Part shown: positions 1 to 64,000 of the stretch, one piece after another
Layout of the letters: the number at the start of each line of letters is the position of its first letter
How positions within the stretch are numbered: the first letter of the stretch is position 1
Source: Pyrinomonadaceae bacterium
GTDB lineage: Bacteria > Acidobacteriota > Blastocatellia > Pyrinomonadales > Pyrinomonadaceae
Length of the DNA stretch: 64,000 nucleotides
Assembly: GCA_965219305.1 (NCBI GenBank)
Contig: OZ244725.1
Coordinates: forward strand, 2,003,706 to 2,067,705
Direction of reading: 5' to 3'
The notes under the pieces: generated by a model
What the model was told of the DNA's origin: nothing
What the model saw: only the letters and a program-made list of their open reading frames with translations
The model's database searches: none
Translations under genes and position numbers: made by a program

Positions 1-779
1 GGTTTCATTACAAAATCAATTCCGCCGTCGTTAGCATTTGTTCTGCCTGTTTTATAAAGTTTCAGATTTTCTTCATTCAACTTTTCAATCTCGAAACCCC
101 AAAAGATTTTTTTGTCGTGATAATAAAATTTAAGAATTGAATAACTGACAATCTCAAAAAGCCTCGCGTCAGAATTTGGGGCAAGTAAAGATAGAATGAA
201 TTTTTCTACATTTTCAGGTGAAGTGCTTTCGACGGTTTTGAGTTCTTCGCAAACCTGAATAAATTTTTGAAAAGAACCTTGCTTAGTTTTAATGTATTCG
301 TCAATTATTTCAATTACCGCCACAGAGATATTGAATTTGTTTTCTCCAACGGGAATTTTTAACAGATTCTCATTTATCCAATAACGATTCGTTTCTAAAT
401 TGCGAAGGATCGGAATAAATTCGAATGTTGGAAAAAACTTTTGAAATTCCGCATTCATTCGATTATTTAGTGCATGATTTTGTAATTTGCTTCCGAAAGG
501 CAATTTTCTTTGCCTTGTAAATAATTTTGAAAATTCCGCGCCTTCATATTTCGCATAACTTTCGTTTTCGATAAATCCGTTGCTAATATAATCTTCGACC
601 AAAACATAGATCGCATAAAGATTCGCAAAACTTCCACGCGCTTTTGAGCCCCTATCTGCCGACCTGGTTTTTAGATTCAAATATTGCAAAAGTTGACTGT
701 TTTCATAAACAGTACTTCCGTTTTCGCCAAAATGCGAGTTCAGGATTTCTTTAATTTTTTCGGTAAAGCTATGTTCCAT
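1..779 (-). CDS. putative type II restriction endonuclease, N-terminal 259 codons only (3' end lies beyond window start)
   Basis: Not in the ORF track because it runs off the window. My minus-strand translation from the ATG at 779-777 is open to position 1 (MEHSFTEKIKEILNSHFGEN...LYKTGRTNANDGGIDFVMKP). The ATG is 3 nt after the stop of the upstream methyltransferase. It has a DGGID nuclease-like motif. The R-M pairing is the main argument. Confidence 0.6.
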   Translation of the reverse strand, partial: MEHSFTEKIKEILNSHFGENGSTVYENSQLLQYLNLKTRSADRGSKARGSFANLYAIYVLVEDYISNGFIENESYAKYEGAEFSKLFTRQRKLPFGSKLQNHALNNRMNAEFQKFFPTFEFIPILRNLETNRYWINENLLKIPVGENKFNISVAVIEIIDEYIKTKQGSFQKFIQVCEELKTVESTSPENVEKFILSLLAPNSDARLFEIVSYSILKFYYHDKKIFWGFEIEKLNEENLKLYKTGRTNANDGGIDFVMK

Positions 780-782
780 TTC

Positions 783-1631
783 TTAAAATAATGTCGTTTG
801 TTCAGCAATAACTGTTTTCTCAAAAGTGCGAATAGGTTTTGCTAATTTTTCGCCATTAAATTCAGTTTCTAATTCCAATCTTCGCAAGCCGATTTTTACA
901 TACTCTTCTTGCAATTCGATTCCGATTGAACGGCGATTTAGTTGTTTGGCGACAAACGAAGTAGTAAATGTTCCGGCAAAAGCATCTAAAATCAGATCGT
1001 TTTCATTTGAACTTGCTTTAATTACTCTTTCTAAAAGCACAACCGGTTTTTGTGTTGGGTGATTTTCATATTCATCCATTCGGTAACGAACGCGCGGAAA
1101 CTCCCAAACATTACCCGGAACTTTTTCAGAATTATAAACTTGCGGCGGATTTTTTCTGTAATCAATTAACTTTCGTTTCGCGCCTGTTTTTGCTTCGACC
1201 AAAATATCTTCCGAATTAAATGTGTAGTTGTTTTTATCTTTTACGCAAAAAAGAATCGGTTCATATAAAGAGCCGAAATATTTTTTTGCCTGAACTCCTG
1301 AACTGTCGTAAAACCAAACAATACGAGATAATATTTCCAATTTGTCGCGTAAACGAATATCGAAATATGGCATAAATTGTGTCGAGGACATTACATAAAA
1401 ACTGCCGTTCGATTTTAGCTTTTTCAAACACAAATCTAACCATTTGTAACACCATTCGAGATAACTTTCATCATTTTTCCATTTATCTTTATGACCATTA
1501 AAATTTTTGCCGATATTATAAGGCGGATCAGCAAATATCAAATCAATTGAAGAGTCTTGAACTTGAGATTCAAGACATTCTAAAACATCTCCCAAAATGA
1601 TTTTATTTTTGTTGTTGCCAAATAATTCCAT
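783..1631 (-). CDS. site-specific DNA methyltransferase, beta-class (N6-adenine or N4-cytosine)
   Basis: 282-aa ORF. The catalytic DPPY motif (IFADPPYNIG) precedes the AdoMet-binding motif FAGTFTT, which is the beta-class order. An HPTQKP motif is present. It is tightly coupled to the downstream nuclease ORF. Confidence 0.9.
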   Translation of the reverse strand: MELFGNNKNKIILGDVLECLESQVQDSSIDLIFADPPYNIGKNFNGHKDKWKNDESYLEWCYKWLDLCLKKLKSNGSFYVMSSTQFMPYFDIRLRDKLEILSRIVWFYDSSGVQAKKYFGSLYEPILFCVKDKNNYTFNSEDILVEAKTGAKRKLIDYRKNPPQVYNSEKVPGNVWEFPRVRYRMDEYENHPTQKPVVLLERVIKASSNENDLILDAFAGTFTTSFVAKQLNRRSIGIELQEEYVKIGLRRLELETEFNGEKLAKPIRTFEKTVIAEQTTLF

Positions 1632-1689
1632 AAATTTTTCTATTTATTTTTACGCCTCCAAATTCGCATTCAAACGATTCAAAATCGCT

Positions 1690-2256
1690 TTACTTTCTAA
1701 AAACATCCTTCACAAAAAAACTCAAATCAGGCAAAAGCGGCGATGAAATTTCATCGCTATTTCTAAATTCTTCAACCGAAGCCAGAACATTTTCATGAAG
1801 GCGCGTGATTTCGATTACTTCGACAATCGGTTCGACGATCCAATATTCTTTCACACCGAAACGTGCGTAAGTCTGACGTTTAACAACTTGGTCGCGGCGC
1901 ACATTTTCCGAACCGGGCGACATAATCTCAATCGCCAGATCAGGCGCACCGACGATGTGAATTCCCGAAGCGATCTGCGAAATTCTTTCTTTGGCGATAA
2001 ATACGAGATCGGGAATCGCGCTGTTATATTCATCGAAAATCACACCCGGCGTAATCCAAATTTTCCCAACCGGATTTTCGTCAAGATAATTAGTTAAAAT
2101 CGTTGCAAATCTTGCAATAATTTCCTGATGTTTTAGCGATGGTGCTTTTGCCACAGAGAGTTCTCCTTCAAATAATTCGTAAATCTTGCCGTCGTCGGGC
2201 GTTGCTTCAAGATCATAAATTGAAATTAACGGGTCAATTATTTTTAGGTTTTGCAT
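1690..2256 (-). CDS. Uma2 family (DUF820) PD-(D/E)XK endonuclease
   Basis: 188 aa. Has the typical ...APDLAIEIMSPG...D...K...YARFGVKEYWIVEP signature. The start is 6 nt after the sufD stop. Confidence 0.85.
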   Translation of the reverse strand: MQNLKIIDPLISIYDLEATPDDGKIYELFEGELSVAKAPSLKHQEIIARFATILTNYLDENPVGKIWITPGVIFDEYNSAIPDLVFIAKERISQIASGIHIVGAPDLAIEIMSPGSENVRRDQVVKRQTYARFGVKEYWIVEPIVEVIEITRLHENVLASVEEFRNSDEISSPLLPDLSFFVKDVFRK

Positions 2257-2262
2257 AACTTT

Positions 2263-3567
2263 TTACGCCTCCAAATTTGCATTCAAACGATTCAAAACTG
2301 CTTCGTCCAACTGTTTTTTAATTGATTCGATCTCGATTTTATTGACAATTTCCTCGGCAAAACCGTAAGTCAAAAGATTTCGCGCCAAACTTTCGTTCAA
2401 ACCGCGTGAGAGAAGATAAAACAATTCTTCTTCTTCGAGCTGACCGACGGTCGCGCCGTGAGCGCATTTTACGTCGTCGTTGAAAATCTCCAATTGCGGT
2501 TTCGTGTCAACCCGCGCGTCGTTTGAAAGCAGTAGATTTTTGTTCGATTGATAACCGTCCGTGCCGCTCGCGTTTTCGCGGACGAAGATTTTGCCGTTAA
2601 AAACCGCGTGCGCGCTGCCGTCAACGATTCCTTTGTAAGTCTGATGCGAAACACAGTTCGGCAGAGCGTGGTCAATCAGCGAATGCGTGTCGTGATGCTG
2701 ATCTTCGCCGATCATATAAAGCCCGTCAACAAACGCTTCGCCGCTCTGCGCGTTGAATCGAAAATCAATATCGTGCCGCGACAATTTCGCTCCCAAATTG
2801 ATATTCGTCGCGTCATAAACCGAACCGCGCCCGATTTCCGTTCCGGTCGCGCCGATGTTAAACGCTGTGTGCGATTCGCGCTGAACTCTATAATGTTTAA
2901 CTTTCGCTTCGTCCGCGAGCGAAATTTCGACAATTGAATTGGTCAAATATTTCGTCTCTCCGGCGCGAATATAGCTTTCGATAAAAGTCGCTTCCGCGAA
3001 ATTTTCGGCGACGATCAAAACTCTCGGAAAAGAAACTTTCCCGTCGTCGGTAAAAAACAAAAGCTGAATCGGCGCGTCAATTTTGACGTTTTTCGGCAAA
3101 TAAATAAAAACGCCTTCACCAATAAACGCCGTATTCAAAGCCGCAAAACCGTTTTTCTCAAAACCGACCAAACTGCCCAATTTAGCTTTAAATATTTCGT
3201 CTTCCGCCGAATCCGAAAAACTTAAAATCGTCGCATCTTTCGCCGCTTCCAAATTAGATAATTCTTTATCAAACGCGCCGTTCGTGAAAACCAAAACGCT
3301 CTGTTTAGACTCATCTACGACAAACTGCGCGATATTTTCGCTCGAAAAATCCGCCGACGTTTCGCCGATTTGAAAATTTTCTTTTGCAATCGGCGCGACG
3401 TTCGTATATTTCCAATCCTCATTTTTCACGGTCGGAAAACCGTTTTCCGTGAAATAATCAAATGCCTTTCGACGCAAATCTTTCAACCATTCCGGCTGAT
3501 TCGCGTTTTCCAAACTCGTCTGAAAATCCTGTTTATAAATTGTTTCTTTTCCTGTTTGTAAATTCAT
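2263..3567 (-). CDS. sufD: Fe-S cluster assembly protein SufD
   Basis: 434 aa. The C-terminal beta-helix region has ...DTKPQLEIFNDDVKCAHGATVGQLEEEELFYLLSRGL..., typical of SufD. Confidence 0.9.
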   Translation of the reverse strand: MNLQTGKETIYKQDFQTSLENANQPEWLKDLRRKAFDYFTENGFPTVKNEDWKYTNVAPIAKENFQIGETSADFSSENIAQFVVDESKQSVLVFTNGAFDKELSNLEAAKDATILSFSDSAEDEIFKAKLGSLVGFEKNGFAALNTAFIGEGVFIYLPKNVKIDAPIQLLFFTDDGKVSFPRVLIVAENFAEATFIESYIRAGETKYLTNSIVEISLADEAKVKHYRVQRESHTAFNIGATGTEIGRGSVYDATNINLGAKLSRHDIDFRFNAQSGEAFVDGLYMIGEDQHHDTHSLIDHALPNCVSHQTYKGIVDGSAHAVFNGKIFVRENASGTDGYQSNKNLLLSNDARVDTKPQLEIFNDDVKCAHGATVGQLEEEELFYLLSRGLNESLARNLLTYGFAEEIVNKIEIESIKKQLDEAVLNRLNANLEA

Positions 3568-3746
3568 TTTTTAACTTTAGTTTTGCGTTTTTCTGCTATT
3601 AACGCCAATAATTTTTCGCCTTTATTTTTTTGTAAGTTTCCAGCTAAAAATTCTTTTATCTGATTCAATTCAGCAGGACGCAATCCCGGTCAGCAACCGC
3701 AAGAATGATATGTAAACCCATTCTGAAAAAGTATTTCAACTTTTTT

Positions 3747-3971
3747 TCATTGTTTTATCTCGCTCTGTTTCGGTGCTTTAAAATCAAAGCCCATATCAAA
3801 CATTTCACCTTTGCATTGCGGACAAACTCTGACTTCCAAAAAATCGGCACTTTCAATTGCTATTCCTTGTTGTTTATCAAGAAAATCTCTTGAATAACTT
3901 TCCTTAAAAGTTTTTCGACAATTAAAGCATGCAAAATGCGATTTATATACTTTGTTAACGTATCTACACAT
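3747..3971 (-). CDS. small zinc-ribbon protein (hypothetical)
   Basis: 74 aa with two CxxC pairs (CFNC ... CPQC). Lies between sufC and sufD on the same strand. Confidence 0.55.
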   Translation of the reverse strand: MCRYVNKVYKSHFACFNCRKTFKESYSRDFLDKQQGIAIESADFLEVRVCPQCKGEMFDMGFDFKAPKQSEIKQ

Positions 3972-4022
3972 TATTTTCCTTTTACTGTTTCCAAATTAAA
4001 ACTTTTTTGTTTCAAGCGTAAA

Positions 4023-4280
4023 TTATTTTTCGTCTTTTCCTTCGCTGGAAGATAATCTTCTTTCAAACTTCAACAACTCATTTTCAAAACGCAATGCTAA
4101 TTTTTCGCGCTCGTGGCGATCTTCGTCCTGTGTTCTTTTGATTTCATAAGCTAAACGTTCAATCACACGCGCCATTTCATCAATGTCGCGGCGCATTTGC
4201 TTGATGTCATCGCTGTTGCGCTGAGTCTCTTTGGCTAACGTAATCATCTGCGTCAGCCATTCGGTCAACTGTTTCCACAT
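4023..4280 (-). CDS. hypothetical coiled-coil micro-protein
   Basis: 85 aa, highly charged and helical (…RLAYEIKRTQDEDRHEREKLALRFENELLKFERRL…). The start is 2 nt after the stop of the preceding small ORF. Confidence 0.55.
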   Translation of the reverse strand: MWKQLTEWLTQMITLAKETQRNSDDIKQMRRDIDEMARVIERLAYEIKRTQDEDRHEREKLALRFENELLKFERRLSSSEGKDEK

Positions 4281-4281
4281 C

Positions 4282-4470
4282 TTAAAATTCCTTGATTTTC
4301 TCTTTGATATTGTGCAAAGTCTTCGACGTTTCCGACTTTAACCAATCAATTTCTTCGCGGTTTTGTGACAAATGTTGATTGATATTTTTTAACTCATCCA
4401 ATTTTTCCGAGAACATCTTTTGATAATCTTTAGGAATTTCTGTTGTGCTTTCCAGAATTGTTTCCGCCAT
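4282..4470 (-). CDS. hypothetical micro-protein (62 aa)
   Basis: I place the start at the internal Met (MAETILEST…, ATG 4470-4468). It is preceded by GAGGTG and lies 14 nt after the sufC stop. The longer ORF-track start would overlap sufC. Confidence 0.5.
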   Translation of the reverse strand: MAETILESTTEIPKDYQKMFSEKLDELKNINQHLSQNREEIDWLKSETSKTLHNIKEKIKEF

Positions 4471-4484
4471 AATTTTCACCTCAT

Positions 4485-5237
4485 TTATTTCGATGCCGCC
4501 TTCACCCAATCATAACCTTTTTCTTCGAGTTCGAGCGCGAGTTCTTTGCCGCCTTCTTTGACGATTTTTCCGCCCGCGAGAACGTGGACGAAATCCGGCG
4601 TGATGTAATTTAAAAGTCTTTGATAATGCGTGACGAGAATGATCGCGTTTTCCGAATTGCGTAATTTATTTACGCCTTCGGCGACGATTCTGAGCGCGTC
4701 AATATCGAGTCCCGAATCGGTTTCGTCCAAAACGGCGAGTTTCGGTTCGAGAACCGCCATCTGCAAAATCTCGTTGCGTTTCTTTTCGCCGCCCGAAAAA
4801 CCTTCGTTGACCGAACGCTTGAAAAACGATTTGTCCATCTCGACGACTTTCGCTTTTTCCGTCAAATAATCGTTAAATTCGAGCGGATCGAGTTCTTCTT
4901 CGCCGATGTGCTTCATTTTTTCGTTATAAGCGAGCCGCAAAAACTGCGAATTTGAAACGCCCGGAACTTCGACCGGATATTGAAACGCCAGAAAAACGCC
5001 TTCACGCGCACGTTCGTCCGCTTCGAGTTCGAGCAAATCTTTTCCTTCATAAAGCACTTCGCCGCTCGTAATTTCGTACGAAGGATGTCCGGCGAGAACT
5101 TTCGCCAGCGTAGATTTCCCCGAACCGTTCGGTCCCATAATCGCGTGAACTTCGCCTTTGTTAATCTGCAAATTCAAGCCTTTCAATATCTCTTTGCCGT
5201 CAATCGCGGCGTGTAAATCTTTAATTTCTAATAACAT
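4485..5237 (-). CDS. sufC: Fe-S cluster assembly ATPase SufC
   Basis: 250 aa. Has Walker [10 protein letters not shown], the ABC signature FSGGEKKR, and Walker [13 protein letters not shown]. Confidence 0.95.
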
Positions 5238-5366
5238 TTTAAATTACCTTTTATTCGTCTCTTCTAATTTCTCAATTTCTATAAAAATTTAATCTTGATT
5301 TTTTTTTCAAGTATATAACTATAATACATCCTGCGCTGTTTGTTTTCCAACACTTGCGGACAAAAT

Positions 5367-6038
5367 TTAATCTATTTTAATGATAAAATTCACGCCGAGC
5401 GCGTTTGTGTGTTTTATTCCCGATTGAAAATCCCGTCGGTAGAGATAATAGAAATCGGCTGCCACATTTTTGTTAAAACGTCTTCTAACTCCCGCAGACA
5501 GATCATTTCTGAAAAATTGTCCGTCTTGAATTTCAATCCACGGTTCGTTGAAAACAAACGGCGTGACAATCGTTTCACCGTCTTTTTTGATCGGCACATC
5601 CAAACGCGTCAAGTTTCGATAAAATGTCTTATCGTCGCGTCCTTTCAAACGTATGCGATGTTCAAAACGATTGCGGTTGGCGAGCGAAAAATTCTTGAAT
5701 TGCTTCGCCGGAGTTATGTCAAACAGCAAATGATGCTCGTAATTATCGGGAGCATTGCCCGGAATATTCTGCTTTCTGAAAATATACGATCCCTGCACCG
5801 TGATATTTTTCGTAAATCTATATCTGACACCGAATCCAACTCTTTTGTCCGAAAAATTGCTGATATTTCCGGTCAAACGCAGATCGGTTAAAATAATTCC
5901 CGAAAGCTTCTCATTATCGCGATCAAGCGGAATTTCGATGCTGTTCAAATTCCAAACCTGCGTATCAGTTCCTTCCTGTCCAAATGCAATGTTTGCCGAC
6001 AAAATAATCGCGCAAACCAAAATCAAAATCTTCTTCAT
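5367..6038 (-). CDS. DUF2490-like outer-membrane protein
   Basis: 223 aa. Has a signal peptide (MKKILILVCAIILSANIAFGQ), an alternating beta-strand pattern and an aromatic C-terminus. The family name is recalled from memory only. Confidence 0.55.
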   Translation of the reverse strand: MKKILILVCAIILSANIAFGQEGTDTQVWNLNSIEIPLDRDNEKLSGIILTDLRLTGNISNFSDKRVGFGVRYRFTKNITVQGSYIFRKQNIPGNAPDNYEHHLLFDITPAKQFKNFSLANRNRFEHRIRLKGRDDKTFYRNLTRLDVPIKKDGETIVTPFVFNEPWIEIQDGQFFRNDLSAGVRRRFNKNVAADFYYLYRRDFQSGIKHTNALGVNFIIKID

Positions 6039-6059
6039 CTCGTGCTTAAATATATTTAA

Positions 6060-6263
6060 TTATTTTACCTTTATAAATTTCTCTTTCGCTTTTGATAAAT
6101 CGTGTCCAGTTTGTACATAAAATTCGAGATAACCGCAATTGATACAAACATATATGTGCGGCGGATTAACTACAAATCTCTGCATTGGAAAAAGTCCCTG
6201 CTTTGTATGGCTGTCCATATAAACTTCTTCCGAATTACATTTCGGGCAAATTCCTTCTTTCAT
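6060..6263 (-). CDS. small zinc-ribbon protein (hypothetical)
   Basis: 67 aa with CPKC…CINC pairs. Confidence 0.5.
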   Translation of the reverse strand: MKEGICPKCNSEEVYMDSHTKQGLFPMQRFVVNPPHIYVCINCGYLEFYVQTGHDLSKAKEKFIKVK

Positions 6264-6387
6264 AATTTTTATTCCTAAACTTCAAAAAGCGTCTTTTTGA
6301 AAAGTGCGTCGAACAAATCCATCTGAATTTTTCTATTCGTTCGATTTGTTCAACGCATTTTTTAAGAAATTCAATTTCAAATCAAAA

Positions 6388-7086
6388 TTACTCAGCGTTA
6401 GCTGCATTTGCCTGACCGCTGGCATCGAGGTAGAAATGTTTGATCTCGCCGAACATCAATGTGTCTTCGAGAAATTCCACTTCGCCGGTTTCGACATCGT
6501 AGAGCGCACCGATCAATCCGATTTCTTTGTCTTCGATCATTTTTCGCAAGACGATACTTCTTTCGATTATAGCCTCGACGCTTCTTTTCGTCTGAATTTC
6601 CGTTACTTTTTGGACGAATTCCGTGTTGCTCGAATCGCGCTTTTCCTTGACGGTTTTTTCAAAATAGACCGACGGCTGAATTTTATTTAAAAGCGTCGTT
6701 AAATTTCCGAGTTCAACTCCGTCGCACGCGCCTTTGACCGCGCCGCATTTGGTGTGTCCCAAAACGACGATCATTTTCGATCCCGCAACTTTACAGGAAA
6801 ATTCCATACTTCCCAAAACATCGTCGTTGATCACACTTCCGGCAATTCTAATGCTGAAAATATCGCCCAAACCCTGATCGAAAACGAGTTCGTTGGAAAC
6901 GCGGCTGTCAATGCAGCCCAGAATTACGGCGAACGGAAATTGTCCGTCGCGCGTTTCGTTGACCTGTTGAAGCAAATTGCGGTTCGCGTCCAAGTTGTTG
7001 ACGAATCTGCGGTTGCCTTCTTTCAAAAATTGCAGAGCCTTTTCCGGTGTTGTTGTTGCTTGTGTTTCTTTATTATGTGCTTTCAT
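6388..7086 (-). CDS. beta-class carbonic anhydrase
   Basis: Has the zinc ligand motifs CIDSRV and HTKCGAV. I prefer the ATG at 7086, which is preceded by AAGGAGG. The longer track ORF starts at 7110. Overlaps the SulP 3' end. Confidence 0.9.
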   Translation of the reverse strand: MKAHNKETQATTTPEKALQFLKEGNRRFVNNLDANRNLLQQVNETRDGQFPFAVILGCIDSRVSNELVFDQGLGDIFSIRIAGSVINDDVLGSMEFSCKVAGSKMIVVLGHTKCGAVKGACDGVELGNLTTLLNKIQPSVYFEKTVKEKRDSSNTEFVQKVTEIQTKRSVEAIIERSIVLRKMIEDKEIGLIGALYDVETGEVEFLEDTLMFGEIKHFYLDASGQANAANAE

Positions 7087-8761
7087 TATATTTTGCCTCC
7101 TTTTTACCATTTACTAAATTGTCCAATAATTCTTCGTGCTTTCTTCTCGACACTTTCGCGTCCGTCTCATCGTCGGCGTAAGCAAACCGAAAAGTCAGCG
7201 TGTTATCAACTATATATTCGTCCTTAAATCCGACTAATTCGACGTTAATATTTCTTTCGACGGCTTTGATTTCCTGAAATTCTTTAATCAGTTCCAAAAC
7301 GTCGTAATCAATAAAAACCGAATCGGTCGCATCTATAATTACATTGCCGTTCTCCGGCAGATGTTCCAGCGTCAATTTGATTGCGGCTTTGTTCAAAAAT
7401 GAAACTTCCTGCGCCAGATTGATGTGAATGATTCCGCCTTTTTCCAATTCTTTTTGGCGGAAAAAATACGGACTTTTCAAGTTTTCTCTTAAAGTAAAGA
7501 AAATACTGATCGCCAGACCGATGCCGACACCGACGAGCAAATCCGTAAAAACAATTCCGAGAATCGTCGCCAAAAACGGAACGAACTGATAAAGACCGTT
7601 TTTCCACCATTTAACGAAAAGTGCCGGACGCGCCAGTTTGTAACCGACGAAAATCAAAATAACGGCGAGCGTGGCAAGCGGAATTTTATTCAGCAAAAAC
7701 GGAATCGCCAACACGCAGATCAAAAGCAAAATGCCGTGAAAAATCGCCGAAACTTTCGTCTTTCCGCCGGAATTTACGTTCGCCGACGAACGCACGATGA
7801 CCGAAGTCATCGGCAAACCGCCGAGAAAACCGCTGATTATATTTCCCACGCCCTGCGCTTTTAACTCACGATTTGTCGGCGAATAACGCCGCAGCGGATC
7901 GAGCCGGTCAACCGCTTCGAGACACAACAGCGTCTCGATCGAAGCGACCGCCGCAATCGTAACTCCGAGAACCCAAACGGCTGAATTCGCAAATCCCGCA
8001 AAATTCGGCAACACGATCAAGTTCGGAATGTCCGCAAAACTATTGACCGGCGGCAAACCGACGAGATGCGTCGGCTGAATCGCCAACGCCGGAAACGAAC
8101 GCATAAAAACTTCGTTCAAAATAACTCCGGCAACGACAGCGACGAGCGCACCCGGAACGGCTTTTAATTTTTTCAGGAACGGAATTTTCTCCCAACTCAA
8201 AAGAATTATGACCGCCGCGACTGCCACAAGAACTGCACCCGGCGTGATTGCCGCCAATGAATTCAGCAAATCCGAAAAAGTGTTGCTACCTTCGATTCCG
8301 AAAAACGATTGATCGCCTTCAAAATCCTTGTCAAAACCGACGGCGTGCGGAATCTGTTTTAAGATAATAATGATGCCGATGCCCGCCAGCAAACCTTCGA
8401 TCACATTTGACGGCAGATAATTGGCGATACTGCCCGCCTTTGCAAATCCGAGCGCGAGTTGAATCGCTCCCGCAATAATTACGGCGCACAGAAAGATGTC
8501 GAACGCGCCCAAATCTGTAATTCCGGCAAGCACAATCGCCGCCAAACCCGCTGCCGGACCGCTGACGCTGAGATGCGAACCGCTTAAAACTCCGACGACG
8601 ATGCCGCCGATAATTCCTGCGACAATCCCCGAAAACAGCGGCGCACCAGAAGCCAGCGCAATTCCCAGACACAGCGGCAGGGCGACGAAAAACACCACCA
8701 AACCGCTCGCCAGATCACCGCCAACGTTTGAAAACATATTTGTTTCCGATTGTTTACTCAC
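7073..8761 (-). CDS. SulP family inorganic anion (bicarbonate/sulfate) transporter with C-terminal STAS domain
   Basis: 562 aa with many TM helices and a STAS-like C-terminus. The known SulP-carbonic anhydrase gene pairing supports the call. The start is uncertain: GTG at 8761 or ATG at 8737. Confidence 0.9.
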   Translation of the reverse strand: MSKQSETNMFSNVGGDLASGLVVFFVALPLCLGIALASGAPLFSGIVAGIIGGIVVGVLSGSHLSVSGPAAGLAAIVLAGITDLGAFDIFLCAVIIAGAIQLALGFAKAGSIANYLPSNVIEGLLAGIGIIIILKQIPHAVGFDKDFEGDQSFFGIEGSNTFSDLLNSLAAITPGAVLVAVAAVIILLSWEKIPFLKKLKAVPGALVAVVAGVILNEVFMRSFPALAIQPTHLVGLPPVNSFADIPNLIVLPNFAGFANSAVWVLGVTIAAVASIETLLCLEAVDRLDPLRRYSPTNRELKAQGVGNIISGFLGGLPMTSVIVRSSANVNSGGKTKVSAIFHGILLLICVLAIPFLLNKIPLATLAVILIFVGYKLARPALFVKWWKNGLYQFVPFLATILGIVFTDLLVGVGIGLAISIFFTLRENLKSPYFFRQKELEKGGIIHINLAQEVSFLNKAAIKLTLEHLPENGNVIIDATDSVFIDYDVLELIKEFQEIKAVERNINVELVGFKDEYIVDNTLTFRFAYADDETDAKVSRRKHEELLDNLVNGKKEAKYNEST

Positions 8762-8820
8762 TTTAATAAAAGTCCTCCATATGAAATAATTTTGTAAAGA
8801 GTTTCACAAGATGACCCGCC

Positions 8821-8878
8821 AAATAAAAAAAGACCTTTCGCAGAAAATCGTCAATTTTGACAATATCTGCGAAAGGTC
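8821..8878 (-). terminator. intrinsic terminator-like hairpin in the leader upstream of SulP
   Basis: 13-bp perfect stem (gacctttcgcaga / tctgcgaaaggtc). On the minus strand it is followed by TTTTTTTATTT. It lies about 60 nt upstream of the SulP start and about 190 nt downstream of the phzF-like stop. Confidence 0.6.
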
Positions 8879-9072
8879 TCGAAACTTTTTTGTTAAGCCG
8901 GATTGCTCAAAAGGCAATCGTAATGACGAACTCAACAAACCTCGCGGGTGATCTACTCCCCTTTCACTATTATTAAAATAACAAATTTTCCACTCGTTGG
9001 CGAAACCGGAAAACTGAATTTTCAAAGAACCATTGTAAAATTTTTGTTAAATTTCAAAAGAAACTATAAATC

Positions 9073-9855
9073 TCAGACGTAAATTTCGCCTTTCAAATAC
9101 AAAACCGCATTGCCGCCGATCCTCACGCGGTCGCCTTCGAGTTTACAAAAAAGTTCGCCGCCGCGTTGCGAAATTTGTCTGGCAGACATTTCAGTTTTGC
9201 CCAACTTTTCCGCCCAATATGGAATTAAATTGCAATGCGCCGAACCTGTCACGGGATCTTCGTAAACGCCGACTTCGGGCGCGAAAAATCTAGAAACAAA
9301 ATCACAATCATCGCCTTTTGCAGTAACAATTACCGCGTGCGTCGGAATTTTCAAAACATCTGCAAAATTCGGCTTGATGTCCGCAATTTCTTGTTCAGTT
9401 TCGTAAACCATAAAATAATCGCGCGATTTCAAAACCTCTTTCGGCTGTTTTCCGATTGCTTCGATTAAACCTTCGGGAATTTCGCACTCGACAGGCGGAC
9501 GCGACGGGAAATCCAACGTCAAAATATCGCCGTCTTTCTCGACTTTCAACTCGCCGCTTTTGTGAGAATGAAATTTCACCAAACTTTCTTCCGCTTTCAA
9601 ACATTCAAAAATTACAAACGCGCTCGCCAAAGTCGCGTGACCGCAAAGATCAATTTCAAACGACGGCGTAAACCAACGAATTTCATAAACGTCACCGCTT
9701 TTCACGAAAAACGCCGTCTCGCTCAAATTATTTTCGAGCGCGATTTTCTGCATCAATTCTGCATCAATCCACTCGTCAAGCGGACAAACCGCCGCCGGAT
9801 TTCCTTTAAAAACTTCCTTCGCAAATGCGTCAACTTGATAAATGTCCAACTTCAT
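9073..9855 (-). CDS. PhzF family isomerase
   Basis: 260 aa. The N-terminus MKLDIYQVDAFA…GNPAAV and …FFAP.VGV.EDPVTGSAH… are typical of PhzF/YddE. Confidence 0.85.
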   Translation of the reverse strand: MKLDIYQVDAFAKEVFKGNPAAVCPLDEWIDAELMQKIALENNLSETAFFVKSGDVYEIRWFTPSFEIDLCGHATLASAFVIFECLKAEESLVKFHSHKSGELKVEKDGDILTLDFPSRPPVECEIPEGLIEAIGKQPKEVLKSRDYFMVYETEQEIADIKPNFADVLKIPTHAVIVTAKGDDCDFVSRFFAPEVGVYEDPVTGSAHCNLIPYWAEKLGKTEMSARQISQRGGELFCKLEGDRVRIGGNAVLYLKGEIYV

Positions 9856-9867
9856 AAATTTATTTTT

Positions 9868-9986
9868 GCCGCGGATTACGCAGATTTCACGGATTAAAAT
9901 TGATTAATTAAAGATTCGTAGAATTTATCAATCACTCATTTTCAAAAACCTTCTTAAAATCCGCGTTCATCCGCGTAATCCGCGGC
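9868..9986. repeat. modular palindromic intergenic element (CGCGGAT-word family, mixed words)
   Basis: The left arm is gccgcggattacgcagatttcacggatt. The right arm is aatccgcgttcatccgcgtaatccgcggc. The centre is AT-rich. Confidence 0.85.
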
Positions 9987-10002
9987 TAAATTTCTTCATT
10001 TC

Positions 10003-10383
10003 TTACTCTTTCACCGCCGCAATCGCCTGAATTTCGATCTTCGTGCCGAAATGCAAATCCTTGACGGGAACAATCGCCCGCGCCGGTTTGTGTTCGCCTA
10101 AAATTCGTTTGTAAACTTCGTTCACCGCCGCCCAATCGTCCATTTCCGAAACATAAATCGTAAACTGCAAAACGTGATTCAAATCGCTGTTCGCTTCCAT
10201 CAAAATCGCTTCGACATTTCGCAAAGCGATTTCCGTCTGCAACTCAATCGCGCCCGTTTCGACTTCGCCCGTTGCGTGATTGATCGGCAATTGTCCCGAC
10301 ACAAAAATCAAGCCGTTATGCACAACGGCTGGCGAATAATGCCCTTTCGGTTCGGGGATATTTGGTAAATAAATTTTATTCAA
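10003..10383 (-). CDS. ridA: RidA/YjgF family reactive-intermediate deaminase
   Basis: 126 aa. Has …GHYSPAV…IFVSGQLP…PARA.V.V..L….IEI.A.A typical of YjgF/RidA. Confidence 0.85.
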   Translation of the reverse strand: MNKIYLPNIPEPKGHYSPAVVHNGLIFVSGQLPINHATGEVETGAIELQTEIALRNVEAILMEANSDLNHVLQFTIYVSEMDDWAAVNEVYKRILGEHKPARAIVPVKDLHFGTKIEIQAIAAVKE

Positions 10384-10724
10384 CTTAAATTCTCCAAAAT
10401 CTTTTCAATTTCCGTTTTCAAATTTCCCAGATCGTTTTGCGTAATGTTCCAAATGATTTCTAAATCAACTGTCGCATAACCGTGAATGATTCTATTTCGT
10501 GTCGCAATTATTTTTCGCCATTCGATTTGCGTTGTGTTTGAACGAAATTCTCTTGTCAGATTATTTGCCGCTTCGCCGATCACTTCGACGTTTCTGACAA
10601 CTGCGTCAATCAGCATCGAGTTATTTTGAAATTTCGCGTAATCAACATTTTGCAGATAAATTTCAATCTTGCCGATGCTTTCGAGAATATGTTGTAGATA
10701 AATTTTGCTGTCTTTATTTTCCAT
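10380..10724 (-). CDS. hepT: HepT-like (DUF86) RNase toxin
   Basis: 114 aa with the Rx4HxY motif (RNRIIHGY). Overlaps the upstream MntA-like gene. Confidence 0.85.
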   Translation of the reverse strand: MENKDSKIYLQHILESIGKIEIYLQNVDYAKFQNNSMLIDAVVRNVEVIGEAANNLTREFRSNTTQIEWRKIIATRNRIIHGYATVDLEIIWNITQNDLGNLKTEIEKILENLS

Positions 10725-11001
10725 AAAGCACCTCTAAATTTTTCAACACATTTTCCCGAACATACGGACTCAAACTGTTTTCCGTGACCAAATCAACTTT
10801 TCTGCCCAGCACATCTTCAATTTCCAAAGCCGCATCAACCCAATCAAATCCTTTCGGCTTTGAAAACCGCACGAGCAAATCAATATCGCTTTCTGCGGTC
10901 GCTTCGCCGCGTGCAAACGAACCGAAAACGGCGCAAAACTCAATATCGTTACGCTCGCAAATCTCGACGATTTTTTCTTTTTCGGCTGTTGCTAAATTCA
11001 T
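10714..11001 (-). CDS. mntA: MntA-like minimal nucleotidyltransferase antitoxin
   Basis: 95 aa with the GSFARGEATAESDIDLLV NTase motif (GS…DxD). Confidence 0.85.
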   Translation of the reverse strand: MNLATAEKEKIVEICERNDIEFCAVFGSFARGEATAESDIDLLVRFSKPKGFDWVDAALEIEDVLGRKVDLVTENSLSPYVRENVLKNLEVLYGK

Positions 11002-11013
11002 CTGTAATTCAAT

Positions 11014-11433
11014 TTATTCTTTTTTATCATCTGAATTTTCAACAAGTTTAACTTTTACTCCATTGAAAAGATCACCTGTTTTAATATCAACTTTTTCTTC
11101 AATATAGTAATAAGGTTTCCATTTTGAAATCATTATTTCGTTTTCATTAGTCCATCCCTCTGTTTTGTATCCATCAGGCAACTCATATTCAACCAAATTA
11201 TAATCTTGAAATTTTTCTGGAGTAATTGCCCAAAACGCCCTACTATAACCAGTTGCTCCATTATCATAGTGATAGACTATAATTCTAGATTCTCCATTCG
11301 GTGAAAGAGTGTTTTTAAGAAATATAGGATCTCCAAAACTGAATCGCCTTTCTAAAGATCTAAAAGAACTACATCCACTCATAAATGAAGAAAGCAAAAT
11401 AATAAGTGAAATGAAAAATACGAATTTTTTCAA
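11014..11433 (-). CDS. hypothetical lipoprotein
   Basis: 139 aa with a lipobox-like signal (LLSSFMSGCSS). Confidence 0.55.
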   Translation of the reverse strand: MKKFVFFISLIILLSSFMSGCSSFRSLERRFSFGDPIFLKNTLSPNGESRIIVYHYDNGATGYSRAFWAITPEKFQDYNLVEYELPDGYKTEGWTNENEIMISKWKPYYYIEEKVDIKTGDLFNGVKVKLVENSDDKKE

Positions 11434-11453
11434 AATTTTAACCTCTTATCTTT

Positions 11454-12896
11454 CTAACCAACGCTTCCTTCCAATTTCAATCCCAAAAGTTTCGTCGCTT
11501 CTACAGCGTATTCCATTGGTAATTCGCGGAAAACTTCTTTGCAGAAACCGTTGATGATGAGCGAAACCGCGTCTTCCTGCGAGATGCCGCGTTGTTGGAG
11601 ATAGAACAATTGCTCTTCGCTGATCTTGGAAGTCGTCGCTTCGTGTTCAACGCGCGCGGTGTTGTTCATCACCTCGATATACGGGAAAGTGTTTGCCTCG
11701 CAACTGCCGCCGATGAGCATCGAATCGCACTGCGTGTAATTTCTCGCGCCCGTCGCTTTCGGCATTACTTTGACCAGACCGCGGTACGAATTGTTCGATT
11801 TTCCGGCGGAAATTCCTTTTGAAATAATTGTTGATTTCGTGTTTTTGCCGAGATGAATCATCTTCGTTCCGGTGTCGGCGACCTGTGCGTTGTTGGTCAG
11901 CGCGACCGAGTAAAATTCGCCGATGGAATTGTCGCCCTGCAAAATCACCGACGGATATTTCCAGGTGATCGCGCTTCCGGTTTCAACCTGCGTCCACGAA
12001 ATTTTTGAATTTTTCCCGCGACACGCGCCGCGTTTGGTAACGAAATTATAAATGCCGCCTTTGCCCGATTCGTCGCCCGCATACCAATTCTGGACGGTCG
12101 AATATTTGATCTCCGCGTCGTCCAAAGCGACGAGTTCGACGACCGCCGCGTGCAATTGATTCGTATCGAACTGCGGCGCGGTACAGCCTTCGTTATAGGC
12201 GACGTAACCGCCTTCTTCGGCGACGATCAGCGTGCGTTCAAACTGTCCAGATTCCTGCGTGTTAATTCTAAAATAAGTCGAAAGTTCCATCGGACAGCGC
12301 ACGCCTTTCGGGATGAAAACGAACGAACCGTCCGAGAAAACCGCCGCGTTTAAAGCCGCGTAATAATTGTCCGACGAAGGCACGACCGAGCCGAGATATT
12401 TCTGAATCAGTTCGGGATAATCGGCAACCGCTTCGGTAAACGAACAGAAAATCACGCCCGCTTCGAGGAGCTTTTTCTTATAAGTCGTCGCCACCGAAAC
12501 CGAATCGAAAACCGCGTCAACCGCGACGTTCGCCAGCATTTTCTGTTCGGTGATCGGAATTCCCAACTTTTCAAAAGTCTTAATCAATTCGGGATCAACT
12601 TCGTCCAAACTCGCTTTCGTCGGTTTCTGTTTCGGCGCGGAATAATAACTCAAATTCTGAAAATCAATGTTCGGATAATCAAAATTCGCCCAATTGTCCG
12701 GCTGTTCCATTTTCAGCCAATGCCGATACGCTTTCAGACGAAAATCCAAAAGCCATTGCGGTTCGTTCTTTTTCGATGAGATCAATCGGACGACATCTTC
12801 CGACAAACCTTTCGGAATCGTTTCCGTTTCGATGTCGGTCGTAAAACCGTATTTATATTCCCGATTTGTTAGTAATTCTTGTGTTGCTGTTGACAT
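11454..12896 (-). CDS. sufB: Fe-S cluster assembly scaffold SufB
   Basis: 480 aa. The conserved SufB C-terminus is present (…[38 protein letters not shown]…). Confidence 0.95.
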
Positions 12897-12915
12897 ATAA
12901 TTTTCGTAAAAACTT

Positions 12916-13401
12916 TTAGCTGTTTAAAACTTCTTTCCCGATCTTTCTTTCGTTTCGCTGTATCTGGTGAAACATCGCATCAACTTTGGCTTCTTCACCG
13001 ACCAGTTGCGCGAGAGTGATTTGCGACAGAGCTTCTTCGACGATTTCGTGTAAACCGACGATCACGGGACGAATTCCGCAATCGCCTTTATGAACACAGG
13101 ACTCCAAAATGCCCGTGTAGCTTTCGCAATGATTGCCGATTTCGTCTTCGTCCAAAATTTTGATGACTTCGCTCAGACGAATCTCACTCGCCGGACGCGC
13201 CAGAGAATAACCGCCTTTCGTTCCGCGAGTCGCCTGCACAAAACCGGCTTTATTTAAAAGCCACATCAACTTTCCTGCATTCGCCGCCGAAACTCCTTCG
13301 CGTTCGGCGATTTGCGGCAATGTTAAACTTTCGTCATCCTTTAATGTCGCCAATTGCACCAAGCATCTGAGTCCGTATTCTTCCTGTGCTGAAATCTTCA
13401 T
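12916..13401 (-). CDS. Rrf2 family transcriptional regulator (IscR/SufR-like, Cys-ligand type)
   Basis: 161 aa. Has an N-terminal winged HTH ([18 protein letters not shown]…) and three clustered Cys (C…C…..C). It heads the suf gene string. Confidence 0.85.
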
Positions 13402-13617
13402 CGTTTTTTACTCAATCAATTATTCTTATTAAGTAAATACAAGAATCTCAAATCTTTACTTTTATGTCAAGATTGTCGGATATGGTTAGTTTTCACAAAT
13501 CGGGAATGAGTTTGTCATTAAATATGTAATTAATAACGAGTTGAAAAACATCTTTACAAAGAGATTCATATAAATATAAAATCAATTGGCAGAATTTTTA
13601 CAAAAGGAGAAAATATT

Positions 13618-13977
13618 ATGGCAGACAAAAAGACGGACGAAGCGAAAAATCAGAAGGAAGACAACGAAAAAACCGGAAAATTTGCGGGCGCGGGCGCGGG
13701 CGTGATAGCCGGAGCGCAAGCCGGAACGGTTTTAATTCCGATTCCAATCGTCGGCACATTTACCGGCGCACTCGTCGGCGGAGTTCTCGGCAGTAAAGTC
13801 GGCAAAAAATACGGCGGCGCGATACTCGATAAGTTGAATTCCAACAAAGACAATGCTGCATCCAAGACAAAAACGGACGTAACTGCGGAACTTCAGAAAC
13901 TCGCCGAACTTCATAAACAAGGAGTTTTGGACGATGAAGAATTTAAAGCGGCGAAGGCTTCTTTGCTGAGTTTGTAA
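13618..13977 (+). CDS. Gly-rich membrane protein with C-terminal SHOCT domain
   Basis: 119 aa. Has AAGGAG 8 nt upstream, a Gly/Ala-rich hydrophobic core, and a SHOCT-like C-terminus (LQKLAELHKQGVLDDEEFKAAKASLL). Confidence 0.7.
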   Translation: MADKKTDEAKNQKEDNEKTGKFAGAGAGVIAGAQAGTVLIPIPIVGTFTGALVGGVLGSKVGKKYGGAILDKLNSNKDNAASKTKTDVTAELQKLAELHKQGVLDDEEFKAAKASLLSL

Positions 13978-13996
13978 TTTTGATTTCTTTAAAAAG

Positions 13997-14050
13997 GTTC
14001 GGAGTTCCGGTTTTCATAAAATAGCAAACCGGAACTCCGAACATTTTTTC
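13997..14050. terminator. bidirectional intrinsic terminator between convergent genes
   Basis: 16-bp stem (gttcggagttccggtt / aaccggaactccgaac), flanked by an A-run upstream and TTTTTT downstream. Confidence 0.75.
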
Positions 14051-14056
14051 TACTTT

Positions 14057-15790
14057 CTAAAAAGTTTTAGGAAAAGTCTTTTTAGTCAATTCTTCTCCCA
14101 CAACGACAACCGTGCCGTCAAATTTTCTGATCGGGAATCCGGTAAAAATCTCATTGTAGGTTTCCTTACAATTTTCAAGAAGCGCAATTGCTACTTTTTC
14201 ACCAAGATACATTCCTTCGACTCCGTCGGAACGCCAATGAACTCCTGCTGTATCACGTCCAATCGAGATATTCGCGGCAAGTTTATTGAGTTCATTTCCG
14301 AGAGTAAGATTTCCGCCCGAATAAGGTTCGAGTGAAAGACCGTCAGTCGAAGCAACTACGGGACTCGGAAGGACAAAATCTTCGTTGAAAAACGCTTTGA
14401 GAATGGTAATGCACGCACCCGCGATGGTCGCGTGTCCGGCGGGATAAGCCGGATGAGTCGGCGAACCTTCGGGATATGCCATCGGCAGCAAGTAAGAACC
14501 GTTTTGGTCAAATACTTTTGTTAAAACAGGAGAATTTAGAATCTTCTCGTTAATCGGATAGTTTGCCGCACCTGTTTTGTGATTGTGAATTCTGCCTGCC
14601 ATCGCTTCCGGGCGCAATCGGCGGTGCATATACCATTTATTAAACCACGCGGCTTTTAATGCGGAAAGTCCGGCACGGGAAACCATATCTAAAATATGCG
14701 GCGCACCGAATTGAACAAAACCGCCTTGTGTGCTGGAAGTAATGTAAGGATTAGAGACGCTCAGTGCCGCCTTACCGTATTGCAATAAAATCAGCGCGGC
14801 ATTCAAGTAAGCCTGAAAAGAATAATCAGTATGAACAAATGATCCGAGATCACAACCGTTGCGAAGGCAACGCTGCATCGGATCAAACATCACGCTCTCT
14901 GTCGGGTTTGCGCCGTTTTGAATGTTCAGCCACTCCGAATAAGAAGTCATAAAACTTTGCCCCGCAGTCGGAACTTTGAAAGTTTGCGAAATATTCGTTC
15001 CGCTGTATGGAACCGGTTTGTAAAGAAATTGTGAAATATAAGGTCCGGTCACATCGCCCGGAGTTTCACCGCGAAAAATTGTAGATGCCGTAACACCTCT
15101 AAAACGCGCAAAACGATTTAAATCAGTAACTGCTTCAGCAATTGTCGGATCGGTCGGATAATCCGAAAAAGCAACATCGCGCGTTACTGATTGCCAGTAA
15201 GTTTCCGCGATTTCTGCGGCTGCTTCTTCGCTGGCAAACTTGGGCGGCGCAGGTGCGGCATATTTGAACGAATCGGCTCCGTCAAGCACGAAGCTGAATG
15301 CAGCTTGCGGATTGGCGAGTTTTCTGGCTCCGCCGAGCGTTATATTTTCAAATGCGGTAGAATCGCCGGACTCTACGGCTTCGGCATAACTTTTGTATGT
15401 ATTTAAATCAACCTCTCCGAGCGAATTATGCGGTAATGTTTTACTAAAACTTGCAGTCTTATTGGAATACAAGATTTCGTCGCCGTTTCTTATGTGATTA
15501 CGAAAGTCAGTCGTAAGATAAGACCTTTCCGCCGCATCTCGTCTGATTTGCAAACTTAAAGAAGCCCGCTGACGCAATACGCGCGGATCAACATTGTTTC
15601 CAACTTCGATGCGATTCAGACGCGAAGTTTTCTGCCCGAATGTTTCTTTAGGTATATTAAATGCGCTTACAGCCGCTGCCGACAAACCGAATCCGGCGAG
15701 TTTACCTATAAAACTCCGGCGATTTGTTTTATTTGAATTATTTACATTATTTATATTTATATTGTTTTCTTCTAATTTCCTTTCTTTCAT
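14057..15790 (-). CDS. vanadium-dependent haloperoxidase / PAP2-superfamily protein with Tat signal
   Basis: 577 aa. Has a twin-arginine signal (NRRSFIGKLAGFG), PTHPAYPAGHATIAGA, and RDTAGVHWRSD, which match the PAP2/vanadate-binding His and Arg motifs. Confidence 0.75.
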   Translation of the reverse strand: MKERKLEENNININNVNNSNKTNRRSFIGKLAGFGLSAAAVSAFNIPKETFGQKTSRLNRIEVGNNVDPRVLRQRASLSLQIRRDAAERSYLTTDFRNHIRNGDEILYSNKTASFSKTLPHNSLGEVDLNTYKSYAEAVESGDSTAFENITLGGARKLANPQAAFSFVLDGADSFKYAAPAPPKFASEEAAAEIAETYWQSVTRDVAFSDYPTDPTIAEAVTDLNRFARFRGVTASTIFRGETPGDVTGPYISQFLYKPVPYSGTNISQTFKVPTAGQSFMTSYSEWLNIQNGANPTESVMFDPMQRCLRNGCDLGSFVHTDYSFQAYLNAALILLQYGKAALSVSNPYITSSTQGGFVQFGAPHILDMVSRAGLSALKAAWFNKWYMHRRLRPEAMAGRIHNHKTGAANYPINEKILNSPVLTKVFDQNGSYLLPMAYPEGSPTHPAYPAGHATIAGACITILKAFFNEDFVLPSPVVASTDGLSLEPYSGGNLTLGNELNKLAANISIGRDTAGVHWRSDGVEGMYLGEKVAIALLENCKETYNEIFTGFPIRKFDGTVVVVGEELTKKTFPKTF

Positions 15791-16129
15791 ATTTTATTCT
15801 GTAAATTCCCATTCAAACTTCGAATATGCTTGGTTAAGTTAAATTTATTGGGATATTTATTTTTATATTTATTTTTTATATTTATATTTTGATATAGATA
15901 TTTCTTTGTAAAAATATCCGTAACTTTATTTGAACAATTAATAATATACAGTATTTAAAGATGTTTTACAAAACTTCATAATGTTAAAAGTAATTTTACC
16001 AAATTAAATTTACGATTTTACTATCGCAGCTTCAAAAAAAGTTAATACTATTTGCAAGTTCTGTTATAAATTGACGTTCTCTGAAACAAAACGCTAGACA
16101 AGCGTATTTGACACAACAGAGAAAATTTT

Positions 16130-16732
16130 ATGAGTAAGTTTACAAATCCATTAAATAATATAAGAATTGCGAGTCCTTGTCCGGCAGATTGGAACCGGAT
16201 GGTCGGCGATAATCGGCAGAGACATTGCGGCGAATGTAAATTAAACGTCTATAATTTGTCTGGAATGACCAGAAGCGAAGCGGAAAATTTGATCTCGAAT
16301 TCAGAAGGTCGAATTTGTATGCGGATTTACAGACGCGCCGACGGAACTATTTTGACGAAAGATTGTCCGGTTGGCTGGCAAGCCGTCAAACAGAAAATTT
16401 CAAAAACGGCGGCGGCATTTGTATCTGTGATATTTGCGATTTTGAGCGGAATCGGTATAACGAGTTATTTCAATAATTTAGATAATTCGAGAACAATGGG
16501 AACGATTATATTTGAAAACCCGAATCCGCCCATATACGATGATTTCTCACAACCGGGTGAGATTAAGCCGAGAACAGAAAAAATCAAACCAATGATGGGA
16601 AATATCGCAGTTGACACACCGAATGAAAATTATTCAGATTATGAAATGGGAGAAATGTTGTCGAAAGATTTATCGTCTAACAGCAACACTAAAATTGTAG
16701 AAAAAAGTATAAAAATTCGTAAAAAGTATTAG
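16130..16732 (+). CDS. hypothetical membrane-anchored protein with Cys-rich N-terminal domain
   Basis: 200 aa. Has the pattern CP…HCGECKLNVYNLSGMT…C…DCP, then one TM helix. Confidence 0.55.
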   Translation: MSKFTNPLNNIRIASPCPADWNRMVGDNRQRHCGECKLNVYNLSGMTRSEAENLISNSEGRICMRIYRRADGTILTKDCPVGWQAVKQKISKTAAAFVSVIFAILSGIGITSYFNNLDNSRTMGTIIFENPNPPIYDDFSQPGEIKPRTEKIKPMMGNIAVDTPNENYSDYEMGEMLSKDLSSNSNTKIVEKSIKIRKKY

Positions 16733-16741
16733 ATAAAAAAA

Positions 16742-16779
16742 AGAATCGCCAAGTTAGAAGTTAACTTGGCGATTCTTTT
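16742..16779. terminator. bidirectional intrinsic terminator
   Basis: The stem is agaatcgccaagtt / aacttggcgattct. It is flanked by AAAAAA and TTTT, between convergent genes. Confidence 0.7.
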
Positions 16780-16824
16780 CTCAAAATGTAGAAAATAAAG
16801 AATAACTTTGTCAGCAACCGCTTT

Positions 16825-17928
16825 TTATTTTTTCACGAAATAACCCTGTCTGGCGTGAAGCCGCAAATTTGCCGGATTTTGCAGACTGACATCGAGATTT
16901 ACGTATTTATTATCTGGAAAATCGGTTTCCGAGTAATATTGTACGAGATATTGCGCTTGCAATTCATTGGCGAGTTGATTAAAAATCTTTTCCAAAACTT
17001 CTGCATTTTTACGCATATTTCCCGTATTTTGCAATTGATCTTTCGTATCAATCGGCTGAAATTTCGGCAAAAAAGCCGTTCCGCCGGTTTCATCGGCAAA
17101 TCTCTGCATATTGCTTTGCCCGAATTGGCTGATTTTGTTTAATTGATAAGAACTGCCCGCCGGATTTATCGAATAAAAAACAGTGTCGGCATTTTGCAGA
17201 TTTTTTAACACTTTATTTTGTTCTTCTATTTTTGCCTCGTCAATCGCTTTTACGCGGACGGTTTTTAATTTTTCAAGCGACATCTTGCCGCTCATAACAC
17301 TTCTCTCGGCATTCCACATCGCTTCTACAATTCCTTTGCTGTTAGTGTCTTCGCCGTCGGAGATTACGACGATGACTTTTCTTCTTCCGGGCGGCGTGTT
17401 TTTCTGCAGATAATTTGCCGCCGTCGAGACAGAATCGTAAAAAGCTGTCTGCTGTGTTGTCGGGACAATTGCCTGAATGACTACTCCGGTGTGATCCGCC
17501 GTGTCGCTCCCTCTCAACAAAACCGGACGTGCGCCGACAGTATAAATCGTCGCTCGATCGGCGGGACGCATTACATCTTTTAAGAATTTTGCGGCAGTCT
17601 TTTGCTGAAATTGGAACATCGCGTCGGTGCTTGCCGAAACGTCAAATAAAATCGCAATTTCCAGAGGAACTTTGTCAGCGGCGGAAACTTGCTCAACTTT
17701 TTGAATTTTTCTATCTTCGAAAACGCGGAAATCTTTTGCCGCTAATCCCGTCACCGGCTGACCGTTTGTATCCGTTACCGAAACCGGAATTACTACTAGC
17801 CGTGAATCGAATTTAATGACTTCGCCGTCATCTTCGACCGGCAGAGGCGGCGGCGGCGGAACTTGTCCGAAGATCGTGATGGAAAAAAGAATTATAGCGA
17901 ATAGCGAAAAAATGATTGGTTTTTTCAT
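16825..17928 (-). CDS. VWA-domain protein of the acidobacterial VWFA-related type
   Basis: Has a signal peptide (MKKPIIFSLFAIILFSITIFGQ), a poly-Pro stretch, then the N-terminal module …FRVFEDRK.Q.V… and the VWA motif DVSAS. The start is set at the second Met. Confidence 0.8.
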   Translation of the reverse strand: MKKPIIFSLFAIILFSITIFGQVPPPPPLPVEDDGEVIKFDSRLVVIPVSVTDTNGQPVTGLAAKDFRVFEDRKIQKVEQVSAADKVPLEIAILFDVSASTDAMFQFQQKTAAKFLKDVMRPADRATIYTVGARPVLLRGSDTADHTGVVIQAIVPTTQQTAFYDSVSTAANYLQKNTPPGRRKVIVVISDGEDTNSKGIVEAMWNAERSVMSGKMSLEKLKTVRVKAIDEAKIEEQNKVLKNLQNADTVFYSINPAGSSYQLNKISQFGQSNMQRFADETGGTAFLPKFQPIDTKDQLQNTGNMRKNAEVLEKIFNQLANELQAQYLVQYYSETDFPDNKYVNLDVSLQNPANLRLHARQGYFVKK

Positions 17929-17947
17929 AGCAGTTTTGTAAATCAAT

Positions 17948-17991
17948 GCAAAAGGCAAAAGTAACTTTTTTATGATTACTTTTGCCTTTTG
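17948..17991. repeat. perfect 16-bp-stem hairpin between the OmpA-like and VWA genes
   Basis: caaaaggcaaaagtaa … ttacttttgccttttg. Confidence 0.6.
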
Positions 17992-18018
17992 TTGTTTGCT
18001 TTCTTTTTATTTTAACGA

Positions 18019-18972
18019 TTATCTGTTGCCGTCATCTTCATTGCGGCGAACTTCGACATTTTGGTTTAGACCGCGGCTGACAAGAATTTTTACGTCAACA
18101 CGACGATCTTCAGCACTGCTTCTGCCGACTGCCTGTGTTTCACCGAATCCGTAAGATGTTCCGATACGGCGCAGCGGAATATTGTGCGTCGTAACGAGAT
18201 AATCAATCACTGCTTGAGCGCGACGTTGGCTCAACGCTTTATTTGCCGACGCACTTCCGGTTGCATCAGCGAAACCGGTAACTTCCAACGTGTAACCGCG
18301 CAAAGTCAAAGCCGTGCGTGCAACTTCGTCGAGTTGATATTTCGCATCCGGTGATAAAGCCGAACTTCCCGTTCTGAAATTCACTGAAGCAGTTGATTGA
18401 ACGACGTAATCATCTAAAGAAGAAATTCTTTGATTCGTCGCATTAACACCCGCAACCGCCGCATCTGCCGTATCTTGAGCGGCTTTCGCGCCGCCGCGCG
18501 CGGCATTTGAAACTGCCATCAATTCATCAATCTGTCCCGAAATTCTTTCGGCATTTTGCTCGGTTCGGGTAATTCTGTCTTCCGCCGGACCGACGCGGCT
18601 CTCAATCGAACGCGCGACTTCGAGATCGCTTTTATCAAAACGAACTTTATTTGCCGACAACGTTCCAGCGTTATCTCCACGCCCTTCGACTTCGATGTTT
18701 AAACCGCGAATAATCGCCGTTGTCGGATAACTGTCGCCGCTTCCAAAGAAACTGTTTGATTTAATACTTGCGTTCGGCGCAACCGTTACCTGTGTGTCAA
18801 CGCCGACTCCATCACGAACTACGAACGTATTGTTGCTGTCAGATGCCACGACGACACCTTTAATTTTATATTTTTGCCCTGCGGTCAAATTTCTCGTCTG
18901 CACGTCCTGCGCGAAGACTGCTACTGAACCGACTAATAAAGCCAAAAACATTACTGAAAATTTCTTTAACAT
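18019..18972 (-). CDS. OmpA family protein (C-terminal peptidoglycan-binding domain)
   Basis: Has the OmpA_C motif …VNFRTGSSALSPDAK..LDEVA…TGFADATGSASANKALSQRRAQAV. The start is set at MLKKFSVMFLALLVG, preceded by AAGGAG. Confidence 0.85.
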   Translation of the reverse strand: MLKKFSVMFLALLVGSVAVFAQDVQTRNLTAGQKYKIKGVVVASDSNNTFVVRDGVGVDTQVTVAPNASIKSNSFFGSGDSYPTTAIIRGLNIEVEGRGDNAGTLSANKVRFDKSDLEVARSIESRVGPAEDRITRTEQNAERISGQIDELMAVSNAARGGAKAAQDTADAAVAGVNATNQRISSLDDYVVQSTASVNFRTGSSALSPDAKYQLDEVARTALTLRGYTLEVTGFADATGSASANKALSQRRAQAVIDYLVTTHNIPLRRIGTSYGFGETQAVGRSSAEDRRVDVKILVSRGLNQNVEVRRNEDDGNR

Positions 18973-19187
18973 AAATTTTAACTCCTTGCTTTTCAATTCT
19001 TAAACAGAATACATTTTCAAAGACGTATGAACTTTCGATGTTTTGCGTAAGTTCAAAGTTGTTGTGTAAATAAAAATTATCGGAAGAGTCTGTTTTCATT
19101 TTGAATATTTTTTTCAAACAATCAAAGCTATTTACTCACTCAATATCCGTGCCAGAAAATGTAAACCTTTTGATTATTGAAGTTATC

Positions 19188-19231
19188 CAGAAAACTTTCT
19201 TTCCGGGGAAACTGTATCGTTCGGAAGAAAG
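19188..19231 (-). terminator. probable intrinsic terminator after the phosphotransferase gene
   Basis: The stem is ctttcttccg / cggaaagaaag. On the minus strand it is followed by TTTTCTGG. Confidence 0.5.
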
Positions 19232-19297
19232 ACGTTATCGTGTATTTTATCGGTTCAGTTAAAAACAAAAATTTTTGCAGAGAAAATAATTTGAAAA

Positions 19298-20386
19298 TTA
19301 ATTTTCCGCTAAAATTTTCACGGCGGTTTTTGCTAAAATTTTCACCGTTTCGCCGAGTTTGGCAAAACGCGGATCGTCGGTTTGTCCTTTGTGATAACGG
19401 TAGAAAATCTGCTGTAAAACGACGGCGAGTTTGAAAACGGCAAAGATTTCATAAAATGTAAAACCTGTTAAATCTCTGCCGGATTTCTGCTTATATCTCT
19501 CGATTATTTCCCCGCGCGAAAACCAACCGTCTTTTATTGTAACAATTTCGAGCGATTCGACTTTCGACATTTTGACGACTTTCGCCCAGTGAATCCAGTA
19601 ACAAATTAAAATTCCGAGATCAATCAGAGGATCACCGACCGCGCTCATTTCCCAATCGAAAACGCCGATGACTTTCTCGCATTTTTCAGCATCGAGCATT
19701 GCATTATCCAACTTAAAATCACCGTGAACGAGCGTCGGCTTTTTATTTTCCGGCGGCAGATTTTCGTTCAACCATTCGGAAAGATGTTCCATTTCGGCGA
19801 TTTCTTCGGTCTTTGAAGTATGCCAGCGTTTTGTCCAACCGACAACCTGACGCGTTACAAAACCTTCGGGTTTTCCGAGCGTCGTCAGATTGTGTTGTTC
19901 GATGTCAATTTCGTGAAGTTCGACCAAAGCATCAATCATCGCTTCACTGATTTTACGCCGCTTGTCAGGATCGTTTTCAATTTCGGCGGGTTCATTTGTG
20001 CGAATCACAATTCCTCTGCGGCGTTCCATTATATAAAACGTCGAACCGATAATTTCGCCGTTCTCGCACAAAACAAACGGACGCGGCGCGAACGGATAAA
20101 CCGGATGAACTGCTTTTAAAATGCGAAATTCACGTGCCATATCGTGCGCTTTTGCCGGAACGGGACCGAACGGCGGACGACGCAATACGAATTCCTGTTC
20201 GCCGAATTTTAATAAATAAGTCAGATTGGAATGTCCGCCGGGAAATTGTTCGACATCGAATTCTGCGGTTTCGTCGAAATCGTCGCCCAAAACCTTTTTT
20301 AGTTCGGCGCGAAGATATTTTTGCAGATTTTCCCAATCGAGATTTTCGCTGTTCCGAACGGGTTTTGTGTCTTTTGAAATTGTCAT
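19298..20386 (-). CDS. phosphotransferase (APH/choline-kinase-like) family protein
   Basis: 362 aa with the catalytic loop LVHGDFKLDNAML and the downstream DWE motif. Confidence 0.8.
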   Translation of the reverse strand: MTISKDTKPVRNSENLDWENLQKYLRAELKKVLGDDFDETAEFDVEQFPGGHSNLTYLLKFGEQEFVLRRPPFGPVPAKAHDMAREFRILKAVHPVYPFAPRPFVLCENGEIIGSTFYIMERRRGIVIRTNEPAEIENDPDKRRKISEAMIDALVELHEIDIEQHNLTTLGKPEGFVTRQVVGWTKRWHTSKTEEIAEMEHLSEWLNENLPPENKKPTLVHGDFKLDNAMLDAEKCEKVIGVFDWEMSAVGDPLIDLGILICYWIHWAKVVKMSKVESLEIVTIKDGWFSRGEIIERYKQKSGRDLTGFTFYEIFAVFKLAVVLQQIFYRYHKGQTDDPRFAKLGETVKILAKTAVKILAEN

Positions 20387-20389
20387 AAA

Positions 20390-21943
<1,554 letters not shown>

Positions 21944-21994
21944 AAACCGATTTTATTAAAGTTTCAGATATTTTTCCAGATTGTATTTGTTTAT

Positions 21995-22034
21995 GAAAGT
22001 AAAAGCCGCGAATAATTTGCAATTGTTCGCGGCT
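21995..22034 (-). terminator. intrinsic terminator after the M16 peptidase gene
   Basis: The stem is agccgcgaa / ttcgcggct. On the minus strand it is followed by TTTTACTTTC. Confidence 0.6.
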
Positions 22035-22064
22035 CTTTATCAAATTTCGGACTAAATCTATTTT

Positions 22065-24845
22065 TTATTGAATAGATTTATTATCCTTCATTTTCTCTTT
22101 CGCTTTGGCAAAATCGCCGACTTTGACGATAGTTATTTTATCCGGCGTGAGATATTTTTTCATCGCCGCATTTACTTGTTCGGGAGTCAATTTACTGATT
22201 TTGCTTTCTAAATCGGATTCCCAGGCAATCGTGCGGTCGGCGGTCAGATGACCGCTGATTCTGCCGGCAAGTTCCCGGTCGTTGGCGCGCGAAACCTGTT
22301 GCGCCTGAAGCCAGCCTTTGACCGCTTCGGCAATTTCTTCGGCGGTAAAACCTTCACTCGTTGCTTTGCGGATTTCGTCTTTGAAAGCGATTTCGAGTTT
22401 TTCGGCGTTTTCCGGCGCGTAAATTGCGTAAGCGGAAAATGTTCCGGTCTCATCACGCGAACTGGCTCCAAAACCTGAACCGACACCATAACTCAAACCT
22501 TCCTTCTGTCGAATTCTCGATGCCAAACGAGAATTTAAGAAACCGCCGCCGAGCATATAGTTTCCGATGACCAAAGCCGGATAATCGGGATTATCGTCGC
22601 GGACTTTTAAGTTCAGACGTGCGATAAACATTGCGTTTGGTTTGTCAGGCGTTTCGATTGTTCGATTGACTGCGGCAATATCGTTATAAGTGTTTTTGAT
22701 TCTCGTGTAACCCGCCGGACTTTTCCAACTGCCGAAATCTTGTTTATATGATTCGCCGATCTGTTTTTCGTCAAAATCACCGACGACGATCATCGAACCA
22801 TCCGTCGCTCCGTAAAAATCTTTGTAAAACTTTTTCACGTCGTCCAATGTAACAGCTTTCACTTCGGCGATTTCTTCATCTAAAGTTCCTTGATAAAGCG
22901 GATGTCCTTTCGGATAAACGTTGAAAATTTGTCCGATTGTTTGCGATGCGACGGCTTGCGGTTCGCTTCGCTGATTTTCCAGAGAAGTTAATTGTGCTTG
23001 CTTTAAAAGTTCAAATTCTTCGGCGGGAAATGTAGAATCTTTGAGCATTTCGGCAACCAGATTTACAACTTCGGGAAGATTCTGTCGGTTTGTTTCTATC
23101 AAAACCGTTGCGCCGGTCGCGCCGCCGAAAATTCTGACCTGTGCTTTTAAACGATCAAGTTCGTCCTGTAACTGTTGGCGCGTGTGTTTTGAAGTGCCTC
23201 GCATCAAAAGTTGTCCGGCAAAACCCGCCGCCGCTCCGCGATTCATCAAAGATTTTTCGTCGCCGAAATTCAGACTAATTCTAGCCGCAACCGAATCACC
23301 GCGATTTTCTTTGGGCAAAAATACAACCTTGAATTCGCCGTTGTCCATACGTTTGAGACGCGATTGGACGTTCGCCGGAGTCGGATCGAAAATTTCACCT
23401 TGCGCGACCGCTTCGCCGCCTTTGTAGTCGTTGACCATTGCTAAAATATCGCCGTCTTTCAACGTCGGAATTTCAGCACGGTCGGGCTTTTGTGTCGGAA
23501 CAAACTGTGCGACGGTGCGATTCGATTGTTTGAAATATGTATCGGCGATACGTTTCACGTCTTCAGGAGTGATCTTTTGCAGACGGTCACGATAAAGGAA
23601 AAACAAACGCCAATCGCCGAGCGCGATATATTCGCTCATATCAAGACCGACGCGGTTCGGATCGTTTAAGGAAAGTTCTATATTTTTTAAAAGTCCGGTT
23701 TTTGCGCGTTCGACTTCTTCTTTGGTCGGTGCGGTTTTTCCGGCGTTTTCGACGGTTTCAATCATCGCTTCTCGCGCCGCATCTACCGAATTTTCCTTAC
23801 CCAACTGCGCGAGGAACATTATATAAGCAGGTTCTTTGAACTGAAAATTCAAACCCGAAACCGAAGTTGCTTTTTTTCCTTCGACGAGAGTTTTATAAAG
23901 TCTGCCGGAAGGCGCGTCGGTTAAAATCGTGTTGAAGACTTCGACCGTCGCCGCATCCGGGTGCGCTCCGGGCGGAACGTGATAACCTGACGCGATCAAG
24001 GGCGTATCGCCGACGCGCCGGATCGTAACCATTCTTTCGCCGTCTTGTGTCGGTTCGATTGTATAGTTCGGCGGCAAAGTTCTCGCCGGTTTCGGAATCG
24101 CGCCGAATTTTTCTTTGATTAAATTCAGAGTTTTCATCTCGTCGAATTTTCCGGCGACAAGAAGAACGGCGTTGTCGGGTTGATAATATTTTTTGTAGAA
24201 AGCCTGAAGGCGGTCAATCGGGACATTTTCAACGTCGGAACGCGCTCCGATGGTTGATTTTCCGTAGTTATGCCAATCATAAGCGACGGACAACATTTTT
24301 TGGAAAGTAACGCGAAACGGACTGTTTTCGCCCGACTCTAATTCATTGCGGACGACGGAAAATTCCGAATCCAAATCTTTTTTGGCGATATATGAATTAA
24401 CCATTCTGTCGGCTTCCAAGTCCAAAGCCCATTCGAGATTTTCGTCCGTCGCCGAAAACGTCTCGAAATAATTCGTGCGATCAGTCCACGTCGTTCCGTT
24501 CGGGCGCGCGCCGTGTGAAGTCAATTCCGCCGGAATATTTTGATGTTTCGGTGTTCCTTTGAAAACCATATGTTCCAAAAGATGTGCCATTCCGGTTTCG
24601 CCGTAATTTTCGTGGCGCGAACCGACCAGATATGTAATATTCACAGTCGTATTTTGCTTGGTCTGATCGGGAAAAAGCAAAATTTTCAGACCATTGTTGT
24701 TCAGACGATATTCGGTAATTCCTTCGACCGTCGTAACTTTTATAATTCCTTCAGGCATTTTCGCTGTTTGCGCGAAATTTGCAAAGGAAAAATTCAGCAG
24801 CAGAAGCGATAGAAAAATCGCTTTTAAAGTAATCTTTGATTTCAT
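22065..24845 (-). CDS. secreted M16 (pitrilysin/insulinase) family zinc peptidase, fused double-unit form
   Basis: 926 aa with a signal peptide and the inverted zinc motif HLLEHMVFKG (HxxEH). Confidence 0.9.
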   Translation of the reverse strand: MKSKITLKAIFLSLLLLNFSFANFAQTAKMPEGIIKVTTVEGITEYRLNNNGLKILLFPDQTKQNTTVNITYLVGSRHENYGETGMAHLLEHMVFKGTPKHQNIPAELTSHGARPNGTTWTDRTNYFETFSATDENLEWALDLEADRMVNSYIAKKDLDSEFSVVRNELESGENSPFRVTFQKMLSVAYDWHNYGKSTIGARSDVENVPIDRLQAFYKKYYQPDNAVLLVAGKFDEMKTLNLIKEKFGAIPKPARTLPPNYTIEPTQDGERMVTIRRVGDTPLIASGYHVPPGAHPDAATVEVFNTILTDAPSGRLYKTLVEGKKATSVSGLNFQFKEPAYIMFLAQLGKENSVDAAREAMIETVENAGKTAPTKEEVERAKTGLLKNIELSLNDPNRVGLDMSEYIALGDWRLFFLYRDRLQKITPEDVKRIADTYFKQSNRTVAQFVPTQKPDRAEIPTLKDGDILAMVNDYKGGEAVAQGEIFDPTPANVQSRLKRMDNGEFKVVFLPKENRGDSVAARISLNFGDEKSLMNRGAAAGFAGQLLMRGTSKHTRQQLQDELDRLKAQVRIFGGATGATVLIETNRQNLPEVVNLVAEMLKDSTFPAEEFELLKQAQLTSLENQRSEPQAVASQTIGQIFNVYPKGHPLYQGTLDEEIAEVKAVTLDDVKKFYKDFYGATDGSMIVVGDFDEKQIGESYKQDFGSWKSPAGYTRIKNTYNDIAAVNRTIETPDKPNAMFIARLNLKVRDDNPDYPALVIGNYMLGGGFLNSRLASRIRQKEGLSYGVGSGFGASSRDETGTFSAYAIYAPENAEKLEIAFKDEIRKATSEGFTAEEIAEAVKGWLQAQQVSRANDRELAGRISGHLTADRTIAWESDLESKISKLTPEQVNAAMKKYLTPDKITIVKVGDFAKAKEKMKDNKSIQ

Positions 24846-24989
24846 AATATAATCCTTAAATTTAGTTTCGTGTCTGCCGTCATTCTATTACAAATGGTCA
24901 ATAAAAAAAAGCGCATACTGTTTTTCATCAATCGAATGAAAGCAGATCACGCCTTTTTTTAGTAGTTATTCCGTTACTTTTTCCCGGTT

Positions 24990-25301
24990 TTACCCGGCTT
25001 CATCGGGAAAAGCCTTACGCCATTCCGGTTCGATTTGTTCCAAAATTTTGCAGTCGCAGTAACCGCCGTTGTTGTTAAGCCACGCAGTAATTTTCGGGAA
25101 ATTTAAGTGTCGTTCCATTACAAACTGCATCGAATTATTCAGCGTATGACTGCACGGCTGATTTTCGAGTCGCGTGTGGAGACGATAAAATAAATCTTCA
25201 AGCGTTTCCGGCTCAATCGGCAAGTTACCGAGATATTCTTCGAGTTCTTCGCCGCTGAGCTGCGACAAAATTTCAATTTCTCTTTTTTTTATAATCGGCA
25301 T
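24990..25301 (-). CDS. small conserved hypothetical protein (DUF2695-like)
   Basis: 103 aa with a C-terminal GGYCDC motif. The family assignment is from memory only. Confidence 0.45.
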   Translation of the reverse strand: MPIIKKREIEILSQLSGEELEEYLGNLPIEPETLEDLFYRLHTRLENQPCSHTLNNSMQFVMERHLNFPKITAWLNNNGGYCDCKILEQIEPEWRKAFPDEAG

Positions 25302-25308
25302 AATTTTT

Positions 25309-25380
25309 TAATGAAAAATGGAAAACGAAAATTGTAAAATACTTTTTTCGTTATTTTATTTTACATTTAACATTTTTCAT
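25309..25380. repeat. AT-rich imperfect palindrome downstream of the MFS gene
   Basis: aatgaaaaatg…aaaacgaaaa…ttttcgtt…catttttcatt. The outer 11-bp inverted repeat is perfect. Confidence 0.6.
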
Positions 25381-25383
25381 TTT

Positions 25384-26643
25384 TTACGTCTTCTTTTCAA
25401 GCCGGAGAATTTCTTCTTCGCGCTGTTTTTGTTTAATACCTTCGCGCCCGTCGTAAGCGATAAACTTCGGCAGCAGAACGGCTAAACAAATCGTTCCCAA
25501 AACGACCAGAATTCCGCCGGAGATGATCGAATTTTTCAGACCGAAATAATGCGCGACGATTCCGGCTTCGGCATCGCCGAGCATCGGACCCGTTAAATAA
25601 CTTATCATTTCGATTCCGGCTAAACGTCCGCGCAGATGATCTGGAATTGTCTGATTCCAGATCGTGCCGCGAAAAATTCCGCTGATCATATCGAAAAATC
25701 CCGCCACGCCGAGAAAGAACAGCGCGAGATAAAAGTTGTTCGAGAAACCGAAACAGATAATCGCCACGCCCCACAAAGCGGCGGCGATCGTAATCATCAA
25801 ACCGTGCCTGTAAACCTTGCTCGCCCAACCGGAACTGAGCGTTCCCGACAACGCGCCGACGGCGATCGCCGAATAAAAATAACCGACCGAACTCGCGCCG
25901 AAGCTGACGGCGAGCGCGGGAAATAACGCTTTCGGCATTCCGAAAAGCATCGCGTTGATGTCAATCAGATATGTGCCGAGCAAATCCTGACGGCTTTTCG
26001 CGTAACGAAAACCTTTCTTGATTGATTCGAAATTCGGTCTGTCCGCGCCTTCCGCCGCCGGAACGGCGCGAATCATCCAGACCGCCGTCAAAGTCGCCGC
26101 GAAAGTTACAAAATCAATTCCATACGCCCACGCCGGGGAAAACTGCGCGGCGATCAGACCGCCCAGAATCGGCGAAAAAATCGCGCCGACATTGTAGCGG
26201 ATCGAGTTTAACGCCGAAACCGCCGTCATATATTCGGGCGGCAAAATGCGCGGGATCAACGCCTCGAACGCGGGTCTTTGCAGTCCGGCAAGTCCGGCGT
26301 GAAGTCCGGCGGCAACGAATAAAACCCAAATCTGCGGATTCGGCAAAAGCGCATTTGCCAGTAAAATAACGGTCGTCAAAGTCTGCCCGATTTCGGTTAT
26401 TCTGAGAATTTTCCGCCGGTCAATCGCGTCCGCCAGCGCGCCGCCGACGAACGCCAGCGTAAACATCGGCACAAATTCCGCCAAGCCGAGCATTCCGACC
26501 AGCAGATTCGATTTCGTCAGCGCATACATCTGCACCGGCACGACGACGAACGTCATCATCGTCCCGAAATACGAGATCATCTGCCCGAAAAACAAAAGCC
26601 TGTAATCGCGCGAAATCTTGAGCGGCGTGATGTCAATAAACAT
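25384..26643 (-). CDS. MFS transporter (EntS-like)
   Basis: About 12 TM helices. The start is set at MFIDITPLKISRDYRLLFFGQ…, ATG at 26643. Confidence 0.85.
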   Translation of the reverse strand: MFIDITPLKISRDYRLLFFGQMISYFGTMMTFVVVPVQMYALTKSNLLVGMLGLAEFVPMFTLAFVGGALADAIDRRKILRITEIGQTLTTVILLANALLPNPQIWVLFVAAGLHAGLAGLQRPAFEALIPRILPPEYMTAVSALNSIRYNVGAIFSPILGGLIAAQFSPAWAYGIDFVTFAATLTAVWMIRAVPAAEGADRPNFESIKKGFRYAKSRQDLLGTYLIDINAMLFGMPKALFPALAVSFGASSVGYFYSAIAVGALSGTLSSGWASKVYRHGLMITIAAALWGVAIICFGFSNNFYLALFFLGVAGFFDMISGIFRGTIWNQTIPDHLRGRLAGIEMISYLTGPMLGDAEAGIVAHYFGLKNSIISGGILVVLGTICLAVLLPKFIAYDGREGIKQKQREEEILRLEKKT

Positions 26644-27016
26644 AAAAAAACGCAAACGCGCCTTTATCAAAAAGCGCGTCAGTTCAAAGAATACTAAATC
26701 TTTAAACAACAATCTTCTTTAAAATCCAATTTATGTTTACAACTTTTTATGCTTGCGAACACACGTAAATTCTATCTGTAAAATAAACTTACTATATTTT
26801 TACAAAAAAGTTGAAGTAAAAAATAAATCAACTTTTTCTGCATTTGATTTAACGTCAGTTGAGAAAAGAAATATGATTTTGGAAAAGAAGGAATTGCCCG
26901 CGAAACACGCATAAAGATACTAAAAAAGTAAAAACAAATGAACTTTTCGTCTTTTTCGTTAATTTCACAGTCAAAAATATAATGTTGAACTGTGCTGATC
27001 TAAACTGGAAAGAAAT

Positions 27017-27322
27017 TTATTTTTCGCTGATCATTTTCGTCATTGTAATCTGCGGCGGCTCGGTGACGAGTTTTCCGGCTTTTTCAAAAAACTCTTTGAA
27101 ATAATCTTTTTCAAAATGTTCATCCAAAGCATTTTTGTCCGCCCACGTTTCGTGCCAGACAAAAACAGTTTCATCGTCAATCGCTTGGTGAACATCGTAA
27201 TTTACGCAACCTTCTTCCGTCCGCGAATCGGCAACGATATTAAAAGCCAACTTTTTAGCTTCTTCAACCGCCTCATTTTTGACTTTCAGACGCGCTATTA
27301 AAACTATTTTTTCATCGTTCAT
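27017..27322 (-). CDS. ABM-domain (antibiotic biosynthesis monooxygenase-like) protein
   Basis: 101 aa. Its length and the pattern …EGC..Y.V.Q…….F...E.W.D..A...H… are typical of this family. Confidence 0.75.
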   Translation of the reverse strand: MNDEKIVLIARLKVKNEAVEEAKKLAFNIVADSRTEEGCVNYDVHQAIDDETVFVWHETWADKNALDEHFEKDYFKEFFEKAGKLVTEPPQITMTKMISEK

Positions 27323-27344
27323 TTTTTAATGATAATCTTCTGAT

Positions 27345-27449
27345 TTCATTTCGCAAAATAGTAAATCAAATCACTTTTCGTATATTTTTCGCCATCGAAA
27401 ATAAGCGGATAATGTCTCTGCAAATTAATAAAATAGATCCGATATTCAA
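27345..27449 (-). pseudogene. relic 3' end of a transglutaminase-like gene (paralogous to 30695-30800)
   Basis: The minus-strand frame reads GSILLIWQRHYPLIFDGEKYTKSDLIYYFAK*. The C-terminus of the intact gene reads GLYLSELQKHYPHIFEDEKYTNGDLVYDFSL*. That is about 16 of 31 identical. DNA identity blocks are shared (cgtatatttttcg, gcggataatgt). There is no upstream ORF. Confidence 0.55.
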
Positions 27450-27538
27450 TTAAATCCAAACTGTTCCAGTTTCTCATCGGTTTCTGTTATCACGTAGCTT
27501 TTCAGTTTTCACTTATATATTTTCTTTTTATTTTATCT

Positions 27539-28000
27539 TTACTTCAAAAGCGCGTCATTCCATTCTGACTCAATTTCGTTAGACCAATTATTAAAATAGT
27601 TTTCATCCAAAGCATAAACGCTTACAGGTAAAGAAATTTCGAATTCAGCTAATTTCTTTATCCACAATTTACTGAATTCAAAGTTACATTGCCCTCCGTC
27701 GTAATAAATTTCCGCAAACAGAATAAAATCCTTAACTCCGTTTGCAAGCAATAACTGATAATTTTTTTCTAAAAATTCAACAAAATAATTTTCGTAAACT
27801 ATTATATTTTCCCGTAATGCAAACTTTTTGGGATGCCAAATTGACATACCTCCATAACCGTAGTGTTCTGATGTTGTTTCAAACTTTTTGTCATTTGGAC
27901 TAAAAAAGTCAACAACTAGAAAATCTCCCATGAGTTTATTTCTAACTTCTAATGGATAAAAGTTATCACCTGAAAAAGACAAAGTTATTTTAAAAATCAT
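27539..28000 (-). CDS. hypothetical protein
   Basis: 153-aa ORF, AT-rich, with no motif I recognise. Confidence 0.45.
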   Translation of the reverse strand: MIFKITLSFSGDNFYPLEVRNKLMGDFLVVDFFSPNDKKFETTSEHYGYGGMSIWHPKKFALRENIIVYENYFVEFLEKNYQLLLANGVKDFILFAEIYYDGGQCNFEFSKLWIKKLAEFEISLPVSVYALDENYFNNWSNEIESEWNDALLK

Positions 28001-28100
28001 TTAATTCCGTAATGATTTTATTACAACAACAAACGCCGATACAGTCTCATAATAATGAAAGTTGTACAAATTGTCGCGCAATTAGTGGAGTTTAAATCTT

Positions 28101-28170
28101 GAATCCGATAAACCTCAAATGCAGACTTTTCTTTAATCAGCTTAGTCTGAATTTAAGGTTTATCGGATTT
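28101..28170. repeat. long imperfect inverted repeat downstream of the 436-aa ORF
   Basis: gaatccgataaacctcaaatgcagac … gtctgaatttaaggtttatcggatt. About 24 of 26 positions pair. Confidence 0.6.
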
Positions 28171-28191
28171 TCGGGAAAGAATATAATTTTT

Positions 28192-29502
28192 CTACGGGTT
28201 AATAGATAATTTTCCCTTAGTCGGAACTTCCGCCGCCATTTTTTTGCCTTCCGCCGATTTCCAGGGAATTCCGTAAAACAAACCGTCTTCCGGCATCGGG
28301 GCGAGCCGGACATCGAGCGAACTTCCGCCTTCGGGGATTTCCATATCAATTAAATATGCGTTGTGGAAGAGATTAATGTTGCCGCCGGTTTGTTCGGGAT
28401 GTTTGAGCGGCAGACCGTTGCTTCCGACCGTCCAGCGAAATGTGCGGATGGTTTCGACGTTGTTTCTCAACTGACATTCCCATTGTCCGGGATTTGCATC
28501 CATATCCGGGAACGCACGATTTCCGGGATTGTTCAGTTCGATCGGCAAATTTGCCGAATAATGTTTAAAACTGATGTATTTGCCGGGTTTGCTGTCGAAC
28601 TTCTCAACTGCCATTTCCGATCTCGCCGTTTTCATTATGACTGCGCCTTTGTTACCGAACGCAACTCGTTCTCCGTTTACAAAACAACGTACGTACGGAG
28701 ACTTAAATTCCGGTTGGTAGCGATCCCCGGACATACTGAAATGAATATCTACATATCCGACATTCGCACTATTCTGGCTGAAATCTATGTAACCCGCCGA
28801 TGCATTATCATCTTCTAAACCCGGACGCAAAAACAAAAAAGCCGCCGCTGATTCAGCATTTCGGTCAACGTAATAATCCGAAACGTCCGGCACATTTCCC
28901 GGTCGGGTTTTCTTTAATTCGCGGACTTCGATTTTATAATTTCTCAACAGAGTCTCTTTGTCGTTATCACCGTTTACCGCGGAGACTTTAACATCGTATT
29001 TACCGGGATTTTTAATAAAAATTTTTCTATCGCCGCAAAACTGGCTTCCTTTAACCGCCATATAATCGTCAATCGGGCTGTTCCGAATGTGATCGCTGAT
29101 TTCTCCGGCTTTTCGGTAATAACGTGCCGCGACACATTGATATGTCGCCACCGTTTTGCCCTTATCTTCGACGACGATCTTAAAGCTGCTCATATCGGGA
29201 AATGTCCCGAACGCCCGCAGACTGCTTCGCAAAGTCCAGCCCTTAGAGATATTGCCGCGATATTTCTCGCTGCGTTCCTTAACGGCTTCCGCCGCAAAAT
29301 ATGTAAATCCATCGTCAATCACCATCTGCCGGTTTTCACCTTTAACACTCCCGACGTTTTTGCTGATATTTTCCCCGATATTTTTATCAACTTTCGGAAT
29401 CTTCGGCACTTTGATCTTCGGAATTTTGATCGGAAATTGTGCCGATGCAAATGTCGAAAGTATTAAAATAGTTAGAGTTGTGTAAATTATTAGTTTTTTC
29501 AT
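28192..29502 (-). CDS. secreted hypothetical protein
   Basis: 436 aa with a signal peptide (MKKLIIYTTLTILILSTFASAQ). No family recognised. Confidence 0.55.
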   Translation of the reverse strand: MKKLIIYTTLTILILSTFASAQFPIKIPKIKVPKIPKVDKNIGENISKNVGSVKGENRQMVIDDGFTYFAAEAVKERSEKYRGNISKGWTLRSSLRAFGTFPDMSSFKIVVEDKGKTVATYQCVAARYYRKAGEISDHIRNSPIDDYMAVKGSQFCGDRKIFIKNPGKYDVKVSAVNGDNDKETLLRNYKIEVRELKKTRPGNVPDVSDYYVDRNAESAAAFLFLRPGLEDDNASAGYIDFSQNSANVGYVDIHFSMSGDRYQPEFKSPYVRCFVNGERVAFGNKGAVIMKTARSEMAVEKFDSKPGKYISFKHYSANLPIELNNPGNRAFPDMDANPGQWECQLRNNVETIRTFRWTVGSNGLPLKHPEQTGGNINLFHNAYLIDMEIPEGGSSLDVRLAPMPEDGLFYGIPWKSAEGKKMAAEVPTKGKLSINP

Positions 29503-29544
29503 TGTTTGTTTCTCCGTTAAAAAGTTTGAGTTATTTATTGAGTT

Positions 29545-30168
29545 TTATTTACCGCTGAACCAACTGTCGTGAAAATTGACAGTCGTTTGATTATCGGGCG
29601 AAGCCATACTGTGGCACATCGTCACCTGCGGTAGTTGCCAGCTGCAAAAACTTATTATTGAGACTTTGCCCTTTTTATAATTGGCGTTAATTGATTTATT
29701 GACGGGATCTTCCGTTACATCAACAAGCATCTTCGCACCGCTTTCCTTTTCGCGTTCGATAAAATTTCTGAATTCCTCTTTGGCTTTTTCCTGCGAAGTG
29801 TATGAAGCGAGAACATACATCACACCTTCTTCTTTGCTTTTGCCCATATACATTGCGAGTGCTTCGCCGGTCGAATTTTTGAAGAGTTTTTTGGCAGGAT
29901 CGGACGAGAAAGAAACTTTCACCCGTTTGAATTTTCCGACTTCTTTTTTCGCCTTAAAAACTCCGGCGAGGTCTTCGTCGCTAAATCCGTTTTTCTCAGC
30001 CGGTTTCGTTTTTTCGACCCTCTGTTCGGCGTTTGTATTTTCTACTTTTGTTTCCGTAACTTTATTAGCATCGCCCGTCGAACAACCAATGACTACCAGC
30101 AAAATTAAAGTTAGTGCGACAAATGAATATTTGTTTTTGAAATTTGTTTTGTTGTTTATTATTGACAT
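29545..30168 (-). CDS. hypothetical lipoprotein
   Basis: 207 aa with the lipobox LVVIGCSTG. Confidence 0.5.
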   Translation of the reverse strand: MSIINNKTNFKNKYSFVALTLILLVVIGCSTGDANKVTETKVENTNAEQRVEKTKPAEKNGFSDEDLAGVFKAKKEVGKFKRVKVSFSSDPAKKLFKNSTGEALAMYMGKSKEEGVMYVLASYTSQEKAKEEFRNFIEREKESGAKMLVDVTEDPVNKSINANYKKGKVSIISFCSWQLPQVTMCHSMASPDNQTTVNFHDSWFSGK

Positions 30169-30315
30169 AAATTTTGTTTGTTTTCTGAGAGATTTGTGTT
30201 TGGTTAATTTATAAATCCGCGTTTTTGTTTTTGATACTTGCGGGCGAAACCCGTACTAAAGAATGCCGCCGACATTGCAAAAGTTTTTTTCTAAGTTTGA
30301 GTCGTTCATTATTTG

Positions 30316-30450
30316 TTAATTTTTCGCCCTCGCCCCGTGCCGACAGCCGAAATTATCGGGGTTTGATTCTCCGATGCTTAATTGATTCAGCACTACACTT
30401 TCTTCAAACGGTTCGCTTGTCTGACCGTTTCTGTTGATATAAATAGACAT
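30316..30450 (-). CDS. 44-aa ORF resembling the N-terminal part of a GYF_2 (DUF4339) domain; possibly a truncated remnant
   Basis: My translation is MSIYINRNGQTSEPFEESVVLNQLSIGESNPDNFGCRHGARAKN*. It is preceded by AGGAAG. It is below the track size cutoff. Confidence 0.3.
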   Translation of the reverse strand: MSIYINRNGQTSEPFEESVVLNQLSIGESNPDNFGCRHGARAKN

Positions 30451-30554
30451 ATTGCTTCTTCCTTTTTATCTGGCAATTTGAACATTTGATTTTTCCGTTT
30501 CCGTTTATAGTGTTATAAAACCGAAAAACATTTCAATTTATCTGTCTGTAATCA

Positions 30555-30577
30555 CAAAAAAGACGACCGAAGTCGTC
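30555..30577 (-). terminator. intrinsic terminator after the transglutaminase-like gene
   Basis: On the minus strand: GACGAC-TTCG-GTCGTC followed by TTTTTTG. Confidence 0.7.
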
Positions 30578-30694
30578 CGTATGCGGTCAAATAAAAATGT
30601 GTGTGAGCTAGAAAAACTTGAGAGTTTTCGATAATTAGCGGTAGAAAGTTACGATTTGGAAAAGTCGGACAAAAAAATCATTTCGGGCAAAAAA

Positions 30695-31348
30695 TCACAA
30701 CGAAAAATCGTAAACCAAATCGCCGTTCGTATATTTTTCGTCCTCAAAAATATGCGGATAATGTTTCTGCAATTCGCTCAAATAAAGTCCATACGGCAGA
30801 TCGTCGAACGCGCCGTAATCGTGGAGATATTCCATAAAAACATTGCCCGATTTATCAAATTCCTGAAAGATCGAATCCGCCGTTCCGTCAAATTCGAGCG
30901 GTTCGACCTTTAAGAATTCGCACAATTTCTTGTTAAACGCCGGAGTAGTTTTCAGCCATTTGCCGTCCAGAAAAAATTCCGCCGCGCCGTGGAAAACGAG
31001 ATAATTTTTCCGTAAAAGTTTTTCCAGTTTGTCGGTCGCAATATGATTTCTGACAATGTAAAAACTCAGACGGCTCGGAATATCAACTGCTCTTGCGACA
31101 GCCGCCAACAAAACCGCTTTTTCTACGCAGTAACCGCGATTTCGTGTCAAAAGATCGCTCGCCGTCAAACCTTTGCGGCTCAAATCCAAAATGTTCGGAT
31201 TATACTGAAAACCGTCGCGCACAGCGTAATAAAGTTTGACGGCTTTTTCGCGTTCACTTTTCGCGCCGGCAGAATTTCGCTCGGCGAATTCGCGCACGGA
31301 TTCGTTATCAAAATTCAAAAACTCAGTTGGTTGAAGATATTTTTTCAT
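30695..31348 (-). CDS. transglutaminase-like cysteine protease superfamily protein
   Basis: 217 aa. The catalytic Cys context (NRGYCVEKAVLLAAVARAVDIPSR) and a downstream His are present. Confidence 0.8.
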   Translation of the reverse strand: MKKYLQPTEFLNFDNESVREFAERNSAGAKSEREKAVKLYYAVRDGFQYNPNILDLSRKGLTASDLLTRNRGYCVEKAVLLAAVARAVDIPSRLSFYIVRNHIATDKLEKLLRKNYLVFHGAAEFFLDGKWLKTTPAFNKKLCEFLKVEPLEFDGTADSIFQEFDKSGNVFMEYLHDYGAFDDLPYGLYLSELQKHYPHIFEDEKYTNGDLVYDFSL

Positions 31349-31357
31349 TTTATTTTA

Positions 31358-31463
31358 GCCGCGGATGAACGCGGATAAACGCGGATTTAAGAAAATTTTT
31401 CAATTTCAAATGTAATGCAAAAGTAATCTTTCTTAAATCCGCGTTTTCCGCGAAATCCGCGGC
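31358..31463. repeat. modular palindromic element (CGCGGAT family)
   Basis: gccgcggatgaacgcggataaacgcggat … atccgcgttttccgcgaaatccgcggc. GCGGAT words start at 31361, 31371 and 31381. Confidence 0.9.
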
Positions 31464-31473
31464 TAAATATTTC

Positions 31474-32463
31474 TTATCCGTTCACCGATTTCATCATCTC
31501 TTCGGGATAACGCAAACCGGAAACTGCGTCTTTCGGGAAAACTTCTTCGATCTGTTTTAGATCATTTTCGCTCAATTCGACGTTTACCGATTCGGCATTT
31601 TCTTCGAGATATTTGCGGCGTTTCGTTCCCGGAATCGGCACGATGTCGTCGCCCTGCGCCAAAACCCAAGCCAACGCGAGCTGCGAAGCGGTCACGCCTT
31701 TTTCGGCGGCGATTTCTTCAACCTTTTTCACGAGTTCGAGATTTTTATCAAAATTTTCGCCCTGAAAACGCGGACTGTGGCGGCGATAATCGTTTTCGGG
31801 AATGTCTTCAAATTTTGTAAAACTGCCCGACAAAAATCCGCGTCCGAGAGGCGAATACGGCACGAAACCGATTCCGAGTTCGCGGCACGCCGCCAAAACA
31901 TCGTTGTCTTCCGGGTCGCGCGTCCACAAGGAATATTCCGACTGCAAAGCCGTGATCGGATGAACTTTCGACGCGCGGCGCAGAGTTTCCGCCGACGCTT
32001 CGCTCAATCCCAAATAGCGAACTTTTCCTTCCTTCACCAATTCCGACATTGCCAAAACCGTCTCTTCGATCGGCGTATTCGGATCAACGCGATGCTGGTA
32101 ATAAAGATCAATTGTTTCAATTCCCAAACGCTTCAAACTCGCTTCGCACGCCGATTTTACATATTCCGGTTTGCCGTTTATTCCGCGCACATTCGGATTA
32201 TTCCGGTCGCGTTCGATGGCGAATTTCGTCGCAATTACAAACTCGTCGCGCTTGCCCTTGATCGCTTTGCAGACGAGTTCCTCATTGTCGCCGTAACCAT
32301 ACATATCCGCCGTATCGAGAAAATTTACGCCGATCTCCAACGCGCGGTGAATCGTCTTAATTGATTCCTCATCGTTGCGGTCGCCGTAAAAATCCGACAT
32401 TCCCATACAGCCCAAACCGACGACTGAAACTTCCAAATCTTTGCCCAATATTCGTGTTTTCAT
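31474..32463 (-). CDS. aldo/keto reductase
   Basis: 329 aa. Has …LGCMGMS…FLDTADMYG… and …IPGTKR..YLEEN… AKR motifs. Confidence 0.9.
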
Positions 32464-32506
32464 ATTTTTTTAATGCTAATCGTTATAAACGAATGAATTT
32501 ATTTTA

Positions 32507-32649
32507 GCCGCGGATTTCGCGGAAAACGCGGATTAAATTAAAATCAAATCAATTTAAGTATAAAATTTTTCTTAAAATCCGCGTCATCCGCGTCATCCGC
32601 GGCTAAAATATCTTCTCTTTTTCGTGTTCTTTTCGTGTATGTTCGTGGC
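32507..32649. repeat. CGCGGAT-family palindromic element (32507-32603) followed by a solo CACGAA-family arm (32611-32649)
   Basis: The element is gccgcggatttcgcggaaaacgcggat … atccgcgtcatccgcgtcatccgcggc. It is followed by ttcgtgttcttttcgtgtatgttcgtggc. Confidence 0.85.
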
Positions 32650-32655
32650 TAAAAA

Positions 32656-33516
32656 CTAATTCGCCTGCGCCAATTCTTCTTCAGGAAAATCCGCGCCTTC
32701 CGAAGTTTCCGCCCAAGTGTCGAATTCTTCTTTTAAAGCTTCCAGTTTCAAATTCGCATTCTTAAATGCCGCTTTGCCCAAAAGCAGATTTTTCGGCGGA
32801 TTTTCCGCTTCGACGGCTTTGACAATCGCTTTCGCCGCGCGCACCGGATCGCCGGGCTGATTTCCGCTGTAACCGCGAATCGCCGCCTGATTTGCTCCGG
32901 CGGTTTCCGAATAATCGTCAATCGTTTTCGTCGCGTCATTCGCCGAACGCCCCGCCCAATCGGTGCGAAAACCCGACGGCTCGACGATTATCACGTCAAT
33001 TCCCAGAGGCTTTAATTCTTTCTGCAACGCTTCGGAAAAACCGTTGACGGCAAATTTTGTCGCGTTGTAATAACCGACTCCAGGAAATCCGACGAGTCCG
33101 CCGATGGATGAAATGTTGACGATCGCGCCGCTTTTCCGTTCTCGCATTTTCGGCAAAACCGCCCGCGTCATTTCCGCCAAACCCCAAAAATTCGTTTCAA
33201 ACATTGCGCGAACTTCTGTTTCATCAGATTCTTCAATCGCGCCGAAATAACCGAATCCGGCGTTGTTGACCAAAACGTCAATTTTGCCGAAATGCGCTTC
33301 CGCTTTCGCCACCGCATCGGCGACCTGCGCTTTGTCGTTGACATCCAAAGCAATTGCAAGCGCATTTTCCTTGTTGATCTCGACCAAATCCTGAATCTGC
33401 TGCGTATTTCGCGCCGTCACCGTGACTTGATAATCATTTTCCAACAAATATTTTGCCAATTCACGTCCGAATCCTGTCGAACAACCCGTTATAAACCAAA
33501 TTTTTTTATCACTCAT
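32656..33516 (-). CDS. SDR family oxidoreductase
   Basis: 286 aa with TGCSTGFG, NNAG and YNATK motifs. Confidence 0.9.
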   Translation of the reverse strand: MSDKKIWFITGCSTGFGRELAKYLLENDYQVTVTARNTQQIQDLVEINKENALAIALDVNDKAQVADAVAKAEAHFGKIDVLVNNAGFGYFGAIEESDETEVRAMFETNFWGLAEMTRAVLPKMRERKSGAIVNISSIGGLVGFPGVGYYNATKFAVNGFSEALQKELKPLGIDVIIVEPSGFRTDWAGRSANDATKTIDDYSETAGANQAAIRGYSGNQPGDPVRAAKAIVKAVEAENPPKNLLLGKAAFKNANLKLEALKEEFDTWAETSEGADFPEEELAQAN

Positions 33517-33565
33517 ATTGTTTACCTTTTTAACTCAAATTGCCGCTCAAATTTAATTTTATTTT

Positions 33566-33643
33566 GCCCGCGAATAACGCAAATCTTCATTGATAATTTC
33601 TGATTTTATTTTCAATTCGTGTTCTTTCGTGTTATTCGTGGGC
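33566..33643. repeat. modular palindromic element (CGCGAAT / CACGAAT words)
   Basis: gcccgcgaataacgc … gtgttattcgtgggc. The arm differences are G/A transitions. Confidence 0.75.
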
Positions 33644-33669
33644 AAAAAAAATATTTTCTTAACGGCAAA

Positions 33670-34221
33670 TTATTTTCCCCAATCTTTCTTCTTCAAAATA
33701 TAAACCCAACGGTCTTCGACAGCTTCGCCGTAAAATTCCGCTTCTGCATCGGAAAGCCTTTTCGCGCCGAGTTTTTCGATCGCTTTTTGCGAGCGCAGAT
33801 TGATTGACGCGACGTGAAAAATTACCGTGTCAACAAATCGAAAGGCGAAATCGAGCATCAAATTTTTCATTGCCCGATTGTAATTTCCGCCCCAATGATC
33901 GCGCGCTAAAAACGTGTAACCGATTGCCGCAAAACCTTTTTCTGCGTCGTAATCGTAAAACCGACTGCTCCCGATCGGCTCGTTCGTTTTCGCGTCCAAA
34001 ATGATAAATGCTCTTTTCGATTTCAATGCTTCGTCAAAAAACTTCTCGAAAACGTCACGTTTCCAGCGGTCGTTGCTCGGATGTTGTTCCCAGATTAAAG
34101 CATCGGACGCGACCGCGTAAACCCTTTCAAAGTCGTCAGTTTCGAGCGGAATTAATTTTACCAAATCATTTTCAACAGTTTCGATTTGAAAACTTTCCGC
34201 CGTTTTATTTGAATTATTCAT
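33670..34221 (-). CDS. GNAT family N-acetyltransferase
   Basis: About 183 aa from MNNSNK…. The fold pattern is RimJ/RimL-like. Overlaps the upstream gene end by 8 nt. Confidence 0.75.
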   Translation of the reverse strand: MNNSNKTAESFQIETVENDLVKLIPLETDDFERVYAVASDALIWEQHPSNDRWKRDVFEKFFDEALKSKRAFIILDAKTNEPIGSSRFYDYDAEKGFAAIGYTFLARDHWGGNYNRAMKNLMLDFAFRFVDTVIFHVASINLRSQKAIEKLGAKRLSDAEAEFYGEAVEDRWVYILKKKDWGK

Positions 34222-35128
34222 TTTCCAAAAATTTGCGGTAAGAACCATTTTCGATGTCTTCCAAAATCGTCTTGCCCGAAGAAATTTCCCACTTCAAATC
34301 GCGCTTCGCCTTTTCCGCGTCAAGCTGATTATTTACCGAGAGAAATTCAAACATCATCCCGAATTGTTCACGCGCCTTTTCCGACGGAATGCTTTTCGCC
34401 GGAACATTCAAAAGTCTGCTGACCGCTTCGCTGATTTCCTTAATCGAAACCGTTTCTGCCGAAACATTATACAAACCTTTCGCCGTGCCGGTTTCGAGCG
34501 CGAGCAGATACAAATCCGCCGCGTCTTCAACGTGAACCGCCGAAATTTTATTCTCGCCCGAACCCACGTAATTCGCCGATTTTTCCGCCTTTGCCTGTTC
34601 GATGACAAACGGCACAAACGAACTCGCGCCGCGCCCGTAAACGAAAAACGGCAGACGCAAAACTATCGAACGAATTCCTTTTGAAGATAATTGCACGCAA
34701 TCGCGTTCGGCTTCTCCGCGAGCGACGAATGACGAATTTTGATCGAACGGAAAATCTTCGTCCGCGACGGCATTTCGCGTGTTCCCCAAAACCGACGAAC
34801 CGGAAGTTACGATCAAAGGTTTATTCGTCCGCGCCAGAGCTTCGCCGAAAGTTTTTATCACATCACGTTCCAATTTCACCGAATCTGCAAAATTCTGCGG
34901 ATCAAAATTGAACGCCGTATGAATCACTGCGTCCGCATTCTGCGCCGCGCTTTTCAAAACATCAAAATCGTGCAGTTCGCCGCGCACGACCTCGATATTT
35001 TTCGCTTCCAATTTCGCCGCCGATTCATCATTTCGCGCCAGAGCCGAAATTTTGTAACCTTTACTTTTCAATCTTTCGGCGACGACCGAACCGATATATC
35101 CCGTTGCACCCGTTAAAAATATTTTCAT
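34214..35128 (-). CDS. NAD(P)-binding atypical SDR / NmrA-epimerase-like protein
   Basis: 304 aa with N-terminal MKIFLTGATGYIGS. Confidence 0.85.
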   Translation of the reverse strand: MKIFLTGATGYIGSVVAERLKSKGYKISALARNDESAAKLEAKNIEVVRGELHDFDVLKSAAQNADAVIHTAFNFDPQNFADSVKLERDVIKTFGEALARTNKPLIVTSGSSVLGNTRNAVADEDFPFDQNSSFVARGEAERDCVQLSSKGIRSIVLRLPFFVYGRGASSFVPFVIEQAKAEKSANYVGSGENKISAVHVEDAADLYLLALETGTAKGLYNVSAETVSIKEISEAVSRLLNVPAKSIPSEKAREQFGMMFEFLSVNNQLDAEKAKRDLKWEISSGKTILEDIENGSYRKFLENE

Positions 35129-35144
35129 TTACTAACTCTTAAAA

Positions 35145-36218
35145 TCACTTCGCCGCATTTGCTTCTTCCAAAAACGGGTAATCTATATAACCTTTTTCGC
35201 CGCCCTGATAAAAAGTTGATTCGTCCGGCTCATTTAATGCCGCGTCCAACTTGAAACGCTTCGGCAGATCGGGATTTGCGAGAAAAAGTTTCCCGTAAAC
35301 AATCGCGTCCGCGCCTTTTTCTTCCAGTAATTTTTCGCCCGAATCTTTATCAAAACCGACTCCGGCAAAATAAATTCCTTCATAGATCGGACGCAAAACC
35401 GGATGCCAATTTTTGTTCTGATCGAACGTTCCGAGGTGCAGATAAGCCAAGTCGCGTTTGTTTAATCCTTTGACAACATAATCATAAAGTTCCGCCGCAT
35501 CCGATTCGTGAATGTCGTTAAATTCTCCGCCCGGCGAAAGTCGTATTCCCGTTTTTTCGTTGCCGATTTCCGCGATCATCGCGTCCAAAACTTCAAACAA
35601 AAATCTTGCCCGATTTTCCACCGAACCGCCGTATTCATCATCGCGTTTGTTCGTGTTGTCCGACAAAAATTGCTGAACCAGATAACCGTTCGCCCCGTGC
35701 AGTTCAACGCCGTCAAATCCCGCATCAACTGCATTTTTCGCCGCATTTGCAAAATCTTTCACCGTTGATTTTATTTCTTCCGTCGTTATTTCACGCGGTT
35801 CGACAAAATCCTTCATTCCTTCCATCGTAAAATTTTGCCCGTTCGCTTTGACGGCTGACGGCGCGACCGGATTTTGATTGTCCGGCAGAAAATCCGGCAA
35901 CGCGATTCGTCCAGTGTGAAAAATCTGCATAAAGATTTTTCCGCTTTTTTCGTGAACTGCATCAGCAATTTTGCGCCAGCTTTCGATCTGCTCTTCCGTA
36001 TAAATTCCCGGCGTTTTTATATAACCTTTCGCCATCGCCGACACATTTACAGCTTCCGTAATTATCAATCCCGCCGACGCTCTCTGCGCGTAATATTCGA
36101 CCGCATAATCCGGCTGAACGCCGTCTTCATCCGCACGGCTGCGCGTCATCGGCGCGTAAACAATTCTGTTTTCCAACTCTAAATTTCCTATTTTTAACTT
36201 ATCAAATAATTCGTTCAT
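35145..36218 (-). CDS. Old Yellow Enzyme family alkene reductase (NemA/OPR-like)
   Basis: 357 aa with …APMTR.RA…, …QI.H.GR…, …GFDGVE.H.ANGYL..QFL…. Confidence 0.9.
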   Translation of the reverse strand: MNELFDKLKIGNLELENRIVYAPMTRSRADEDGVQPDYAVEYYAQRASAGLIITEAVNVSAMAKGYIKTPGIYTEEQIESWRKIADAVHEKSGKIFMQIFHTGRIALPDFLPDNQNPVAPSAVKANGQNFTMEGMKDFVEPREITTEEIKSTVKDFANAAKNAVDAGFDGVELHGANGYLVQQFLSDNTNKRDDEYGGSVENRARFLFEVLDAMIAEIGNEKTGIRLSPGGEFNDIHESDAAELYDYVVKGLNKRDLAYLHLGTFDQNKNWHPVLRPIYEGIYFAGVGFDKDSGEKLLEEKGADAIVYGKLFLANPDLPKRFKLDAALNEPDESTFYQGGEKGYIDYPFLEEANAAK

Positions 36219-36246
36219 AATTTTTCACTCTTGCCTTTTTCAAATT

Positions 36247-36289
36247 TCTTTCTCTTTTATTCGTATTTATTCGCGTTTATTCGCGCACA
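36247..36289. repeat. solo arm of the palindromic element family (CGCGAAT-type words)
   Basis: ttattcgtatttattcgcgtttattcgcgcac. No partner arm is present. It abuts the stop of the gene at 36299. Confidence 0.6.
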
Positions 36290-36298
36290 AAACATCTT

Positions 36299-36934
36299 CT
36301 AATAACTCGAATACAAAACGCCATCAATTTCCTCAAATTTCAGATCGCGGTTGTAAATCGCCGAACCCGGAGCTTGCGTTTTGCCGCCGTCGCTCAAATT
36401 TCCTGTATCGTAAGCCGCAAAACCGATCTCTTCGATCAACGCCGCAACTTTTTTCTTCGCGTCTGCATCATCGCCGCAGAGAAAAATCACGCGCCGTTCG
36501 TCAATCGGCAAATCCTTGTTTCCCTGCGTTTTCAAATGTTCTGACCAAATCGTATTAAACGCTTTAACGACGATTGCGCCTTTTAAATGCTCGGCAAGCA
36601 GTTCGCTCGAAGTAATTTTATTTGCATCAATATCTCCAAATTCGCCGTCGCGGTCGGGATAATAATTATTGGAATCAATCACGATTTTCCCTTTAAAAGC
36701 ATCTGCCGGAAGTTCTTTATATTTGCCGAACGGAATCGAAACAAAAACGATCTCGCCAAAATCCGCCGCTTCTTCAACCGTCACGGCTTTCGCATTTCCG
36801 CCGATTTCCGCAACTTGTTCCGCCAAAGTCTCCGGTCCGCGCGAATTAGCAATCGCAATTTCGTGTCCCTTTTCCGCAAACAATTTCGCCGCATTGCCGC
36901 CGATATTTCCCGCTCCGATAATTCCTATTTTCAT
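36299..36934 (-). CDS. NADPH-dependent F420-reductase-like NAD(P)-binding oxidoreductase
   Basis: 211 aa with MKIGIIGAGNIGGN Rossmann N-terminus (F420_oxidored-type). Confidence 0.7.
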   Translation of the reverse strand: MKIGIIGAGNIGGNAAKLFAEKGHEIAIANSRGPETLAEQVAEIGGNAKAVTVEEAADFGEIVFVSIPFGKYKELPADAFKGKIVIDSNNYYPDRDGEFGDIDANKITSSELLAEHLKGAIVVKAFNTIWSEHLKTQGNKDLPIDERRVIFLCGDDADAKKKVAALIEEIGFAAYDTGNLSDGGKTQAPGSAIYNRDLKFEEIDGVLYSSY

Positions 36935-36949
36935 AATTTTTTATTTTTA

Positions 36950-37134
36950 GCCACGAACAAACACGAAATGGACACGAACAAAAGAAATTTAGCCACAGAT
37001 GGACATAGATAAAAACCGGATAAAACCAAATTAGATTTATCTTCCTCATCTCCTAAAAATCTGTGTATATCTGTGTTCATCCGTGGTTAAATATTCTTCT
37101 CTTTTTTCGTGTTCTTTTCGTGTCTGTTCGTGGC
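36950..37134. repeat. nested palindromic element: outer CACGAA-family arms enclosing an inner CACAGAT-family element (36992-37087)
   Basis: Outer arms: gccacgaacaaacacgaaatggacacgaac … ttcgtgttcttttcgtgtctgttcgtggc. Inner arms: gccacagatggacatagataaaaaccggat … atctgtgtatatctgtgttcatccgtggt. Confidence 0.9.
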
Positions 37135-37919
37135 TAATCTCCTAATTTTTCACCCAAAACAACCTTTCGCATCTTCCGCAATTGATGCAGCCAACGGTCG
37201 TAATTCTCAGCTTTGTTGACAATATATTCACCGACTTCAACGTGCGGCAGAATCAAGAATTTTTCTTCATCCAGAGTTCTCACAACCGTCTCCGCACATT
37301 CTTCAACCGTGATCGAATCGGGAATCAAAAACGAATTGTTTCCATACTTAGCATCTTCGATCAAACGCGTCCGAACGCCTTGCGGACACAGACACGAAAC
37401 GTAAATTTTGTCGCCGAATTCAATCGCAAAACTCTCCGCCATCGCCACCGCCGCGTGTTTCGTCACCGAATACGGAGCCGACAAAGGATGCGTTAAAAGT
37501 CCCGCCGCCGAAGCCGTAATCATAAATCCGCCGCCGCCGTTTTCGATCATCTGCGGAAAAATCGCCCGCGCCAGATAAACGTGCGACAAAACATTGACTT
37601 TGTAAACCAAATCCCAAATCTTGTCCGAAACTTCCAGCGACCCTTCCGCACCGCCGATGCCCGCATTCGACGCGACAAAATCAATCCGCCCGCATTCGTC
37701 TAAAATTCCTTTGACGACCGTTTTACAATTTTCTTCGTCCGCGACGTTTAATTTAACTGCTTTCCCATTCACCGATTCCGCAACTTTTTCCGCATTTTCA
37801 AATTCCAGATCGGCAACAAAAATCTTCGCCGCGCCTTCCGCGTGAAACCGCTCGCACAAAGCCTTCCCAATCCCGTTCGCACTACCCGTGACGAGAATTA
37901 TTTTGTCTTTTAGATTCAT
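37134..37919 (-). CDS. SDR family oxidoreductase
   Basis: The start is set at MNLKDKIILVTGSANGIG. The track N-terminal extension [11 protein letters not shown] is translation of the repeat arm. The stop TAG lies at the repeat terminus. Confidence 0.85.
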   Translation of the reverse strand: MNLKDKIILVTGSANGIGKALCERFHAEGAAKIFVADLEFENAEKVAESVNGKAVKLNVADEENCKTVVKGILDECGRIDFVASNAGIGGAEGSLEVSDKIWDLVYKVNVLSHVYLARAIFPQMIENGGGGFMITASAAGLLTHPLSAPYSVTKHAAVAMAESFAIEFGDKIYVSCLCPQGVRTRLIEDAKYGNNSFLIPDSITVEECAETVVRTLDEEKFLILPHVEVGEYIVNKAENYDRWLHQLRKMRKVVLGEKLGD

Positions 37920-37927
37920 AATTTTTT

Positions 37928-38119
37928 GCCACGAACAAACACGAAATTTCACGAAACAGAAAAATTAGCCACAGATTCACTCAGATGAACACGAATGAAA
38001 ACCGGATGTAATTATTTCAAAAATCTGTCCCTTATCTTTCTTAATCTGTGTCTATCTGTGTAAATCTGTGGCTAAACTTCTTCGTTCTTTTCCGTGTATT
38101 TTTTGTGTTCGTTCGTGGC
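37928..38119. repeat. nested palindromic element (outer CACGAA arms; inner CACAGAT element 37968-38072)
   Basis: gccacgaacaaacacgaaatttcacgaa … [gccacagattcactcagatgaacacgaat … atctgtgtctatctgtgtaaatctgtggc] … gtgttcgttcgtggc. Confidence 0.9.
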
Positions 38120-39078
38120 TAATTTCCCACCGTCAACACGACTTTGCCCGTCGTTTTTCTGCCTTCAATAGCTTCGTGCGCTTCTTTCACATTTTCTAAA
38201 GGAAACTCCGTCACTTGAATTTTCAAACGTCCCGCGCCTAAATGTTCGAGTAATTCTTTCGTAAATTTGATACGATTTTCGACCGATTCGTTCATTAGCC
38301 AATAACCGCGAATCGTGTGATTTTTGTGCATCAAACTCAAGACCGAAACTTTGAAATCTTCACCCGAAGCCGAGCCGTAAACCCACATCGTGCCGTGTTT
38401 TGCCAGCACTTTCAGATTTTTCGCCACGATGTCGCCGCCGACCATTTCGATCAGCCAGTCAACGCCTTTGCCGTCGGTCGCTTTTAATACTTCGTCCGTC
38501 CAATCGTCTTCCGAATAATTGATCGCAAAATCCGCGCCGAGATCGGCGACCATCTGCAATTTCGCCTCGCTCGAAGCCGTGCCGATGACCTTCAAACCTT
38601 TCTGTTTCGCAAGTTGCACGAGCAAAGTCCCGACGCCGCCCGCCGCTGCGTGAATCAAAATCGTTTGCCCTGATTTCGTCTGGTTCAAAAGCCCGAGCGC
38701 GGTCAAGCCTTGCACAAGCAGCGCATTTGATTCGCCAAAACCGAGTTCGTCGGGAATCGGCATCGTCAGCGCGGCTTTCGCCGTCGCGTATTCGGCATAA
38801 CCGCCGCTCGAAGTCGTCGCCAAAACGCGCTGTCCGACTTTCAAATTCGAGACATTTTCGCCCAAAATTTCAATCGTCCCCGCCGCTTCATAACCGAGCG
38901 TCAGCGGCAATTCCGGCTGCGTCAAATAATTGCCCTCACGCATCATCGTGTCGGCATAATTAATTCCCGCCGCCGCGACTTTGATCAAAACCTCGTCCGC
39001 CTTCGGAGCCGGTTTTTCGATTTCCTCAAGCGACAATTTATCCGTTCCGCCAAGTTCATTTAATCTGATTGCTTTCAT
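38119..39078 (-). CDS. MDR-family NADPH:quinone oxidoreductase / zinc-type alcohol dehydrogenase-like
   Basis: 319 aa with …GINYADTMMREG.Y… and AAAGGVG nucleotide-binding motif. Confidence 0.9.
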   Translation of the reverse strand: MKAIRLNELGGTDKLSLEEIEKPAPKADEVLIKVAAAGINYADTMMREGNYLTQPELPLTLGYEAAGTIEILGENVSNLKVGQRVLATTSSGGYAEYATAKAALTMPIPDELGFGESNALLVQGLTALGLLNQTKSGQTILIHAAAGGVGTLLVQLAKQKGLKVIGTASSEAKLQMVADLGADFAINYSEDDWTDEVLKATDGKGVDWLIEMVGGDIVAKNLKVLAKHGTMWVYGSASGEDFKVSVLSLMHKNHTIRGYWLMNESVENRIKFTKELLEHLGAGRLKIQVTEFPLENVKEAHEAIEGRKTTGKVVLTVGN

Positions 39079-39156
39079 AATTTTTTAGTTTTTACCAAAG
39101 ATTTCTCGCAGTTAGATACAGATATTTTCTGCTCTGCTAATTTTCTCTTATTTCAA

Positions 39157-39790
39157 TTGCCACTAGCTTCAGCTAGTGGACAAATTTAATGAATTCTCGC
39201 GGCTATAGCCGAACTTCCGAAAAAAAAATTCCTTATCGCTTTAGCCTAATTTTCTTTGTCTTTAAATTTTTCAAATCCCGCGCGTTCCAAAAATTCTTCA
39301 AACTCATCATCGAAACTTTTCGTTTTATGATGTTCTTCCTGATTGGCAATATATTTTCTGGCATTTTCCAGCATTGATTCACAAACACCAACTGCAAAAT
39401 ATTCTTCTTGCCAGCCGAATTTAGTTTTGCACAAATTGTTTTTGTTACTCCAAAATGACGATTCGCCTTTGATTAACTGCATAATTTTCTCCAAAGTCTG
39501 ATCTGTTCCCAAAGAAATCAGACAATGGACGTGATCGGTATAACCGTTTATAAAATCAATATGAATGCCTTTTTCACGCGCATTTTCCCGAATATGTTTG
39601 AAAACTTTTTGTCTGATGTCCTCTGTCAAAAAAGGAACGCGGTTCTTGGTTGACCAAACAAAATGTATCCAAACTTTGACGAATGACATAAGTTTTATAA
39701 AGGCTTAAGCCAAAAGGAAATTATTTTTCTGAAATTCGGCTAAAGCCTTTTTTTTTATTCACAATTACCACTAGCTGAAGCTAGTGGCAA
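39157..39790. mobile_element. RAYT / IS200-like Y1 transposase unit flanked by inverted REP-type hairpins
   Basis: The 25-nt sequence aattgccactagcttcagctagtgg is at 39155-39179. Its exact reverse complement is at 39768-39792. Each forms the hairpin ccactagc-NNNN-gctagtgg. A second inverted pair (ggctatagccgaa / ttcggctaaagcc) lies just inside. Confidence 0.8.
39246..39689 (-). CDS. REP-associated tyrosine transposase (IS200/IS605 TnpA-like, Y1 HUH)
   Basis: 147 aa. Has …HFVWSTKNR.PFL…, the HUH motif (DHVHCLIS), and a C-terminal region typical of Y1_Tnp. Confidence 0.85.
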   Translation of the reverse strand: MSFVKVWIHFVWSTKNRVPFLTEDIRQKVFKHIRENAREKGIHIDFINGYTDHVHCLISLGTDQTLEKIMQLIKGESSFWSNKNNLCKTKFGWQEEYFAVGVCESMLENARKYIANQEEHHKTKSFDDEFEEFLERAGFEKFKDKEN

Positions 39791-39817
39791 TTTAAAGATC
39801 TTTTTGTCCATTTAAAA

Positions 39818-40351
39818 TTAAGCATTTTCCAACGCTTCGAGCAAATTTTCGTAATCGAACGAACCGTTAAAACGAACGCCGTTGATGAAAAAACTCGGCG
39901 TTCCGTTCACGCCGCTTTCGACTCCGCTCATAAAATCCGCTTGAACTTTTTCCTCGAATTTGCCGCTTTCTAAATCTTCGGCGAATTTGTCCGCGTCAAG
40001 CCCGATTTTTTCCGCGTAAGATTTCAAACTTTCGTCGTCGAGCGCGTTTTGATTTTCAAAAAGCGCGTCGTGCATTTCCCAAAACTTTCCGTCCTGCGCG
40101 GCAATTTCCGACGCTTCCGCCGCGTGTTCGGCGTGCGGATGCGATTGCTGTAACGGAAATTTGCGAAACACGAAACGCAAATCATTGCCCATTTCCTTTT
40201 GAATTTTCTTGACGATTTCATACGCTCTGCCGCAATGCGGACATTCGTAGTCGCCGTATTCGACGAGCGTAACTCGTGCGTTTTCAGAACCTTCCGCGTG
40301 ATCGTCCGTGCCGACGGGAACTGTTAATTCAGGATTTTCATTATTTGCCAT
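39818..40351 (-). CDS. DsbA-family thioredoxin-fold protein
   Basis: 177 aa with the CPHC active site and …GTPSFFING…. Confidence 0.85.
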   Translation of the reverse strand: MANNENPELTVPVGTDDHAEGSENARVTLVEYGDYECPHCGRAYEIVKKIQKEMGNDLRFVFRKFPLQQSHPHAEHAAEASEIAAQDGKFWEMHDALFENQNALDDESLKSYAEKIGLDADKFAEDLESGKFEEKVQADFMSGVESGVNGTPSFFINGVRFNGSFDYENLLEALENA

Positions 40352-40859
40352 TTTCGTTTTCTCCGTTTTCTTCGCTCTCGATTTCCTTGAGCGTTTTCAA
40401 AATCTGATCCGCGCCCGGATTTACCCCAATCGGCGAAACGTAGCTGTAACGAATCACGCCGTCTTTATCAATGACAAACAGCGCGCGTTCGCTAAATCCG
40501 TCTTCGTCGCGGTAAACGCCGTATTTTTTCGCCACTTCGCCTTTCGGCTCGAAATCCGAAAGCAGCATCATTTTGTAGCCGCGATCTTTGCGAAACGCCT
40601 CGTGCGAAAATTCGCTGTCAACCGAAACACCGAAAAGCTCCGCATTTTGCTTTTCAAACACCGGCAAAAGCTCGTTGTAAAGCGCAAGCTGATCGCCGCA
40701 AACCGCGCTCCAATCCGCCGGATAAAACGCCAAAACGACATTTTTCCCGCGCATATTTTCCAAAGTAAACGTCGGCTCTTCATCGCCCGCCGCTTCAACC
40801 GCGCGACACGGCAAAGTAAAATTCGGTGCTTTCTCGCCCGCTTTTAATAATTCACTCAT
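40341..40859 (-). CDS. peroxiredoxin (AhpC/TSA family)
   Basis: 172 aa with FYPADWSAVC peroxidatic Cys context. Confidence 0.85.
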   Translation of the reverse strand: MSELLKAGEKAPNFTLPCRAVEAAGDEEPTFTLENMRGKNVVLAFYPADWSAVCGDQLALYNELLPVFEKQNAELFGVSVDSEFSHEAFRKDRGYKMMLLSDFEPKGEVAKKYGVYRDEDGFSERALFVIDKDGVIRYSYVSPIGVNPGADQILKTLKEIESEENGENENGK

Positions 40860-40892
40860 AATTTAATTTCCCCTTGTTAATTGTAATTTTTT

Positions 40893-41087
40893 GCCACGAA
40901 TAAACACGAAAAATTTTAAGAAGTTTTAGCCACAGATTTTCACAGATTCATACGGATAAAATACAGATAAATTCAAATAAATAACTTTAAAATCTGTCTT
41001 ATCCTGCTTCAAAAATCTGTGTTTATCTGTGTTCATCTGTGGCTAATTTTTCTTTTTTTTTCGTGCTTTTTCGTGTCTGTTCGTGGC
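40893..41087. repeat. nested palindromic element (outer CACGAA arms; inner CACAGAT element 40929-41043)
   Basis: gccacgaataaacacgaaaa … [gccacagattttcacagattcatacggat … atctgtgtttatctgtgttcatctgtggc] … ttcgtgctttttcgtgtctgttcgtggc. Confidence 0.9.
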
Positions 41088-42112
41088 TAACTTCCTTTCG
41101 CTGTCGCAACATTTTCGTTAAAAAGTTCTGCGACGATTTCATAAGAACGCAGACGTTTTTCCTGATCGAAAACCATCGCGTTAACCATAATTTCGTCCGC
41201 TTTTGATTCTTCCAGAAACGCTTCCAATTTCCGTTTGACCGTTTCCTTGCTTCCGATGATCGAACCGCCCGTGCGCGAATTTACCAGAGTTTTTTCCTGC
41301 GCGTTCCAGATCGTGTTCATATCTTCGACCGGCGGCGGGATTTTGCCCGGTCTGCCGCGCACCAGATTTAGAAAAGACTGATACTGCGAAGTCGCTAAAA
41401 ATTCGGCTTCTTCGTCGGTTTCCGCCGCGATCACATTCAAACAAACCATCGCGTGCGGCTTTTGCAAATCGTCCGAAGGCTGAAAAGTTTTCCGGTAAAG
41501 TTCCAGAGACGGCAAAGTATGTTCGGGTGAAAAATGCGCCGCGAATGCGAACGGCAAACCCAAAACTCCGGCAAGATGCGCCGAAAAACCGCTCGAACTC
41601 AAAAGCCAGATCGGAACATTCAAACCCGCGCCCGGAACCGCCTGAACCTTTTGATTTGCCACCGTTTCGCGGAAAAAGAATCGCAATTCTTCAAGCTGTT
41701 CGGGAAATTCTTCGCCGTCATTGTTCAAACTCCGACGCAACGCCAATGTCGCCGGACGATCAGTTCCGGGAGCGCGTCCCAAACCGAGATCAATTCGATT
41801 CGGATAAAGCGATTCGAGCGTCCCGAACTGCTCGGCGATCACAATCGGCGCGTGATTCGACAACATAATTCCGCCCGAACCGACGCGGATCGTCGAAGTA
41901 TTTCCCGCGACAAACCCGATCACCACCGAAGTCGCCGCGCTCGCAATGCCGACCATATTGTGATGCTCGGCAAGCCAAAATCTCTGATAACCCAAACTTT
42001 CAGCCCGCTGCGCCAAACTCAAAGTCCGCTTAAACGCATCGCTCACATTTTCGCCTTCAAAAACGGGCGATAAATCTAAAACTGAAAATGGAATTTTTGT
42101 AATATTGCTCAT
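41087..42112 (-). CDS. LLM-class (luciferase-like) flavin-dependent oxidoreductase
   Basis: The start is set at [16 protein letters not shown]…. …[12 protein letters not shown]… is typical of the YhbW-like group. The stop TAG is at the repeat terminus. Confidence 0.85.
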
Positions 42113-42130
42113 AATTTCCCCTTGTTTTTT

Positions 42131-42472
42131 GCCACGAACAAACACGAAAGTTCACGAAAGTACAAGAAAGACTTTAAATAAAAAAGTTTTTATTCTGTTG
42201 CTTCAATTTCTGTTTCAAGAACATAAATATCGCCACCTTTATCTGAATCCAATTCAGCCAAATAAGTTATTGGTTCAAGTGAAATCAATGAAATTATACT
42301 TGCTTGATTTCCTGAGTAATCACCTTTAACAATTTGAATGCAATCGTTGTATCCGAATTTTACACCCTCGAGTTGCTCAAGTTCATACCAAAGTTTATTT
42401 GCTTCATCTAAATCCATAAATAGTAAAAAATTTCCTTATTCTTTTTGTGTCCTTTTCGTGTCTGTTCGTGGC
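42131..42472. repeat. CACGAA-family arm pair enclosing a 75-aa ORF
   Basis: The left arm is gccacgaacaaacacgaaagttcacgaaag (42131-). The right arm is gtgtccttttcgtgtctgttcgtggc (-42472). Confidence 0.8.
42190..42417 (-). CDS. hypothetical acidic 75-aa protein located inside a palindromic element
   Basis: ORF only. No motif recognised. AT-rich. Confidence 0.45.
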   Translation of the reverse strand: MDLDEANKLWYELEQLEGVKFGYNDCIQIVKGDYSGNQASIISLISLEPITYLAELDSDKGGDIYVLETEIEATE

Positions 42473-42480
42473 TAAATTCC

Positions 42481-43569
42481 TTACGCCGATTTTGCCTTTC
42501 GCAGATCAATTGCGCGCCCGTATTGTTTCGGCACATATCCCAAATCTTTACCCAATTCCTTCGCCGCCGTGAACGGAAAATACGGTTCGCGCAAAAATTC
42601 CCGCGCCATCAAAATCGCGTCGGCTTCGCCGTTTTGCAAAATTTCTTCGGCTTGTTTTGCGTCCGTAATCATTCCGACCGCGCCCGTCGGAATTTCAGCT
42701 TGTTTGCGAATTTCCGCCGCGAAAGAAACCTGATAATTCGGTGCGACGGGAATCTTCACGTCCGGCACATTTCCGCCCGTCGAAACGTCAATCAGGTCAA
42801 TTCCGATCTTTTTGAGTTCCTTGCAAAACTCGATTGACTGCGCTAAATCCCAACCCTTTTCTGTCCAATCGGTCGCCGAAATGCGAACGAAAACCGGAAG
42901 ATTTTCCGGCACGGTTTCGCGCACTTTTTTTGCAACTTCCAAAGGAAAACGCATCCGATTTTCCAGACTTCCGCCGTATTCGTCGTCGCGTTTGTTGGAA
43001 AGCGGCGATAAAAATTCGTGAAATAAATAACCGTGCGCGGCGTGAATTTCAATCACTTCAAAACCTGCATTTAACGCAAATTTCGTCGCCGCGACAAAAT
43101 CGTTTGTCGATTTTTCAATGTCGTCTTTCGACATTTCGCGCGGCAACGGATAATCGTCCGCAAACTTTTCCGCCGTCGGCGCGACCGTTTCCCAACCGCC
43201 GTTTTCGATCTCGACTTCTTTCCCACCGTTCCAAGGTTCTGCTGTTGAAGCTTTTCGTCCGGCGTGCGCGAGCTGAATTCCCGCAATTGCGCCGTATTCC
43301 TTGATAAATTTCGTGATTCTCTTATAACTTTCGGCGTGCGCGTCCGACCAAATTCCAGCGTCTGACGGAGAAATTCTGCCTTTGGGCGAAACGGCGGTCG
43401 CTTCCTGAATAATCAAACCCGCGCCGCCGACCGCGCGGCTTCCAAGATGAACGAGATGCCAATCCGTCGGCATTCCTTCCTCGCTCGAATATTGACACAT
43501 CGGCGAAACCCAAATTCGGTTGCGAAAATCGATTTCTCTTAATTTATAACTTTCAAATAATTTGCTCAT
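42481..43569 (-). CDS. Old Yellow Enzyme family NADPH dehydrogenase (YqjM/NamA-like)
   Basis: 362 aa with …SPMCQY…, …QL.HAGRK…, …FEVIEIHAAHGYL..EFLSP…. Confidence 0.9.
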   Translation of the reverse strand: MSKLFESYKLREIDFRNRIWVSPMCQYSSEEGMPTDWHLVHLGSRAVGGAGLIIQEATAVSPKGRISPSDAGIWSDAHAESYKRITKFIKEYGAIAGIQLAHAGRKASTAEPWNGGKEVEIENGGWETVAPTAEKFADDYPLPREMSKDDIEKSTNDFVAATKFALNAGFEVIEIHAAHGYLFHEFLSPLSNKRDDEYGGSLENRMRFPLEVAKKVRETVPENLPVFVRISATDWTEKGWDLAQSIEFCKELKKIGIDLIDVSTGGNVPDVKIPVAPNYQVSFAAEIRKQAEIPTGAVGMITDAKQAEEILQNGEADAILMAREFLREPYFPFTAAKELGKDLGYVPKQYGRAIDLRKAKSA

Positions 43570-43586
43570 AAATTTCCCTTGATCTT

Positions 43587-43823
43587 CTACTGATTTTTTA
43601 TTTCGCCATCATCCAAAATGGCTTCGACCGGACAACACATCATTGCTTCTCTGCACTTTTTTTCTTCTTCTGGTGTTTCAGGTTGCTTCGCAAAATATAC
43701 GCCAAAATCTTCCGTGTCAGGTTTTATATTGTCAGGCGCGTAATATATACAAGCCTCACTGCAAGTGCAGACATCATAATCAATGTAGTATTTGCCTTTT
43801 ACATTCAAAGGATGAATTTTCAT
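43587..43823 (-). CDS. small ferredoxin
   Basis: 78 aa with CTCSEAC…AP and a C-terminal CCPVEAI cluster-binding pattern. Confidence 0.65.
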   Translation of the reverse strand: MKIHPLNVKGKYYIDYDVCTCSEACIYYAPDNIKPDTEDFGVYFAKQPETPEEEKKCREAMMCCPVEAILDDGEIKNQ

Positions 43824-43827
43824 TTTT

Positions 43828-43855
43828 TTCGCGTCCTTTCGCGTTTTTCGCGGGC
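43828..43855. repeat. solo arm of the palindromic element family
   Basis: ttcgcgtcctttcgcgtttttcgcgggc. It lies next to the stop of the gene at 43864. Confidence 0.55.
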
Positions 43856-43863
43856 AAAAATTC

Positions 43864-44757
43864 TTACGTCATTTGCTTCCAATCTTCGCCGCCGACTTCG
43901 TGCCAACGTTGATGAATTGCGGCAAATTCTTCGCCCGACAAATTTCCTTCCGAAATATATTTCGCGTTTTCGCTCCAGCGTCCCGGTTTTGTCGTGCCGA
44001 CGATCATCGTGTCAATTCCAGGAATTGTCATCGTAAAACGCAACGCCGTCGCAATTGATTCTTCCAGACTTTTGCCCAAAAATTCGTATTTCAATTTCTG
44101 AATTCTGTCCCAATATTCGTGATGATAAGAATCCGACGGTTTCGCGTCGTGCCGCCAAACGGCATTTGCAATCGGACGTTTGGCAATTACGCCGACATTT
44201 TTCTCTTGCGCTGTTTTTATCACACTGTCAATCGCCGCTTGATCGGCAATCGAAACGGAAGTTTGCAAACTGTCGAAAACGTCCATTTCGAGCGCAGTTT
44301 TCGCGTCGTCGTTGTCACCTGAATAACCGATGTAACGCGTGTAGCCTTTTTCCTGCGCTCTCTGCAACGCTTCGATTGCTTCGCCGCGATTTAAGATTTC
44401 GCTGTCGCAACTGTGCAATTGCGCGATGTCGAGATAGTCGGTTTTCAAATTTCGCAAGCTGTTTTCAATTGTTTCTAAAATTCCTTTTTTCGACCAGTCG
44501 TAGCGCGTAAAACCGTCGAGCGCGCCGCATTTCGTCAGCAGATAAAATGAATTGCGCCGTTTGCCGACCGTTTCGCCGATCAATTTTTCGCTTTCCCAAT
44601 ACGCCGCCGCCGTGTCAATGACATTCAAACTGGCATCCAAAGCCGCGTTCAAAAGCTCGCCGACACTTTCGCGCGTCACCTCGCGCCCGATCTCCGCGCC
44701 GCCGAAGCCGAGAACGGAAAATTCCATATCAGTTTTGCCAAATTTTCTTTTTTCCAT
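43864..44757 (-). CDS. aldo/keto reductase
   Basis: 297 aa with the AKR N-terminus MEKRKFGKTDMEFSVLGFGG… and …DTAAAY…. Confidence 0.85.
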   Translation of the reverse strand: MEKRKFGKTDMEFSVLGFGGAEIGREVTRESVGELLNAALDASLNVIDTAAAYWESEKLIGETVGKRRNSFYLLTKCGALDGFTRYDWSKKGILETIENSLRNLKTDYLDIAQLHSCDSEILNRGEAIEALQRAQEKGYTRYIGYSGDNDDAKTALEMDVFDSLQTSVSIADQAAIDSVIKTAQEKNVGVIAKRPIANAVWRHDAKPSDSYHHEYWDRIQKLKYEFLGKSLEESIATALRFTMTIPGIDTMIVGTTKPGRWSENAKYISEGNLSGEEFAAIHQRWHEVGGEDWKQMT

Positions 44758-44766
44758 AAAATTTTT

Positions 44767-45154
44767 AACCGCAGATTTTCGCAGATGGACGCAGAGAATT
44801 TATTTAGATTTTTCTTTGCTCAATTCCTTGATGTCGTTTTCAAATTCTGCAAAATCTGCTTCGTGTTTCATGATTGCTTCTTCAATTGTCGAACAAGCTT
44901 CTGCTGACATTTCTTCAAAATTTTCGCTCGACAAACTTTCGATAAAATACATTTCTAAATTTTCTCGATAAACTTTGTCTGAATCCTCATAAATATAATC
45001 TTTTAACTGCACAAAAAACTTTCCGTCAGGCAAAATTTCAAAACACCGATAACGTGCCACAGTTCTTTCATCAACACTTTTCCAAATATTTATTTCTTTG
45101 AAAAATTTATCTGATTTCATAAAAATCTGCGTTTATCCGCGTTTATCTGCGGTT
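44767..45154. repeat. CGCAGAT-family arm pair enclosing a 106-aa ORF
   Basis: The left arm is aaccgcagattttcgcagatggacgcagag. The right arm is atctgcgtttatccgcgtttatctgcggtt. Confidence 0.8.
44800..45120 (-). CDS. hypothetical 106-aa protein located inside a palindromic element
   Basis: ORF only. The C-terminus is acidic. Confidence 0.45.
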   Translation of the reverse strand: MKSDKFFKEINIWKSVDERTVARYRCFEILPDGKFFVQLKDYIYEDSDKVYRENLEMYFIESLSSENFEEMSAEACSTIEEAIMKHEADFAEFENDIKELSKEKSK

Positions 45155-45167
45155 AATTTCCCACTTT

Positions 45168-45647
45168 TTACAAATCGAAAATAAAACAAGTCGTCGTCCC
45201 GTGTGCATAAATTTTTCCGTTTTCGTCAATCAACTTGCCTTCCGCCGAGCCGATTTGTTTTCCGACATTTACGATCTTGCCGACGGCTCTTAAAGTTCCG
45301 GTTTTCTCGAAGATCGGGCGCACGAAATTTACTTTTAGTTCGACGCTTGTCGCGGCTTTTCCCGCTTTTAAGGTCGAATGAATCGCGCACGCCATTGCCG
45401 AATCGAGCAGAGTTGCGATAAATCCGCCGTGAATCGTTCCCATCGGATTGTAAAATTTCGCGTGCGGTCTGCCTTCAAAAATGACGCTCCCGTTTTCGAC
45501 TTCCGCCAGACCGAAATCAAAAGATTCGCCGATCGGCGGCGCGGGAAATTCTCCCGTGACCATTTTGCGGAAAATCTCGATTGCGTCTTCAGTTTTCCAA
45601 ACTTCAGCCGGAATAAGTCCGAATTTTATTTTTTCTGTTGCTGTCAT
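45168..45647 (-). CDS. PaaI-family hotdog-fold thioesterase
   Basis: 159 aa with …GTIHGGFIATLLDSAM…. Confidence 0.85.
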   Translation of the reverse strand: MTATEKIKFGLIPAEVWKTEDAIEIFRKMVTGEFPAPPIGESFDFGLAEVENGSVIFEGRPHAKFYNPMGTIHGGFIATLLDSAMACAIHSTLKAGKAATSVELKVNFVRPIFEKTGTLRAVGKIVNVGKQIGSAEGKLIDENGKIYAHGTTTCFIFDL

Positions 45648-45861
45648 TAATCGTAATCAAAAAAACTCGTTAAAAAAACAGAAACCGCCGCGATTGTTTT
45701 CGGCGATTTCAAAATACGGACAAACTAATACATTCTTTCCATCTGTTTCTACTTTACTACAATCGAAACTCATTTTCTAAAATGCGGAAAATCGGGTTTG
45801 TGCGGAAATTTAGAAACTTTCCCTGTATTTTGCAAGGTTTTGTGTGGCAAAATAAAATTGT

Positions 45862-46554
45862 ATGTCGTCAATCGTTTTTCCAAATCCGCTCACGCACAAA
45901 TTCCAAGATTGGGTTTTATTCGGCGATTTTTATTATGACACGCGCGACATTATCAGTTTCGGTGGTGATTTATCGGTGAATAATTTGCAAAACGCTTATC
46001 GAATAGGAATTTTTCCGTGGCATATTGACGGTTTGCCGATGCCTTGGTTTTGCCCGGAAACTCGTGCGATTTTGGAGTTTACAGATTTGCATCTTCCAAA
46101 AAGTTTGAAAAAAATTTGGCGAAAAAACGATTTTACCTTTACGATTGATAGAGATTTTCGCGCCGTTATCGAAAGCTGCGCCGCCGTTACCCGAAAATTT
46201 GAAAGCGGTACTTGGATTACAGACGAATTTATCGAAAGCTATGACGATTTTCACAAAGCGGGCGGCGCACACAGCGTTGAAGTTTGGGATGTTTCCGGCG
46301 CACTCGTCGGCGGACTTTACGGCGTTGACGCGGGCGGGATTTTTTGCGGTGAGAGTATGTTTCATCACGTTTCAAATGCGTCGAAACTCGCTTTGCTTTT
46401 TCTGGTCGAACATCTAAAATCGCGCGGCGCGGCGTGGATTGACATTCAGGTGATGACACCGCATTTTGAAGTTCTCGGCGCGAAGGAAATCACGCGCAAA
46501 AGTTTTCTGCAAAAATTGGAAACCACGCAAAAGCAAAATCTGAAACTTTTCTAG
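45862..46554 (+). CDS. aat: leucyl/phenylalanyl-tRNA--protein transferase
   Basis: 230 aa with …AYR.GIFPW…, …GTWIT.EF…, …AHSVEVW…LVGGLYGV..GG.F.GESMFH…. The exact start is uncertain. Confidence 0.85.
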   Translation: MSSIVFPNPLTHKFQDWVLFGDFYYDTRDIISFGGDLSVNNLQNAYRIGIFPWHIDGLPMPWFCPETRAILEFTDLHLPKSLKKIWRKNDFTFTIDRDFRAVIESCAAVTRKFESGTWITDEFIESYDDFHKAGGAHSVEVWDVSGALVGGLYGVDAGGIFCGESMFHHVSNASKLALLFLVEHLKSRGAAWIDIQVMTPHFEVLGAKEITRKSFLQKLETTQKQNLKLF

Positions 46555-46560
46555 CAAAAT

Positions 46561-47025
46561 ATGGACACACAAAAAGAAATCCGCAAACATATTATCGAAC
46601 TTCTCGACGGCAAATCGGCGCATATTGATTTGCAGAAAGTTCTCAAAAAATTTCCGGTCGAACTGCGAAACGAAAAGCCGGAAAATTCGCCTCATACGCC
46701 TTGGGAACTGCTCGAACATTTAAGAATCGCGCAGTCGGACATTTTGGAATTTTCGCGTGATAAAAATCACGTTTCGCCGAAATTTCCCGACGGTTATTGG
46801 AATAAATCGCAGGCGAGCGTTGAAGATTGGCAAAATTCGTGCGGGCAGATTCTCAAAGATTTGCAGGAAATGCGCGATCTCGTCGCCGATGAAAAAACGG
46901 ATGTTCTCGCCGAAATTCCGCACGGCGACGGGCAGACGATTTTCCGCGAAGCACTTCTTATCGCCGATCACAACGCTTATCATCTCGGCGAAATTGTCTT
47001 GTTGCAGAGAATTTTGGAGAAATAA
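46561..47025 (+). CDS. DinB family protein
   Basis: 154 aa with the His triad pattern (…HLRIAQ.D…, …HNAYHLGE…). Confidence 0.8.
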   Translation: MDTQKEIRKHIIELLDGKSAHIDLQKVLKKFPVELRNEKPENSPHTPWELLEHLRIAQSDILEFSRDKNHVSPKFPDGYWNKSQASVEDWQNSCGQILKDLQEMRDLVADEKTDVLAEIPHGDGQTIFREALLIADHNAYHLGEIVLLQRILEK

Positions 47026-47030
47026 AAATT

Positions 47031-47234
47031 ATGCCGAATCGTGAAAGAAAAAATATCCGCGCCGGATTAGAAGTGGCGATCGTTCAAAAACAAGATCAGC
47101 GAACGGGAAAACAAACTGTCGGAATCGTCAAAGATTTGCTGACAAATTCAAATTTTCACCCGCACGGAATAAAAGTTCGTCTGACGGACGGGAAAGTCGG
47201 AAGAGTTCAGGAAATTTTAAGTCAAGAAAATTAA
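47031..47234 (+). CDS. YwbE family protein
   Basis: 67 aa with …QDQRTGK.T.GIVKD.LTNS..HPHGIKVRL.DG.VGRVQEI. Confidence 0.75.
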   Translation: MPNRERKNIRAGLEVAIVQKQDQRTGKQTVGIVKDLLTNSNFHPHGIKVRLTDGKVGRVQEILSQEN

Positions 47235-47304
47235 CCGCAGATTTTCGCAGATAGACGCAGATTTTTTATCCTTTTATCTGCGTTTATCTGCGAAATCTGC
47301 GGTT
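47233..47304. repeat. compact palindromic element (CGCAGAT family) between convergent genes
   Basis: aaccgcagattttcgcagatagacgcagat … atctgcgtttatctgcgaaatctgcggtt. The ywbE stop TAA overlaps its first bases. Confidence 0.9.
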
Positions 47305-47310
47305 AAATAA

Positions 47311-49311
47311 TCAACCAAATCCCAAAAACTTGCCACCTTGATAAGTTACGAGCGCGGCGAAATATGCGATTCCGGTCATATAAACGAACATAAAAACCGC
47401 CCACGCCCACGAGTTTGTTTCGCGGCGTGTGACGGCGAGCGTTGACATACACTGCATTGCGAGAACGAAGAAAACCATCAGCGTCAGCGCGGTGAGCGGT
47501 GTCCAGACGGGATTTCCGTTGTCGTCTTTGGCGTTGCGGATCGCGTTTATCAGCGACGGCGATTCCTCGTTGGCGTCCGCGCCGGTGTTGTAAATTATGC
47601 TCAATGTCGAAACGACGACTTCGCGGGCGGCGAAACTCGAAATCAGCGCGATACCGATTTTCCAATCGAAACCGAGCGGTCTGATGACCGGTTCGAACGC
47701 TTTGCCGAGCGTTCCGGCGAAACTGTTTTCCAATTGGACAGATTCCGCGCTTTCGCCGTGTGTCGGTTGAGCGTTCGTTCGCGGGAAATACGCCAATGCC
47801 CAGAGAATCACGGAGATCAACAAAATCACCGTTCCGGCGCGTTTGACGAAAAGTCCGGCGCGTGTGAAAACATTTTGAAAAACCGTGCGGAAATTCGGCA
47901 GACGATACGGCGGAAGTTCCATCACGAACGGCGGCGGCGGCGATTTTAAGATCGTTTTCTTTAAAATAAACGCGACGATCACCGCCGTAATTATGCCGAG
48001 AAAATACATCGCCAACATCAAAACCGCGCCGAGCGAAATCACGCCGTAGATCGTTTCGCCCTTGAAAAACGCCGCGATCATCAGCGCATAGATCGGCAGA
48101 CGCGCCGAACAACTCATAAACGGCGCGACAAGAATCGTCGCCAGACGATCGCGCCGGTTTTCAATCGTCCGCGTCGCCATAATTCCCGGAATCGCACACG
48201 CAAAACTGCTCATCAGCGGCAAAAACGCTTTGCCGTGAAGCCCGACGCGCGACATTATTTTGTCCATCAAAAACGCCGCCCGCGCCATATAACCCGTGTC
48301 TTCCAAGATCGAAATAAACAGAAAAAGCAGCAAAATCTGCGGCAGGAAAATCAAAATTCCGCCGACTCCGGCGATCACGCCGTCGGCGACAAAATCCGCG
48401 ATAATTCCTGCGGGCAGAACATTTTTCGCATAATCCGCCAACGCGCCGAACCCGCCGTCGAGCAAATCCATCGGAACGGTCGCCCACGAAAAGATCGCTT
48501 GGAAAACGAAAAGTAAAACGGCGACAAGAATAATTAAACCGAAAAATTTGTGCGTTAAAATGCTGTCAATTTTCTCGGAATTCTGCCGTTCTTCCGTCTG
48601 TTTCGGTCTGACCGACTGCTGGTAAACGTCGGAGATAAAATTGTAGCGCGCAAAGATTTTTGAATTATTTGTAACGATTTCGTCTTCAACGCCTTCGCCG
48701 ATGAACGTCGGAAAAGTGTCGAGATAATCTTTTTCGAGCGCGGATTCCGGTTTCCCGATTTCGGCGCGAATGCTTTCGGAAAGTTCTTTTAAACCGATCT
48801 TGTTTTTCGCTTTGATCGGAATAACGGGAACTTTCAGCAGTCTGGAAAGTTTTTTAACATCAATGGCGAGCGATTGTTTTTCCGCCGCGTCAATCATCGT
48901 CAAGGCGACAACGACGGGAATTTTATATTCCAAAAGCTGCGTTACGAGATAAAGATTTCGTTCGAGATTCGTCGCGTCAACGACGGCGATCAGCGCGTCC
49001 GGTTTCGGCAGATTTTCAAGTTTTCCCGTTAAAACGTCGCGGGCGATCTGTTCGTCAATCGAAGTCGCATCAATGCTGTAAAGTCCCGGCAGATCAATCA
49101 GACGCACAGCTTTTTTAGCTCCGTCCAAATGCCAAACGCCTTCTTTGCGTTCGACCGTAACGCCCGGATAATTCGCAACTTTCTGCTTCATTCCGGTCAG
49201 CGCGTTAAAAAGCGTCGTCTTTCCGGCGTTCGGATTTCCCGCCAAAGCTATTAAAAGATCGGAGTTGAGGACGTTAGTTTGTGTATTTATTTGTTGATCG
49301 TGACAATCCAA
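47311..49311 (-). CDS. feoB: ferrous iron transporter FeoB
   Basis: 666 aa with an N-terminal G-domain (GNPNAGKTTLFNALTG) plus a polytopic membrane domain. Confidence 0.95.
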   Translation of the reverse strand: MDCHDQQINTQTNVLNSDLLIALAGNPNAGKTTLFNALTGMKQKVANYPGVTVERKEGVWHLDGAKKAVRLIDLPGLYSIDATSIDEQIARDVLTGKLENLPKPDALIAVVDATNLERNLYLVTQLLEYKIPVVVALTMIDAAEKQSLAIDVKKLSRLLKVPVIPIKAKNKIGLKELSESIRAEIGKPESALEKDYLDTFPTFIGEGVEDEIVTNNSKIFARYNFISDVYQQSVRPKQTEERQNSEKIDSILTHKFFGLIILVAVLLFVFQAIFSWATVPMDLLDGGFGALADYAKNVLPAGIIADFVADGVIAGVGGILIFLPQILLLFLFISILEDTGYMARAAFLMDKIMSRVGLHGKAFLPLMSSFACAIPGIMATRTIENRRDRLATILVAPFMSCSARLPIYALMIAAFFKGETIYGVISLGAVLMLAMYFLGIITAVIVAFILKKTILKSPPPPFVMELPPYRLPNFRTVFQNVFTRAGLFVKRAGTVILLISVILWALAYFPRTNAQPTHGESAESVQLENSFAGTLGKAFEPVIRPLGFDWKIGIALISSFAAREVVVSTLSIIYNTGADANEESPSLINAIRNAKDDNGNPVWTPLTALTLMVFFVLAMQCMSTLAVTRRETNSWAWAVFMFVYMTGIAYFAALVTYQGGKFLGFG

Positions 49312-49323
49312 TTGTTTTAAAAC

Positions 49324-49548
49324 CTACTCATTTGTAACTTCGATGGCTTCGGCTTCGCTTCTTCGCATTGCCAGATGATAACCGCGAACGCGAATTTCAA
49401 TCGGACATCCGAACGGTGCGGATTTTACGACTCTGACCGAAACTCCTGGCACAACGCCCATTTCCATTAATCTTTTTGCCGATGCGTTTGTTGCGTTTAT
49501 ATTTTTTACTCTTGCGGTTTTACCGATGCTCAGGTTTGCCAGATTCAT
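49324..49548 (-). CDS. feoA: FeoA family protein
   Basis: 74 aa, SH3-like (…RL.EMG..PG…). Confidence 0.85.
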   Translation of the reverse strand: MNLANLSIGKTARVKNINATNASAKRLMEMGVVPGVSVRVVKSAPFGCPIEIRVRGYHLAMRRSEAEAIEVTNE

Positions 49549-49590
49549 AGAATTTACGCTTTTTCATCAAAAGCAAATTTATTCTAATCT

Positions 49591-49611
49591 AATTGAAAGT
49601 TAATTTCAATT
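49591..49611. promoter_or_regulatory. candidate operator palindrome upstream of feoAB
   Basis: aattgaaa-gttaa-tttcaatt is an 8-bp perfect inverted repeat. It lies about 45 nt upstream of the feoA ATG. Confidence 0.3.
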
Positions 49612-49655
49612 TCAATAAAAAACTTTTTCTCGTCAAATAAATATATTGCCAAATT

Positions 49656-50024
49656 TTACATAAACAAACTCGGTTGCTCATCCGATTTATCCGCTTTAAA
49701 ACCTTCGGGAAACCATTGATATTCTTTTAGGTCGCAAAAACTTTTTTCGTTAAAAATAACTTTTTCATCTTCCAACATTTTTTGCTGAAGATTTACAGGC
49801 ATCGTCATTTTTCCCGTCGAACAACCGCCTTTTGAATTTATAACTCTCTGCCAAGGCACATTTTCCGTGTCAGCGGCGTGCATCACAAAACCGACTGTGC
49901 GCGGCGTGTAGCCTTCGCCTAAAATATCGGCGATCTGCCCGTAAGTCATTACTTTTCCCGCCGGAATTTCTTTGACGATTTCGTAAACTTTCGCGCGGTA
50001 ATTCCGGTCGTTTGTTAAATCCAT
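49656..50024 (-). CDS. MGMT-family DNA-binding protein lacking the PCHR cysteine (alkyltransferase-like, ATL)
   Basis: 122 aa. Has …IPAGKVMTYGQIA… and VPWQRVIN in place of the PCHRV active site. Confidence 0.75.
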   Translation of the reverse strand: MDLTNDRNYRAKVYEIVKEIPAGKVMTYGQIADILGEGYTPRTVGFVMHAADTENVPWQRVINSKGGCSTGKMTMPVNLQQKMLEDEKVIFNEKSFCDLKEYQWFPEGFKADKSDEQPSLFM

Positions 50025-50029
50025 AAATT

Positions 50030-50293
50030 TTAGTCAATTTTCACTTCGCCTAACCTTTTCTTAAACTTTCCTTTACGCTCACGAAACCATTCGCGCCATT
50101 CTTCGATTGCTTTTTCTCTTTCTTCCCGCGAACTCGCCGATTTGAAATTAAGTCAGACGGAAGTTTTATCGCGCAATGCCATTTCCGCGAAAAATCTCGT
50201 TTGCAAATCGTCGCTCGAAAGTAAACTTAATAATTCTTCGATTGATTTGCCGAGAAATTCTTTTCTGAATTTTGCGAAATTATTTTTCTTCAT
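50030..50293 (-). other. 88-codon frame interrupted by one in-frame TGA (46 aa + TGA + 40 aa), between kptA and the ATL gene
   Basis: My translation is MKKNNFAKFRKEFLGKSIEELLSLLSSDDLQTRFFAEMALRDKTSV*LNFKSASSREEREKAIEEWREWFRERKGKFKKRLGEVKID*. The ATG overlaps the kptA 3' end. The final TAA is 5 nt before the ATL ATG. Confidence 0.35.
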
Positions 50294-50834
50294 AAATCTT
50301 CAGAAATCGCGGCGGAATTTCGTCAATCAGCCAGACATCGTTTGCCGAAACGAAAAAGCGAAAATTTTCCGCGAGTATTTTCTTTGTTTCAATTTGAAAA
50401 ATCACAGGTTTTCCATATCTAACGCCGACTTTTCGCGCCGTTTCGATGTTTTCCGAAAGATGAACGTGATGCCGCTGCATTTTATTTAAACCGTCTCTTA
50501 AAATCGCTTCGATATTTTTTTCAGCAGTTCCATGGTAAAAAATTTCCGGCGGCGTTTTTTCTTCAAATTCTATTTCGAGTTTTAAGCTATGACCTTGATT
50601 GGCGCGAATTTTCTTCCTTATTTCATCGAAGGCAAATCGCTTTTTATCATTTGTTTTGACAATTTCCGTCAACTCTTCTAGCGTTATAGAATTTCCTTTT
50701 TTCGCCGATTTTTCCAACAATTCTTTTACATTTGTCCAACCGTTATCATCCACAGATAAATCAATCGTTTCCGGTTTATGTCGCAAAACCAAACTCAAAA
50801 ATTTGCTGATTTTTGTTTTTTGCTTCTCGTTCAT
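50280..50834 (-). CDS. kptA: RNA 2'-phosphotransferase (Tpt1/KptA)
   Basis: 184 aa with …SKFLSLVLRHKPE…DDNGW…, …HGT…, …HVHLS…. Confidence 0.9.
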   Translation of the reverse strand: MNEKQKTKISKFLSLVLRHKPETIDLSVDDNGWTNVKELLEKSAKKGNSITLEELTEIVKTNDKKRFAFDEIRKKIRANQGHSLKLEIEFEEKTPPEIFYHGTAEKNIEAILRDGLNKMQRHHVHLSENIETARKVGVRYGKPVIFQIETKKILAENFRFFVSANDVWLIDEIPPRFLKIYEEK

Positions 50835-51476
50835 TTAAATTTCCCGCAGAATCGTCCGCGCCGGTGCGCCGTCGCCGGTTCCGCCTTGGAGTTTCAGCGG
50901 CAGACAGATTATTTCGTAATCGCCCGCCGAAACTTCGCGCAAATCCAGACCTTCGACAATCACGACTTCTTTTCCGAGCAAAGTTTTGTGCGTTTCGTAA
51001 TCTTCCGAACCGAATTTTTCGACCGACAGGTAATCAATTCCGACGAGTTTGATGTTCAGGTCAACTAACATCGTTGCCGCGTCGGGCGCGATTGATGTGA
51101 AATCTTTGCGAAATCCTTGCTCGAAATCGTTCCAGAAATCCGAGTTTCGCGTTTTGAAAAGAACTCTTTCGACATATTTTAAATTCGCGTTTTCGATGTG
51201 CGAAGCATTTATTTCCAAAACGTCATTGTCAAGTTCGATAACGCGGCATTTACCGATTAATTTTTCCAGATCGAGTTGGTCAATTCTGCGACCGCCTTCG
51301 ATGAAATGATTCGGCGCATCAACGTGAGTTCCTGTGTGAACTCCGCAGCAAAGGCGCGAAACATTTGCCGCATCGCCGTTTTTGATCGAATGAGCTACAG
51401 TAATTTCAACATTCGGATCGCCTTCGTAAACCGGAGTTTTTTCAGAGATCGGAACCGACACATCGTAAATTTTCAT
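50835..51476 (-). CDS. cyclase family protein / kynurenine formamidase-like
   Basis: 213 aa with the HTGTHVDAPNHF motif. Confidence 0.85.
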   Translation of the reverse strand: MKIYDVSVPISEKTPVYEGDPNVEITVAHSIKNGDAANVSRLCCGVHTGTHVDAPNHFIEGGRRIDQLDLEKLIGKCRVIELDNDVLEINASHIENANLKYVERVLFKTRNSDFWNDFEQGFRKDFTSIAPDAATMLVDLNIKLVGIDYLSVEKFGSEDYETHKTLLGKEVVIVEGLDLREVSAGDYEIICLPLKLQGGTGDGAPARTILREI

Positions 51477-51557
51477 ATATTAAGAATAAATCAGATTTGG
51501 CAAAGCGAAAAGCCTCTGTTAGAAATAAATCAGAGAGTATTTTATTATAAAAATTTT

Positions 51558-51845
51558 ATGAAAATTCAAAGAGAAGAACACAAAAATAAAGGCGCGTTTT
51601 TTGTCGAAGGCGACGACGGCGATTGGGTTGCCGAAATGACTTATTTCCGCGAAGGACAAAGGAAAATCGTGATTGATCACACGGAAGTTGACGAAGATTT
51701 ACAAGGTCAGGGAATCGGCGAAAAAATGGTCGAAGAAGCAGTGAAATTTGCCGAAGAAAATAATCTTTTGATCAAACCGACTTGTCCGTTCGTGAAAAAA
51801 ATTCTCGAATCGGACGATAAATATGAAGATATTTTGACGAGATAG
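51558..51845 (+). CDS. GNAT-like small acetyltransferase (YjdJ type)
   Basis: The start is set at MKIQREEHKNKGAFF…. Has …LQGQGIGEKMV… and …PTCPFVKK…. Confidence 0.75.
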   Translation: MKIQREEHKNKGAFFVEGDDGDWVAEMTYFREGQRKIVIDHTEVDEDLQGQGIGEKMVEEAVKFAEENNLLIKPTCPFVKKILESDDKYEDILTR

Positions 51846-51884
51846 ATTTTAAATACAAAAAAGTTGAAATGCAACGAGTTTTCA

Positions 51885-53234
51885 CTAAAGTAATTCTTCA
51901 GCGAAATCGAAATTCTTTGCTTTTTCCGTATCGGTGAAAAGTTCGTTGCGTTTTTGGAAATCTTCGTAAAGCCGATCATAAGTTGCAAGCAAAAAGTCAG
52001 TCGAAGCCTCGCGCGTATTATTGCGGACGGCTTCAAAGGCTTTTTCTGTTTTTTGTTTGCGAAGTTCAGGGTTTTCGACAATTTCTTTTACCGCGCCCGC
52101 AAATTTTTCTGCCGTCGGTTCGACGAGCCAGGTATTTTCGTTTGTCGCGTAAAATAAAAGTCCGCCCGCGTTCGGCACAACGGTCGGAACGCCGGAAGCC
52201 ATCGCTTCTAAAGGCGCGATTCCGAACGGTTCTTTCGGGTTCGGATGCACGAAAATATCACAGTTGGCGTAATAATCCGCCAGCGTTTCTTTGTCTAAAT
52301 GTCCGAGTTGGATAATCTTATTCGGAATATTTTGAGCGGTTTCTTTCTTGAGCCATTCGGCTTTCGGTCCCGCGCCCGCTATTAAAAGCCGATAATCTTT
52401 TTCGTCCTTCGCCAGAATTTTCATAAATTCTGCCAACAAACCGACGTTTTTCTCCGGCGAAATTCTTCCGGCGTAAAGCAAAATAACTGCATCTTGCGGA
52501 ATTCCCGTGCTTTCGATCATTTGTTGACGGACTTTTTCGTTTTTTCTGTCGGGCGAAAATTGTTCGGCGTTGACACCGCGCGGACAGACGGCGATTCTTT
52601 CTTTGACCGGAACGCGCGGAGCGTTAAAAAACTGCCAACATTTGTTGAAAAACCAATCGGAACGCCGTTTGTTGCTCGATCTGTCGAATGACCTGTAAAA
52701 TTCTTCCGCCGTGTATGGAGAATTGGCGATGTGATAATCGAAATTCGGCAAAGTGTAATTTCCGATAATGCGGCGGGCGAACCATTTTCCGAAATTTCCG
52801 GCTGATAAAAATGAGCCGATGTTGTCGTCCATTCTCTCGCACGAAAAATGCACGAGCATCGGACGACCGAGTTTTTTGAAATTGTTCGTGCGAATCATCG
52901 CGCCCATCATACTGAGCGTATATTTATCCGTCACCTCGATCATTTCCGGTCTTTCGTCCAAAAGAATTTTACGGATGATCGAATCGCCTTGCAGATATTG
53001 CCACGGCATCATCACGCGGTAACGCTTATCGAAAACCGGCGATTGTTTAGCGGGAATATAATAGATTTTGCCGTGTTCTCCGATTTGTTCGATCTGTTCG
53101 GTTTCTCCCGGAACGATCAGACGCATTTCGCGCCCGTGACGATTGGCGGCGGCGAGCAGCGCGTTATACGAAGTGCTGATTCCACCGGAGTTTTTATGAT
53201 AGTAGTTCGTAATATGAACTGTTTTAATAGGCAC
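51885..53234 (-). CDS. GT4-family glycosyltransferase
   Basis: 449 aa. The C-terminal half has the …EPFGIAPLEAMASGVP.V… EX7E-type motif. Confidence 0.85.
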   Translation of the reverse strand: MPIKTVHITNYYHKNSGGISTSYNALLAAANRHGREMRLIVPGETEQIEQIGEHGKIYYIPAKQSPVFDKRYRVMMPWQYLQGDSIIRKILLDERPEMIEVTDKYTLSMMGAMIRTNNFKKLGRPMLVHFSCERMDDNIGSFLSAGNFGKWFARRIIGNYTLPNFDYHIANSPYTAEEFYRSFDRSSNKRRSDWFFNKCWQFFNAPRVPVKERIAVCPRGVNAEQFSPDRKNEKVRQQMIESTGIPQDAVILLYAGRISPEKNVGLLAEFMKILAKDEKDYRLLIAGAGPKAEWLKKETAQNIPNKIIQLGHLDKETLADYYANCDIFVHPNPKEPFGIAPLEAMASGVPTVVPNAGGLLFYATNENTWLVEPTAEKFAGAVKEIVENPELRKQKTEKAFEAVRNNTREASTDFLLATYDRLYEDFQKRNELFTDTEKAKNFDFAEELL

Positions 53235-53363
53235 TTATGTTTATTTGGCGAAAACTTCGCTGACGGGAACTTTCCAATTTTCTAAAACTCGAGATTCTGC
53301 TGTTTCGCCCTTTTGATAAATTCTTTTTTTCCAGCGGATTAAAAAAGATTTGAAGAATTTCGT

Positions 53364-54176
53364 TCAATATTCAATTTTTATATCTTTGCGAACAATAAAG
53401 GCGAGCGAAACGGCGGTTACGATAATCAGTAAAATAATGCCGTCAATTCCCCAGTATTTCAGCAGAAAAATTTCTTTCCCGCCGTTGTATGTCCAAAACG
53501 GGCGGTTTGTTATTGCCCAGCAGATAAACTCGGCAAATATTCCGAAACCTATAATTCCGCCGAGTATTTTCAGAACTTCCCCGCGTTTTATCATCAGCGC
53601 GATTTCGTTCGGAATAAAAAGTATAAAACGTAAAATCATCATCGGCATCCGCGATAAATCATTAAGAAGCGATTTGCTGCCTTCTTCGCCGACGATCATT
53701 ACGTTGCGGCGCATTATAAAAAGCGTAAAAAGCGCGGAAATCAATGATACGCAGATTGAACGAATAATCGCGTCGTCGGTATGGTCGTTGGTTGCTGTTG
53801 CGTATGCGAAGCTGTATTGAACGAGAAACTCAAACAGATGACTGATTACCGGAACGATCAGCAGAATCGTGCCGAGTGCTTTCCACGCCGGTTCGACGCG
53901 GCGAAATTTTTGAATCAACGTGCCGCTGATTCCGGCAAACAGAAAACGAAAAATAAATTGTGCCAACGCCGCGCCGATGGCGAGTTTTATGGTTTCTTTC
54001 CCGGCGAGATATGTAATCAGAAAGATCGGCGCACGAAGTCCGCCGCTCATAATCGCGCCTTTATAATTCCAGTGTCTGACGAATTGCTTCGGATCACGGA
54101 CCAGATTTGCCCACGCTTCGCCGATTGTATTTTTCCGTCTTATTTCAGGAGTTTCTTCAAATGTCATCTCTTGCAT
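53364..54176 (-). CDS. polytopic membrane protein (hypothetical)
   Basis: 270 aa with about 6 hydrophobic helices. Lies between two GT4 genes. Confidence 0.55.
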   Translation of the reverse strand: MQEMTFEETPEIRRKNTIGEAWANLVRDPKQFVRHWNYKGAIMSGGLRAPIFLITYLAGKETIKLAIGAALAQFIFRFLFAGISGTLIQKFRRVEPAWKALGTILLIVPVISHLFEFLVQYSFAYATATNDHTDDAIIRSICVSLISALFTLFIMRRNVMIVGEEGSKSLLNDLSRMPMMILRFILFIPNEIALMIKRGEVLKILGGIIGFGIFAEFICWAITNRPFWTYNGGKEIFLLKYWGIDGIILLIIVTAVSLAFIVRKDIKIEY

Positions 54177-54206
54177 AAATGTAAAACGGAAACTTTATAA
54201 AATATT

Positions 54207-55436
54207 TTATTTTCCATATTTTGCTTGTTTTCTCTCTTTTTCTTCCCGTTGCTGCCGGCGAACTTCCGCTAAGTAATCTTTAGCTTCGATATAAACATTA
54301 AAAACATTTTCGAACACCGAATCCCAAGAACGTGAAAGAGCAAACTCGCGCGAGTCCTTTTTCATTGTCGCTAATTTTTCGGGTTTGTCCATTAGTTCAA
54401 TCGAATATTTTACAAATTCATCCGTGTTTTTTGCGACGTAGCCGGTTTTTCCTTCCTGAACGATAAATTTCGGTCCGCCCAAATTTGTAACGATGCACGG
54501 CGAACCGGAAGCATTCGCTTCTTGAACCACGTTTCCGAAAGCGTCGGTGTCCGACGGAAAAATAAAAATGTCCATATTTGCGTAAGCTTCGGACAGTTTT
54601 TTTCCTTCGAGAAAACCGGGCAATTCAGCGGTTTTCATATTTTTCGCCAGATATTCGCGTTCGGTTCCTTCGCCGACAATCAGGAATTTGAAATGTTTTT
54701 TACCCGCTGCCAACAATTTTTTTTCCATTTCGGCAAGCATCCGCACATTTTTTTCCGCACGCAATCTACCGACAAAACCGAAACGCAAAATGTTATCTTT
54801 AACCGTTCGATGAACGGGCGAAAACTTTTCCGTATCAACGCCGCGAATCATTAATCTTCCCTGCCTGCCCGTTCTTTCTTTGAGCATTTCGATCAATTCC
54901 TGATTCGGTGCAAGCACGATTTGCGGCATTCTGTAATAAAGCATTGCGCCGTCCAAAATTCTGCGCTCGAGAAAACTTGTCGGTGGATGCGTTATTTTAT
55001 CAGGAAGAAAACCGAGTTTCCGGCGAATTCTAAGCGCGGCGTATTCGTGCAGATTCGTGTGCCAACTGCCGACCATCGGCACATCCATTCTCCACGAAAG
55101 ATACGCGCCGATAATGCTCACGTCGTTAAGTCCGGTGATATGAAAAACTTCCGGTTTAAATTTTTCGAGTTCCGTTCGGACGAGTTTCAGATGACGGTTG
55201 AAAAGCGGATCGTAGCTTAAACCTTCGTCCATTCTGATCGCCAGAGGCGAACGCTTTAATGAAACAAATGTAATGTTTCCGTCTTGTCTGACTTCGGTTT
55301 TTTCTCCAGCGTGAACACAAAGAAACGGATAGCCGCGTTTGCGGACAAATTGAATCAGGCGGTTGCTTGTCATTGCCACACCGTTGACTTCTAAAAATGA
55401 GTCGGGAAAATATGCGGCGCGTAGAATCTTACTCAC
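54207..55436 (-). CDS. GT4-family glycosyltransferase
   Basis: 409 aa with …DAFGNVVQEANASGSPCIV…. Confidence 0.85.
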   Translation of the reverse strand: MSKILRAAYFPDSFLEVNGVAMTSNRLIQFVRKRGYPFLCVHAGEKTEVRQDGNITFVSLKRSPLAIRMDEGLSYDPLFNRHLKLVRTELEKFKPEVFHITGLNDVSIIGAYLSWRMDVPMVGSWHTNLHEYAALRIRRKLGFLPDKITHPPTSFLERRILDGAMLYYRMPQIVLAPNQELIEMLKERTGRQGRLMIRGVDTEKFSPVHRTVKDNILRFGFVGRLRAEKNVRMLAEMEKKLLAAGKKHFKFLIVGEGTEREYLAKNMKTAELPGFLEGKKLSEAYANMDIFIFPSDTDAFGNVVQEANASGSPCIVTNLGGPKFIVQEGKTGYVAKNTDEFVKYSIELMDKPEKLATMKKDSREFALSRSWDSVFENVFNVYIEAKDYLAEVRRQQREEKERKQAKYGK

Positions 55437-55520
55437 AGAAAAACTTTGTTGTATAAAAAATCAAAGGCGGTGCATTGACCGCCAGTTTAATAAATCCGGT
55501 AATAATAAAAAATATAATAG

Positions 55521-56753
55521 CTAAGAAATAATGTCGGATGAAAGACTTTTCGGCGCGATGTCTTCCAGATTCGGAATCTCGAATTTCGTTTCCGTCAAAT
55601 CTTTCGGCACGCGGTCGTGTTTTTTGCGAGTCAGCGAAAAGATCGGACGCGCTCGTTTGCTTCCCAAAATGCCGAGTGTCCAAATCGCCCAACGCAGCCA
55701 CGCCGGACCGCCTTTTTCCCAGTGAACCGAAACCTGACGCACACCTTTGCCGTCGCCGACATCATAGTAAACGCGGTCGAACCATTTTTTTCTGCCTTCG
55801 GGAAAATGATTGTATTGTTTCAGAATTTCCGCAAACGAACCGAGTTGGCGCGAATGAAGCGGTTGACTGTATTCCGGCATCAGCGCGACTTCAGAGCGTT
55901 TGCCGACGCGGATTTCATCGGCAAATTCGGCAAAAGTTTTCGCGTTCGTCAAATTAAAAACCGTGTTCGGCTGGCAGCCGTGACGGTCGCCGCCCGTAAC
56001 AATCGGGAATCCTAACGCTTCCGCCATTTCGATGACGGCTTTATTTTCCGACCACGAACGAAAACCGTTAATTTCAAAAGCGTGAATCCATTGTCCGAAT
56101 TCCTTGATGAAATTTTTCAGCAAAATCTCGTGCTTTTCCTTGCCGACCATTTCGATGTCCCAAATCGGATGATTCAGAATTACGAGAATTTCCGGGTTCT
56201 CGTTAAGCATCTTGAAAAGCTCGTGCAGTCTCGCATAATTCGGTTTTTCATCGCCGCTGAAACTAAAACCGACCAACTCTTTCGTCATTTCGACCGCATT
56301 GTCCGGCGGCAGATTGTGAACTCCGACGTGAAAAAAACCGAAATCGAACGGAACTGTCCATTCTAAAGAAATCGGTGCTTTTGTGTTTTCGACGGTTTCA
56401 TTAAGCGTCAAATTTCCCTCAACGCTGTCGTGATCCGAAAGCGAAACGACGGCATCTAATCCGACTTCGTTAATTTGTTTCTGCTCGATTCTGAAAACGT
56501 CGTTTGGAGTCATCGGCGGCGACCAATATGCAGTTGAAAAATCAATTCGTTTTCCTGATTTCTCAAGATATTTGGCTTGTTCTCTTTTCCAGAAGTAAGA
56601 AATGATCGGAAGTTGTTCGGCATAATGCGGCACAAAATCAAGCATTTCCCTGGAAAATTCAGTATGACAATGGAGAGAAACGCCGATCTTCGCCTGTCGG
56701 CTTAAATCCGTCTTTTTACGCAGAATATGCAGTTGCGTTTGTTTTAAATTCAT
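55521..56753 (-). CDS. PHP-domain-like metal-dependent phosphoesterase (hypothetical)
   Basis: 410 aa. His-rich motifs are spaced as in PHP domains (LHCHTEFS, SDHDS, HVGVHN, LNHP, GGDRHG). Confidence 0.55.
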   Translation of the reverse strand: MNLKQTQLHILRKKTDLSRQAKIGVSLHCHTEFSREMLDFVPHYAEQLPIISYFWKREQAKYLEKSGKRIDFSTAYWSPPMTPNDVFRIEQKQINEVGLDAVVSLSDHDSVEGNLTLNETVENTKAPISLEWTVPFDFGFFHVGVHNLPPDNAVEMTKELVGFSFSGDEKPNYARLHELFKMLNENPEILVILNHPIWDIEMVGKEKHEILLKNFIKEFGQWIHAFEINGFRSWSENKAVIEMAEALGFPIVTGGDRHGCQPNTVFNLTNAKTFAEFADEIRVGKRSEVALMPEYSQPLHSRQLGSFAEILKQYNHFPEGRKKWFDRVYYDVGDGKGVRQVSVHWEKGGPAWLRWAIWTLGILGSKRARPIFSLTRKKHDRVPKDLTETKFEIPNLEDIAPKSLSSDIIS

Positions 56754-57105
56754 TGAAATCTCCGTAAAACAGCGACAATCAAACCTGTAAAGTTATCAAA
56801 TTCGGCTGTCAAAGTAAATGCCTTTGACGAATTATTGTTCTCGGCTGTTGTAATTCATTTTCAAAAAACAAAGAAAATTCTAACATAACAGCAAAATAAA
56901 GGCATTGAGGCGATTTCAAATTTCAAATTCAGATTCACGGCTGAGAAAATGAAAAAATCATTTATAATCAACAAGAAAATCTCGCAAATCGCTAACAAAT
57001 TTTGCAGATTGCTATTTGTGAAATATCTGATGCGGAAAAATCCGCTAATTCCCTTCTTAATTTTTCGGCGTGATTATTGCGTTCATATTTGATCGAGGTT
57101 AGAAA

Positions 57106-57846
57106 ATGAAAGAAAAGATATTTAACGGGCAAAACGGATTATTTTACACGGGCGCAATTATCACGATATTTTCTGCAATTGTCATCGGTGCTGTCCACGT
57201 CGGCGTATTTTATCTTTTGGGAATTCCGGTTTTTCTCTATATTTTGGGAATCAGTCTCGTCTGGATTTCCAAAAAAGCAGTTAAGGTAAAATCTCTCGTA
57301 ACGCTGATCTCTATCGGTTTAATGCCGCTGACTTTACTCACACTTTCGATGTTAAGCCGTCCTGAACCGGAAGTTTTTCTGATACCTGAAAATTTCAGAG
57401 GAAGATTCGTTATTTATTATCAAGAGCCTTGTGGTCAAAAAACCTTATATGAAACCGGGAAAAGAATTTATGAAATTCCGCAGGACGGAGTTTTAATTAC
57501 CAATTTTAAAGAAAATAAAGGTTTTATGGATCATAGATTTTATTTGGTAAATGAAAAAGGCGACAGAACAAGAATTCCGACGTTTTATTGGCAGAGTTTT
57601 GAAAGTGAGAAAGAAAACTGGAAATATATGCACACGGAAACGGACGAAAATTTCACCACACAAACCGTCGGAGTATTTACAGGATATGGTTCGGAAACCT
57701 ATTGGATTTCAAGCAATTCTGACAATTTCATTGTTTCTGATTTCAGCTACTATGACAAAGGCAAAGAACGAGAACATTGGCTCGAAGATAAAGTTCTTAC
57801 AAAAAGAGCGGAAAAAATATTAAAAGAATGTCGGAGCAAACTTTAA
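57106..57846 (+). CDS. hypothetical membrane protein
   Basis: 246 aa with three N-terminal TM helices then a soluble domain. Confidence 0.55.
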   Translation: MKEKIFNGQNGLFYTGAIITIFSAIVIGAVHVGVFYLLGIPVFLYILGISLVWISKKAVKVKSLVTLISIGLMPLTLLTLSMLSRPEPEVFLIPENFRGRFVIYYQEPCGQKTLYETGKRIYEIPQDGVLITNFKENKGFMDHRFYLVNEKGDRTRIPTFYWQSFESEKENWKYMHTETDENFTTQTVGVFTGYGSETYWISSNSDNFIVSDFSYYDKGKEREHWLEDKVLTKRAEKILKECRSKL

Positions 57847-57959
57847 TTTTCAAGGTTTGAAAAATAACTGTCATAAAATAAAAATCTGCGGTGTTTATTC
57901 AATAGTTCAAGCGATATTTTAGCAAATTCAGAACTAATAAATACAGTAATAATAATTAT

Positions 57960-59777
57960 ATGAAAGTTATAAAGACAACTTTTTCAGCAATTTTAGGTTT
58001 AATGATTTTTCTGCCGATTCTGGCAAATGCTCAAGATCAAACCGAGCGAATCGAGCAATCTTATTCGTTTAATTCAAACGGCAAAATCAGCGTTTCAAAT
58101 ATCAACGGTTCGATCACGGTTGAGGCGTGGGACAGAAACGAAATCAAACTCGAAGCTGTTAAAACCGCCGACAGCCGCGAATCTTTATCAATGGTTGATG
58201 TTAAAGTTGACGCGAAAATTGATTCGTTCAATGTTGAAACCGATTACCGGAATTGGAATAACGACGGGCGAAATAACAATTGGCGAAACGGGCGAAGTAT
58301 TAGAGTCGAGTTTCGCTTAACGGTTCCGCGCGGCGCGTATCTGGACGAAATCGAAACGGTCAACGGATCGGTTACGGTTTCAAATATGTCGAATTACACC
58401 AAAATCTCAGCCGTCAACGGCGGCGTAAGAGCCGTAAATTTGCGCGGCACGGCTGATCTTTCGACGGTCAACGGGAAAACCGAAGCCGAATTCGAGAGTT
58501 TGCAGACGACCGATAAAATCAATCTCGAAACGGTTAACGGAACGGTAGTTTTGACGCTTCCGTCCGACATCAACGCGACTGTCAAAGCAAGCACGGTCAA
58601 CGGCAGAATAAATAACGATTTCAGTTTGCCGGTAAAAAAAGGCAAATATGTCGGGCGCGATCTTTACGGCAGAATCGGCGGCGGCGGCGTTCAGATCCAA
58701 CTCGAAGCAGTTAACGGAACATTATCAATCAAACGAAAAAACGACGGAAAAACTCAGAATCCGGCGACGAATCTTCTGAAAATGGATTCCGACGATCAGA
58801 TCGAATTCGATAACGATGCGGCAAAGGAAAACGCCAAAGTAAATCGTGAAATTGCCAAAATCCAAGCGGATGCACAAAAAGAAGCCGAGAAAGGTATGAA
58901 AGAAGCTCAACGCGAACTTTCTAAACTTCAACCGCTAATAAACGACATTATAAGTGACACGATCACCGAAACGACAGAAGCTGCGAATAATATTGTCAGC
59001 AAAGAAGTTCAGGAGCGAATTAAAGAACAGTCAGAACGTCAAAAAGAACAGTCAGCGCGTCTTCGCAATGTAAATTTCGCGGGAATTCCGAATGTTTCGC
59101 AGAAAAACGAAACTTTTTCAATTACTGATAAATCGAAAATCAAAATCGTCGCCGAAGATTGTGCGATTGCCGTGCGCGGTTGGGACAAAGCGGAAGTTAA
59201 ATACGTTCTGACCGAATTTGCGACCGGCAGAAAAAACTCGGGAAATGTCAAAGCCGAGCAAAAAGGCTCGAACGTAAATATCGCCGTCGTTAACGACGAA
59301 GGAAAATCCGGCGACGATTACAATTCGATGCGTCTGGAGATTTTCGTGCCGAGAAAATCCGATCTGAGCATTAAAACAAACGGCGAAATCAGAATCGAAG
59401 GCATTTCCGGTGAAGTTGATTTAAAGAGCAGCGAAAGCGCGATAAATGTCAGGAATTCAGACGGAAGACTTATCGTTAATTCGTTGGAAGGCAGAATTCG
59501 CGTGATCGGATTTCAAGGTGATGTAACTGCCGAATCAGTCGAAGGAGACGTTTTTGTCGAAGGCAAATTCGAGAAATTATATGCAAAAACCGTCGAAGGT
59601 TCGGTAGTTTTAACAATTCCGTCGGAAACCGGCGCGACTTTAACGGCAGACCGCGAGATTGAAATGGATAATATAGATTTGACCGCCGTCGGTAACAAAA
59701 AATGGAAAATCGGCAACGGCAATGCCAAATACGCTCTGAGCGCGATTGACGGAAAATTGATCGTGCGCGGAATGTAA
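57960..59777 (+). CDS. DUF4097-family beta-strand-repeat protein (putative adhesin) with central coiled coil
   Basis: 605 aa with a signal peptide and recurring …VNGSITV / TVNGKTE / AVNGTLS… repeats. Confidence 0.8.
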   Translation: MKVIKTTFSAILGLMIFLPILANAQDQTERIEQSYSFNSNGKISVSNINGSITVEAWDRNEIKLEAVKTADSRESLSMVDVKVDAKIDSFNVETDYRNWNNDGRNNNWRNGRSIRVEFRLTVPRGAYLDEIETVNGSVTVSNMSNYTKISAVNGGVRAVNLRGTADLSTVNGKTEAEFESLQTTDKINLETVNGTVVLTLPSDINATVKASTVNGRINNDFSLPVKKGKYVGRDLYGRIGGGGVQIQLEAVNGTLSIKRKNDGKTQNPATNLLKMDSDDQIEFDNDAAKENAKVNREIAKIQADAQKEAEKGMKEAQRELSKLQPLINDIISDTITETTEAANNIVSKEVQERIKEQSERQKEQSARLRNVNFAGIPNVSQKNETFSITDKSKIKIVAEDCAIAVRGWDKAEVKYVLTEFATGRKNSGNVKAEQKGSNVNIAVVNDEGKSGDDYNSMRLEIFVPRKSDLSIKTNGEIRIEGISGEVDLKSSESAINVRNSDGRLIVNSLEGRIRVIGFQGDVTAESVEGDVFVEGKFEKLYAKTVEGSVVLTIPSETGATLTADREIEMDNIDLTAVGNKKWKIGNGNAKYALSAIDGKLIVRGM

Positions 59778-59926
59778 GAAAACTCTTCTAATAAAAACTT
59801 TCTCCGACCGGATCAGAAAGATTTTGAAACTCTCAAACGGTTATTACGTTTAGCTTACAGGTATATTTTACCTGTCATTTATACAAACAACTTAAATTTT
59901 AAGTTACCAAAACAGCGAGGTAAATT

Positions 59927-62500
59927 ATGAAAAAACTTTGCGCTCTGTCTGCTATTATTTTATTTTTTATATCTATAAATATACAGGCGCAACCCGCGAA
60001 TACAAACACGGAAGTAACTTCGGAAATATCCGGTTCTTCTGCAAACATAAAGAACAATTCAACAAATACAAAAGACAAAAAATCAGAACTTCCGCCGGAA
60101 AAAGCTACGCCTGTAAAAATTCCTTTAGCGGTTGATATGCCGATGATTGACGGGAAACTCGATGAGGAAATATGGAAACAGGCGGCAGTTTTCAAGGATT
60201 TTATTCAAACATCACCGGGCGACCGCATTGCGCCCTCAAAACCGACGGAAGTTTATGTTTTCTATGACGAAAAAAATCTGTATATCGGTTTTAAATGTTG
60301 GGACGACAAAGACAAAATCCGCGCGACGGTCGCCAAACGCGACAACGTAACCGGCGAAGACAACGTGCGCGTCTGGCTCGACACATACAACGATCAACGC
60401 CGCGCCTATATTTTGGCGTTTAATCCGTTCGGAATTCAGCAGGACGGAATTTACACCGAAGGTCAAGGCACGGATTATTCGGTTGACATCGTGATGGAAT
60501 CGAAAGGCGTAATTCAGGATTGGGGTTGGTCTGTCGAGATAAAAATTCCTTTTAAATCTCTGCGCTACGCCGCCGGAGACGGGAAAATGTGGGGATTTAA
60601 CGTCGCCCGCAACATTGATCGTTTTAACGACGAATTCGACGAATGGATGTCGATTGATCCGAATATCACGGGAAGACTTATTCAGCACGGGAAAATCACC
60701 GGATTGAGCGACATCAAATTCGAGAAAACTCTCGAACTCGTGCCGAGCGTAACAGTTTCGGAGGCAGGACACAGAGTTCGCACGATTCCGCGCTATGCCT
60801 TTAACGATCCCAGAATAAATCCGACGGGCATTGATAACGGCAGATTTTTGAACGAGCCGATAAAACCGGAATTCGGCTTGAATTTGAAATATACGATAAC
60901 GCCGAATATTACGCTCGATGCGGCACTAAATCCCGATTATGCGGAGATCGAAGCCGACGCGCCGATTGTTTCGGCAAACCGTCGTTTTCCCGTGTATTTT
61001 CAGGAAAAACGCCCGTTTTTTCTTGAAGGCGCGGACATCTTTAATTCGCCTTTGAACATTTTCTATTCGCGGACGATCATTGACCCGGATTATGCCGCGA
61101 AACTGACCGGAAAGGTCGGCAAATATTCGTTCGGATTTCTCGCCGCTTCGGATAACGCGCCCGGAAATTATGAAGAAGACGACATTAATGATCCGTCAGT
61201 CCGTCGAAGAATTGATGAATTCGTCGGCAAAAATGCGACGTTCGCCGTTTTGCGCGTCAAGCGGGATTTCGGCAAGGAAAACAATATCGGATTTTTCAGC
61301 ACATATCGCGGTTTTCCCGAAAGCAAAAATCTGCTCGGCGGCTTCGACGGGCGAATTAAATTTGACGACAAAACCGTCTCGCAATTTCAAATCGTCGGCA
61401 CACATTCTCGTAATTGTTTCTTTAATGAAAATTTCGATCCGTTGTTGAATCCGATTCAGGGGCAGAGAAACAGCGAGATTTGCGACAGCGGGAGAAATAA
61501 CGGCAATCCATATAACGAATATCGTACCGGAAATGGTCTCGGTTATTATTGGAATCTGGATTACACGGAAAAAAATCGCGGCTGGTTTTTCGAAGTCGGC
61601 GGGCGCACGAAAGATTATCGCGCCGATGCCGGATTTACGCGCCGGACGGATAACAATTTTGCATTTTTCACCAATCGTCTCAGCACCGAGCCGAAGCCGA
61701 AAAACACCATCATTCGTGTTAACTGGCAGCAGTTTTCAGGCGTAAATTATGACTGGCGGGGTCGCATTCAGAACTTTAACGGCGGAACGAATTTTAATTT
61801 CAATCTGCAAAAGAATACGAGTTTTTACATCGAAACCGGAATTTACAATGAACGAATTTATGAAGATGAATTCGGTCTGACGCGCTCGCCGACACGGCTG
61901 GGCGAATTTGCCGGAGACTCGTTCCGCTCGGCGTGGCAGCAGTATGTCAGTTTCGATCTTTACAGTGCGCCGAAAAAATGGCTCACTTACGAAATATCGG
62001 GCGGTTTCGTTAATAACGCTTTCGATTTCGATTTCGGCGGCGGAAGACTTTACCCGCGCGTCAGTAATTCGGCGATATTTGGCGACGGCAGAACCGATCC
62101 GGGCGAAGGTAAGCAATATGATTTCGGCGCGTATGTCGAACTGAAACCGATCAATCCGCTTCGTTTATCGGTGAATTATCAGAAATCGAAACTTGTCCGC
62201 GACGACACGGGCGGCACGGCGTTTAATTCGGATATTGTAACGGCGCGTTCGACGTATCAATTCACGCGTTTTATCTACACGCGCTTTCGTTTCGATTACG
62301 ACACATTGAGCAGAGGCGCAAGCGGTCAGGCACTCGTCGGTTGGAATCCGAGTCCGGGAACGGCTCTTTATGCGGGTTATAACGACAGTTTCAACTACGG
62401 CGGTTTTAATCCTTATTCGGGCTTTCACGAGCCGCGCTTCGAGCGTAACAGCCGGACGTTTTTCATCAGAATGTCGTATCTGTTCCGCAAAAGTTTTTAA
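59927..62500 (+). CDS. CBM9-like / DUF5916 outer-membrane protein
   Basis: 857 aa with a signal peptide. The N-terminus …IDGKLDEEIWKQA…F.Q..P… is typical of the CBM9-like module. It has a beta-barrel-like C-terminus ending in F. Confidence 0.75.
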   Translation: MKKLCALSAIILFFISINIQAQPANTNTEVTSEISGSSANIKNNSTNTKDKKSELPPEKATPVKIPLAVDMPMIDGKLDEEIWKQAAVFKDFIQTSPGDRIAPSKPTEVYVFYDEKNLYIGFKCWDDKDKIRATVAKRDNVTGEDNVRVWLDTYNDQRRAYILAFNPFGIQQDGIYTEGQGTDYSVDIVMESKGVIQDWGWSVEIKIPFKSLRYAAGDGKMWGFNVARNIDRFNDEFDEWMSIDPNITGRLIQHGKITGLSDIKFEKTLELVPSVTVSEAGHRVRTIPRYAFNDPRINPTGIDNGRFLNEPIKPEFGLNLKYTITPNITLDAALNPDYAEIEADAPIVSANRRFPVYFQEKRPFFLEGADIFNSPLNIFYSRTIIDPDYAAKLTGKVGKYSFGFLAASDNAPGNYEEDDINDPSVRRRIDEFVGKNATFAVLRVKRDFGKENNIGFFSTYRGFPESKNLLGGFDGRIKFDDKTVSQFQIVGTHSRNCFFNENFDPLLNPIQGQRNSEICDSGRNNGNPYNEYRTGNGLGYYWNLDYTEKNRGWFFEVGGRTKDYRADAGFTRRTDNNFAFFTNRLSTEPKPKNTIIRVNWQQFSGVNYDWRGRIQNFNGGTNFNFNLQKNTSFYIETGIYNERIYEDEFGLTRSPTRLGEFAGDSFRSAWQQYVSFDLYSAPKKWLTYEISGGFVNNAFDFDFGGGRLYPRVSNSAIFGDGRTDPGEGKQYDFGAYVELKPINPLRLSVNYQKSKLVRDDTGGTAFNSDIVTARSTYQFTRFIYTRFRFDYDTLSRGASGQALVGWNPSPGTALYAGYNDSFNYGGFNPYSGFHEPRFERNSRTFFIRMSYLFRKSF

Positions 62501-62525
62501 TTTCTCCTCTTTGTATTATTTACTT

Positions 62526-62561
62526 GCGGCGGATTTCTTTACGTAGTTCGCCGCATTTTTT
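62526..62561 (+). terminator. intrinsic terminator after the DUF5916 gene
   Basis: The stem is gcggcg / cgccgc, followed by ATTTTTT. Confidence 0.55.
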
Positions 62562-62574
62562 CGCGTCACAGCCG

Positions 62575-62751
62575 CTCATTTATCGGTGAAAGTGTGTCAT
62601 TGCAACATATCAGTCGGTCAGTTATCAGTAACAGCGAGTGATTTATGAGTCTTAGTCGGTCATTTATGTGTGTCTGCCAGTCATTTATCAGTATCAGTCA
62701 GTTATTTGTAAAGGCAAATCGTTCATCCGCATTTGCAGGTTTGTTATCCGT
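62575..62751. repeat. non-coding array of degenerate direct repeats, core GTCATTTATCAGT, six units phased at exactly 21 bp
   Basis: Core starts are at 62575, 62596, 62617, 62638, 62659 and 62680. Looser copies are at 62697, 62721 and 62739. All three plus-strand frames contain stops. Confidence 0.8.
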
Positions 62752-62785
62752 AAAGAAACGCCGCTATTTCTAACGGCGTTTCTTT
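62752..62785. terminator. bidirectional terminator-like hairpin
   Basis: aaagaaacgccg … cggcgttt cttt. The stem is 12 bp. Confidence 0.55.
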
Positions 62786-62832
62786 GTTTGGAGTTCCGCC
62801 TTCAGGCGGCTTTCTATGATTAGCGTTTCCGG

Positions 62833-64000
62833 TTATTTGAAAACTTCTCCGACCGGAGTGATCGTGATGTTTTCGGCTTTTACGTTAAACGGGTAAACCG
62901 AAATTATCTTGTCTTCGGCGAGAATTTCCGCAGGTTTCGGCGAAGCATAAGTTACTTTGCCGGGGACGTTTCCGGTGATTTCCTTTTTCAAACCTTCCGC
63001 GTCTTTCGTGATGAGAACGATTCGCATATTTTTCGTCGAAAGATGTTTTTTGATCGCGGCGTTCACATCTTTGAGCGTCAATTTTGCGAGATTCGTTTTC
63101 ATATACTCGTTATAATTCGCCATTCCGTAATAACGGCTGTCGAGCGCGTAACCGAGTTCGTCGGATTTCGTCTGCGTTAAGATGTTGACGTATTTCGACA
63201 AAAAGTTTTTCGTCTCGTCAAAATCACTCTGGCTCAGACCGTCTTTAACGAGTTTGTCGTATTCGTAAAGCGCGGCGCGAAGCGTAAAGTTCGCGTTCTG
63301 CGGTTCGACGGGACGAATCCAGATTTGGAAAATCTGCTGCTGACGCGCCAGATTTGCGTCCGGGTCGAATTGAAACATTCCGCGCGGGAAATATTCGATA
63401 TATGCGTAATCGCCGTAATTCAAACCGCGTTTTTCACGGATCTGCCCGTAAAGATAACTATTCGACGAACGATGCTGACCGAAATATGAAGCGACAACAG
63501 CGAGTGCGGCAAAATCCTTGTCGGCGCGGTTAACGTCAATCGGAAAACCGAGCGACATCGCCGTCGCGCGTGTTTCGCGTTGGACAATATCAATCTTCGT
63601 TCCCGCGTCGAGTTTCGGCATCTGAAAACCTTTTTTCACCATTTTACCTTGCGGCAATTTGGCAAAATCCGCCATCATTTTTGTTTTGAAAGCATCGCTG
63701 TAACCGCCCGCCATTCCGACGACGAGACTGTTTTGCGTGTAATGGTCTTTGTAAAATGCTTTCACATCGTCGAGCGTGATGCTCTCCAAACCGCTGATCG
63801 TGCCGACGTTGTGATGACCGTAAGGATGTCCGCCGTAAATTATGTTGTAAAGCCGTTCCTTGCCGAGTTCCTCGTCGTTTCCTTCGCGCAGACTGACTTT
63901 CAGGAAATTCATCTGATCGTCTTTTATGCGTTTGAAATCGTCTTCACGAAATCCGGGATCAAGCAGCATTTGACTGATAATTCCGTAATACTTATCGAGA
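62833..64000 (-). CDS. M16-family peptidase, C-terminal part (5' end beyond window)
   Basis: The frame stays open upstream of the track Met to the window edge (…LDKYYGIISQMLLDPGF…). M16_C-like sequence. Confidence 0.8.
   Translation of the reverse strand, partial: LDKYYGIISQMLLDPGFREDDFKRIKDDQMNFLKVSLREGNDEELGKERLYNIIYGGHPYGHHNVGTISGLESITLDDVKAFYKDHYTQNSLVVGMAGGYSDAFKTKMMADFAKLPQGKMVKKGFQMPKLDAGTKIDIVQRETRATAMSLGFPIDVNRADKDFAALAVVASYFGQHRSSNSYLYGQIREKRGLNYGDYAYIEYFPRGMFQFDPDANLARQQQIFQIWIRPVEPQNANFTLRAALYEYDKLVKDGLSQSDFDETKNFLSKYVNILTQTKSDELGYALDSRYYGMANYNEYMKTNLAKLTLKDVNAAIKKHLSTKNMRIVLITKDAEGLKKEITGNVPGKVTYASPKPAEILAEDKIISVYPFNVKAENITITPVGEVFK

Follow-up and report, generated by a model that had tools for sequence, protein, structure and literature searches.

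Palindromic intergenic elements with arms of phased 10-nt units in a Pyrinomonadaceae genome: a probable family of foldback mobile mini-cassettes

The 64,000-nucleotide stretch of Pyrinomonadaceae contig OZ244725.1 analyzed here (the window) contains about 16 palindromic elements, located mainly between 31 and 47 kb among same-strand oxidoreductase genes. On balance we regard them as a family of foldback (palindromic) mobile mini-cassettes, mostly represented in the window by copies without cargo, which gives the window copies their MITE-like appearance. This interpretation draws on their architecture, their distribution across phyla and viruses, their association with GxxExxY genes, filled and empty junctions in related genomes, differing cargo at one junction, nesting, and the conservation of arms. 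Comparisons of gene junctions suggest that the elements appear to move or to be exchanged between them. The family is seemingly undescribed: as the sequence-only reading that first reported these hairpins had supposed, no matching REP, BIME or MITE family was found, nor an Rfam family or a paper.

The hairpin coordinates given in that reading were all confirmed on re-checking, and the structured repeat family, with its phased words and element-level co-variation, is genuine. A scan for the word C[GA]C[GA][GA]A[TCA], chained at 9-11 nt, returned 22 chains of at least three words in the window, whereas 100 dinucleotide shuffles averaged 0.04 such chains and never gave more than 1. The words themselves are no more numerous than expected (471 versus 507), so the excess lies in the phasing, and the spacing between words peaks at 10 nt (n=32), with 18 instances at 9 nt and five at 11 nt. 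The predicted folding energies of the hairpins range from -40 to -59 kcal/mol, with z-scores of -7 to -13. Nesting, enclosed ORFs and lone arms, which the earlier description did not mention, are all present among the following features (elements and arms are listed without strand):

9868-9986, palindromic element with CGCGGAT-type arms, mixed words on the left arm and an 83-nt loop, between PhzF-like and L-PSP-like genes
26894-26970, degenerate copy, GCCCGCGAAACACGCATAAAG ... TTTTCGTCTTTTTCGTTAA, a weak case read off the sequence alone
31354-31467, palindromic element with six CGCGGAT words and AGCC/GGCT termini, occupying the AKR-to-transglutaminase junction
32500-32610, palindromic element of the CGCGGAT type
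32620-32652, lone arm of the CACGAA type, on the gene (minus) strand an A-arm immediately 3' of the SDR stop codon, probably the remaining outer arm of a nested pair
33562-33648, palindromic element with GCCC/GGGC termini and CGCGAAT/CACGAA words
36259-36293, degenerate arm with ATTCGCG twice
36947-37137, outer element with CACGAAC arms at the SDR-to-F420-oxidoreductase junction, the SDR stop codon TAG lying inside its terminal TTAGCC
36989-37090, inner element with CACAGAT/CACGGAT arms, within the loop of 36947-37137
37925-38122, outer element with CACGAA arms at the ADH-to-SDR junction; ortholog at 7675-7881 of the related locus L121
37965-38075, inner element with CACAGAT arms, nested in 37925-38122
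40890-41090, outer element with CACGAA arms at the luciferase-like-to-AhpC junction, with a stop codon TAG inside its terminal TTAGCC; ortholog at L121 5829-6070
40926-41047, inner element with CACAGAT arms, nested in 40890-41090
42128-42475, ORF-enclosing element with CACGAA arms at 42128-42159 and 42443-42475, around a 75-aa ORF
42190-42417, minus strand, cargo ORF of 75 aa without a match in Pfam or NCBIfam
43587-43823, minus strand, 78-aa ORF with a 4Fe-4S single-cluster ferredoxin domain
43827-43858, lone arm with CGCGAAA words and a GGGC terminus, directly upstream (gene strand) of the ferredoxin-like ORF
44765-45156, ORF-enclosing element with CGCAGAT arms at 44765-44796 and 45125-45156, around a 106-aa ORF
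44800-45120, minus strand, cargo ORF of 106 aa belonging to no known family; of its 17 homologues the 3 with a source name are labeled Acidobacteriota or Pyrinomonadaceae
47231-47306, compact palindromic element with six CGCAGAT words, AACC/GGTT termini and a 13-nt loop, between DinB_2 and FeoB

In each arm, about three tandem 10-nt units (AAC-R-C-R-GAT-R) follow a terminal RCC, more fully (T)A/G-A/G-CC. The arms had earlier been described as a terminal (TTA)GCC with three words one helical turn apart, at 10-11 bp, and freely varying spacers. The phasing holds, with a spacing of 9-11 nt and a mode of 10; GCC occurs as a terminus but so does ACC; and three words are the mode within a range of 2-7 rather than the rule. 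The spacers do not vary freely: the base preceding each word is A in 85-89% of the arms, which makes the 10-mer the true unit. Arms are found alone and as tandem direct copies as well; the arm rather than the hairpin looks like the basic module. The loop is either empty (10-200 nt) or contains a nested element or a small promoterless gene. The helical phasing is compatible with a protein bound to one face of the DNA, and a plain tandem 10-nt repeat explains it equally well. That both arms carry the same word type is borne out as homogeneity of whole elements, concordance at word position 2 being about 0.9 within an element versus about 0.5 estimated from word-type frequencies across elements. 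It does not extend to a partner-specific match at the G/A positions, where pairing partners agree about as often as non-partners (0.91 vs 0.88; 0.75 vs 0.72). Partner-specific complementarity is seen in the spacers only (0.70 for partners, 0.55 for non-partners and 0.46 between elements). Co-variation of the arms, previously taken to suggest selection for a hairpin, lends that idea weak support. Among arm mismatches G.U and A.C show no asymmetry on the sense strand (35 versus 40, p=0.64), and we count this lack of a wobble bias as a sign of DNA-level symmetry favoring the mini-cassette reading.

The family is not confined to one locus, as the same arms recur in other phyla and in viral contigs. 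The pattern RCCRCRGATNNNCRCRGAWNNNCRCRGAT, with which genome contigs were scanned, occurs at no fewer than 120 loci (at least) from more than 10 bacterial phyla and archaeal MAGs; since the search used exactly that pattern, the conservation of sequence across phyla is partly a matter of ascertainment. The listed matches come from Acidobacteriota, Planctomycetota, Verrucomicrobiota, Cyanobacteria, Proteobacteria, Chloroflexi, Bacteroidota, Nitrospirae, Leptospiraceae, Calditrichia, Methanoperedens and Methanosarcinales, and at many of these genome loci both arms are present. An arm profile built from the genome loci of other phyla alone recovers 13 arms in the window. At least 120 further loci with the arm pattern were found in viral contigs, one of which carries a phage head-tail connector gene, and there the arms also form tandem direct copies and arrays with a 47-nt period. 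Among the matches listed, the elements outside the window are mainly dispersed singletons, and many copies end in AAC...GTT. Flanking genes are in tandem in 91 cases, convergent in 47 and divergent in 14, and the elements typically begin at, or just past, the stop codon of an upstream gene that is co-oriented. Lone arms are mostly A-type on the sense strand, by a factor of 2-3 (38 vs 13 in cellular and 53 vs 26 in viral sequences).

Comparisons with relatives, in genomes only about 85% identical in protein, revealed filled and empty junctions, nested copies, and junctions whose cargo differs between genomes. The SDR|F420 junction, which holds an element in the window, is empty in L121, where the two genes overlap, and the flanks of the AKR gene are empty in two further related loci (L122 and L123). 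The AKR-to-transglutaminase junction of L124 bears a CACAGAT/AACC element where the window copy is of the CGCGGAT type. The cassette with the 106-aa ORF occupies the 4HBT|AKR junction in both the window and L205, and a homologue of this ORF lies between CACAGAT arms at the MFS|luciferase junction of L206; the reciprocal junctions hold other small ORFs. Between the window and L121 the identity is 0.73-1.00 for arms, 0.23-0.55 for loops and 0.51-0.84 for third codon positions. No target-site duplication was visible at the elements inspected. Oxidoreductase arrays rich in elements are also found in the relatives, with differing gene content. These genomes additionally carry tandem-word palindromes made from unrelated words.

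The arms commonly bracket a small ORF, as they do with the 106-aa and 75-aa ORFs of the window, and the commonest cargo is a gene of the GxxExxY family. Arms flank the gene on both sides at 51 of 80 metagenomic GxxExxY loci and on one side at 17, while the remaining 12 have none on either side. Up to 150 nt from these genes the arm density is 2.60 per kb, and beyond 400 nt it is 0.044 per kb, a difference of about 59-fold. Among the 120 listed genome loci there are two GxxExxY genes, both bracketed by arms, and the complete 4.05-Mb genome of a relative combines a bracketed GxxExxY gene with an element-rich oxidoreductase array. The 64-kb window contains no GxxExxY gene, and neither do the listed viral loci, which total 1.1 Mb. 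The upstream neighbor of the cargo is co-oriented in 47 cases and not in 8. A structure model of the GxxExxY protein (pLDDT 87) displays a generic PD-(D/E)xK nuclease fold; the family is known to transfer between Bacteria, Archaea and viruses (PMC3424549) and comprises 25,208 clusters at 50% identity.

Under the mini-cassette proposal the arm would be the cis-acting unit, with two inverted arms bracketing the loop, and a trans-acting protein would recognize the arms on DNA by binding the phased units. With elements placed at or just past the end of a co-oriented upstream gene, transcription reading through from that gene would express the cargo. The GxxExxY PD-(D/E)xK nuclease is a tentative candidate for the arm-recognizing protein, an assignment that we consider possible rather than probable; because the cargo is not limited to this family, the nuclease could be a passenger. 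Movement might proceed by homing, in which an empty hairpin is cleaved and then repaired with a filled copy as template, or else by excision and insertion without creating a target duplication. The uniformity of word types may stem from gene conversion between words paired in alternative registers or, alternatively, from recent birth through duplication of units. The dense arms probably promote gene shuffling in the oxidoreductase array of the window. Several observations count against the proposal. Target-site duplications are not visible, and GxxExxY genes are missing from the window and from the listed viral loci. The sense-strand bias of lone arms is not predicted for a DNA element that is purely symmetric, nor do the tandem direct arms of viral contigs agree with a simple model of terminal inverted repeats.

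That strand bias would fit a rival reading in which the 30-bp stem acts as punctuation in polycistronic transcripts, as an RNase III site like those of 23S rRNA intervening sequences, a 3' stabilizer or a translational insulator, with mobility being secondary. The great stability of the stems, the rarity of divergent placement, the starts at or right after stop codons and the better conservation of arms than of loops all agree with such a role, and the Coxiella intervening sequence, cut by RNase III, offers a precedent (PMC4990558). We nevertheless consider it unlikely, as G.U mismatches do not exceed A.C on the sense strand, the G/A positions lack partner-specific covariation, arms exist singly and in direct tandem, and a structural role leaves an identical 10-mer across phyla unexplained. 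Intrinsic terminators were rejected, A-runs following and T-runs preceding the stem, and a terminator scan showed no enrichment. A spacing near one helical turn and the dense clustering in one coherent oxidoreductase array, in the window and its relatives, could also point to one-face operators for a host nucleoid-associated protein or a redox/detoxification regulator. This is improbable given arms beside unrelated genes in more than 10 phyla, archaeal MAGs and viral contigs, their depletion from divergent, promoter-containing regions, the bracketing of selfish-looking small ORFs, and junction occupancy that differs between close relatives. Compared by eye, neither the DnaA box nor the CsrA motif, an RNA-level analogue, fits the word: CAC/GTG stands in place of the TGT/ACA of the former, and about half of the words have AGA instead of the GGA that the latter requires.

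No more credible, and if anything a shade less so, is a cassette array without an integrase (CALIN) in which each palindrome is an atypical attC-like site, even though same-strand genes are each followed by a palindrome filling the intergenic space, typical cassette functions (GNAT, DinB, ABM, thioesterase) occur in the window, relatives differ in gene content and many copies outside the window have AAC...GTT ends. There is no integrase within the 64-kb window, whose termini are mainly AGCC/GGCT, RRRY was not seen after GTT, and other genomes hold mainly dispersed singletons. Small ORFs are flanked by inverted half-sites rather than trailed by one complete site, copies are nested, arms stand in direct tandem, and three boxes at 10-nt spacing replace the R-box, unpaired spacer and L-box of attC. 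We give very little credence to REP/REPIN elements mobilized by the RAYT-like Y1 transposase of the window, despite a Y1_Tnp gene within the array (39246-39689) and although the elements, like REPs, are extragenic palindromes that lie at the 3' ends of genes and lack target duplications. This gene is flanked by another hairpin, CCACTAGCTKMAGCTAGTGG, both window copies of which adjoin it; it scores 34 bits against the cut-off of 80 of the REP-associated transposase model, and it is not the obvious partner of the three-word arms. A single arm forms no hairpin by itself, and the elements lack the GTAG or CGTC tag (PMC3733652). Equally remote is a mutational by-product, with slippage triplicating a 10-mer, template switching inverting the copy, and elements being born de novo and decaying. 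Whole-element homogeneity of word type, the unrelated-word palindromes of relatives, the 2-7 words per arm and the viral arrays would all suit it, but independent births would not arrive at one shared 10-mer and terminus across many phyla, and they would account neither for the 59-fold association with one gene family nor for arm conservation alongside loop decay.

Among known systems, MITEs such as Correia/NEMIS, Nezha and Chunjie are similarly small and intergenic, encode no transposase, are bounded by terminal inverted repeats, can nest, and are present in some relatives but not in others. They differ from the present family, whose ends are phased tandem units of the same sequence across phyla; it does not qualify as a classical MITE, with no target-site duplication seen and no parent insertion sequence sharing its ends among about 240 listed loci. 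REP/REPIN-RAYT systems and BIMEs share extragenic palindromes at 3' ends, the lack of target duplications and larger inverted dimers, but the REP unit is a 20-40-nt hairpin with a GTAG or CGTC tag that flanks a RAYT gene, in contrast to the untagged direct repeat of our arms, and membership was rejected on tag, hairpin unit and local Y1 flanks. Integron attC arrays also have imperfect palindromes behind promoterless same-strand genes, boxes with poorly paired spacers, variable cassette-like content and, in many cases, AAC...GTT ends; here, unlike there, ORFs lie inside the palindrome, three boxes are set at 10 nt and dispersed singletons prevail elsewhere. Membership was again rejected, with no integrase and no match to the R'/R'' core in the window. 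In the Foldback (FB) transposons of eukaryotes, inverted arms are arrays of short tandem subrepeats, from about 10 bp upwards, around a central loop that varies or is missing and at times bears genes. The present elements resemble them in these subrepeat-built arms and loops, but FB transposons belong to another domain of life, and their arms extend from hundreds of base pairs to kilobases and they make target-site duplications, none of which were seen here.

The nearest parallel, one of architecture, is the type of 23S rRNA intervening sequence in Leptospira and Coxiella that bears an ORF, the S23p four-helix bundle; the arms of our elements are built from tandem 10-mers. Both have terminal inverted repeats of about 28-30 bp forming a long stem around an apparently selfish small ORF or nothing, and a sporadic distribution suggestive of horizontal transfer. 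Intervening sequences sit in rRNA helices 25 or 45 and carry S23p, whereas the window family sits in protein-coding operon junctions and carries GxxExxY or other small ORFs. In Coxiella a 28-bp terminal stem surrounds the small ORF and is cut by RNase III, and intervening sequences have long been suspected to be mobile by a mechanism that is not known (PMC4990558). As in these rRNA sequences, the 30-bp stems of the present family would form in operon transcripts too.

Re-reading of the window bore out the sequences and coordinates on which the sequence-only reading had based its family of palindromic elements. When words of the form C[GA]C[GA][GA]A[TCA] were chained at intervals of 9-11 nt, 22 chains of at least three words were recovered, as against a mean of 0.04 and a maximum of 1 in 100 dinucleotide-preserving shuffles. 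The total of single words shows no enrichment (471 in the window versus 507 in the shuffles), and the signal thus sits in their phasing; this part of the earlier description stands, but the spacing, put there at 10-11 bp, peaks at 10 nt within an allowed range of 9-11 nt. An independently run inverted-repeat finder delineated the same elements, and these are predicted to fold into hairpins with energies between -40 and -59 kcal/mol (z-scores between -7 and -13). About 16 units were counted, in keeping with the earlier figure of at least 13. The tally comprises five simple palindromes; three nested pairs, in each of which CACGAA-type arms surround a CACAGAT-type element; two elements enclosing an ORF; two lone arms; and two degenerate copies. 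The ORF-enclosing elements and the lone arms are as follows.

Elements of the window with an enclosed ORF or a single arm
42128-42475: ORF-enclosing element, with a cargo of 75 aa
44765-45156: ORF-enclosing element, with a cargo of 106 aa
32620-32652 and 43827-43858: lone arms

The elements occupy gene-gene junctions of an array spanning 30.7-45.6 kb (30695-45647), in which every gene lies on the minus strand and whose products include aldo-keto reductases, SDRs, OYE flavoenzymes, a luciferase-like monooxygenase, AhpC, DsbA and similar proteins. With respect to stop codons, that of the upstream gene was often found within the terminal T-TAG-CC of the element.

An alignment of 168 arms taken from other genomes revealed that the base preceding each word is A in 85-89% of the arms and that the two bases ahead of it are biased (G/A, then A), which implies that the repeating unit is a 10-mer, AAC-R-C-R-GAT-R, rather than a word separated by freely varying spacers as had been supposed. 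The aligned arms terminate in A/G-CC, mostly with an A before it, and each arm by itself is a direct series of three 10-nt units lacking internal complementarity. Complementarity of the Watson-Crick type between the two arms is about 91%, the mismatches are mostly transitions without a bias for G.U over A.C on the sense strand (35 vs 40, p=0.64), and the bases beyond the first word prolong the palindrome by 2-5 bp. The elements measure 60-350 nt. As noted previously, both arms carry the same word type, and all six words tend to agree within an element (concordance of about 0.9 at word position 2 and about 0.74 at position 4, versus about 0.5 between elements as estimated from word-type frequencies). 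The inference from this co-variation to a hairpin was only weakly supported: the word type is uniform in each element, but words that pair across the arms are no more alike than those that do not. Partner specificity is confined to the spacers, whose complementarity is 0.70 for partners, 0.55 for non-partners and 0.46 between elements. The uniformity of word type without partner specificity might stem from gene conversion with the words paired in slipped registers, or from a recent duplication of units.

Confinement of these sequences to this locus would have spoken against the earlier reading. A scan of 185,579 species-representative cellular genomes with the pattern RCCRCRGATNNNCRCRGAWNNNCRCRGAT recovered at least 120 matching loci in other genomes, where by our own estimate one or two would be expected by chance, and at least 120 loci in IMG/VR viral contigs match the same pattern. 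The cellular matches listed come from Acidobacteriota, Planctomycetota, Verrucomicrobiota, Cyanobacteria, Chloroflexi, Bacteroidota, Nitrospirae, Alpha-, Beta- and Gammaproteobacteria, Leptospiraceae, Calditrichia, Methanoperedens and Methanosarcinales, the constancy of sequence across phyla being partly fixed by the search pattern. Isolates of Scytonema, Microcoleus and Pedobacter are among the sources of matches. Both arms satisfy the strict pattern in 27 of these listed matches, which have the same layout with loops of about 10-200 nt; the listed loci mostly show one intergenic element per 8 kb, commonly beginning 0-30 nt past a stop codon, and among the loci listed the elements lie between tandem genes in 91 cases, between convergent genes in 47 and between divergent genes in 14. 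Among the viral matches listed, some contigs carry 7-10 arms, one contains a head-tail connector gene, and direct tandem series of arms with a period of 47 nt are present as well. In two viral loci (L261, 10171-10245 and 13450-13571; L231, 4555-4838) such tandem arms without an inverted partner lie just upstream of ORF start codons. On a Wenzhouxiangellaceae chromosome (L119, 5430-6570) a 214-nt element with CGCAGAT arms is present in three tandem copies about 310-620 bp apart. A profile HMM built solely from arms of the genome scan found 13 arms of the window with E-values of 6e-10 to 0.06, indicating that the window's *GAT-type elements are members of this wide family. The outer arms of CACGAA type form a subfamily that has diverged. 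Other word variants encountered were CGCTGAT, CGCCGAT, ACAGGAT and CACAGAG. A BLAST search of PLSDB plasmids and INPHARED phages with a synthetic consensus element, a query that the low-complexity filter may have masked, returned no match.

Across about 240 loci listed, the only recurrent cargo between arms is a GxxExxY protein of about 125 aa (TIGR04256/PF13366), and none has a transposase-sized ORF in this position. The cellular loci listed contained just two such genes, both bracketed by arms. In a metagenomic sample of 80 GxxExxY loci (GC content 0.40-0.66), the arm profile detected an A-oriented arm upstream together with a B-oriented arm downstream in 51, a single arm in 17 and none in 12. 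A strict word scan gave an arm density of 2.60 per kb within 150 nt of the gene versus 0.044 per kb beyond 400 nt. The start of the GxxExxY ORF often falls inside the last unit or a few nucleotides after it, the upstream neighbor is co-oriented in 47 cases versus 8, and the downstream neighbor is often convergent; a passenger gene that lacks a promoter and sits where a transcription unit ends should behave in this way. The family comprises 25,208 clusters at 50% identity, and the literature characterizes it only as "unknown, multiple transfers", the transfers being between Bacteria, Archaea and viruses (PMC3424549). Its predicted model (pLDDT 87) assumes a generic PD-(D/E)xK nuclease fold, with weak matches to Cas4, lambda exonuclease, restriction-like proteins, splicing endonucleases and Hjc; no relative came up when solved structures were searched by sequence. 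Sequence relatedness of the proteins is linked to word type too weakly to be informative (0.58 vs 0.55 identity), and some members of 250-290 aa among the family search matches hold two tandem GxxExxY domains. The window is without a GxxExxY gene, as is the viral sample. In one complete genome of a relative (4.05 Mb), a GxxExxY gene bracketed by arms and an element-rich array are both present.

Homologs of the window's AKR gene bear the name Pyrinomonadaceae (Acidobacteriota). Comparison with syntenic loci of relatives (AKR identity 82-89%) showed that the array recurs with a different gene content and order in each one examined (L121, L122, L124, L205, L206 and L328); MFS, DUF6228, tautomerase, GNAT and OYE copies, for example, are variously present or absent. 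The oxidoreductase/detoxification array at 30695-45647 behaves like a cassette array without an integrase. Nested elements at the luciferase/redoxin and ADH/SDR junctions are common to the window and L121 (82-85% identity), and in these the arms are 0.73-1.00 identical, the loops and inter-arm spacers 0.23-0.55, near saturation, and the third codon positions of the flanking genes 0.51-0.84. Empty sites were found in relatives: the SDR/F420 junction, filled in the window, is empty in L121, where the two genes overlap, and the AKR flanks in L122 and L123 are devoid of elements. At the AKR/transglutaminase junction the window has six CGCGGAT words with AGCC ends and L124 six CACAGAT words with AACC ends. 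Cargo likewise differs between relatives at two further positions.

Cargo at corresponding positions of the array
4HBT/AKR junction, window and L205: 106-aa ORF with CGCAGAT arms
4HBT/AKR junction, L206: a different small membrane ORF with CACAGAG words
After the MFS gene, L205: 68-aa ORF with arms; the MFS gene is absent from the array of the window
After the MFS gene, L206: 105-aa homologue with CACAGAT arms, ahead of the luciferase gene

Mobility or exchange of the elements is suggested by these comparisons, the evidence for it being only comparative.

The claim that no described family has such an architecture held up in Rfam, which yielded no match at the gathering score (permissive scans gave sub-threshold miRNA-precursor noise typical of generic hairpins), and in a REP survey of these phyla (PMC3733652). 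Arm sequences (14- to 17-mers) retrieved nothing relevant from full texts outside subscription journals, and within the same scope the literature on GxxExxY, PDDEXK_3, intervening sequences, REPs and foldback elements does not describe such arms. A REP/REPIN unit is an imperfect palindrome of 20-40 nt that folds by itself, unlike a single arm of the present elements, and bears an unpaired GTAG or CGTC tag at one end (PMC3733652), whereas the termini here, (T)A/G-A/G-CC, are paired with the other arm. The RAYT gene of REPs is also flanked by the same repeats; the Y1 gene of the window is flanked by other hairpins instead.

Y1 transposase gene of the window
39246-39689, minus strand: IS200/RAYT-like Y1 transposase gene, bracketed by separate hairpins of its own (CCACTAGCTKMAGCTAGTGG; 39160-39179 and 39768-39787)

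This gene scores 34 bits against the REP_Tyr_transpos model, under the cut-off of 80, and on self-folding, tag and cognate-gene flanks alike an identity with REP/RAYT elements was rejected. The Y1 unit itself (39160-39787) is REPtron- or TIRtron-like, inserted between DsbA and ADH, and is missing from that junction in L121, L122 and L328. Terminal inverted repeats, small size and the lack of a transposase gene are reminiscent of MITEs, but MITEs share their ends with an autonomous insertion sequence from which they derive, and there is none among the roughly 240 loci listed. No flanking direct repeats were found at 54 elements, although a 2-nt TA duplication is still possible because TA is self-complementary; a TTAA/TA duplication of piggyBac or IS630 style was rejected, the flanks being varied complementary extensions of the palindrome (GGAAC/GTTCC). 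The attC core of integrons combines R'' (RYYYAAC) with R' (GTTRRRY), whereas the termini in the window are mostly TTAGCC/GGCTAA, and the AAC...GTT ends common outside it are followed by A, T or C without the RRRY pattern. As to the extrahelical bases and unpaired central spacer of attC, the observation here is that spacers between words pair less well than the words (0.70). Integrons have one complete site per cassette, as opposed to ORFs inside palindromes and dispersed singletons in other genomes, and the 64-kb window encodes no integrase, so that attC or CALIN was rejected on core sites, integrase and site layout. The closest layout is that of 23S rRNA intervening sequences, with a terminal stem of about 28 bp around an optional small ORF (PMC4990558), but these reside in helix 25 or 45 and carry S23p-family ORFs, whereas the present elements occupy mRNA intergenic junctions, with GxxExxY or ORFs of no known family as cargo; the window contains no rRNA.

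Lone arms between co-oriented genes have the A-type (CRCRGAT) on the sense strand 2-3 times more commonly than the opposite orientation (38 vs 13 in cellular and 53 vs 26 in viral loci listed), and often follow right after a stop codon, ahead of a small ORF; the lone arms of the window are those at 32620-32652 and 43827-43858. An RNA-level role of the stems, akin to the excision of rRNA intervening sequences by RNase III (PMC4990558), may explain this bias and is a plausible consequence, but as the primary constraint it is opposed by the symmetric mismatch spectrum and the direct-tandem arms. Several further readings were rejected. For a three-frame stop/start signal the period of 10 (3n+1) and units with GATGA or GATAA would be suitable, but T[GA]A follows only about 30-50% of the words. 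The CsrA/RsmA motif (A/UCANGGANGU/A) is fitted by ACACGGAUGA, but an A at word position 5, found in 51-57% of the words, destroys the GGA. DnaA boxes have TTATCC in common with the units, but their essential CACA is replaced by GTG and the archaeal occurrences count against them. Intrinsic terminators and promoters are not enriched, and host-regulator binding sites were rejected on the tested features.

The elements best fit a family of foldback mobile mini-cassettes with the arm as the cis-acting module, most copies in the window being best explained as cargo-less derivatives; they belong with small palindromic intergenic repeats and foldback cassettes. The GxxExxY nuclease, whose enzymology we infer, is the leading candidate for the mobilizing enzyme. 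No other cargo recurs, and the spread of the nuclease over bacteria, archaea and viruses parallels that of the arms. The nuclease could alternatively be a passenger, because other cargo exists and the gene is lacking from the window and the viral sample. We tentatively propose, as a possibility rather than a probability, that these elements form an undescribed class of mobile elements spread across prokaryotes and viral contigs, the ends of which would be arms whose arrays of 10-bp units are recognized by the small PD-(D/E)xK nuclease they often carry. Movement might then occur by homing into empty hairpins or by transposition without duplication, and ORF-bearing rRNA intervening sequences would be rRNA-resident relatives. 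A new mobility mechanism has a substantial, if clearly minority, chance. If true, this would provide a function for a protein family with over 25,000 clusters, and an answer to the long-standing puzzle of intervening sequences. The systematic bracketing of GxxExxY/PDDEXK_3 genes by one conserved structured DNA module offers a concrete, testable idea of their role. It also outlines a candidate for a gene cassette that has no promoter and differs from MITEs, REPs and the cassettes of integrons. Close relatives differ in the gene content of the oxidoreductase array that the elements saturate in this lineage, and the elements may therefore drive operon-level gene shuffling.

ORF finders translate the arms at many loci into recurrent peptides (MNTDEHG..., MDADKG..., ...SVFICVHLW..., ...IRVHPWF...). 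Environmental genomes probably owe spurious hypothetical proteins and false N-terminal extensions to such peptides, and gene calls in many of these genomes would be tidied by a model of the element. The relatives contain further intergenic palindromes made of different tandem words (L205, 388-520 and 1912-1992; L206, 2083-2130 and 3320-3441), among them GCGAAAG/ACGAAAG, six copies of the heptamer GTAGAGA/GTAACGA, three of ACAGGAT, and CACAGAG, and the lineage may have a general tendency to make such "tandem-word" palindromes. An unrelated 26-nt inverted repeat, AATCCGATAAACCTCAAATGCAGACT / AGTCTGAATTTAAGGTTTATCGGATT (92% complementary), lies at 28102-28169 of the window between two ORFs without a Pfam match. 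A GC-rich hairpin at 13991-14048, AAAAAGGTTCGGAGTTCCGGTTT / AAACCGGAACTCCGAACATTTTT, may be a terminator or another repeat family, and a similar hairpin, GTTCGGAGTTCCAAC...GTTGGAACTCCGAAC, is found at about 12000-12120 of L124.

Follow-up and report, generated by a model that had tools for sequence, protein, structure and literature searches.

Nested word-array palindromes at operon junctions of Pyrinomonadaceae are probably members of one MITE/REP-like repeat superfamily with the loop as a cargo slot

We analysed a 64,000-nucleotide stretch of DNA (the window) from a Pyrinomonadaceae bacterium, lying on a contig that spans 4.84 Mb. Repeat elements in the window were located by an inverted-repeat scan and by direct reading (Table 1). 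Nearly all of them fall in a 17-kb run of co-oriented minus-strand redox genes (30.7-47.3 kb), which includes AKR, SDR, OYE, luciferase-like, peroxiredoxin, DsbA, Zn-ADH, and GNAT genes. The first-pass annotation had described a two-level structure in three intergenic gaps, in which outer arms made of CACGAA words enclose a palindrome with arms of CACAGAT words, and the sequence matched this description to the base (units 1-3). The genes flanking the nested units encode an F420-type oxidoreductase, SDR, Zn-ADH, peroxiredoxin, and a luciferase-like monooxygenase. As that annotation had pointed out, the three copies have different neighbours; these proved to be unrelated enzymes, and the nested copies are therefore not segmental duplications. 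In three window cases, the TAG within the terminus TTAGCC doubles as the stop codon of the upstream gene.

Table 1. Repeat elements of the window; positions are counted from its first nucleotide
Element	Span	Arms	Loop content	Remarks
Nested unit 1	36950-37134	outer CACGAA arms 36950-36979 / 37106-37134	inner CACAGAT element 36992-37087	right terminus GGCTAA contains TAG stop of SDR gene
Nested unit 2	37928-38119	outer CACGAA arms 37928-37957 / 38092-38119	inner CACAGAT element 37968-38072	right terminus contains TAG stop of Zn-ADH gene
Nested unit 3	40893-41087	outer CACGAA arms 40893-40913 / 41060-41087	inner CACAGAT element 40929-41043	third word of left outer arm decayed; right terminus contains TAG stop of luciferase-like gene
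Nested unit 4	32487-32649	CACGAA right arm 32621-32649	CGCGGAT-word element 32507-32603	usual linker between element and right arm
CACGAA arms around 75-aa ORF	42131-42472	42131-42170 / 42444-42472	ORF75 42190-42417, minus strand	
CGCAGAT-word arms around 106-aa ORF	44768-45153	44768-44795 / 45126-45153	ORF106 44800-45120, minus strand	
Simple CGCAGAT-word element, 70 bp	47234-47303			between convergent DUF2196 and FeoB genes
Simple un-nested CGCGGAT-word element	31358-31463			directly 3' of AKR stop codon
Simple CGCGGAT-word element	9868-9986			downstream of gene 10003-10383
Degenerate simple CACGAA-type element	33566-33643	GCCCGCGAAT... / ...ATTCGTGGGC		
Solo three-word CGCGAA arm	43828-43855			minus strand; immediately upstream of 78-aa ferredoxin gene 43587-43823

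A further site (32507-32649) had been described as a CGCGGAT-type element next to a solo CACGAA arm. The CGCGGAT element does adjoin a CACGAA right arm, and a single recognisable word (AAACGAA, 32487-32493) is left on the left side. We read this site as a nested unit whose left arm has decayed (unit 4) and not as one with a solo arm. At the CGCGAA arm, the ferredoxin ORF occupies the loop position and the second arm is absent.

The outer arms consist of GCC followed by three CACGAA words with a 10-nt period; one example is GCCACGAACAAACACGAAATGGACACGAAC, and its reverse complement ends in GTTCGTGGC. The three inner palindromes have the same arm build, made from CACAGAT words. All families of these elements follow a common plan, with a TTA[GA]CC terminus, an AT-rich loop, and three (sometimes four) words per arm, each word being 6-7 nt long and repeated with a 10-nt period within the arm. 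The families are distinguished only by the word, which is CACGAA, CACAGAT, CGCGGAT, or CGCAGAT here and ACATAG or ACAGGGAT elsewhere; CACAGAT, CGCGGAT, and CGCAGAT elements are referred to below as GAT-type. We counted the pattern CACGAA-N4-CACGAA (at most one mismatch) 15 times in the window, compared with a mean of 0.89 and a maximum of 4 in 100 dinucleotide shuffles, and all window matches except one were inside elements. Structure prediction, which the first-pass annotation had proposed for single-stranded DNA and for RNA, yielded a single continuous long hairpin for each nested unit in both cases, with -44.8 kcal/mol (z -10.6) as DNA and -78.6 kcal/mol (z -10.5) as sense-strand RNA.

We then compared what the arms conserve. 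Word positions were near-identical between arms of different species. The left/right complementarity of the spacers (positions 20-22 and 30-32) was 27-37% within elements versus 31-42% between elements, and G.U-compatible mismatches numbered 31 on the sense strand versus 28 on the antisense strand, showing no sense bias. Identity was 0.79 for orthologous arms, 0.81 for random arm pairs, 0.75 for flanking genes, and 0.46 for loops. Departures from the standard build included hybrid elements whose left arm has CACAGAT and whose right arm has CACGAA words (locus L071), a six-word arm opposite a three-word arm (L037), and arms in direct tandem arrays in a Phycisphaerae genome (L114). Since the words are conserved while the spacers are non-complementary between arms, protein recognition is favoured over pure base pairing. 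The pattern argues that selection probably acts on the words themselves, whose simplest role would be that of binding sites phased along a single helix face, and that arm copies may be held at consensus through selection or gene conversion. Selection for RNA pairing alone does not account for it.

The arm pattern GCCACGAAYANACACGAAA was found at no fewer than 119 loci, almost all from Pyrinomonadaceae or Pyrinomonadales MAGs (Acidobacteriota) and a few from other phyla. The majority of the 81 paired CACGAA elements are simple hairpins of 69-76 bp (about 72) with AT-rich, unconserved loops; those in the tail of 160-230 bp hold a CACAGAT element in the loop, and those of 330-470 bp hold an ORF. 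Among 30 GAT-type elements, 14 were free-standing, 13 lay wholly within CACGAA arms, and 3 had a one-sided outer arm, although the loci of the CACGAA census were selected for having a CACGAA arm, so that this count overstates how often the inner families are nested. Nests were additionally present in loci retrieved by protein, independently of the arms (L138, L220/L221, L222, L223, and L214).

The nesting had a clear direction. In Acidobacteriota, the CACGAA family was outside at about 24 distinct sites and the order was reversed at none; the reverse order, B>A>A<B<, was absent from all acidobacterial loci examined. A split of about 24:0 would be extremely unlikely given symmetric insertion. 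The recurrence of one outer/inner order at independent loci, reported by the first-pass annotation within the window, extends to many other, independent Pyrinomonadaceae genomes, and the census of nested versus simple copies that it proposed, run on the retrieved loci, showed that the nesting orders do not occur at similar frequency. Its fixed hierarchy holds in Acidobacteriota but is not universal, as a 4.2-Mb contig of Chitinophagaceae (L119) carries CACGAA arms inside CACAGAT arms, a reversed nest.

The SDR gene between two nested units was used as a query for relatives. Most SDR relatives (60-70% amino acid identity) were element-free at both ends. In L121 and L122, the synteny from SDR to F420-oxidoreductase is kept and the junction consists of the stop codon, 4 nt, and ATG, where the window carries the 185-bp nested unit. 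The thioesterase to AKR junction, occupied by the ORF106 unit (44768-45153) in the window, is empty in L133 and L146. The AKR 3' junction (the 31358 element) is empty in L121, L124, L128, and L149 and carries three families in three genomes, CGCGGAT in the window, CACAGAT in L162, and ACAGGGAT in L160. A free-standing CACAGAT element showed presence/absence between L133 and L156, the site being empty in L156, and the L036 orthologue of the 9868 site carries an ACATAG-word element instead. Because relatives have empty orthologous junctions, the elements are insertions, with boundaries that are not base-precise as the species compared are 70-85% identical; because three families and empty states occur at the same junctions, the elements turn over.

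The elements strongly prefer the few bases 3' of stop codons. In about 75 of the 83 census cases, no more than 16 nt separated the stop codon from the terminus, and in 26 cases the gene ended on the TAG of the terminus itself. Downstream start codons were mostly located 9-15 nt past the other terminus. The gene neighbourhoods were co-directional in 32 cases, convergent in 17, and divergent in 2. Most copies are bordered by TA on both sides, and this TA also continues the inverted repeat (TTAGCC...GGCTAA) and is self-complementary. TAG stops are reported to be supplied likewise by GTAG-tagged REPs (PMC3733652).

For the comparison of inner and outer arm phylogenies proposed by the first-pass annotation, a multiple alignment offered too few informative sites, and we compared the loops at orthologous sites instead. 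At site P/Q, the same outer arms enclose a simple loop in L004, a CACAGAT element in L111, and a 108-aa ORF (ORF108) in L025. The HppD-HgmA site has a simple element in L099, a GxxExxY gene in L040, L102, and L200-L213, and a full element with a GxxExxY gene and an extra right arm in L089. Another site has a simple loop in L022 and a GxxExxY gene in L017. At the OYE-LLM site, ORF75 lies in CACGAA arms in the window and in CACAGAT arms in L219, and L078 has a CACAGAT element in CACGAA arms. The HemY-HemB site contains ORF129 disrupted by an IS in L018 and CACGAA[CACAGAT[ORF]] triple nests in L112 and L223. These comparisons showed that loop content turns over beneath persistent CACGAA outer arms.

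The acceptance of small genes by the CACGAA loop is a feature absent from the first-pass annotation. The ORF75 family was found in three unrelated neighbourhoods, including HemE-HemN, as a full triple nest (L220/L221), and OYE-LLM. Three sites carry a member of the ORF106 family: it lies in CGCAGAT arms in the window and in L224, and the homologues in L223 and L222 are enclosed by CACAGAT arms that themselves sit inside CACGAA-type arms. From the inside outwards, the general order is thus ORF, GAT-type arms, CACGAA arms. All nine GxxExxY genes (TIGR04256, PDDEXK_3) of the arm-ascertained loci, and all four inspected from the protein-ascertained set, lay between CACGAA arms, and such genes usually sit directly inside these arms. 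No other passenger is as consistent as the GxxExxY nuclease, which is, as a speculation, a candidate for the mobilising enzyme. Judging from the OYE-LLM comparison, some empty nests may be the remains of triple nests after ORF loss, and several 'empty' nests may be ORF-less derivatives of ORF-carrying ones. The AlphaFold model of ORF75 had a pLDDT of 39 (9-sequence alignment).

We consider it probable (roughly 0.68) that at each of the three loci one member of a single superfamily of non-coding, hairpin-forming, MITE/REP-like intergenic repeats is nested in another, and that the loop serves as a cargo slot. CACGAA elements would settle right after stop codons in tight operon junctions, and their loop would then act as a slot for GAT-type elements, either empty or with a small ORF, which would bring their own purine-rich linker AAGAGAAGAAATT into the CACGAA loop. 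GxxExxY nuclease genes would likewise occupy CACGAA loops. The empty nests of the window may have arisen by CACAGAT insertion into the loop or by loss of the ORF from outer[inner[ORF]inner]outer. The phased words may be binding sites for a putative trans-acting transposase or recombinase, which would move the units into AT-rich sites of the T|TA|A type, such as operon junctions and CACGAA loops might offer. Homologous recombination between the ~30-bp arms could homogenise copies and swap loop cargo; arms acting as portable homology would account for the hybrid arms and extra half-arms as well as for the absence of a clear target duplication.

The first-pass annotation had offered either a composite unit or an insertion preference of the inner element for the outer loop, and both mechanisms find support. 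Loop-directed insertion is supported by the majority of simple CACGAA elements, by the inner families standing alone in 14 of 30 cases, and by loops that differ under the same arms. At the inner/outer junction, one side reads AAGAGAAGAAATT, and on the opposite side its complement runs directly into the third outer word. The purine-rich stretch also precedes free-standing GAT-type elements after stop codons and therefore belongs to the inner element; this ownership of the linker, together with loop turnover, makes it more likely that the inner element, ORF-bearing or not, entered an outer loop already in place. Alternatively, a single mobile unit made up of outer arms, linkers, and inner element, whether or not this carries an ORF, could be copied to new sites, with simple CACGAA and free-standing inner elements as deletion derivatives, which we regard as possible but somewhat unlikely. 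Nested copies across many genomes conserve the right junction AAATTTCTTCTCTTTTT-CGTG, whereas the loops of simple elements are unconserved; by itself, this would point to a composite. Complete outer[inner[ORF]inner]outer units, with ORF75 or ORF106 as the ORF, were likewise found at sites unrelated to one another. Both facts fit whole-unit movement and repeated insertion equally. The window itself, with no simple CACGAA element and with all three CACAGAT elements nested, agrees with a composite. However, a composite is at odds with the same purine-rich linker bordering free-standing GAT-type elements, with simple, ORF-filled, and element-filled loops alternating under the same arms at orthologous sites, with a CGCGGAT-type inner element hosted by one CACGAA element, and with the great excess of simple over nested elements.

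Two further explanations were considered. A transcribed hairpin could be kept by the host for a role in polycistronic mRNA, for instance as an RNase III processing site, a stabiliser of 3' ends, or, between convergent genes, a terminator working in both directions, and nesting would merely lengthen the stem. Effects of this kind are known for E. coli REPs and Neisseria Correia elements, the hairpins are very stable (z about -10.5), nearly all copies are at gene 3' ends (divergent gaps 2 of 51), words are conserved across species while loops drift, and in L067 the element between convergent genes is flanked as A-tract, hairpin, T-tract. Yet this explanation seems to us rather improbable, because the arm spacers are non-complementary, mismatches on the transcribed strand are not biased to G.U (31 versus 28), co-directional contexts have UAAAAAU and no U-tract after the hairpin, and the hybrid arms of L071 and the direct tandem arrays of L114 are unable to pair; it also leaves the discrete word families and the presence/absence polymorphism unexplained. 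An Rfam search gave no match at the gathering threshold and only generic miRNA-hairpin matches below it, and scans of 31-48 kb for promoter and terminator consensus, whose loop limit the long hairpins exceed, showed no enrichment over shuffles. The palindromes could also be attC-type sites, with the co-oriented redox genes at 30.7-47.3 kb as integron cassettes. One element per gene junction, co-oriented genes with stops in or next to the element and starts 8-15 nt beyond it, small ORFs of unknown function, and a gene order that varies among relatives would all agree with this, but we judge it very improbable, given that no integrase is present in the 64 kb, that RYYYAAC/GTTRRRY cores are absent in GAT-type elements and only loosely mimicked by the CACGAA family via GAAC/GTTC, that single elements occur genome-wide in many genomes, including between convergent housekeeping genes, and that the ORFs lie within a palindrome and not between palindromes. 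Membership in attC/cassette arrays was rejected, as both R''/R' core sites and integrase are lacking.

Within the preferred reading of a loop that takes up cargo, a more far-reaching version can be imagined, to which we give only a slim chance. The word-array palindromes would form an integron-independent docking system, in which CACGAA elements mark junctions and their loops accept, exchange, and lose cassettes, these being GAT-type arms with ORF75, ORF102, or ORF106, or GxxExxY PD-(D/E)XK genes. The arm vocabulary of this system would be common to Acidobacteriota, Planctomycetota, Bacteroidota, Nitrospirota, and Gammaproteobacteria. GxxExxY would act as a homing or mobilising nuclease, and exchange would proceed through a word-reading enzyme and/or nuclease-triggered gene conversion between the ~30-bp arms. 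No transposase or recombinase gene bounded by word arms turned up in the 1.4 Mb of related loci searched, and viral contigs gave no match to the arm pattern. The one transposase lying inside CACGAA arms, in L018, was rejected as an autonomous partner, being part of an IS4/IS701-like IS inserted secondarily into the loop ORF.

We compared the elements with known repeat classes. They have the features of MITEs except a demonstrable target duplication and an autonomous element that shares their ends: arms of 29-35 nt, lengths of 70-225 bp, at least 81 paired copies (119 loci), no transposase gene, and presence/absence at orthologous sites (empty in L121/L122, L133/L146, L124/L128/L149, and L156). 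They resemble the Correia and RUP MITEs as dispersed intergenic elements of 70-200 bp with terminal inverted repeats, non-coding simple copies, TA borders, transcript hairpins, and presence/absence at orthologous sites. They differ from these in having word 'dialects' on one architecture, directional nesting, and ORFs in loops; our searches revealed no autonomous partner sharing these ends, and the TA is not demonstrably a duplication.

Their location at gene 3' ends and rarely in divergent gaps (2 of 51) is REP-like, and E. coli BIMEs and REPs are likewise short extragenic palindromes at gene 3' ends or between cistrons with mosaic repeat modules. Membership in the REP, REPIN, or BIME class was nevertheless rejected, as the arms are non-palindromic and have neither a GTAG/CGTC tag nor a cognate RAYT; they are made of three direct, 10-nt-phased words and end in TTA[GA]CC. 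The centres of REP palindromes are a specific insertion target of other mobile elements, IS1397-type elements inserting into REP loops. Here, by contrast, the loop insert is a repeat of the same superfamily or a small ORF, and not an IS of the IS3 family. Pneumococcal BOX elements and Neisseria NIMEs are similarly modular, with outer modules that pair and inner ones that vary in number or type, and a role as portable homology in recombination has been proposed for them. The likeness to BOX is one of architecture; BOX has blocks of 45-59 bp versus the phased word arrays here, and neither BOX nor NIMEs are known to carry ORF cargo in the loop. The intervening sequences of 23S rRNA share a long stem of terminal inverted repeats around a small ORF, although the hairpins here are in mRNA operon junctions and not in rRNA helices. 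We take GxxExxY and four-helix-bundle proteins to be linked to such intervening sequences (NCBIfam descriptions), and the family to be expanded in the same phyla. In the library searched, no paper on GxxExxY, PDDEXK_3, Acidobacteria MITEs, or CACGAA repeats describes the elements reported here.

Small intergenic repeats are commonly dismissed as junk or simple terminators. Word-array 'dialects', directional stacking, and gene-carrying loops make the present elements unusual within the known small intergenic palindromic repeats. If cargo exchange relies on the arms as recognition or homology sites, they would represent a new route for shuffling tiny genes within the operons of uncultured soil bacteria, and would give the very large, uncharacterised GxxExxY (PDDEXK_3) nuclease family its first genomic context. 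Even if merely selfish, the elements supply stop codons to about one third of adjacent genes, altering protein C-termini, and set cistrons apart by hairpins of 70-200 bp. They probably also mislead gene callers and assemblers working on Pyrinomonadaceae MAGs.

Scanned against Pfam, the ORFs at 22-58 kb included no recombinase besides one IS200 Y1 gene (39246-39689). Y1 genes flanked by inverted repeats, known as TIRtrons or IS200-IS605 PATEs, and their repeat families are dispersed in Acidobacteria (PMC3733652), and the window Y1 is such a gene. Its protein scored 67.5 bits against NF033573 (IS200 family, cut-off 55) and 34.3 bits against the RAYT model, below the cut-off of 80, and an exact-protein look-up returned no record. 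Its hairpin ends, CCACTAGCT..AGCTAGTGG, are unrelated to the word arms. A RAYT/REPIN link was rejected, as both Y1 genes in the data set lack flanking word arms and the window Y1 is of IS200 type. The second Y1 gene, in L203, has GTAG-type ends, and a short derivative of the window Y1 element is present in L103.

We compared the co-oriented small redox/detoxification genes of the window (30695-47025; AKR, SDR, OYE, luciferase-like (LLM), Prx, DsbA, Zn-ADH, NmrA-like and GNAT) with related loci from other genomes (L120-L166). The order of the cluster genes differed in each related genome, the gene before SDR being LLM, OYE or NmrA-like, for example, and the junctions were very tight throughout. 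Small genes turned up between conserved cluster neighbours, such as a 4-OT tautomerase gene in L133.

Word arms, the inverted-repeat arms built of phased 6-7-nt words, were found on both sides of every GxxExxY (TIGR04256, PDDEXK_3) gene examined (L017 4166-4619, L102 4303-4751, L040, L112 2566-3035, L089, L101, L066, L029, L004 3235-3833 and L200-L213). The arms belonged to the CACGAA family in 12 cases and to the CACAGAT family in one. For three of the GxxExxY sites, the orthologue of the site in a different species was occupied by a simple element. A published description of this association between GxxExxY genes and word arms was not found.

Two acidic ORFs in element loops of the window, ORF75 and ORF106, had no Pfam match, and their homologues in other genomes lay at unrelated operon junctions: OYE-LLM, HemE-HemN and PP2C-pectinesterase for ORF75, and thioesterase-AKR, HemY-HemB and MFS-LLM for ORF106. 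Word arms bracketed the homologues in every context except one, the PP2C-pectinesterase junction, where arms were absent. The ferredoxin gene of the window started 4 nt after a solo CGCGAA arm, and no second arm was present on its other side. The orthologous AKR-OYE junction of L078 carried a nested CACGAA[CACAGAT] unit, that is, a CACAGAT element inside CACGAA arms, and the ferredoxin gene was absent there.

Genes and gene-associated repeats in the window
Feature	Position (nt)	Strand	Length
Ferredoxin gene with solo three-word CGCGAA arm	43587-43855		78 aa
IS200-family Y1 transposase gene	39246-39689	minus	147 aa
Outer hairpin pair of Y1 gene, CCACTAGCT..AGCTAGTGG	39158-39179 and 39768-39790		
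Inner inverted repeat of Y1 gene	39201-39247 and 39701-39747		47 nt
ORF75 (acidic, element loop)	42190-42417	minus	75 aa
ORF106 (acidic, element loop)	44800-45120	minus	106 aa

Inverted repeats at two levels also flanked the Y1 gene of the window (region 39151-39796), a layout resembling that of TIRtrons. A derivative of about 180 bp without the gene, bearing the same hairpins, was identified in L103 (420-610).

Short, decayed remnants of word arms persisted in junctions that otherwise appeared empty, for example TTTTCGATTTTTCGATTT at the AKR 3' junction of L128/L149 and CGCAGTTAGATACAGAT...TCTGCTCTGCTAA at window 39093-39140, indicating that some empty sites may once have been occupied. Several loci showed irregular combinations of arms. 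In L071 (4935-5020), the element was a hybrid whose left arm was of the CACAGAT and whose right arm was of the CACGAA family. A full CACGAA element was followed by a GxxExxY gene in L089 (3460-4020), L101, L066 and probably L029, in which the left arm is presumed. An extra right arm was seen past the GxxExxY gene in L089, L066 and L029, and L101 stopped at the contig edge. Unequal recombination between arms would be expected to give this pattern. In one element of L037 (3982-4091), the tandem CACGAATAT words numbered six in the left arm versus three in the right, pointing to slippage as a source of changes in the number of words.

Genes also extended into the elements. The TAG within the element terminus served as the stop codon of three window genes (37134, 38119 and 41087), and the C-terminus of the window SDR was about 8 residues shorter than that of its L121 orthologue. 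In L018 (1802-3253), the HemY ORF read through the left arm and gained a tail of 10 residues (LATNKHEKDTK).

The word vocabulary (CACGAA, CACAGAT, CACGGAT and others) was shared with Planctomycetota, Nitrospirota, Methylobacter, Pirellulales and Chitinophagaceae MAGs (L114 640-900, L104 2575-2680, L090, L035/L116, L026 and L119 4250-4750), in which the words were set on GCC or ACC termini. L114 carried a direct tandem array of eight arms upstream of a gene, and the nesting order was reversed in L119.

Follow-up and report, generated by a model that had tools for sequence, protein, structure and literature searches.

The 75-aa open reading frame (ORF) at positions 42190-42417, on the minus strand of the 64-kb stretch of DNA analysed here (the window), lies at the centre of a palindromic repeat element, between arms built of 10-nt units. 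We put at roughly 60% the probability that what is seen here is a nested palindrome of REPIN or MITE type that bears a gene and has partly decayed, the ORF travelling in it as a passenger, comparable to a mobile insertion cassette. The following course of events would account for it. Pyrinomonadaceae genomes contain multi-copy intergenic palindromes made of tandem 10-nt units of two types, an outer CACGAA and an inner CACAGAT type, and one variant of the family holds at its centre a small accessory gene, whose product is an acidic, standalone KOW-barrel protein. The ORF would be older than its arms, having become enclosed in the nested element within the Pyrinomonadales, and copies of the whole unit, arms included, would then have been placed at several intergenic sites. 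Once inserted, the gene would not need the arms, which would erode while purifying selection kept the ORF. The window copy would be such an eroded one, with both inner arms lost and the outer arms kept.

The ORF and its two neighbours are all encoded on the minus strand, and the arms are described in the same direction. Upstream lies an NADH:flavin oxidoreductase of the OYE family (PF00724, 42481..43569), whose stop codon, together with the motif GGAATTTA, precedes the 5' outer arm (42446..42476, minus strand GCCACGAACAGACACGAAAAGGACACAAAAAG); this arm consists of three 10-nt CACGAA-type units, the third of them degenerate. The spacer leading from it to the start codon (42418..42445) is the site of the inner CACAGAT arm in the related loci L016, L017, L007 and L022. 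In the window this inner arm is decayed or deleted (AATAAGGAAATTTTTTACTATTT), and the spacer contains an AGGA about 15 nt 5' of the ATG. Past the stop codon, a second spacer (42171..42189) marks the site of the inner right arm, here almost wholly decayed, and is followed by the 3' outer arm (42127..42170), with three CACGAA/TTCGTG units at 10-nt spacing and the end GTTCGTGGC. An A-run and the ribosome-binding site of a luciferase-like monooxygenase gene (LLM, PF00296, 41087..42112, starting at 42112) come next. Simple scans of 41900-42700 found neither a promoter nor a terminator, and there was no Rfam match in the window.

An inverted-repeat search of the window pairs 42127-42149 with 42454-42476 (23 nt, 91% complementary, 304 nt between the arms), and a repeat search finds three CACGAA units at exact 10-nt spacing in 42133-42170. 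The two-unit family motif CACGAANNNNCACGAA occurs 15 times in the 64 kb against 0.89 expected, a count reached by 0 of 100 shuffles. Both the inverted-repeat search and this excess over shuffles bear out the initial annotation, which had placed CACGAA-type arms around the ORF: arms of the GCCACGAAC... type do bracket it, although the right arm starts at 42447 and not at 42446 as annotated, one base off. The same annotation had described an acidic protein encoded by an AT-rich ORF at 42190-42417 (pI 4.05 and GC 0.32 by our calculation) and had put this ORF in the loop position, which is where the three complete empty elements of the window hold their inner arms and loop.

About seven elements of the repeat family are present in the window, all of them intergenic. 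One empty nested element, with outer CACGAA arms, inner CACAGAT arms and a short loop, lies between LLM and peroxiredoxin (40893..41089, minus strand), and two more of the same family are found at 37928..38121 and 36950..37136, also on the minus strand. The inner CACAGAT arms of the empty elements are 10-nt tandem units as well, the loop is AT-rich, and predicted folding of the nested empty elements gives -70 to -83 kcal/mol. Outer-only and inner-only forms also occur, in the window and in related contigs, and so do solo arms. One of these is a CGCGAA variant (GCCCGCGAAAAACGCGAAAGGACGCGAAAAAA, 43824..43855, minus strand) directly upstream of a ferredoxin-like ORF at 43587-43823, which has no partner arm downstream; a further solo arm lies at 32619-32652. 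Element 40893-41089 supplies the end of a gene, since the LLM stop codon TAG falls in its terminal TTAGCC. This element is present in L009 and absent in L006, where the LLM-peroxiredoxin gap is 34 nt; the family is presence/absence polymorphic between relatives. When the filled site of the window (40893-41089) is set against the empty site of L006, between strongly diverged flanks, no direct repeat is seen at the ends. In run X1, from the metagenome holding this genome, arm bins are 90-200x deeper than ORF bins, a ratio that includes related strains and so gives no per-genome count; by this measure the arms, unlike the ORF, are multi-copy. We found nothing relevant in the published literature on Pyrinomonadaceae palindromic repeats, and this nested repeat family of Acidobacteriota is apparently undescribed.

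The complete form of the gene-bearing unit is found in related Pyrinomonadales contigs, in the order outer arm, inner CACAGAT arm, ORF, inner arm, outer arm. This full nested layout would, by comparison of the copies, be the ancestral one. Between hemY and hemB, a full nested unit surrounds the ORF in L022, a single 2-kb contig. Between hemE and hemN, the ORF lies within full outer and inner arms on both sides in L007 and L008, while in L004/L005 the outer left arm is lost. Between hemB and hemL (L020/L021), an inner left arm is followed by the ORF and an Imm32-like gene. At the OYE/MFS-ORF-LLM locus, to which the window copy belongs, both outer arms are present in L016 and L017, together with a full inner left arm, itself three CACAGAT units long; in L014/L015, as in the window, the outer pair stands alone, and in L006 and L009 there are only decayed arm vestiges. 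In total, the order left arm, ORF, right arm recurs in more than 10 independent contigs at 3-4 loci, and a metagenome scan yielded two further partial loci only. All comparison sequences come from metagenome assemblies, but most contexts turned up repeatedly in independent assemblies, an argument against chimeric joins at repeats.

In the alignment, the copies at all four sites form one homologous unit with the same arm-ORF junction (GATAAACACAG followed by ATGGATTT), and wherever arms are present the ORF starts at the ATG in the third inner unit. The haem copies have, in addition, a fourth inner right unit directly after the stop codon. At two haem sites the arms have common private variants along with this fourth right unit (TTAAGACAGAT), and the arm identity is 0.86-0.92 among ORF-bearing haem copies versus 0.65-0.88 to empty elements, including the empty one on L007's own contig. 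Arm variants at these two sites track the ORF lineage. Since the arms at the LLM locus resemble ordinary empty elements, shared ancestry of arms and ORF is established between the haem sites only. The nested arms around the ORF in L007/L008 and L022, the outer and inner arms on the upstream side in L016/L017 and the identical junction lend support to two readings already offered by the initial annotation, namely that the element carries the gene as cargo and that the gene was captured in, or inserted into, the loop.

Six or more syntenic copies differ in their patterns of arm loss. Arm-free homologues at a syntenic position, which the initial annotation regarded as the sign of two solo arms beside a resident gene, were not found, as L006 and L009 keep decayed vestiges. 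Its question whether homologues are always arm-flanked receives a negative answer: recognisable arms are absent in more divergent homologues, found in Pyrinomonadaceae, Chloracidobacterium (L011), Ignavibacteriales (L023) and Leptospira plasmids and including L018 (hemB-ORF-hemL), L001 (PP2C-ORF-pectinesterase) and L024. In L018 the ORF is absent from the hemY-hemB junction, and an empty inner element is found there.

By comparison with its homologues, the ORF (228 nt, ATG start) is a real, conserved gene under purifying selection, because these homologues have 74-75 aa, dN/dS is low and the predicted fold is confident. All eight close homologues (59-86% identity) are within this length range, and pairwise dN/dS among ORF homologues is 0.08-0.40. 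Homologues form 48 clusters among 1.84 billion representatives, and a family profile search retrieved 97 proteins. No homologue was found in the phage collection, and among plasmids they occur only in Leptospira accessory regions. The GC3 of the ORF is 0.18 in the window and 0.18-0.36 across the Pyrinomonadales loci, versus 0.49-0.60 for the neighbouring genes, a typical look of accessory DNA.

The protein has 17 D+E against 4 K+R, and its AlphaFold2 model (pLDDT 90.2) has an N-terminal helix followed by a five-stranded, SH3-like barrel. The top Foldseek matches are NusG/Spt5 KOW, uL24 and eL27, with TM-scores of 0.6-0.69, and also standalone phage KOW proteins. The family profile matches the Spt5 KOW repeats in the PDB (E 8.4e-5), and Pfam KOW (PF00467) matches weakly in 14 of 41 family members (best E 2.9e-4), whereas the window protein itself has no Pfam match. 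The fold is thus confidently predicted as a standalone, very acidic KOW/SH3-like barrel. With the proteins named above it would share the five-stranded barrel and the G-x-x-G KOW motif; it differs from them in its lack of an NGN domain, its strong acidity and its own N-terminal helix. The initial annotation's view that the protein has no recognisable motif does not stand, the KOW-type barrel being visible by profiles or structure only. Pfam, NCBIfam, PADLOC and PHROGs gave only weak KOW-type matches and no functional family, and domain fusions in longer family members were uninformative or spurious. The acidity would argue against simple nucleic-acid binding.

Some members of the KOW family adjoin immunity or toxin-antitoxin genes (Imm32-like, HicA, RHH-PIN) or occupy plasmid accessory regions, as in L020:1096-1347, L024:4591-4985 and L027, the Leptospira plasmid Laicp. 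Such neighbourhoods hint at a possible role of the acidic barrel as an immunity- or antitoxin-like binder. Toxin-antitoxin modules inserted in the same haem clusters have no flanking arms. The haem cluster holds 4 of the 7 Pyrinomonadales contexts of the KOW gene (hemE-hemN, hemY-hemB, hemB-hemL and hemB-Imm32-hemL, including the copy without clear arms; L004, L007, L008, L018, L020 and L022), which could reflect a functional link or simply local movement.

The REPINs and RAYT systems ('REPtrons') of Pseudomonas and enterobacteria, for which HUH-type single-strand transposition has been proposed (PMC3116915, PMC3337134), are one of the two closest known systems. The window element resembles them in its hairpin, formed by two inverted repeats and a spacer, and in its many intergenic copies, polymorphic between relatives; in both a single-copy gene is flanked by repeats, and no target duplication is visible, here as far as the diverged flanks show. 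The arms described here differ in being tandem 10-nt units instead of a REP palindrome and in belonging to two nested families, and the enclosed gene encodes a 75-aa KOW barrel and not an HUH/Y1 transposase. MITEs with a passenger gene, or mobile insertion cassettes (MICs), such as the qnrS2 cassette of Aeromonas plasmids (PMC5444012), are the other. Like them, the unit is non-autonomous, with terminal inverted repeats, no transposase gene inside and a passenger gene, and it recurs at different sites, here at four junction types. However, MICs, of which MIC231 of Bacillus cereus is another, derive from a known IS with its terminal repeats and make target duplications, whereas here long repeat arrays able to form hairpins serve as arms, no duplication is visible, no parent IS is known, and the empty form is a tight palindrome and not an internally deleted IS.

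The BIMEs of E. coli and the NIMEs and Correia elements of Neisseria are mosaic intergenic repeats, and they resemble the present family as modular, combinatorial repeats between co-directional genes that can form mRNA stem-loops. We know of no description of a protein-coding gene in the middle of any of them. Integron cassettes share the small, promoterless, co-directional accessory ORFs with hairpin-forming recombination sites. An integron cassette, though, carries a single attC, at its 3' end, and needs both an integrase and an attI platform. Here the ORF is framed by complementary half-sites, and the sites are dispersed among operons, which in the loci examined are ordinary ones with no integrase nearby.

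Hairpin-forming intergenic repeats (REPs, REPINs, MITEs) are, as far as we are aware, usually regarded as gene-free, and the only genes we know of between such repeats are their transposases, or resistance genes in IS-derived cassettes. The nested family repeatedly holds a small, conserved, non-transposase gene at its exact centre, and at least one other small gene likewise. Relative to REPIN/RAYT systems and MICs, the distinguishing traits are arms of 10-nt units, two nested arm families, and an enclosed gene that is neither a transposase nor embedded in an IS-derived structure. If the unit moves, it would offer a simple route for spreading very small accessory genes into operons, and one reason why such genes get missed or misannotated. 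The filled, empty and decayed sites are a tractable set for understanding how palindromic repeats spread and die.

Neither a target-site duplication nor a cognate transposase was found in the window and the loci examined, so we infer the movement of the entire unit. It could be driven by a transposase acting in trans, probably HUH/RAYT-like, or else by ectopic recombination between the ~75-bp arms of resident elements; the absence of a visible target duplication fits HUH-type transposition and ectopic recombination equally well. The number of known sites is 3-4, three of them in one haem cluster, and part of the pattern could stem from paralogue loss or from local rearrangement. At every site the ORF points the same way as its neighbours, and the scan for sigma-70-like promoters found none; expression by read-through is therefore probable.

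A second small gene is found between arms. In L022 a Fer4_13 ferredoxin gene lies exactly between inner CACAGAT arms (L022:1573-1872), between hemB and hemL, its reading frame apparently interrupted near the 3' end. Its homologue in the window is the ferredoxin-like ORF on the minus strand with the solo CGCGAA-type arm, and at the AKR-OYE junction of L006 an empty outer-only element takes the place of the ferredoxin gene. The KOW ORF and the ferredoxin gene are the only arm-flanked genes seen in the window and the loci examined. Tentatively, and with a fairly low probability, the elements could form a transposase-free cassette system, in which short genes between arms are copied into the centres of other elements and shuffled among them as landing pads. 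Every element would offer the same ~75-bp left and right arms, and exchange would proceed by ectopic recombination or gene conversion, or would follow the uptake of DNA from relatives. The KOW and ferredoxin genes would in this way be shuffled among intergenic sites in operons, with expression by read-through.

We regard it as unlikely that the arms did not travel and that the small gene, itself mobile, entered the centres of existing empty palindromes independently and site-specifically, by a route that would be break repair at hairpin tips or microhomology at AGATGGA. Relatives have empty elements at the same junctions, the LLM-locus arms look like ordinary local elements, and the second small gene is likewise central in an element; furthermore, CACAGATGGA, a normal unit variant in empty elements, matches the ATGGA start of the ORF. 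On the other hand, identical junctions on both sides and private arm variants at two loci would require a very precise site specificity, and the ORF has no visible terminal repeats or recombination site of its own.

The passenger reading has the arms dispensable after insertion. They could instead be kept as a regulatory stem, a long-range RNA helix that controls translation of the ORF or transcript stability, with the start codon in the inner arm, an explanation that we consider rather improbable. In the predicted RNA folds the ORF is closed off by a helix of 35-69 bp, and in complete copies the start codon is predicted to be partly paired. Yet the arms of syntenic copies decay differently while the ORF stays conserved, and more divergent homologues have no arms. 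The fold energies of empty elements were compared between strands for a bias to the transcribed strand via G-U pairs, and no consistent preference was found, so a function at the RNA level is not indicated. Arm decay under continued selection on the ORF, together with this lack of strand preference, argues against an essential regulatory role.

The initial annotation also suggested an element-encoded function. The ORF-bearing copy might be the 'master' of the family, its product acting in trans on hundreds of empty copies as a RAYT does. KOW domains can bind nucleic acids or transcription machinery. The ORF appears single-copy and the arms multi-copy, and the ORF is flanked by repeats as RAYT genes are by REPINs (PMC3337134). 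We nevertheless find this very improbable for an acidic KOW barrel of 75 aa (pI 4.05) with no catalytic motif, encoded by a gene that is single-copy in the window and is kept while its arms decay. Its family is also found in Ignavibacteriales, Chloracidobacterium and Leptospira plasmids without such arms, and L018 has elements but no clear arms around its ORF. If the gene-bearing copy were the parent of the empty ones, remnants of the ORF would be expected in their loops; none was found in the empty elements, whose loops consist of further degenerate 10-nt units.

Chance, by which two unrelated solo arms flank a resident gene or a spurious ORF lies in an AT-rich loop, is refuted by recurrence and by the selection test in spite of the solo arms in the window (32619-32652, 43824-43855), given the same left-ORF-right order in independent contigs at several loci, the 97 detectable homologues with dN/dS no higher than 0.40 and the confident predicted fold.

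Some minor observations concern the locus and the family. Over window positions 41500-43100, contigs at least 85% similar to LLM/OYE are 3 to 70x deeper in runs X1-X4 than those over the ORF, and in runs X3 and X4 depth over the ORF is nil in most of the eight bins and low in two. ORF depth is below flank depth, and therefore related strains may lack the ORF here or carry a much diverged copy. The first 30 nt of the ORF (ATGGATTTAG ATGAAGCAAA TAAAC) keep to the 10-nt register of the arm and bear a loose resemblance to its units, which may be due to microhomology used in capture, or to chance.

The elements have a polarity, the same as that of the genes beside them. A stop codon and GGA(A/G)AT(T)TA precede the 5' end of the element, and at the 3' end (T)AAAAA is followed by the start of the next gene (window 42476-42485, 41089-41097, 37136-37150 and 38121-38135; loci L007, L016, L017 and L022). 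Unit variants with a CA to CG change (CACAGAT versus CGCGGAT, CACGAA versus CGCGAA) occur in the window at 32505-32652, 33566-33643 and 43824-43855. At 32505-32608 both arms have the same variant, that is, the arms co-vary, and at 33566-33643 the arms differ, CGCGAA-like on the left and CACGAA-like on the right.
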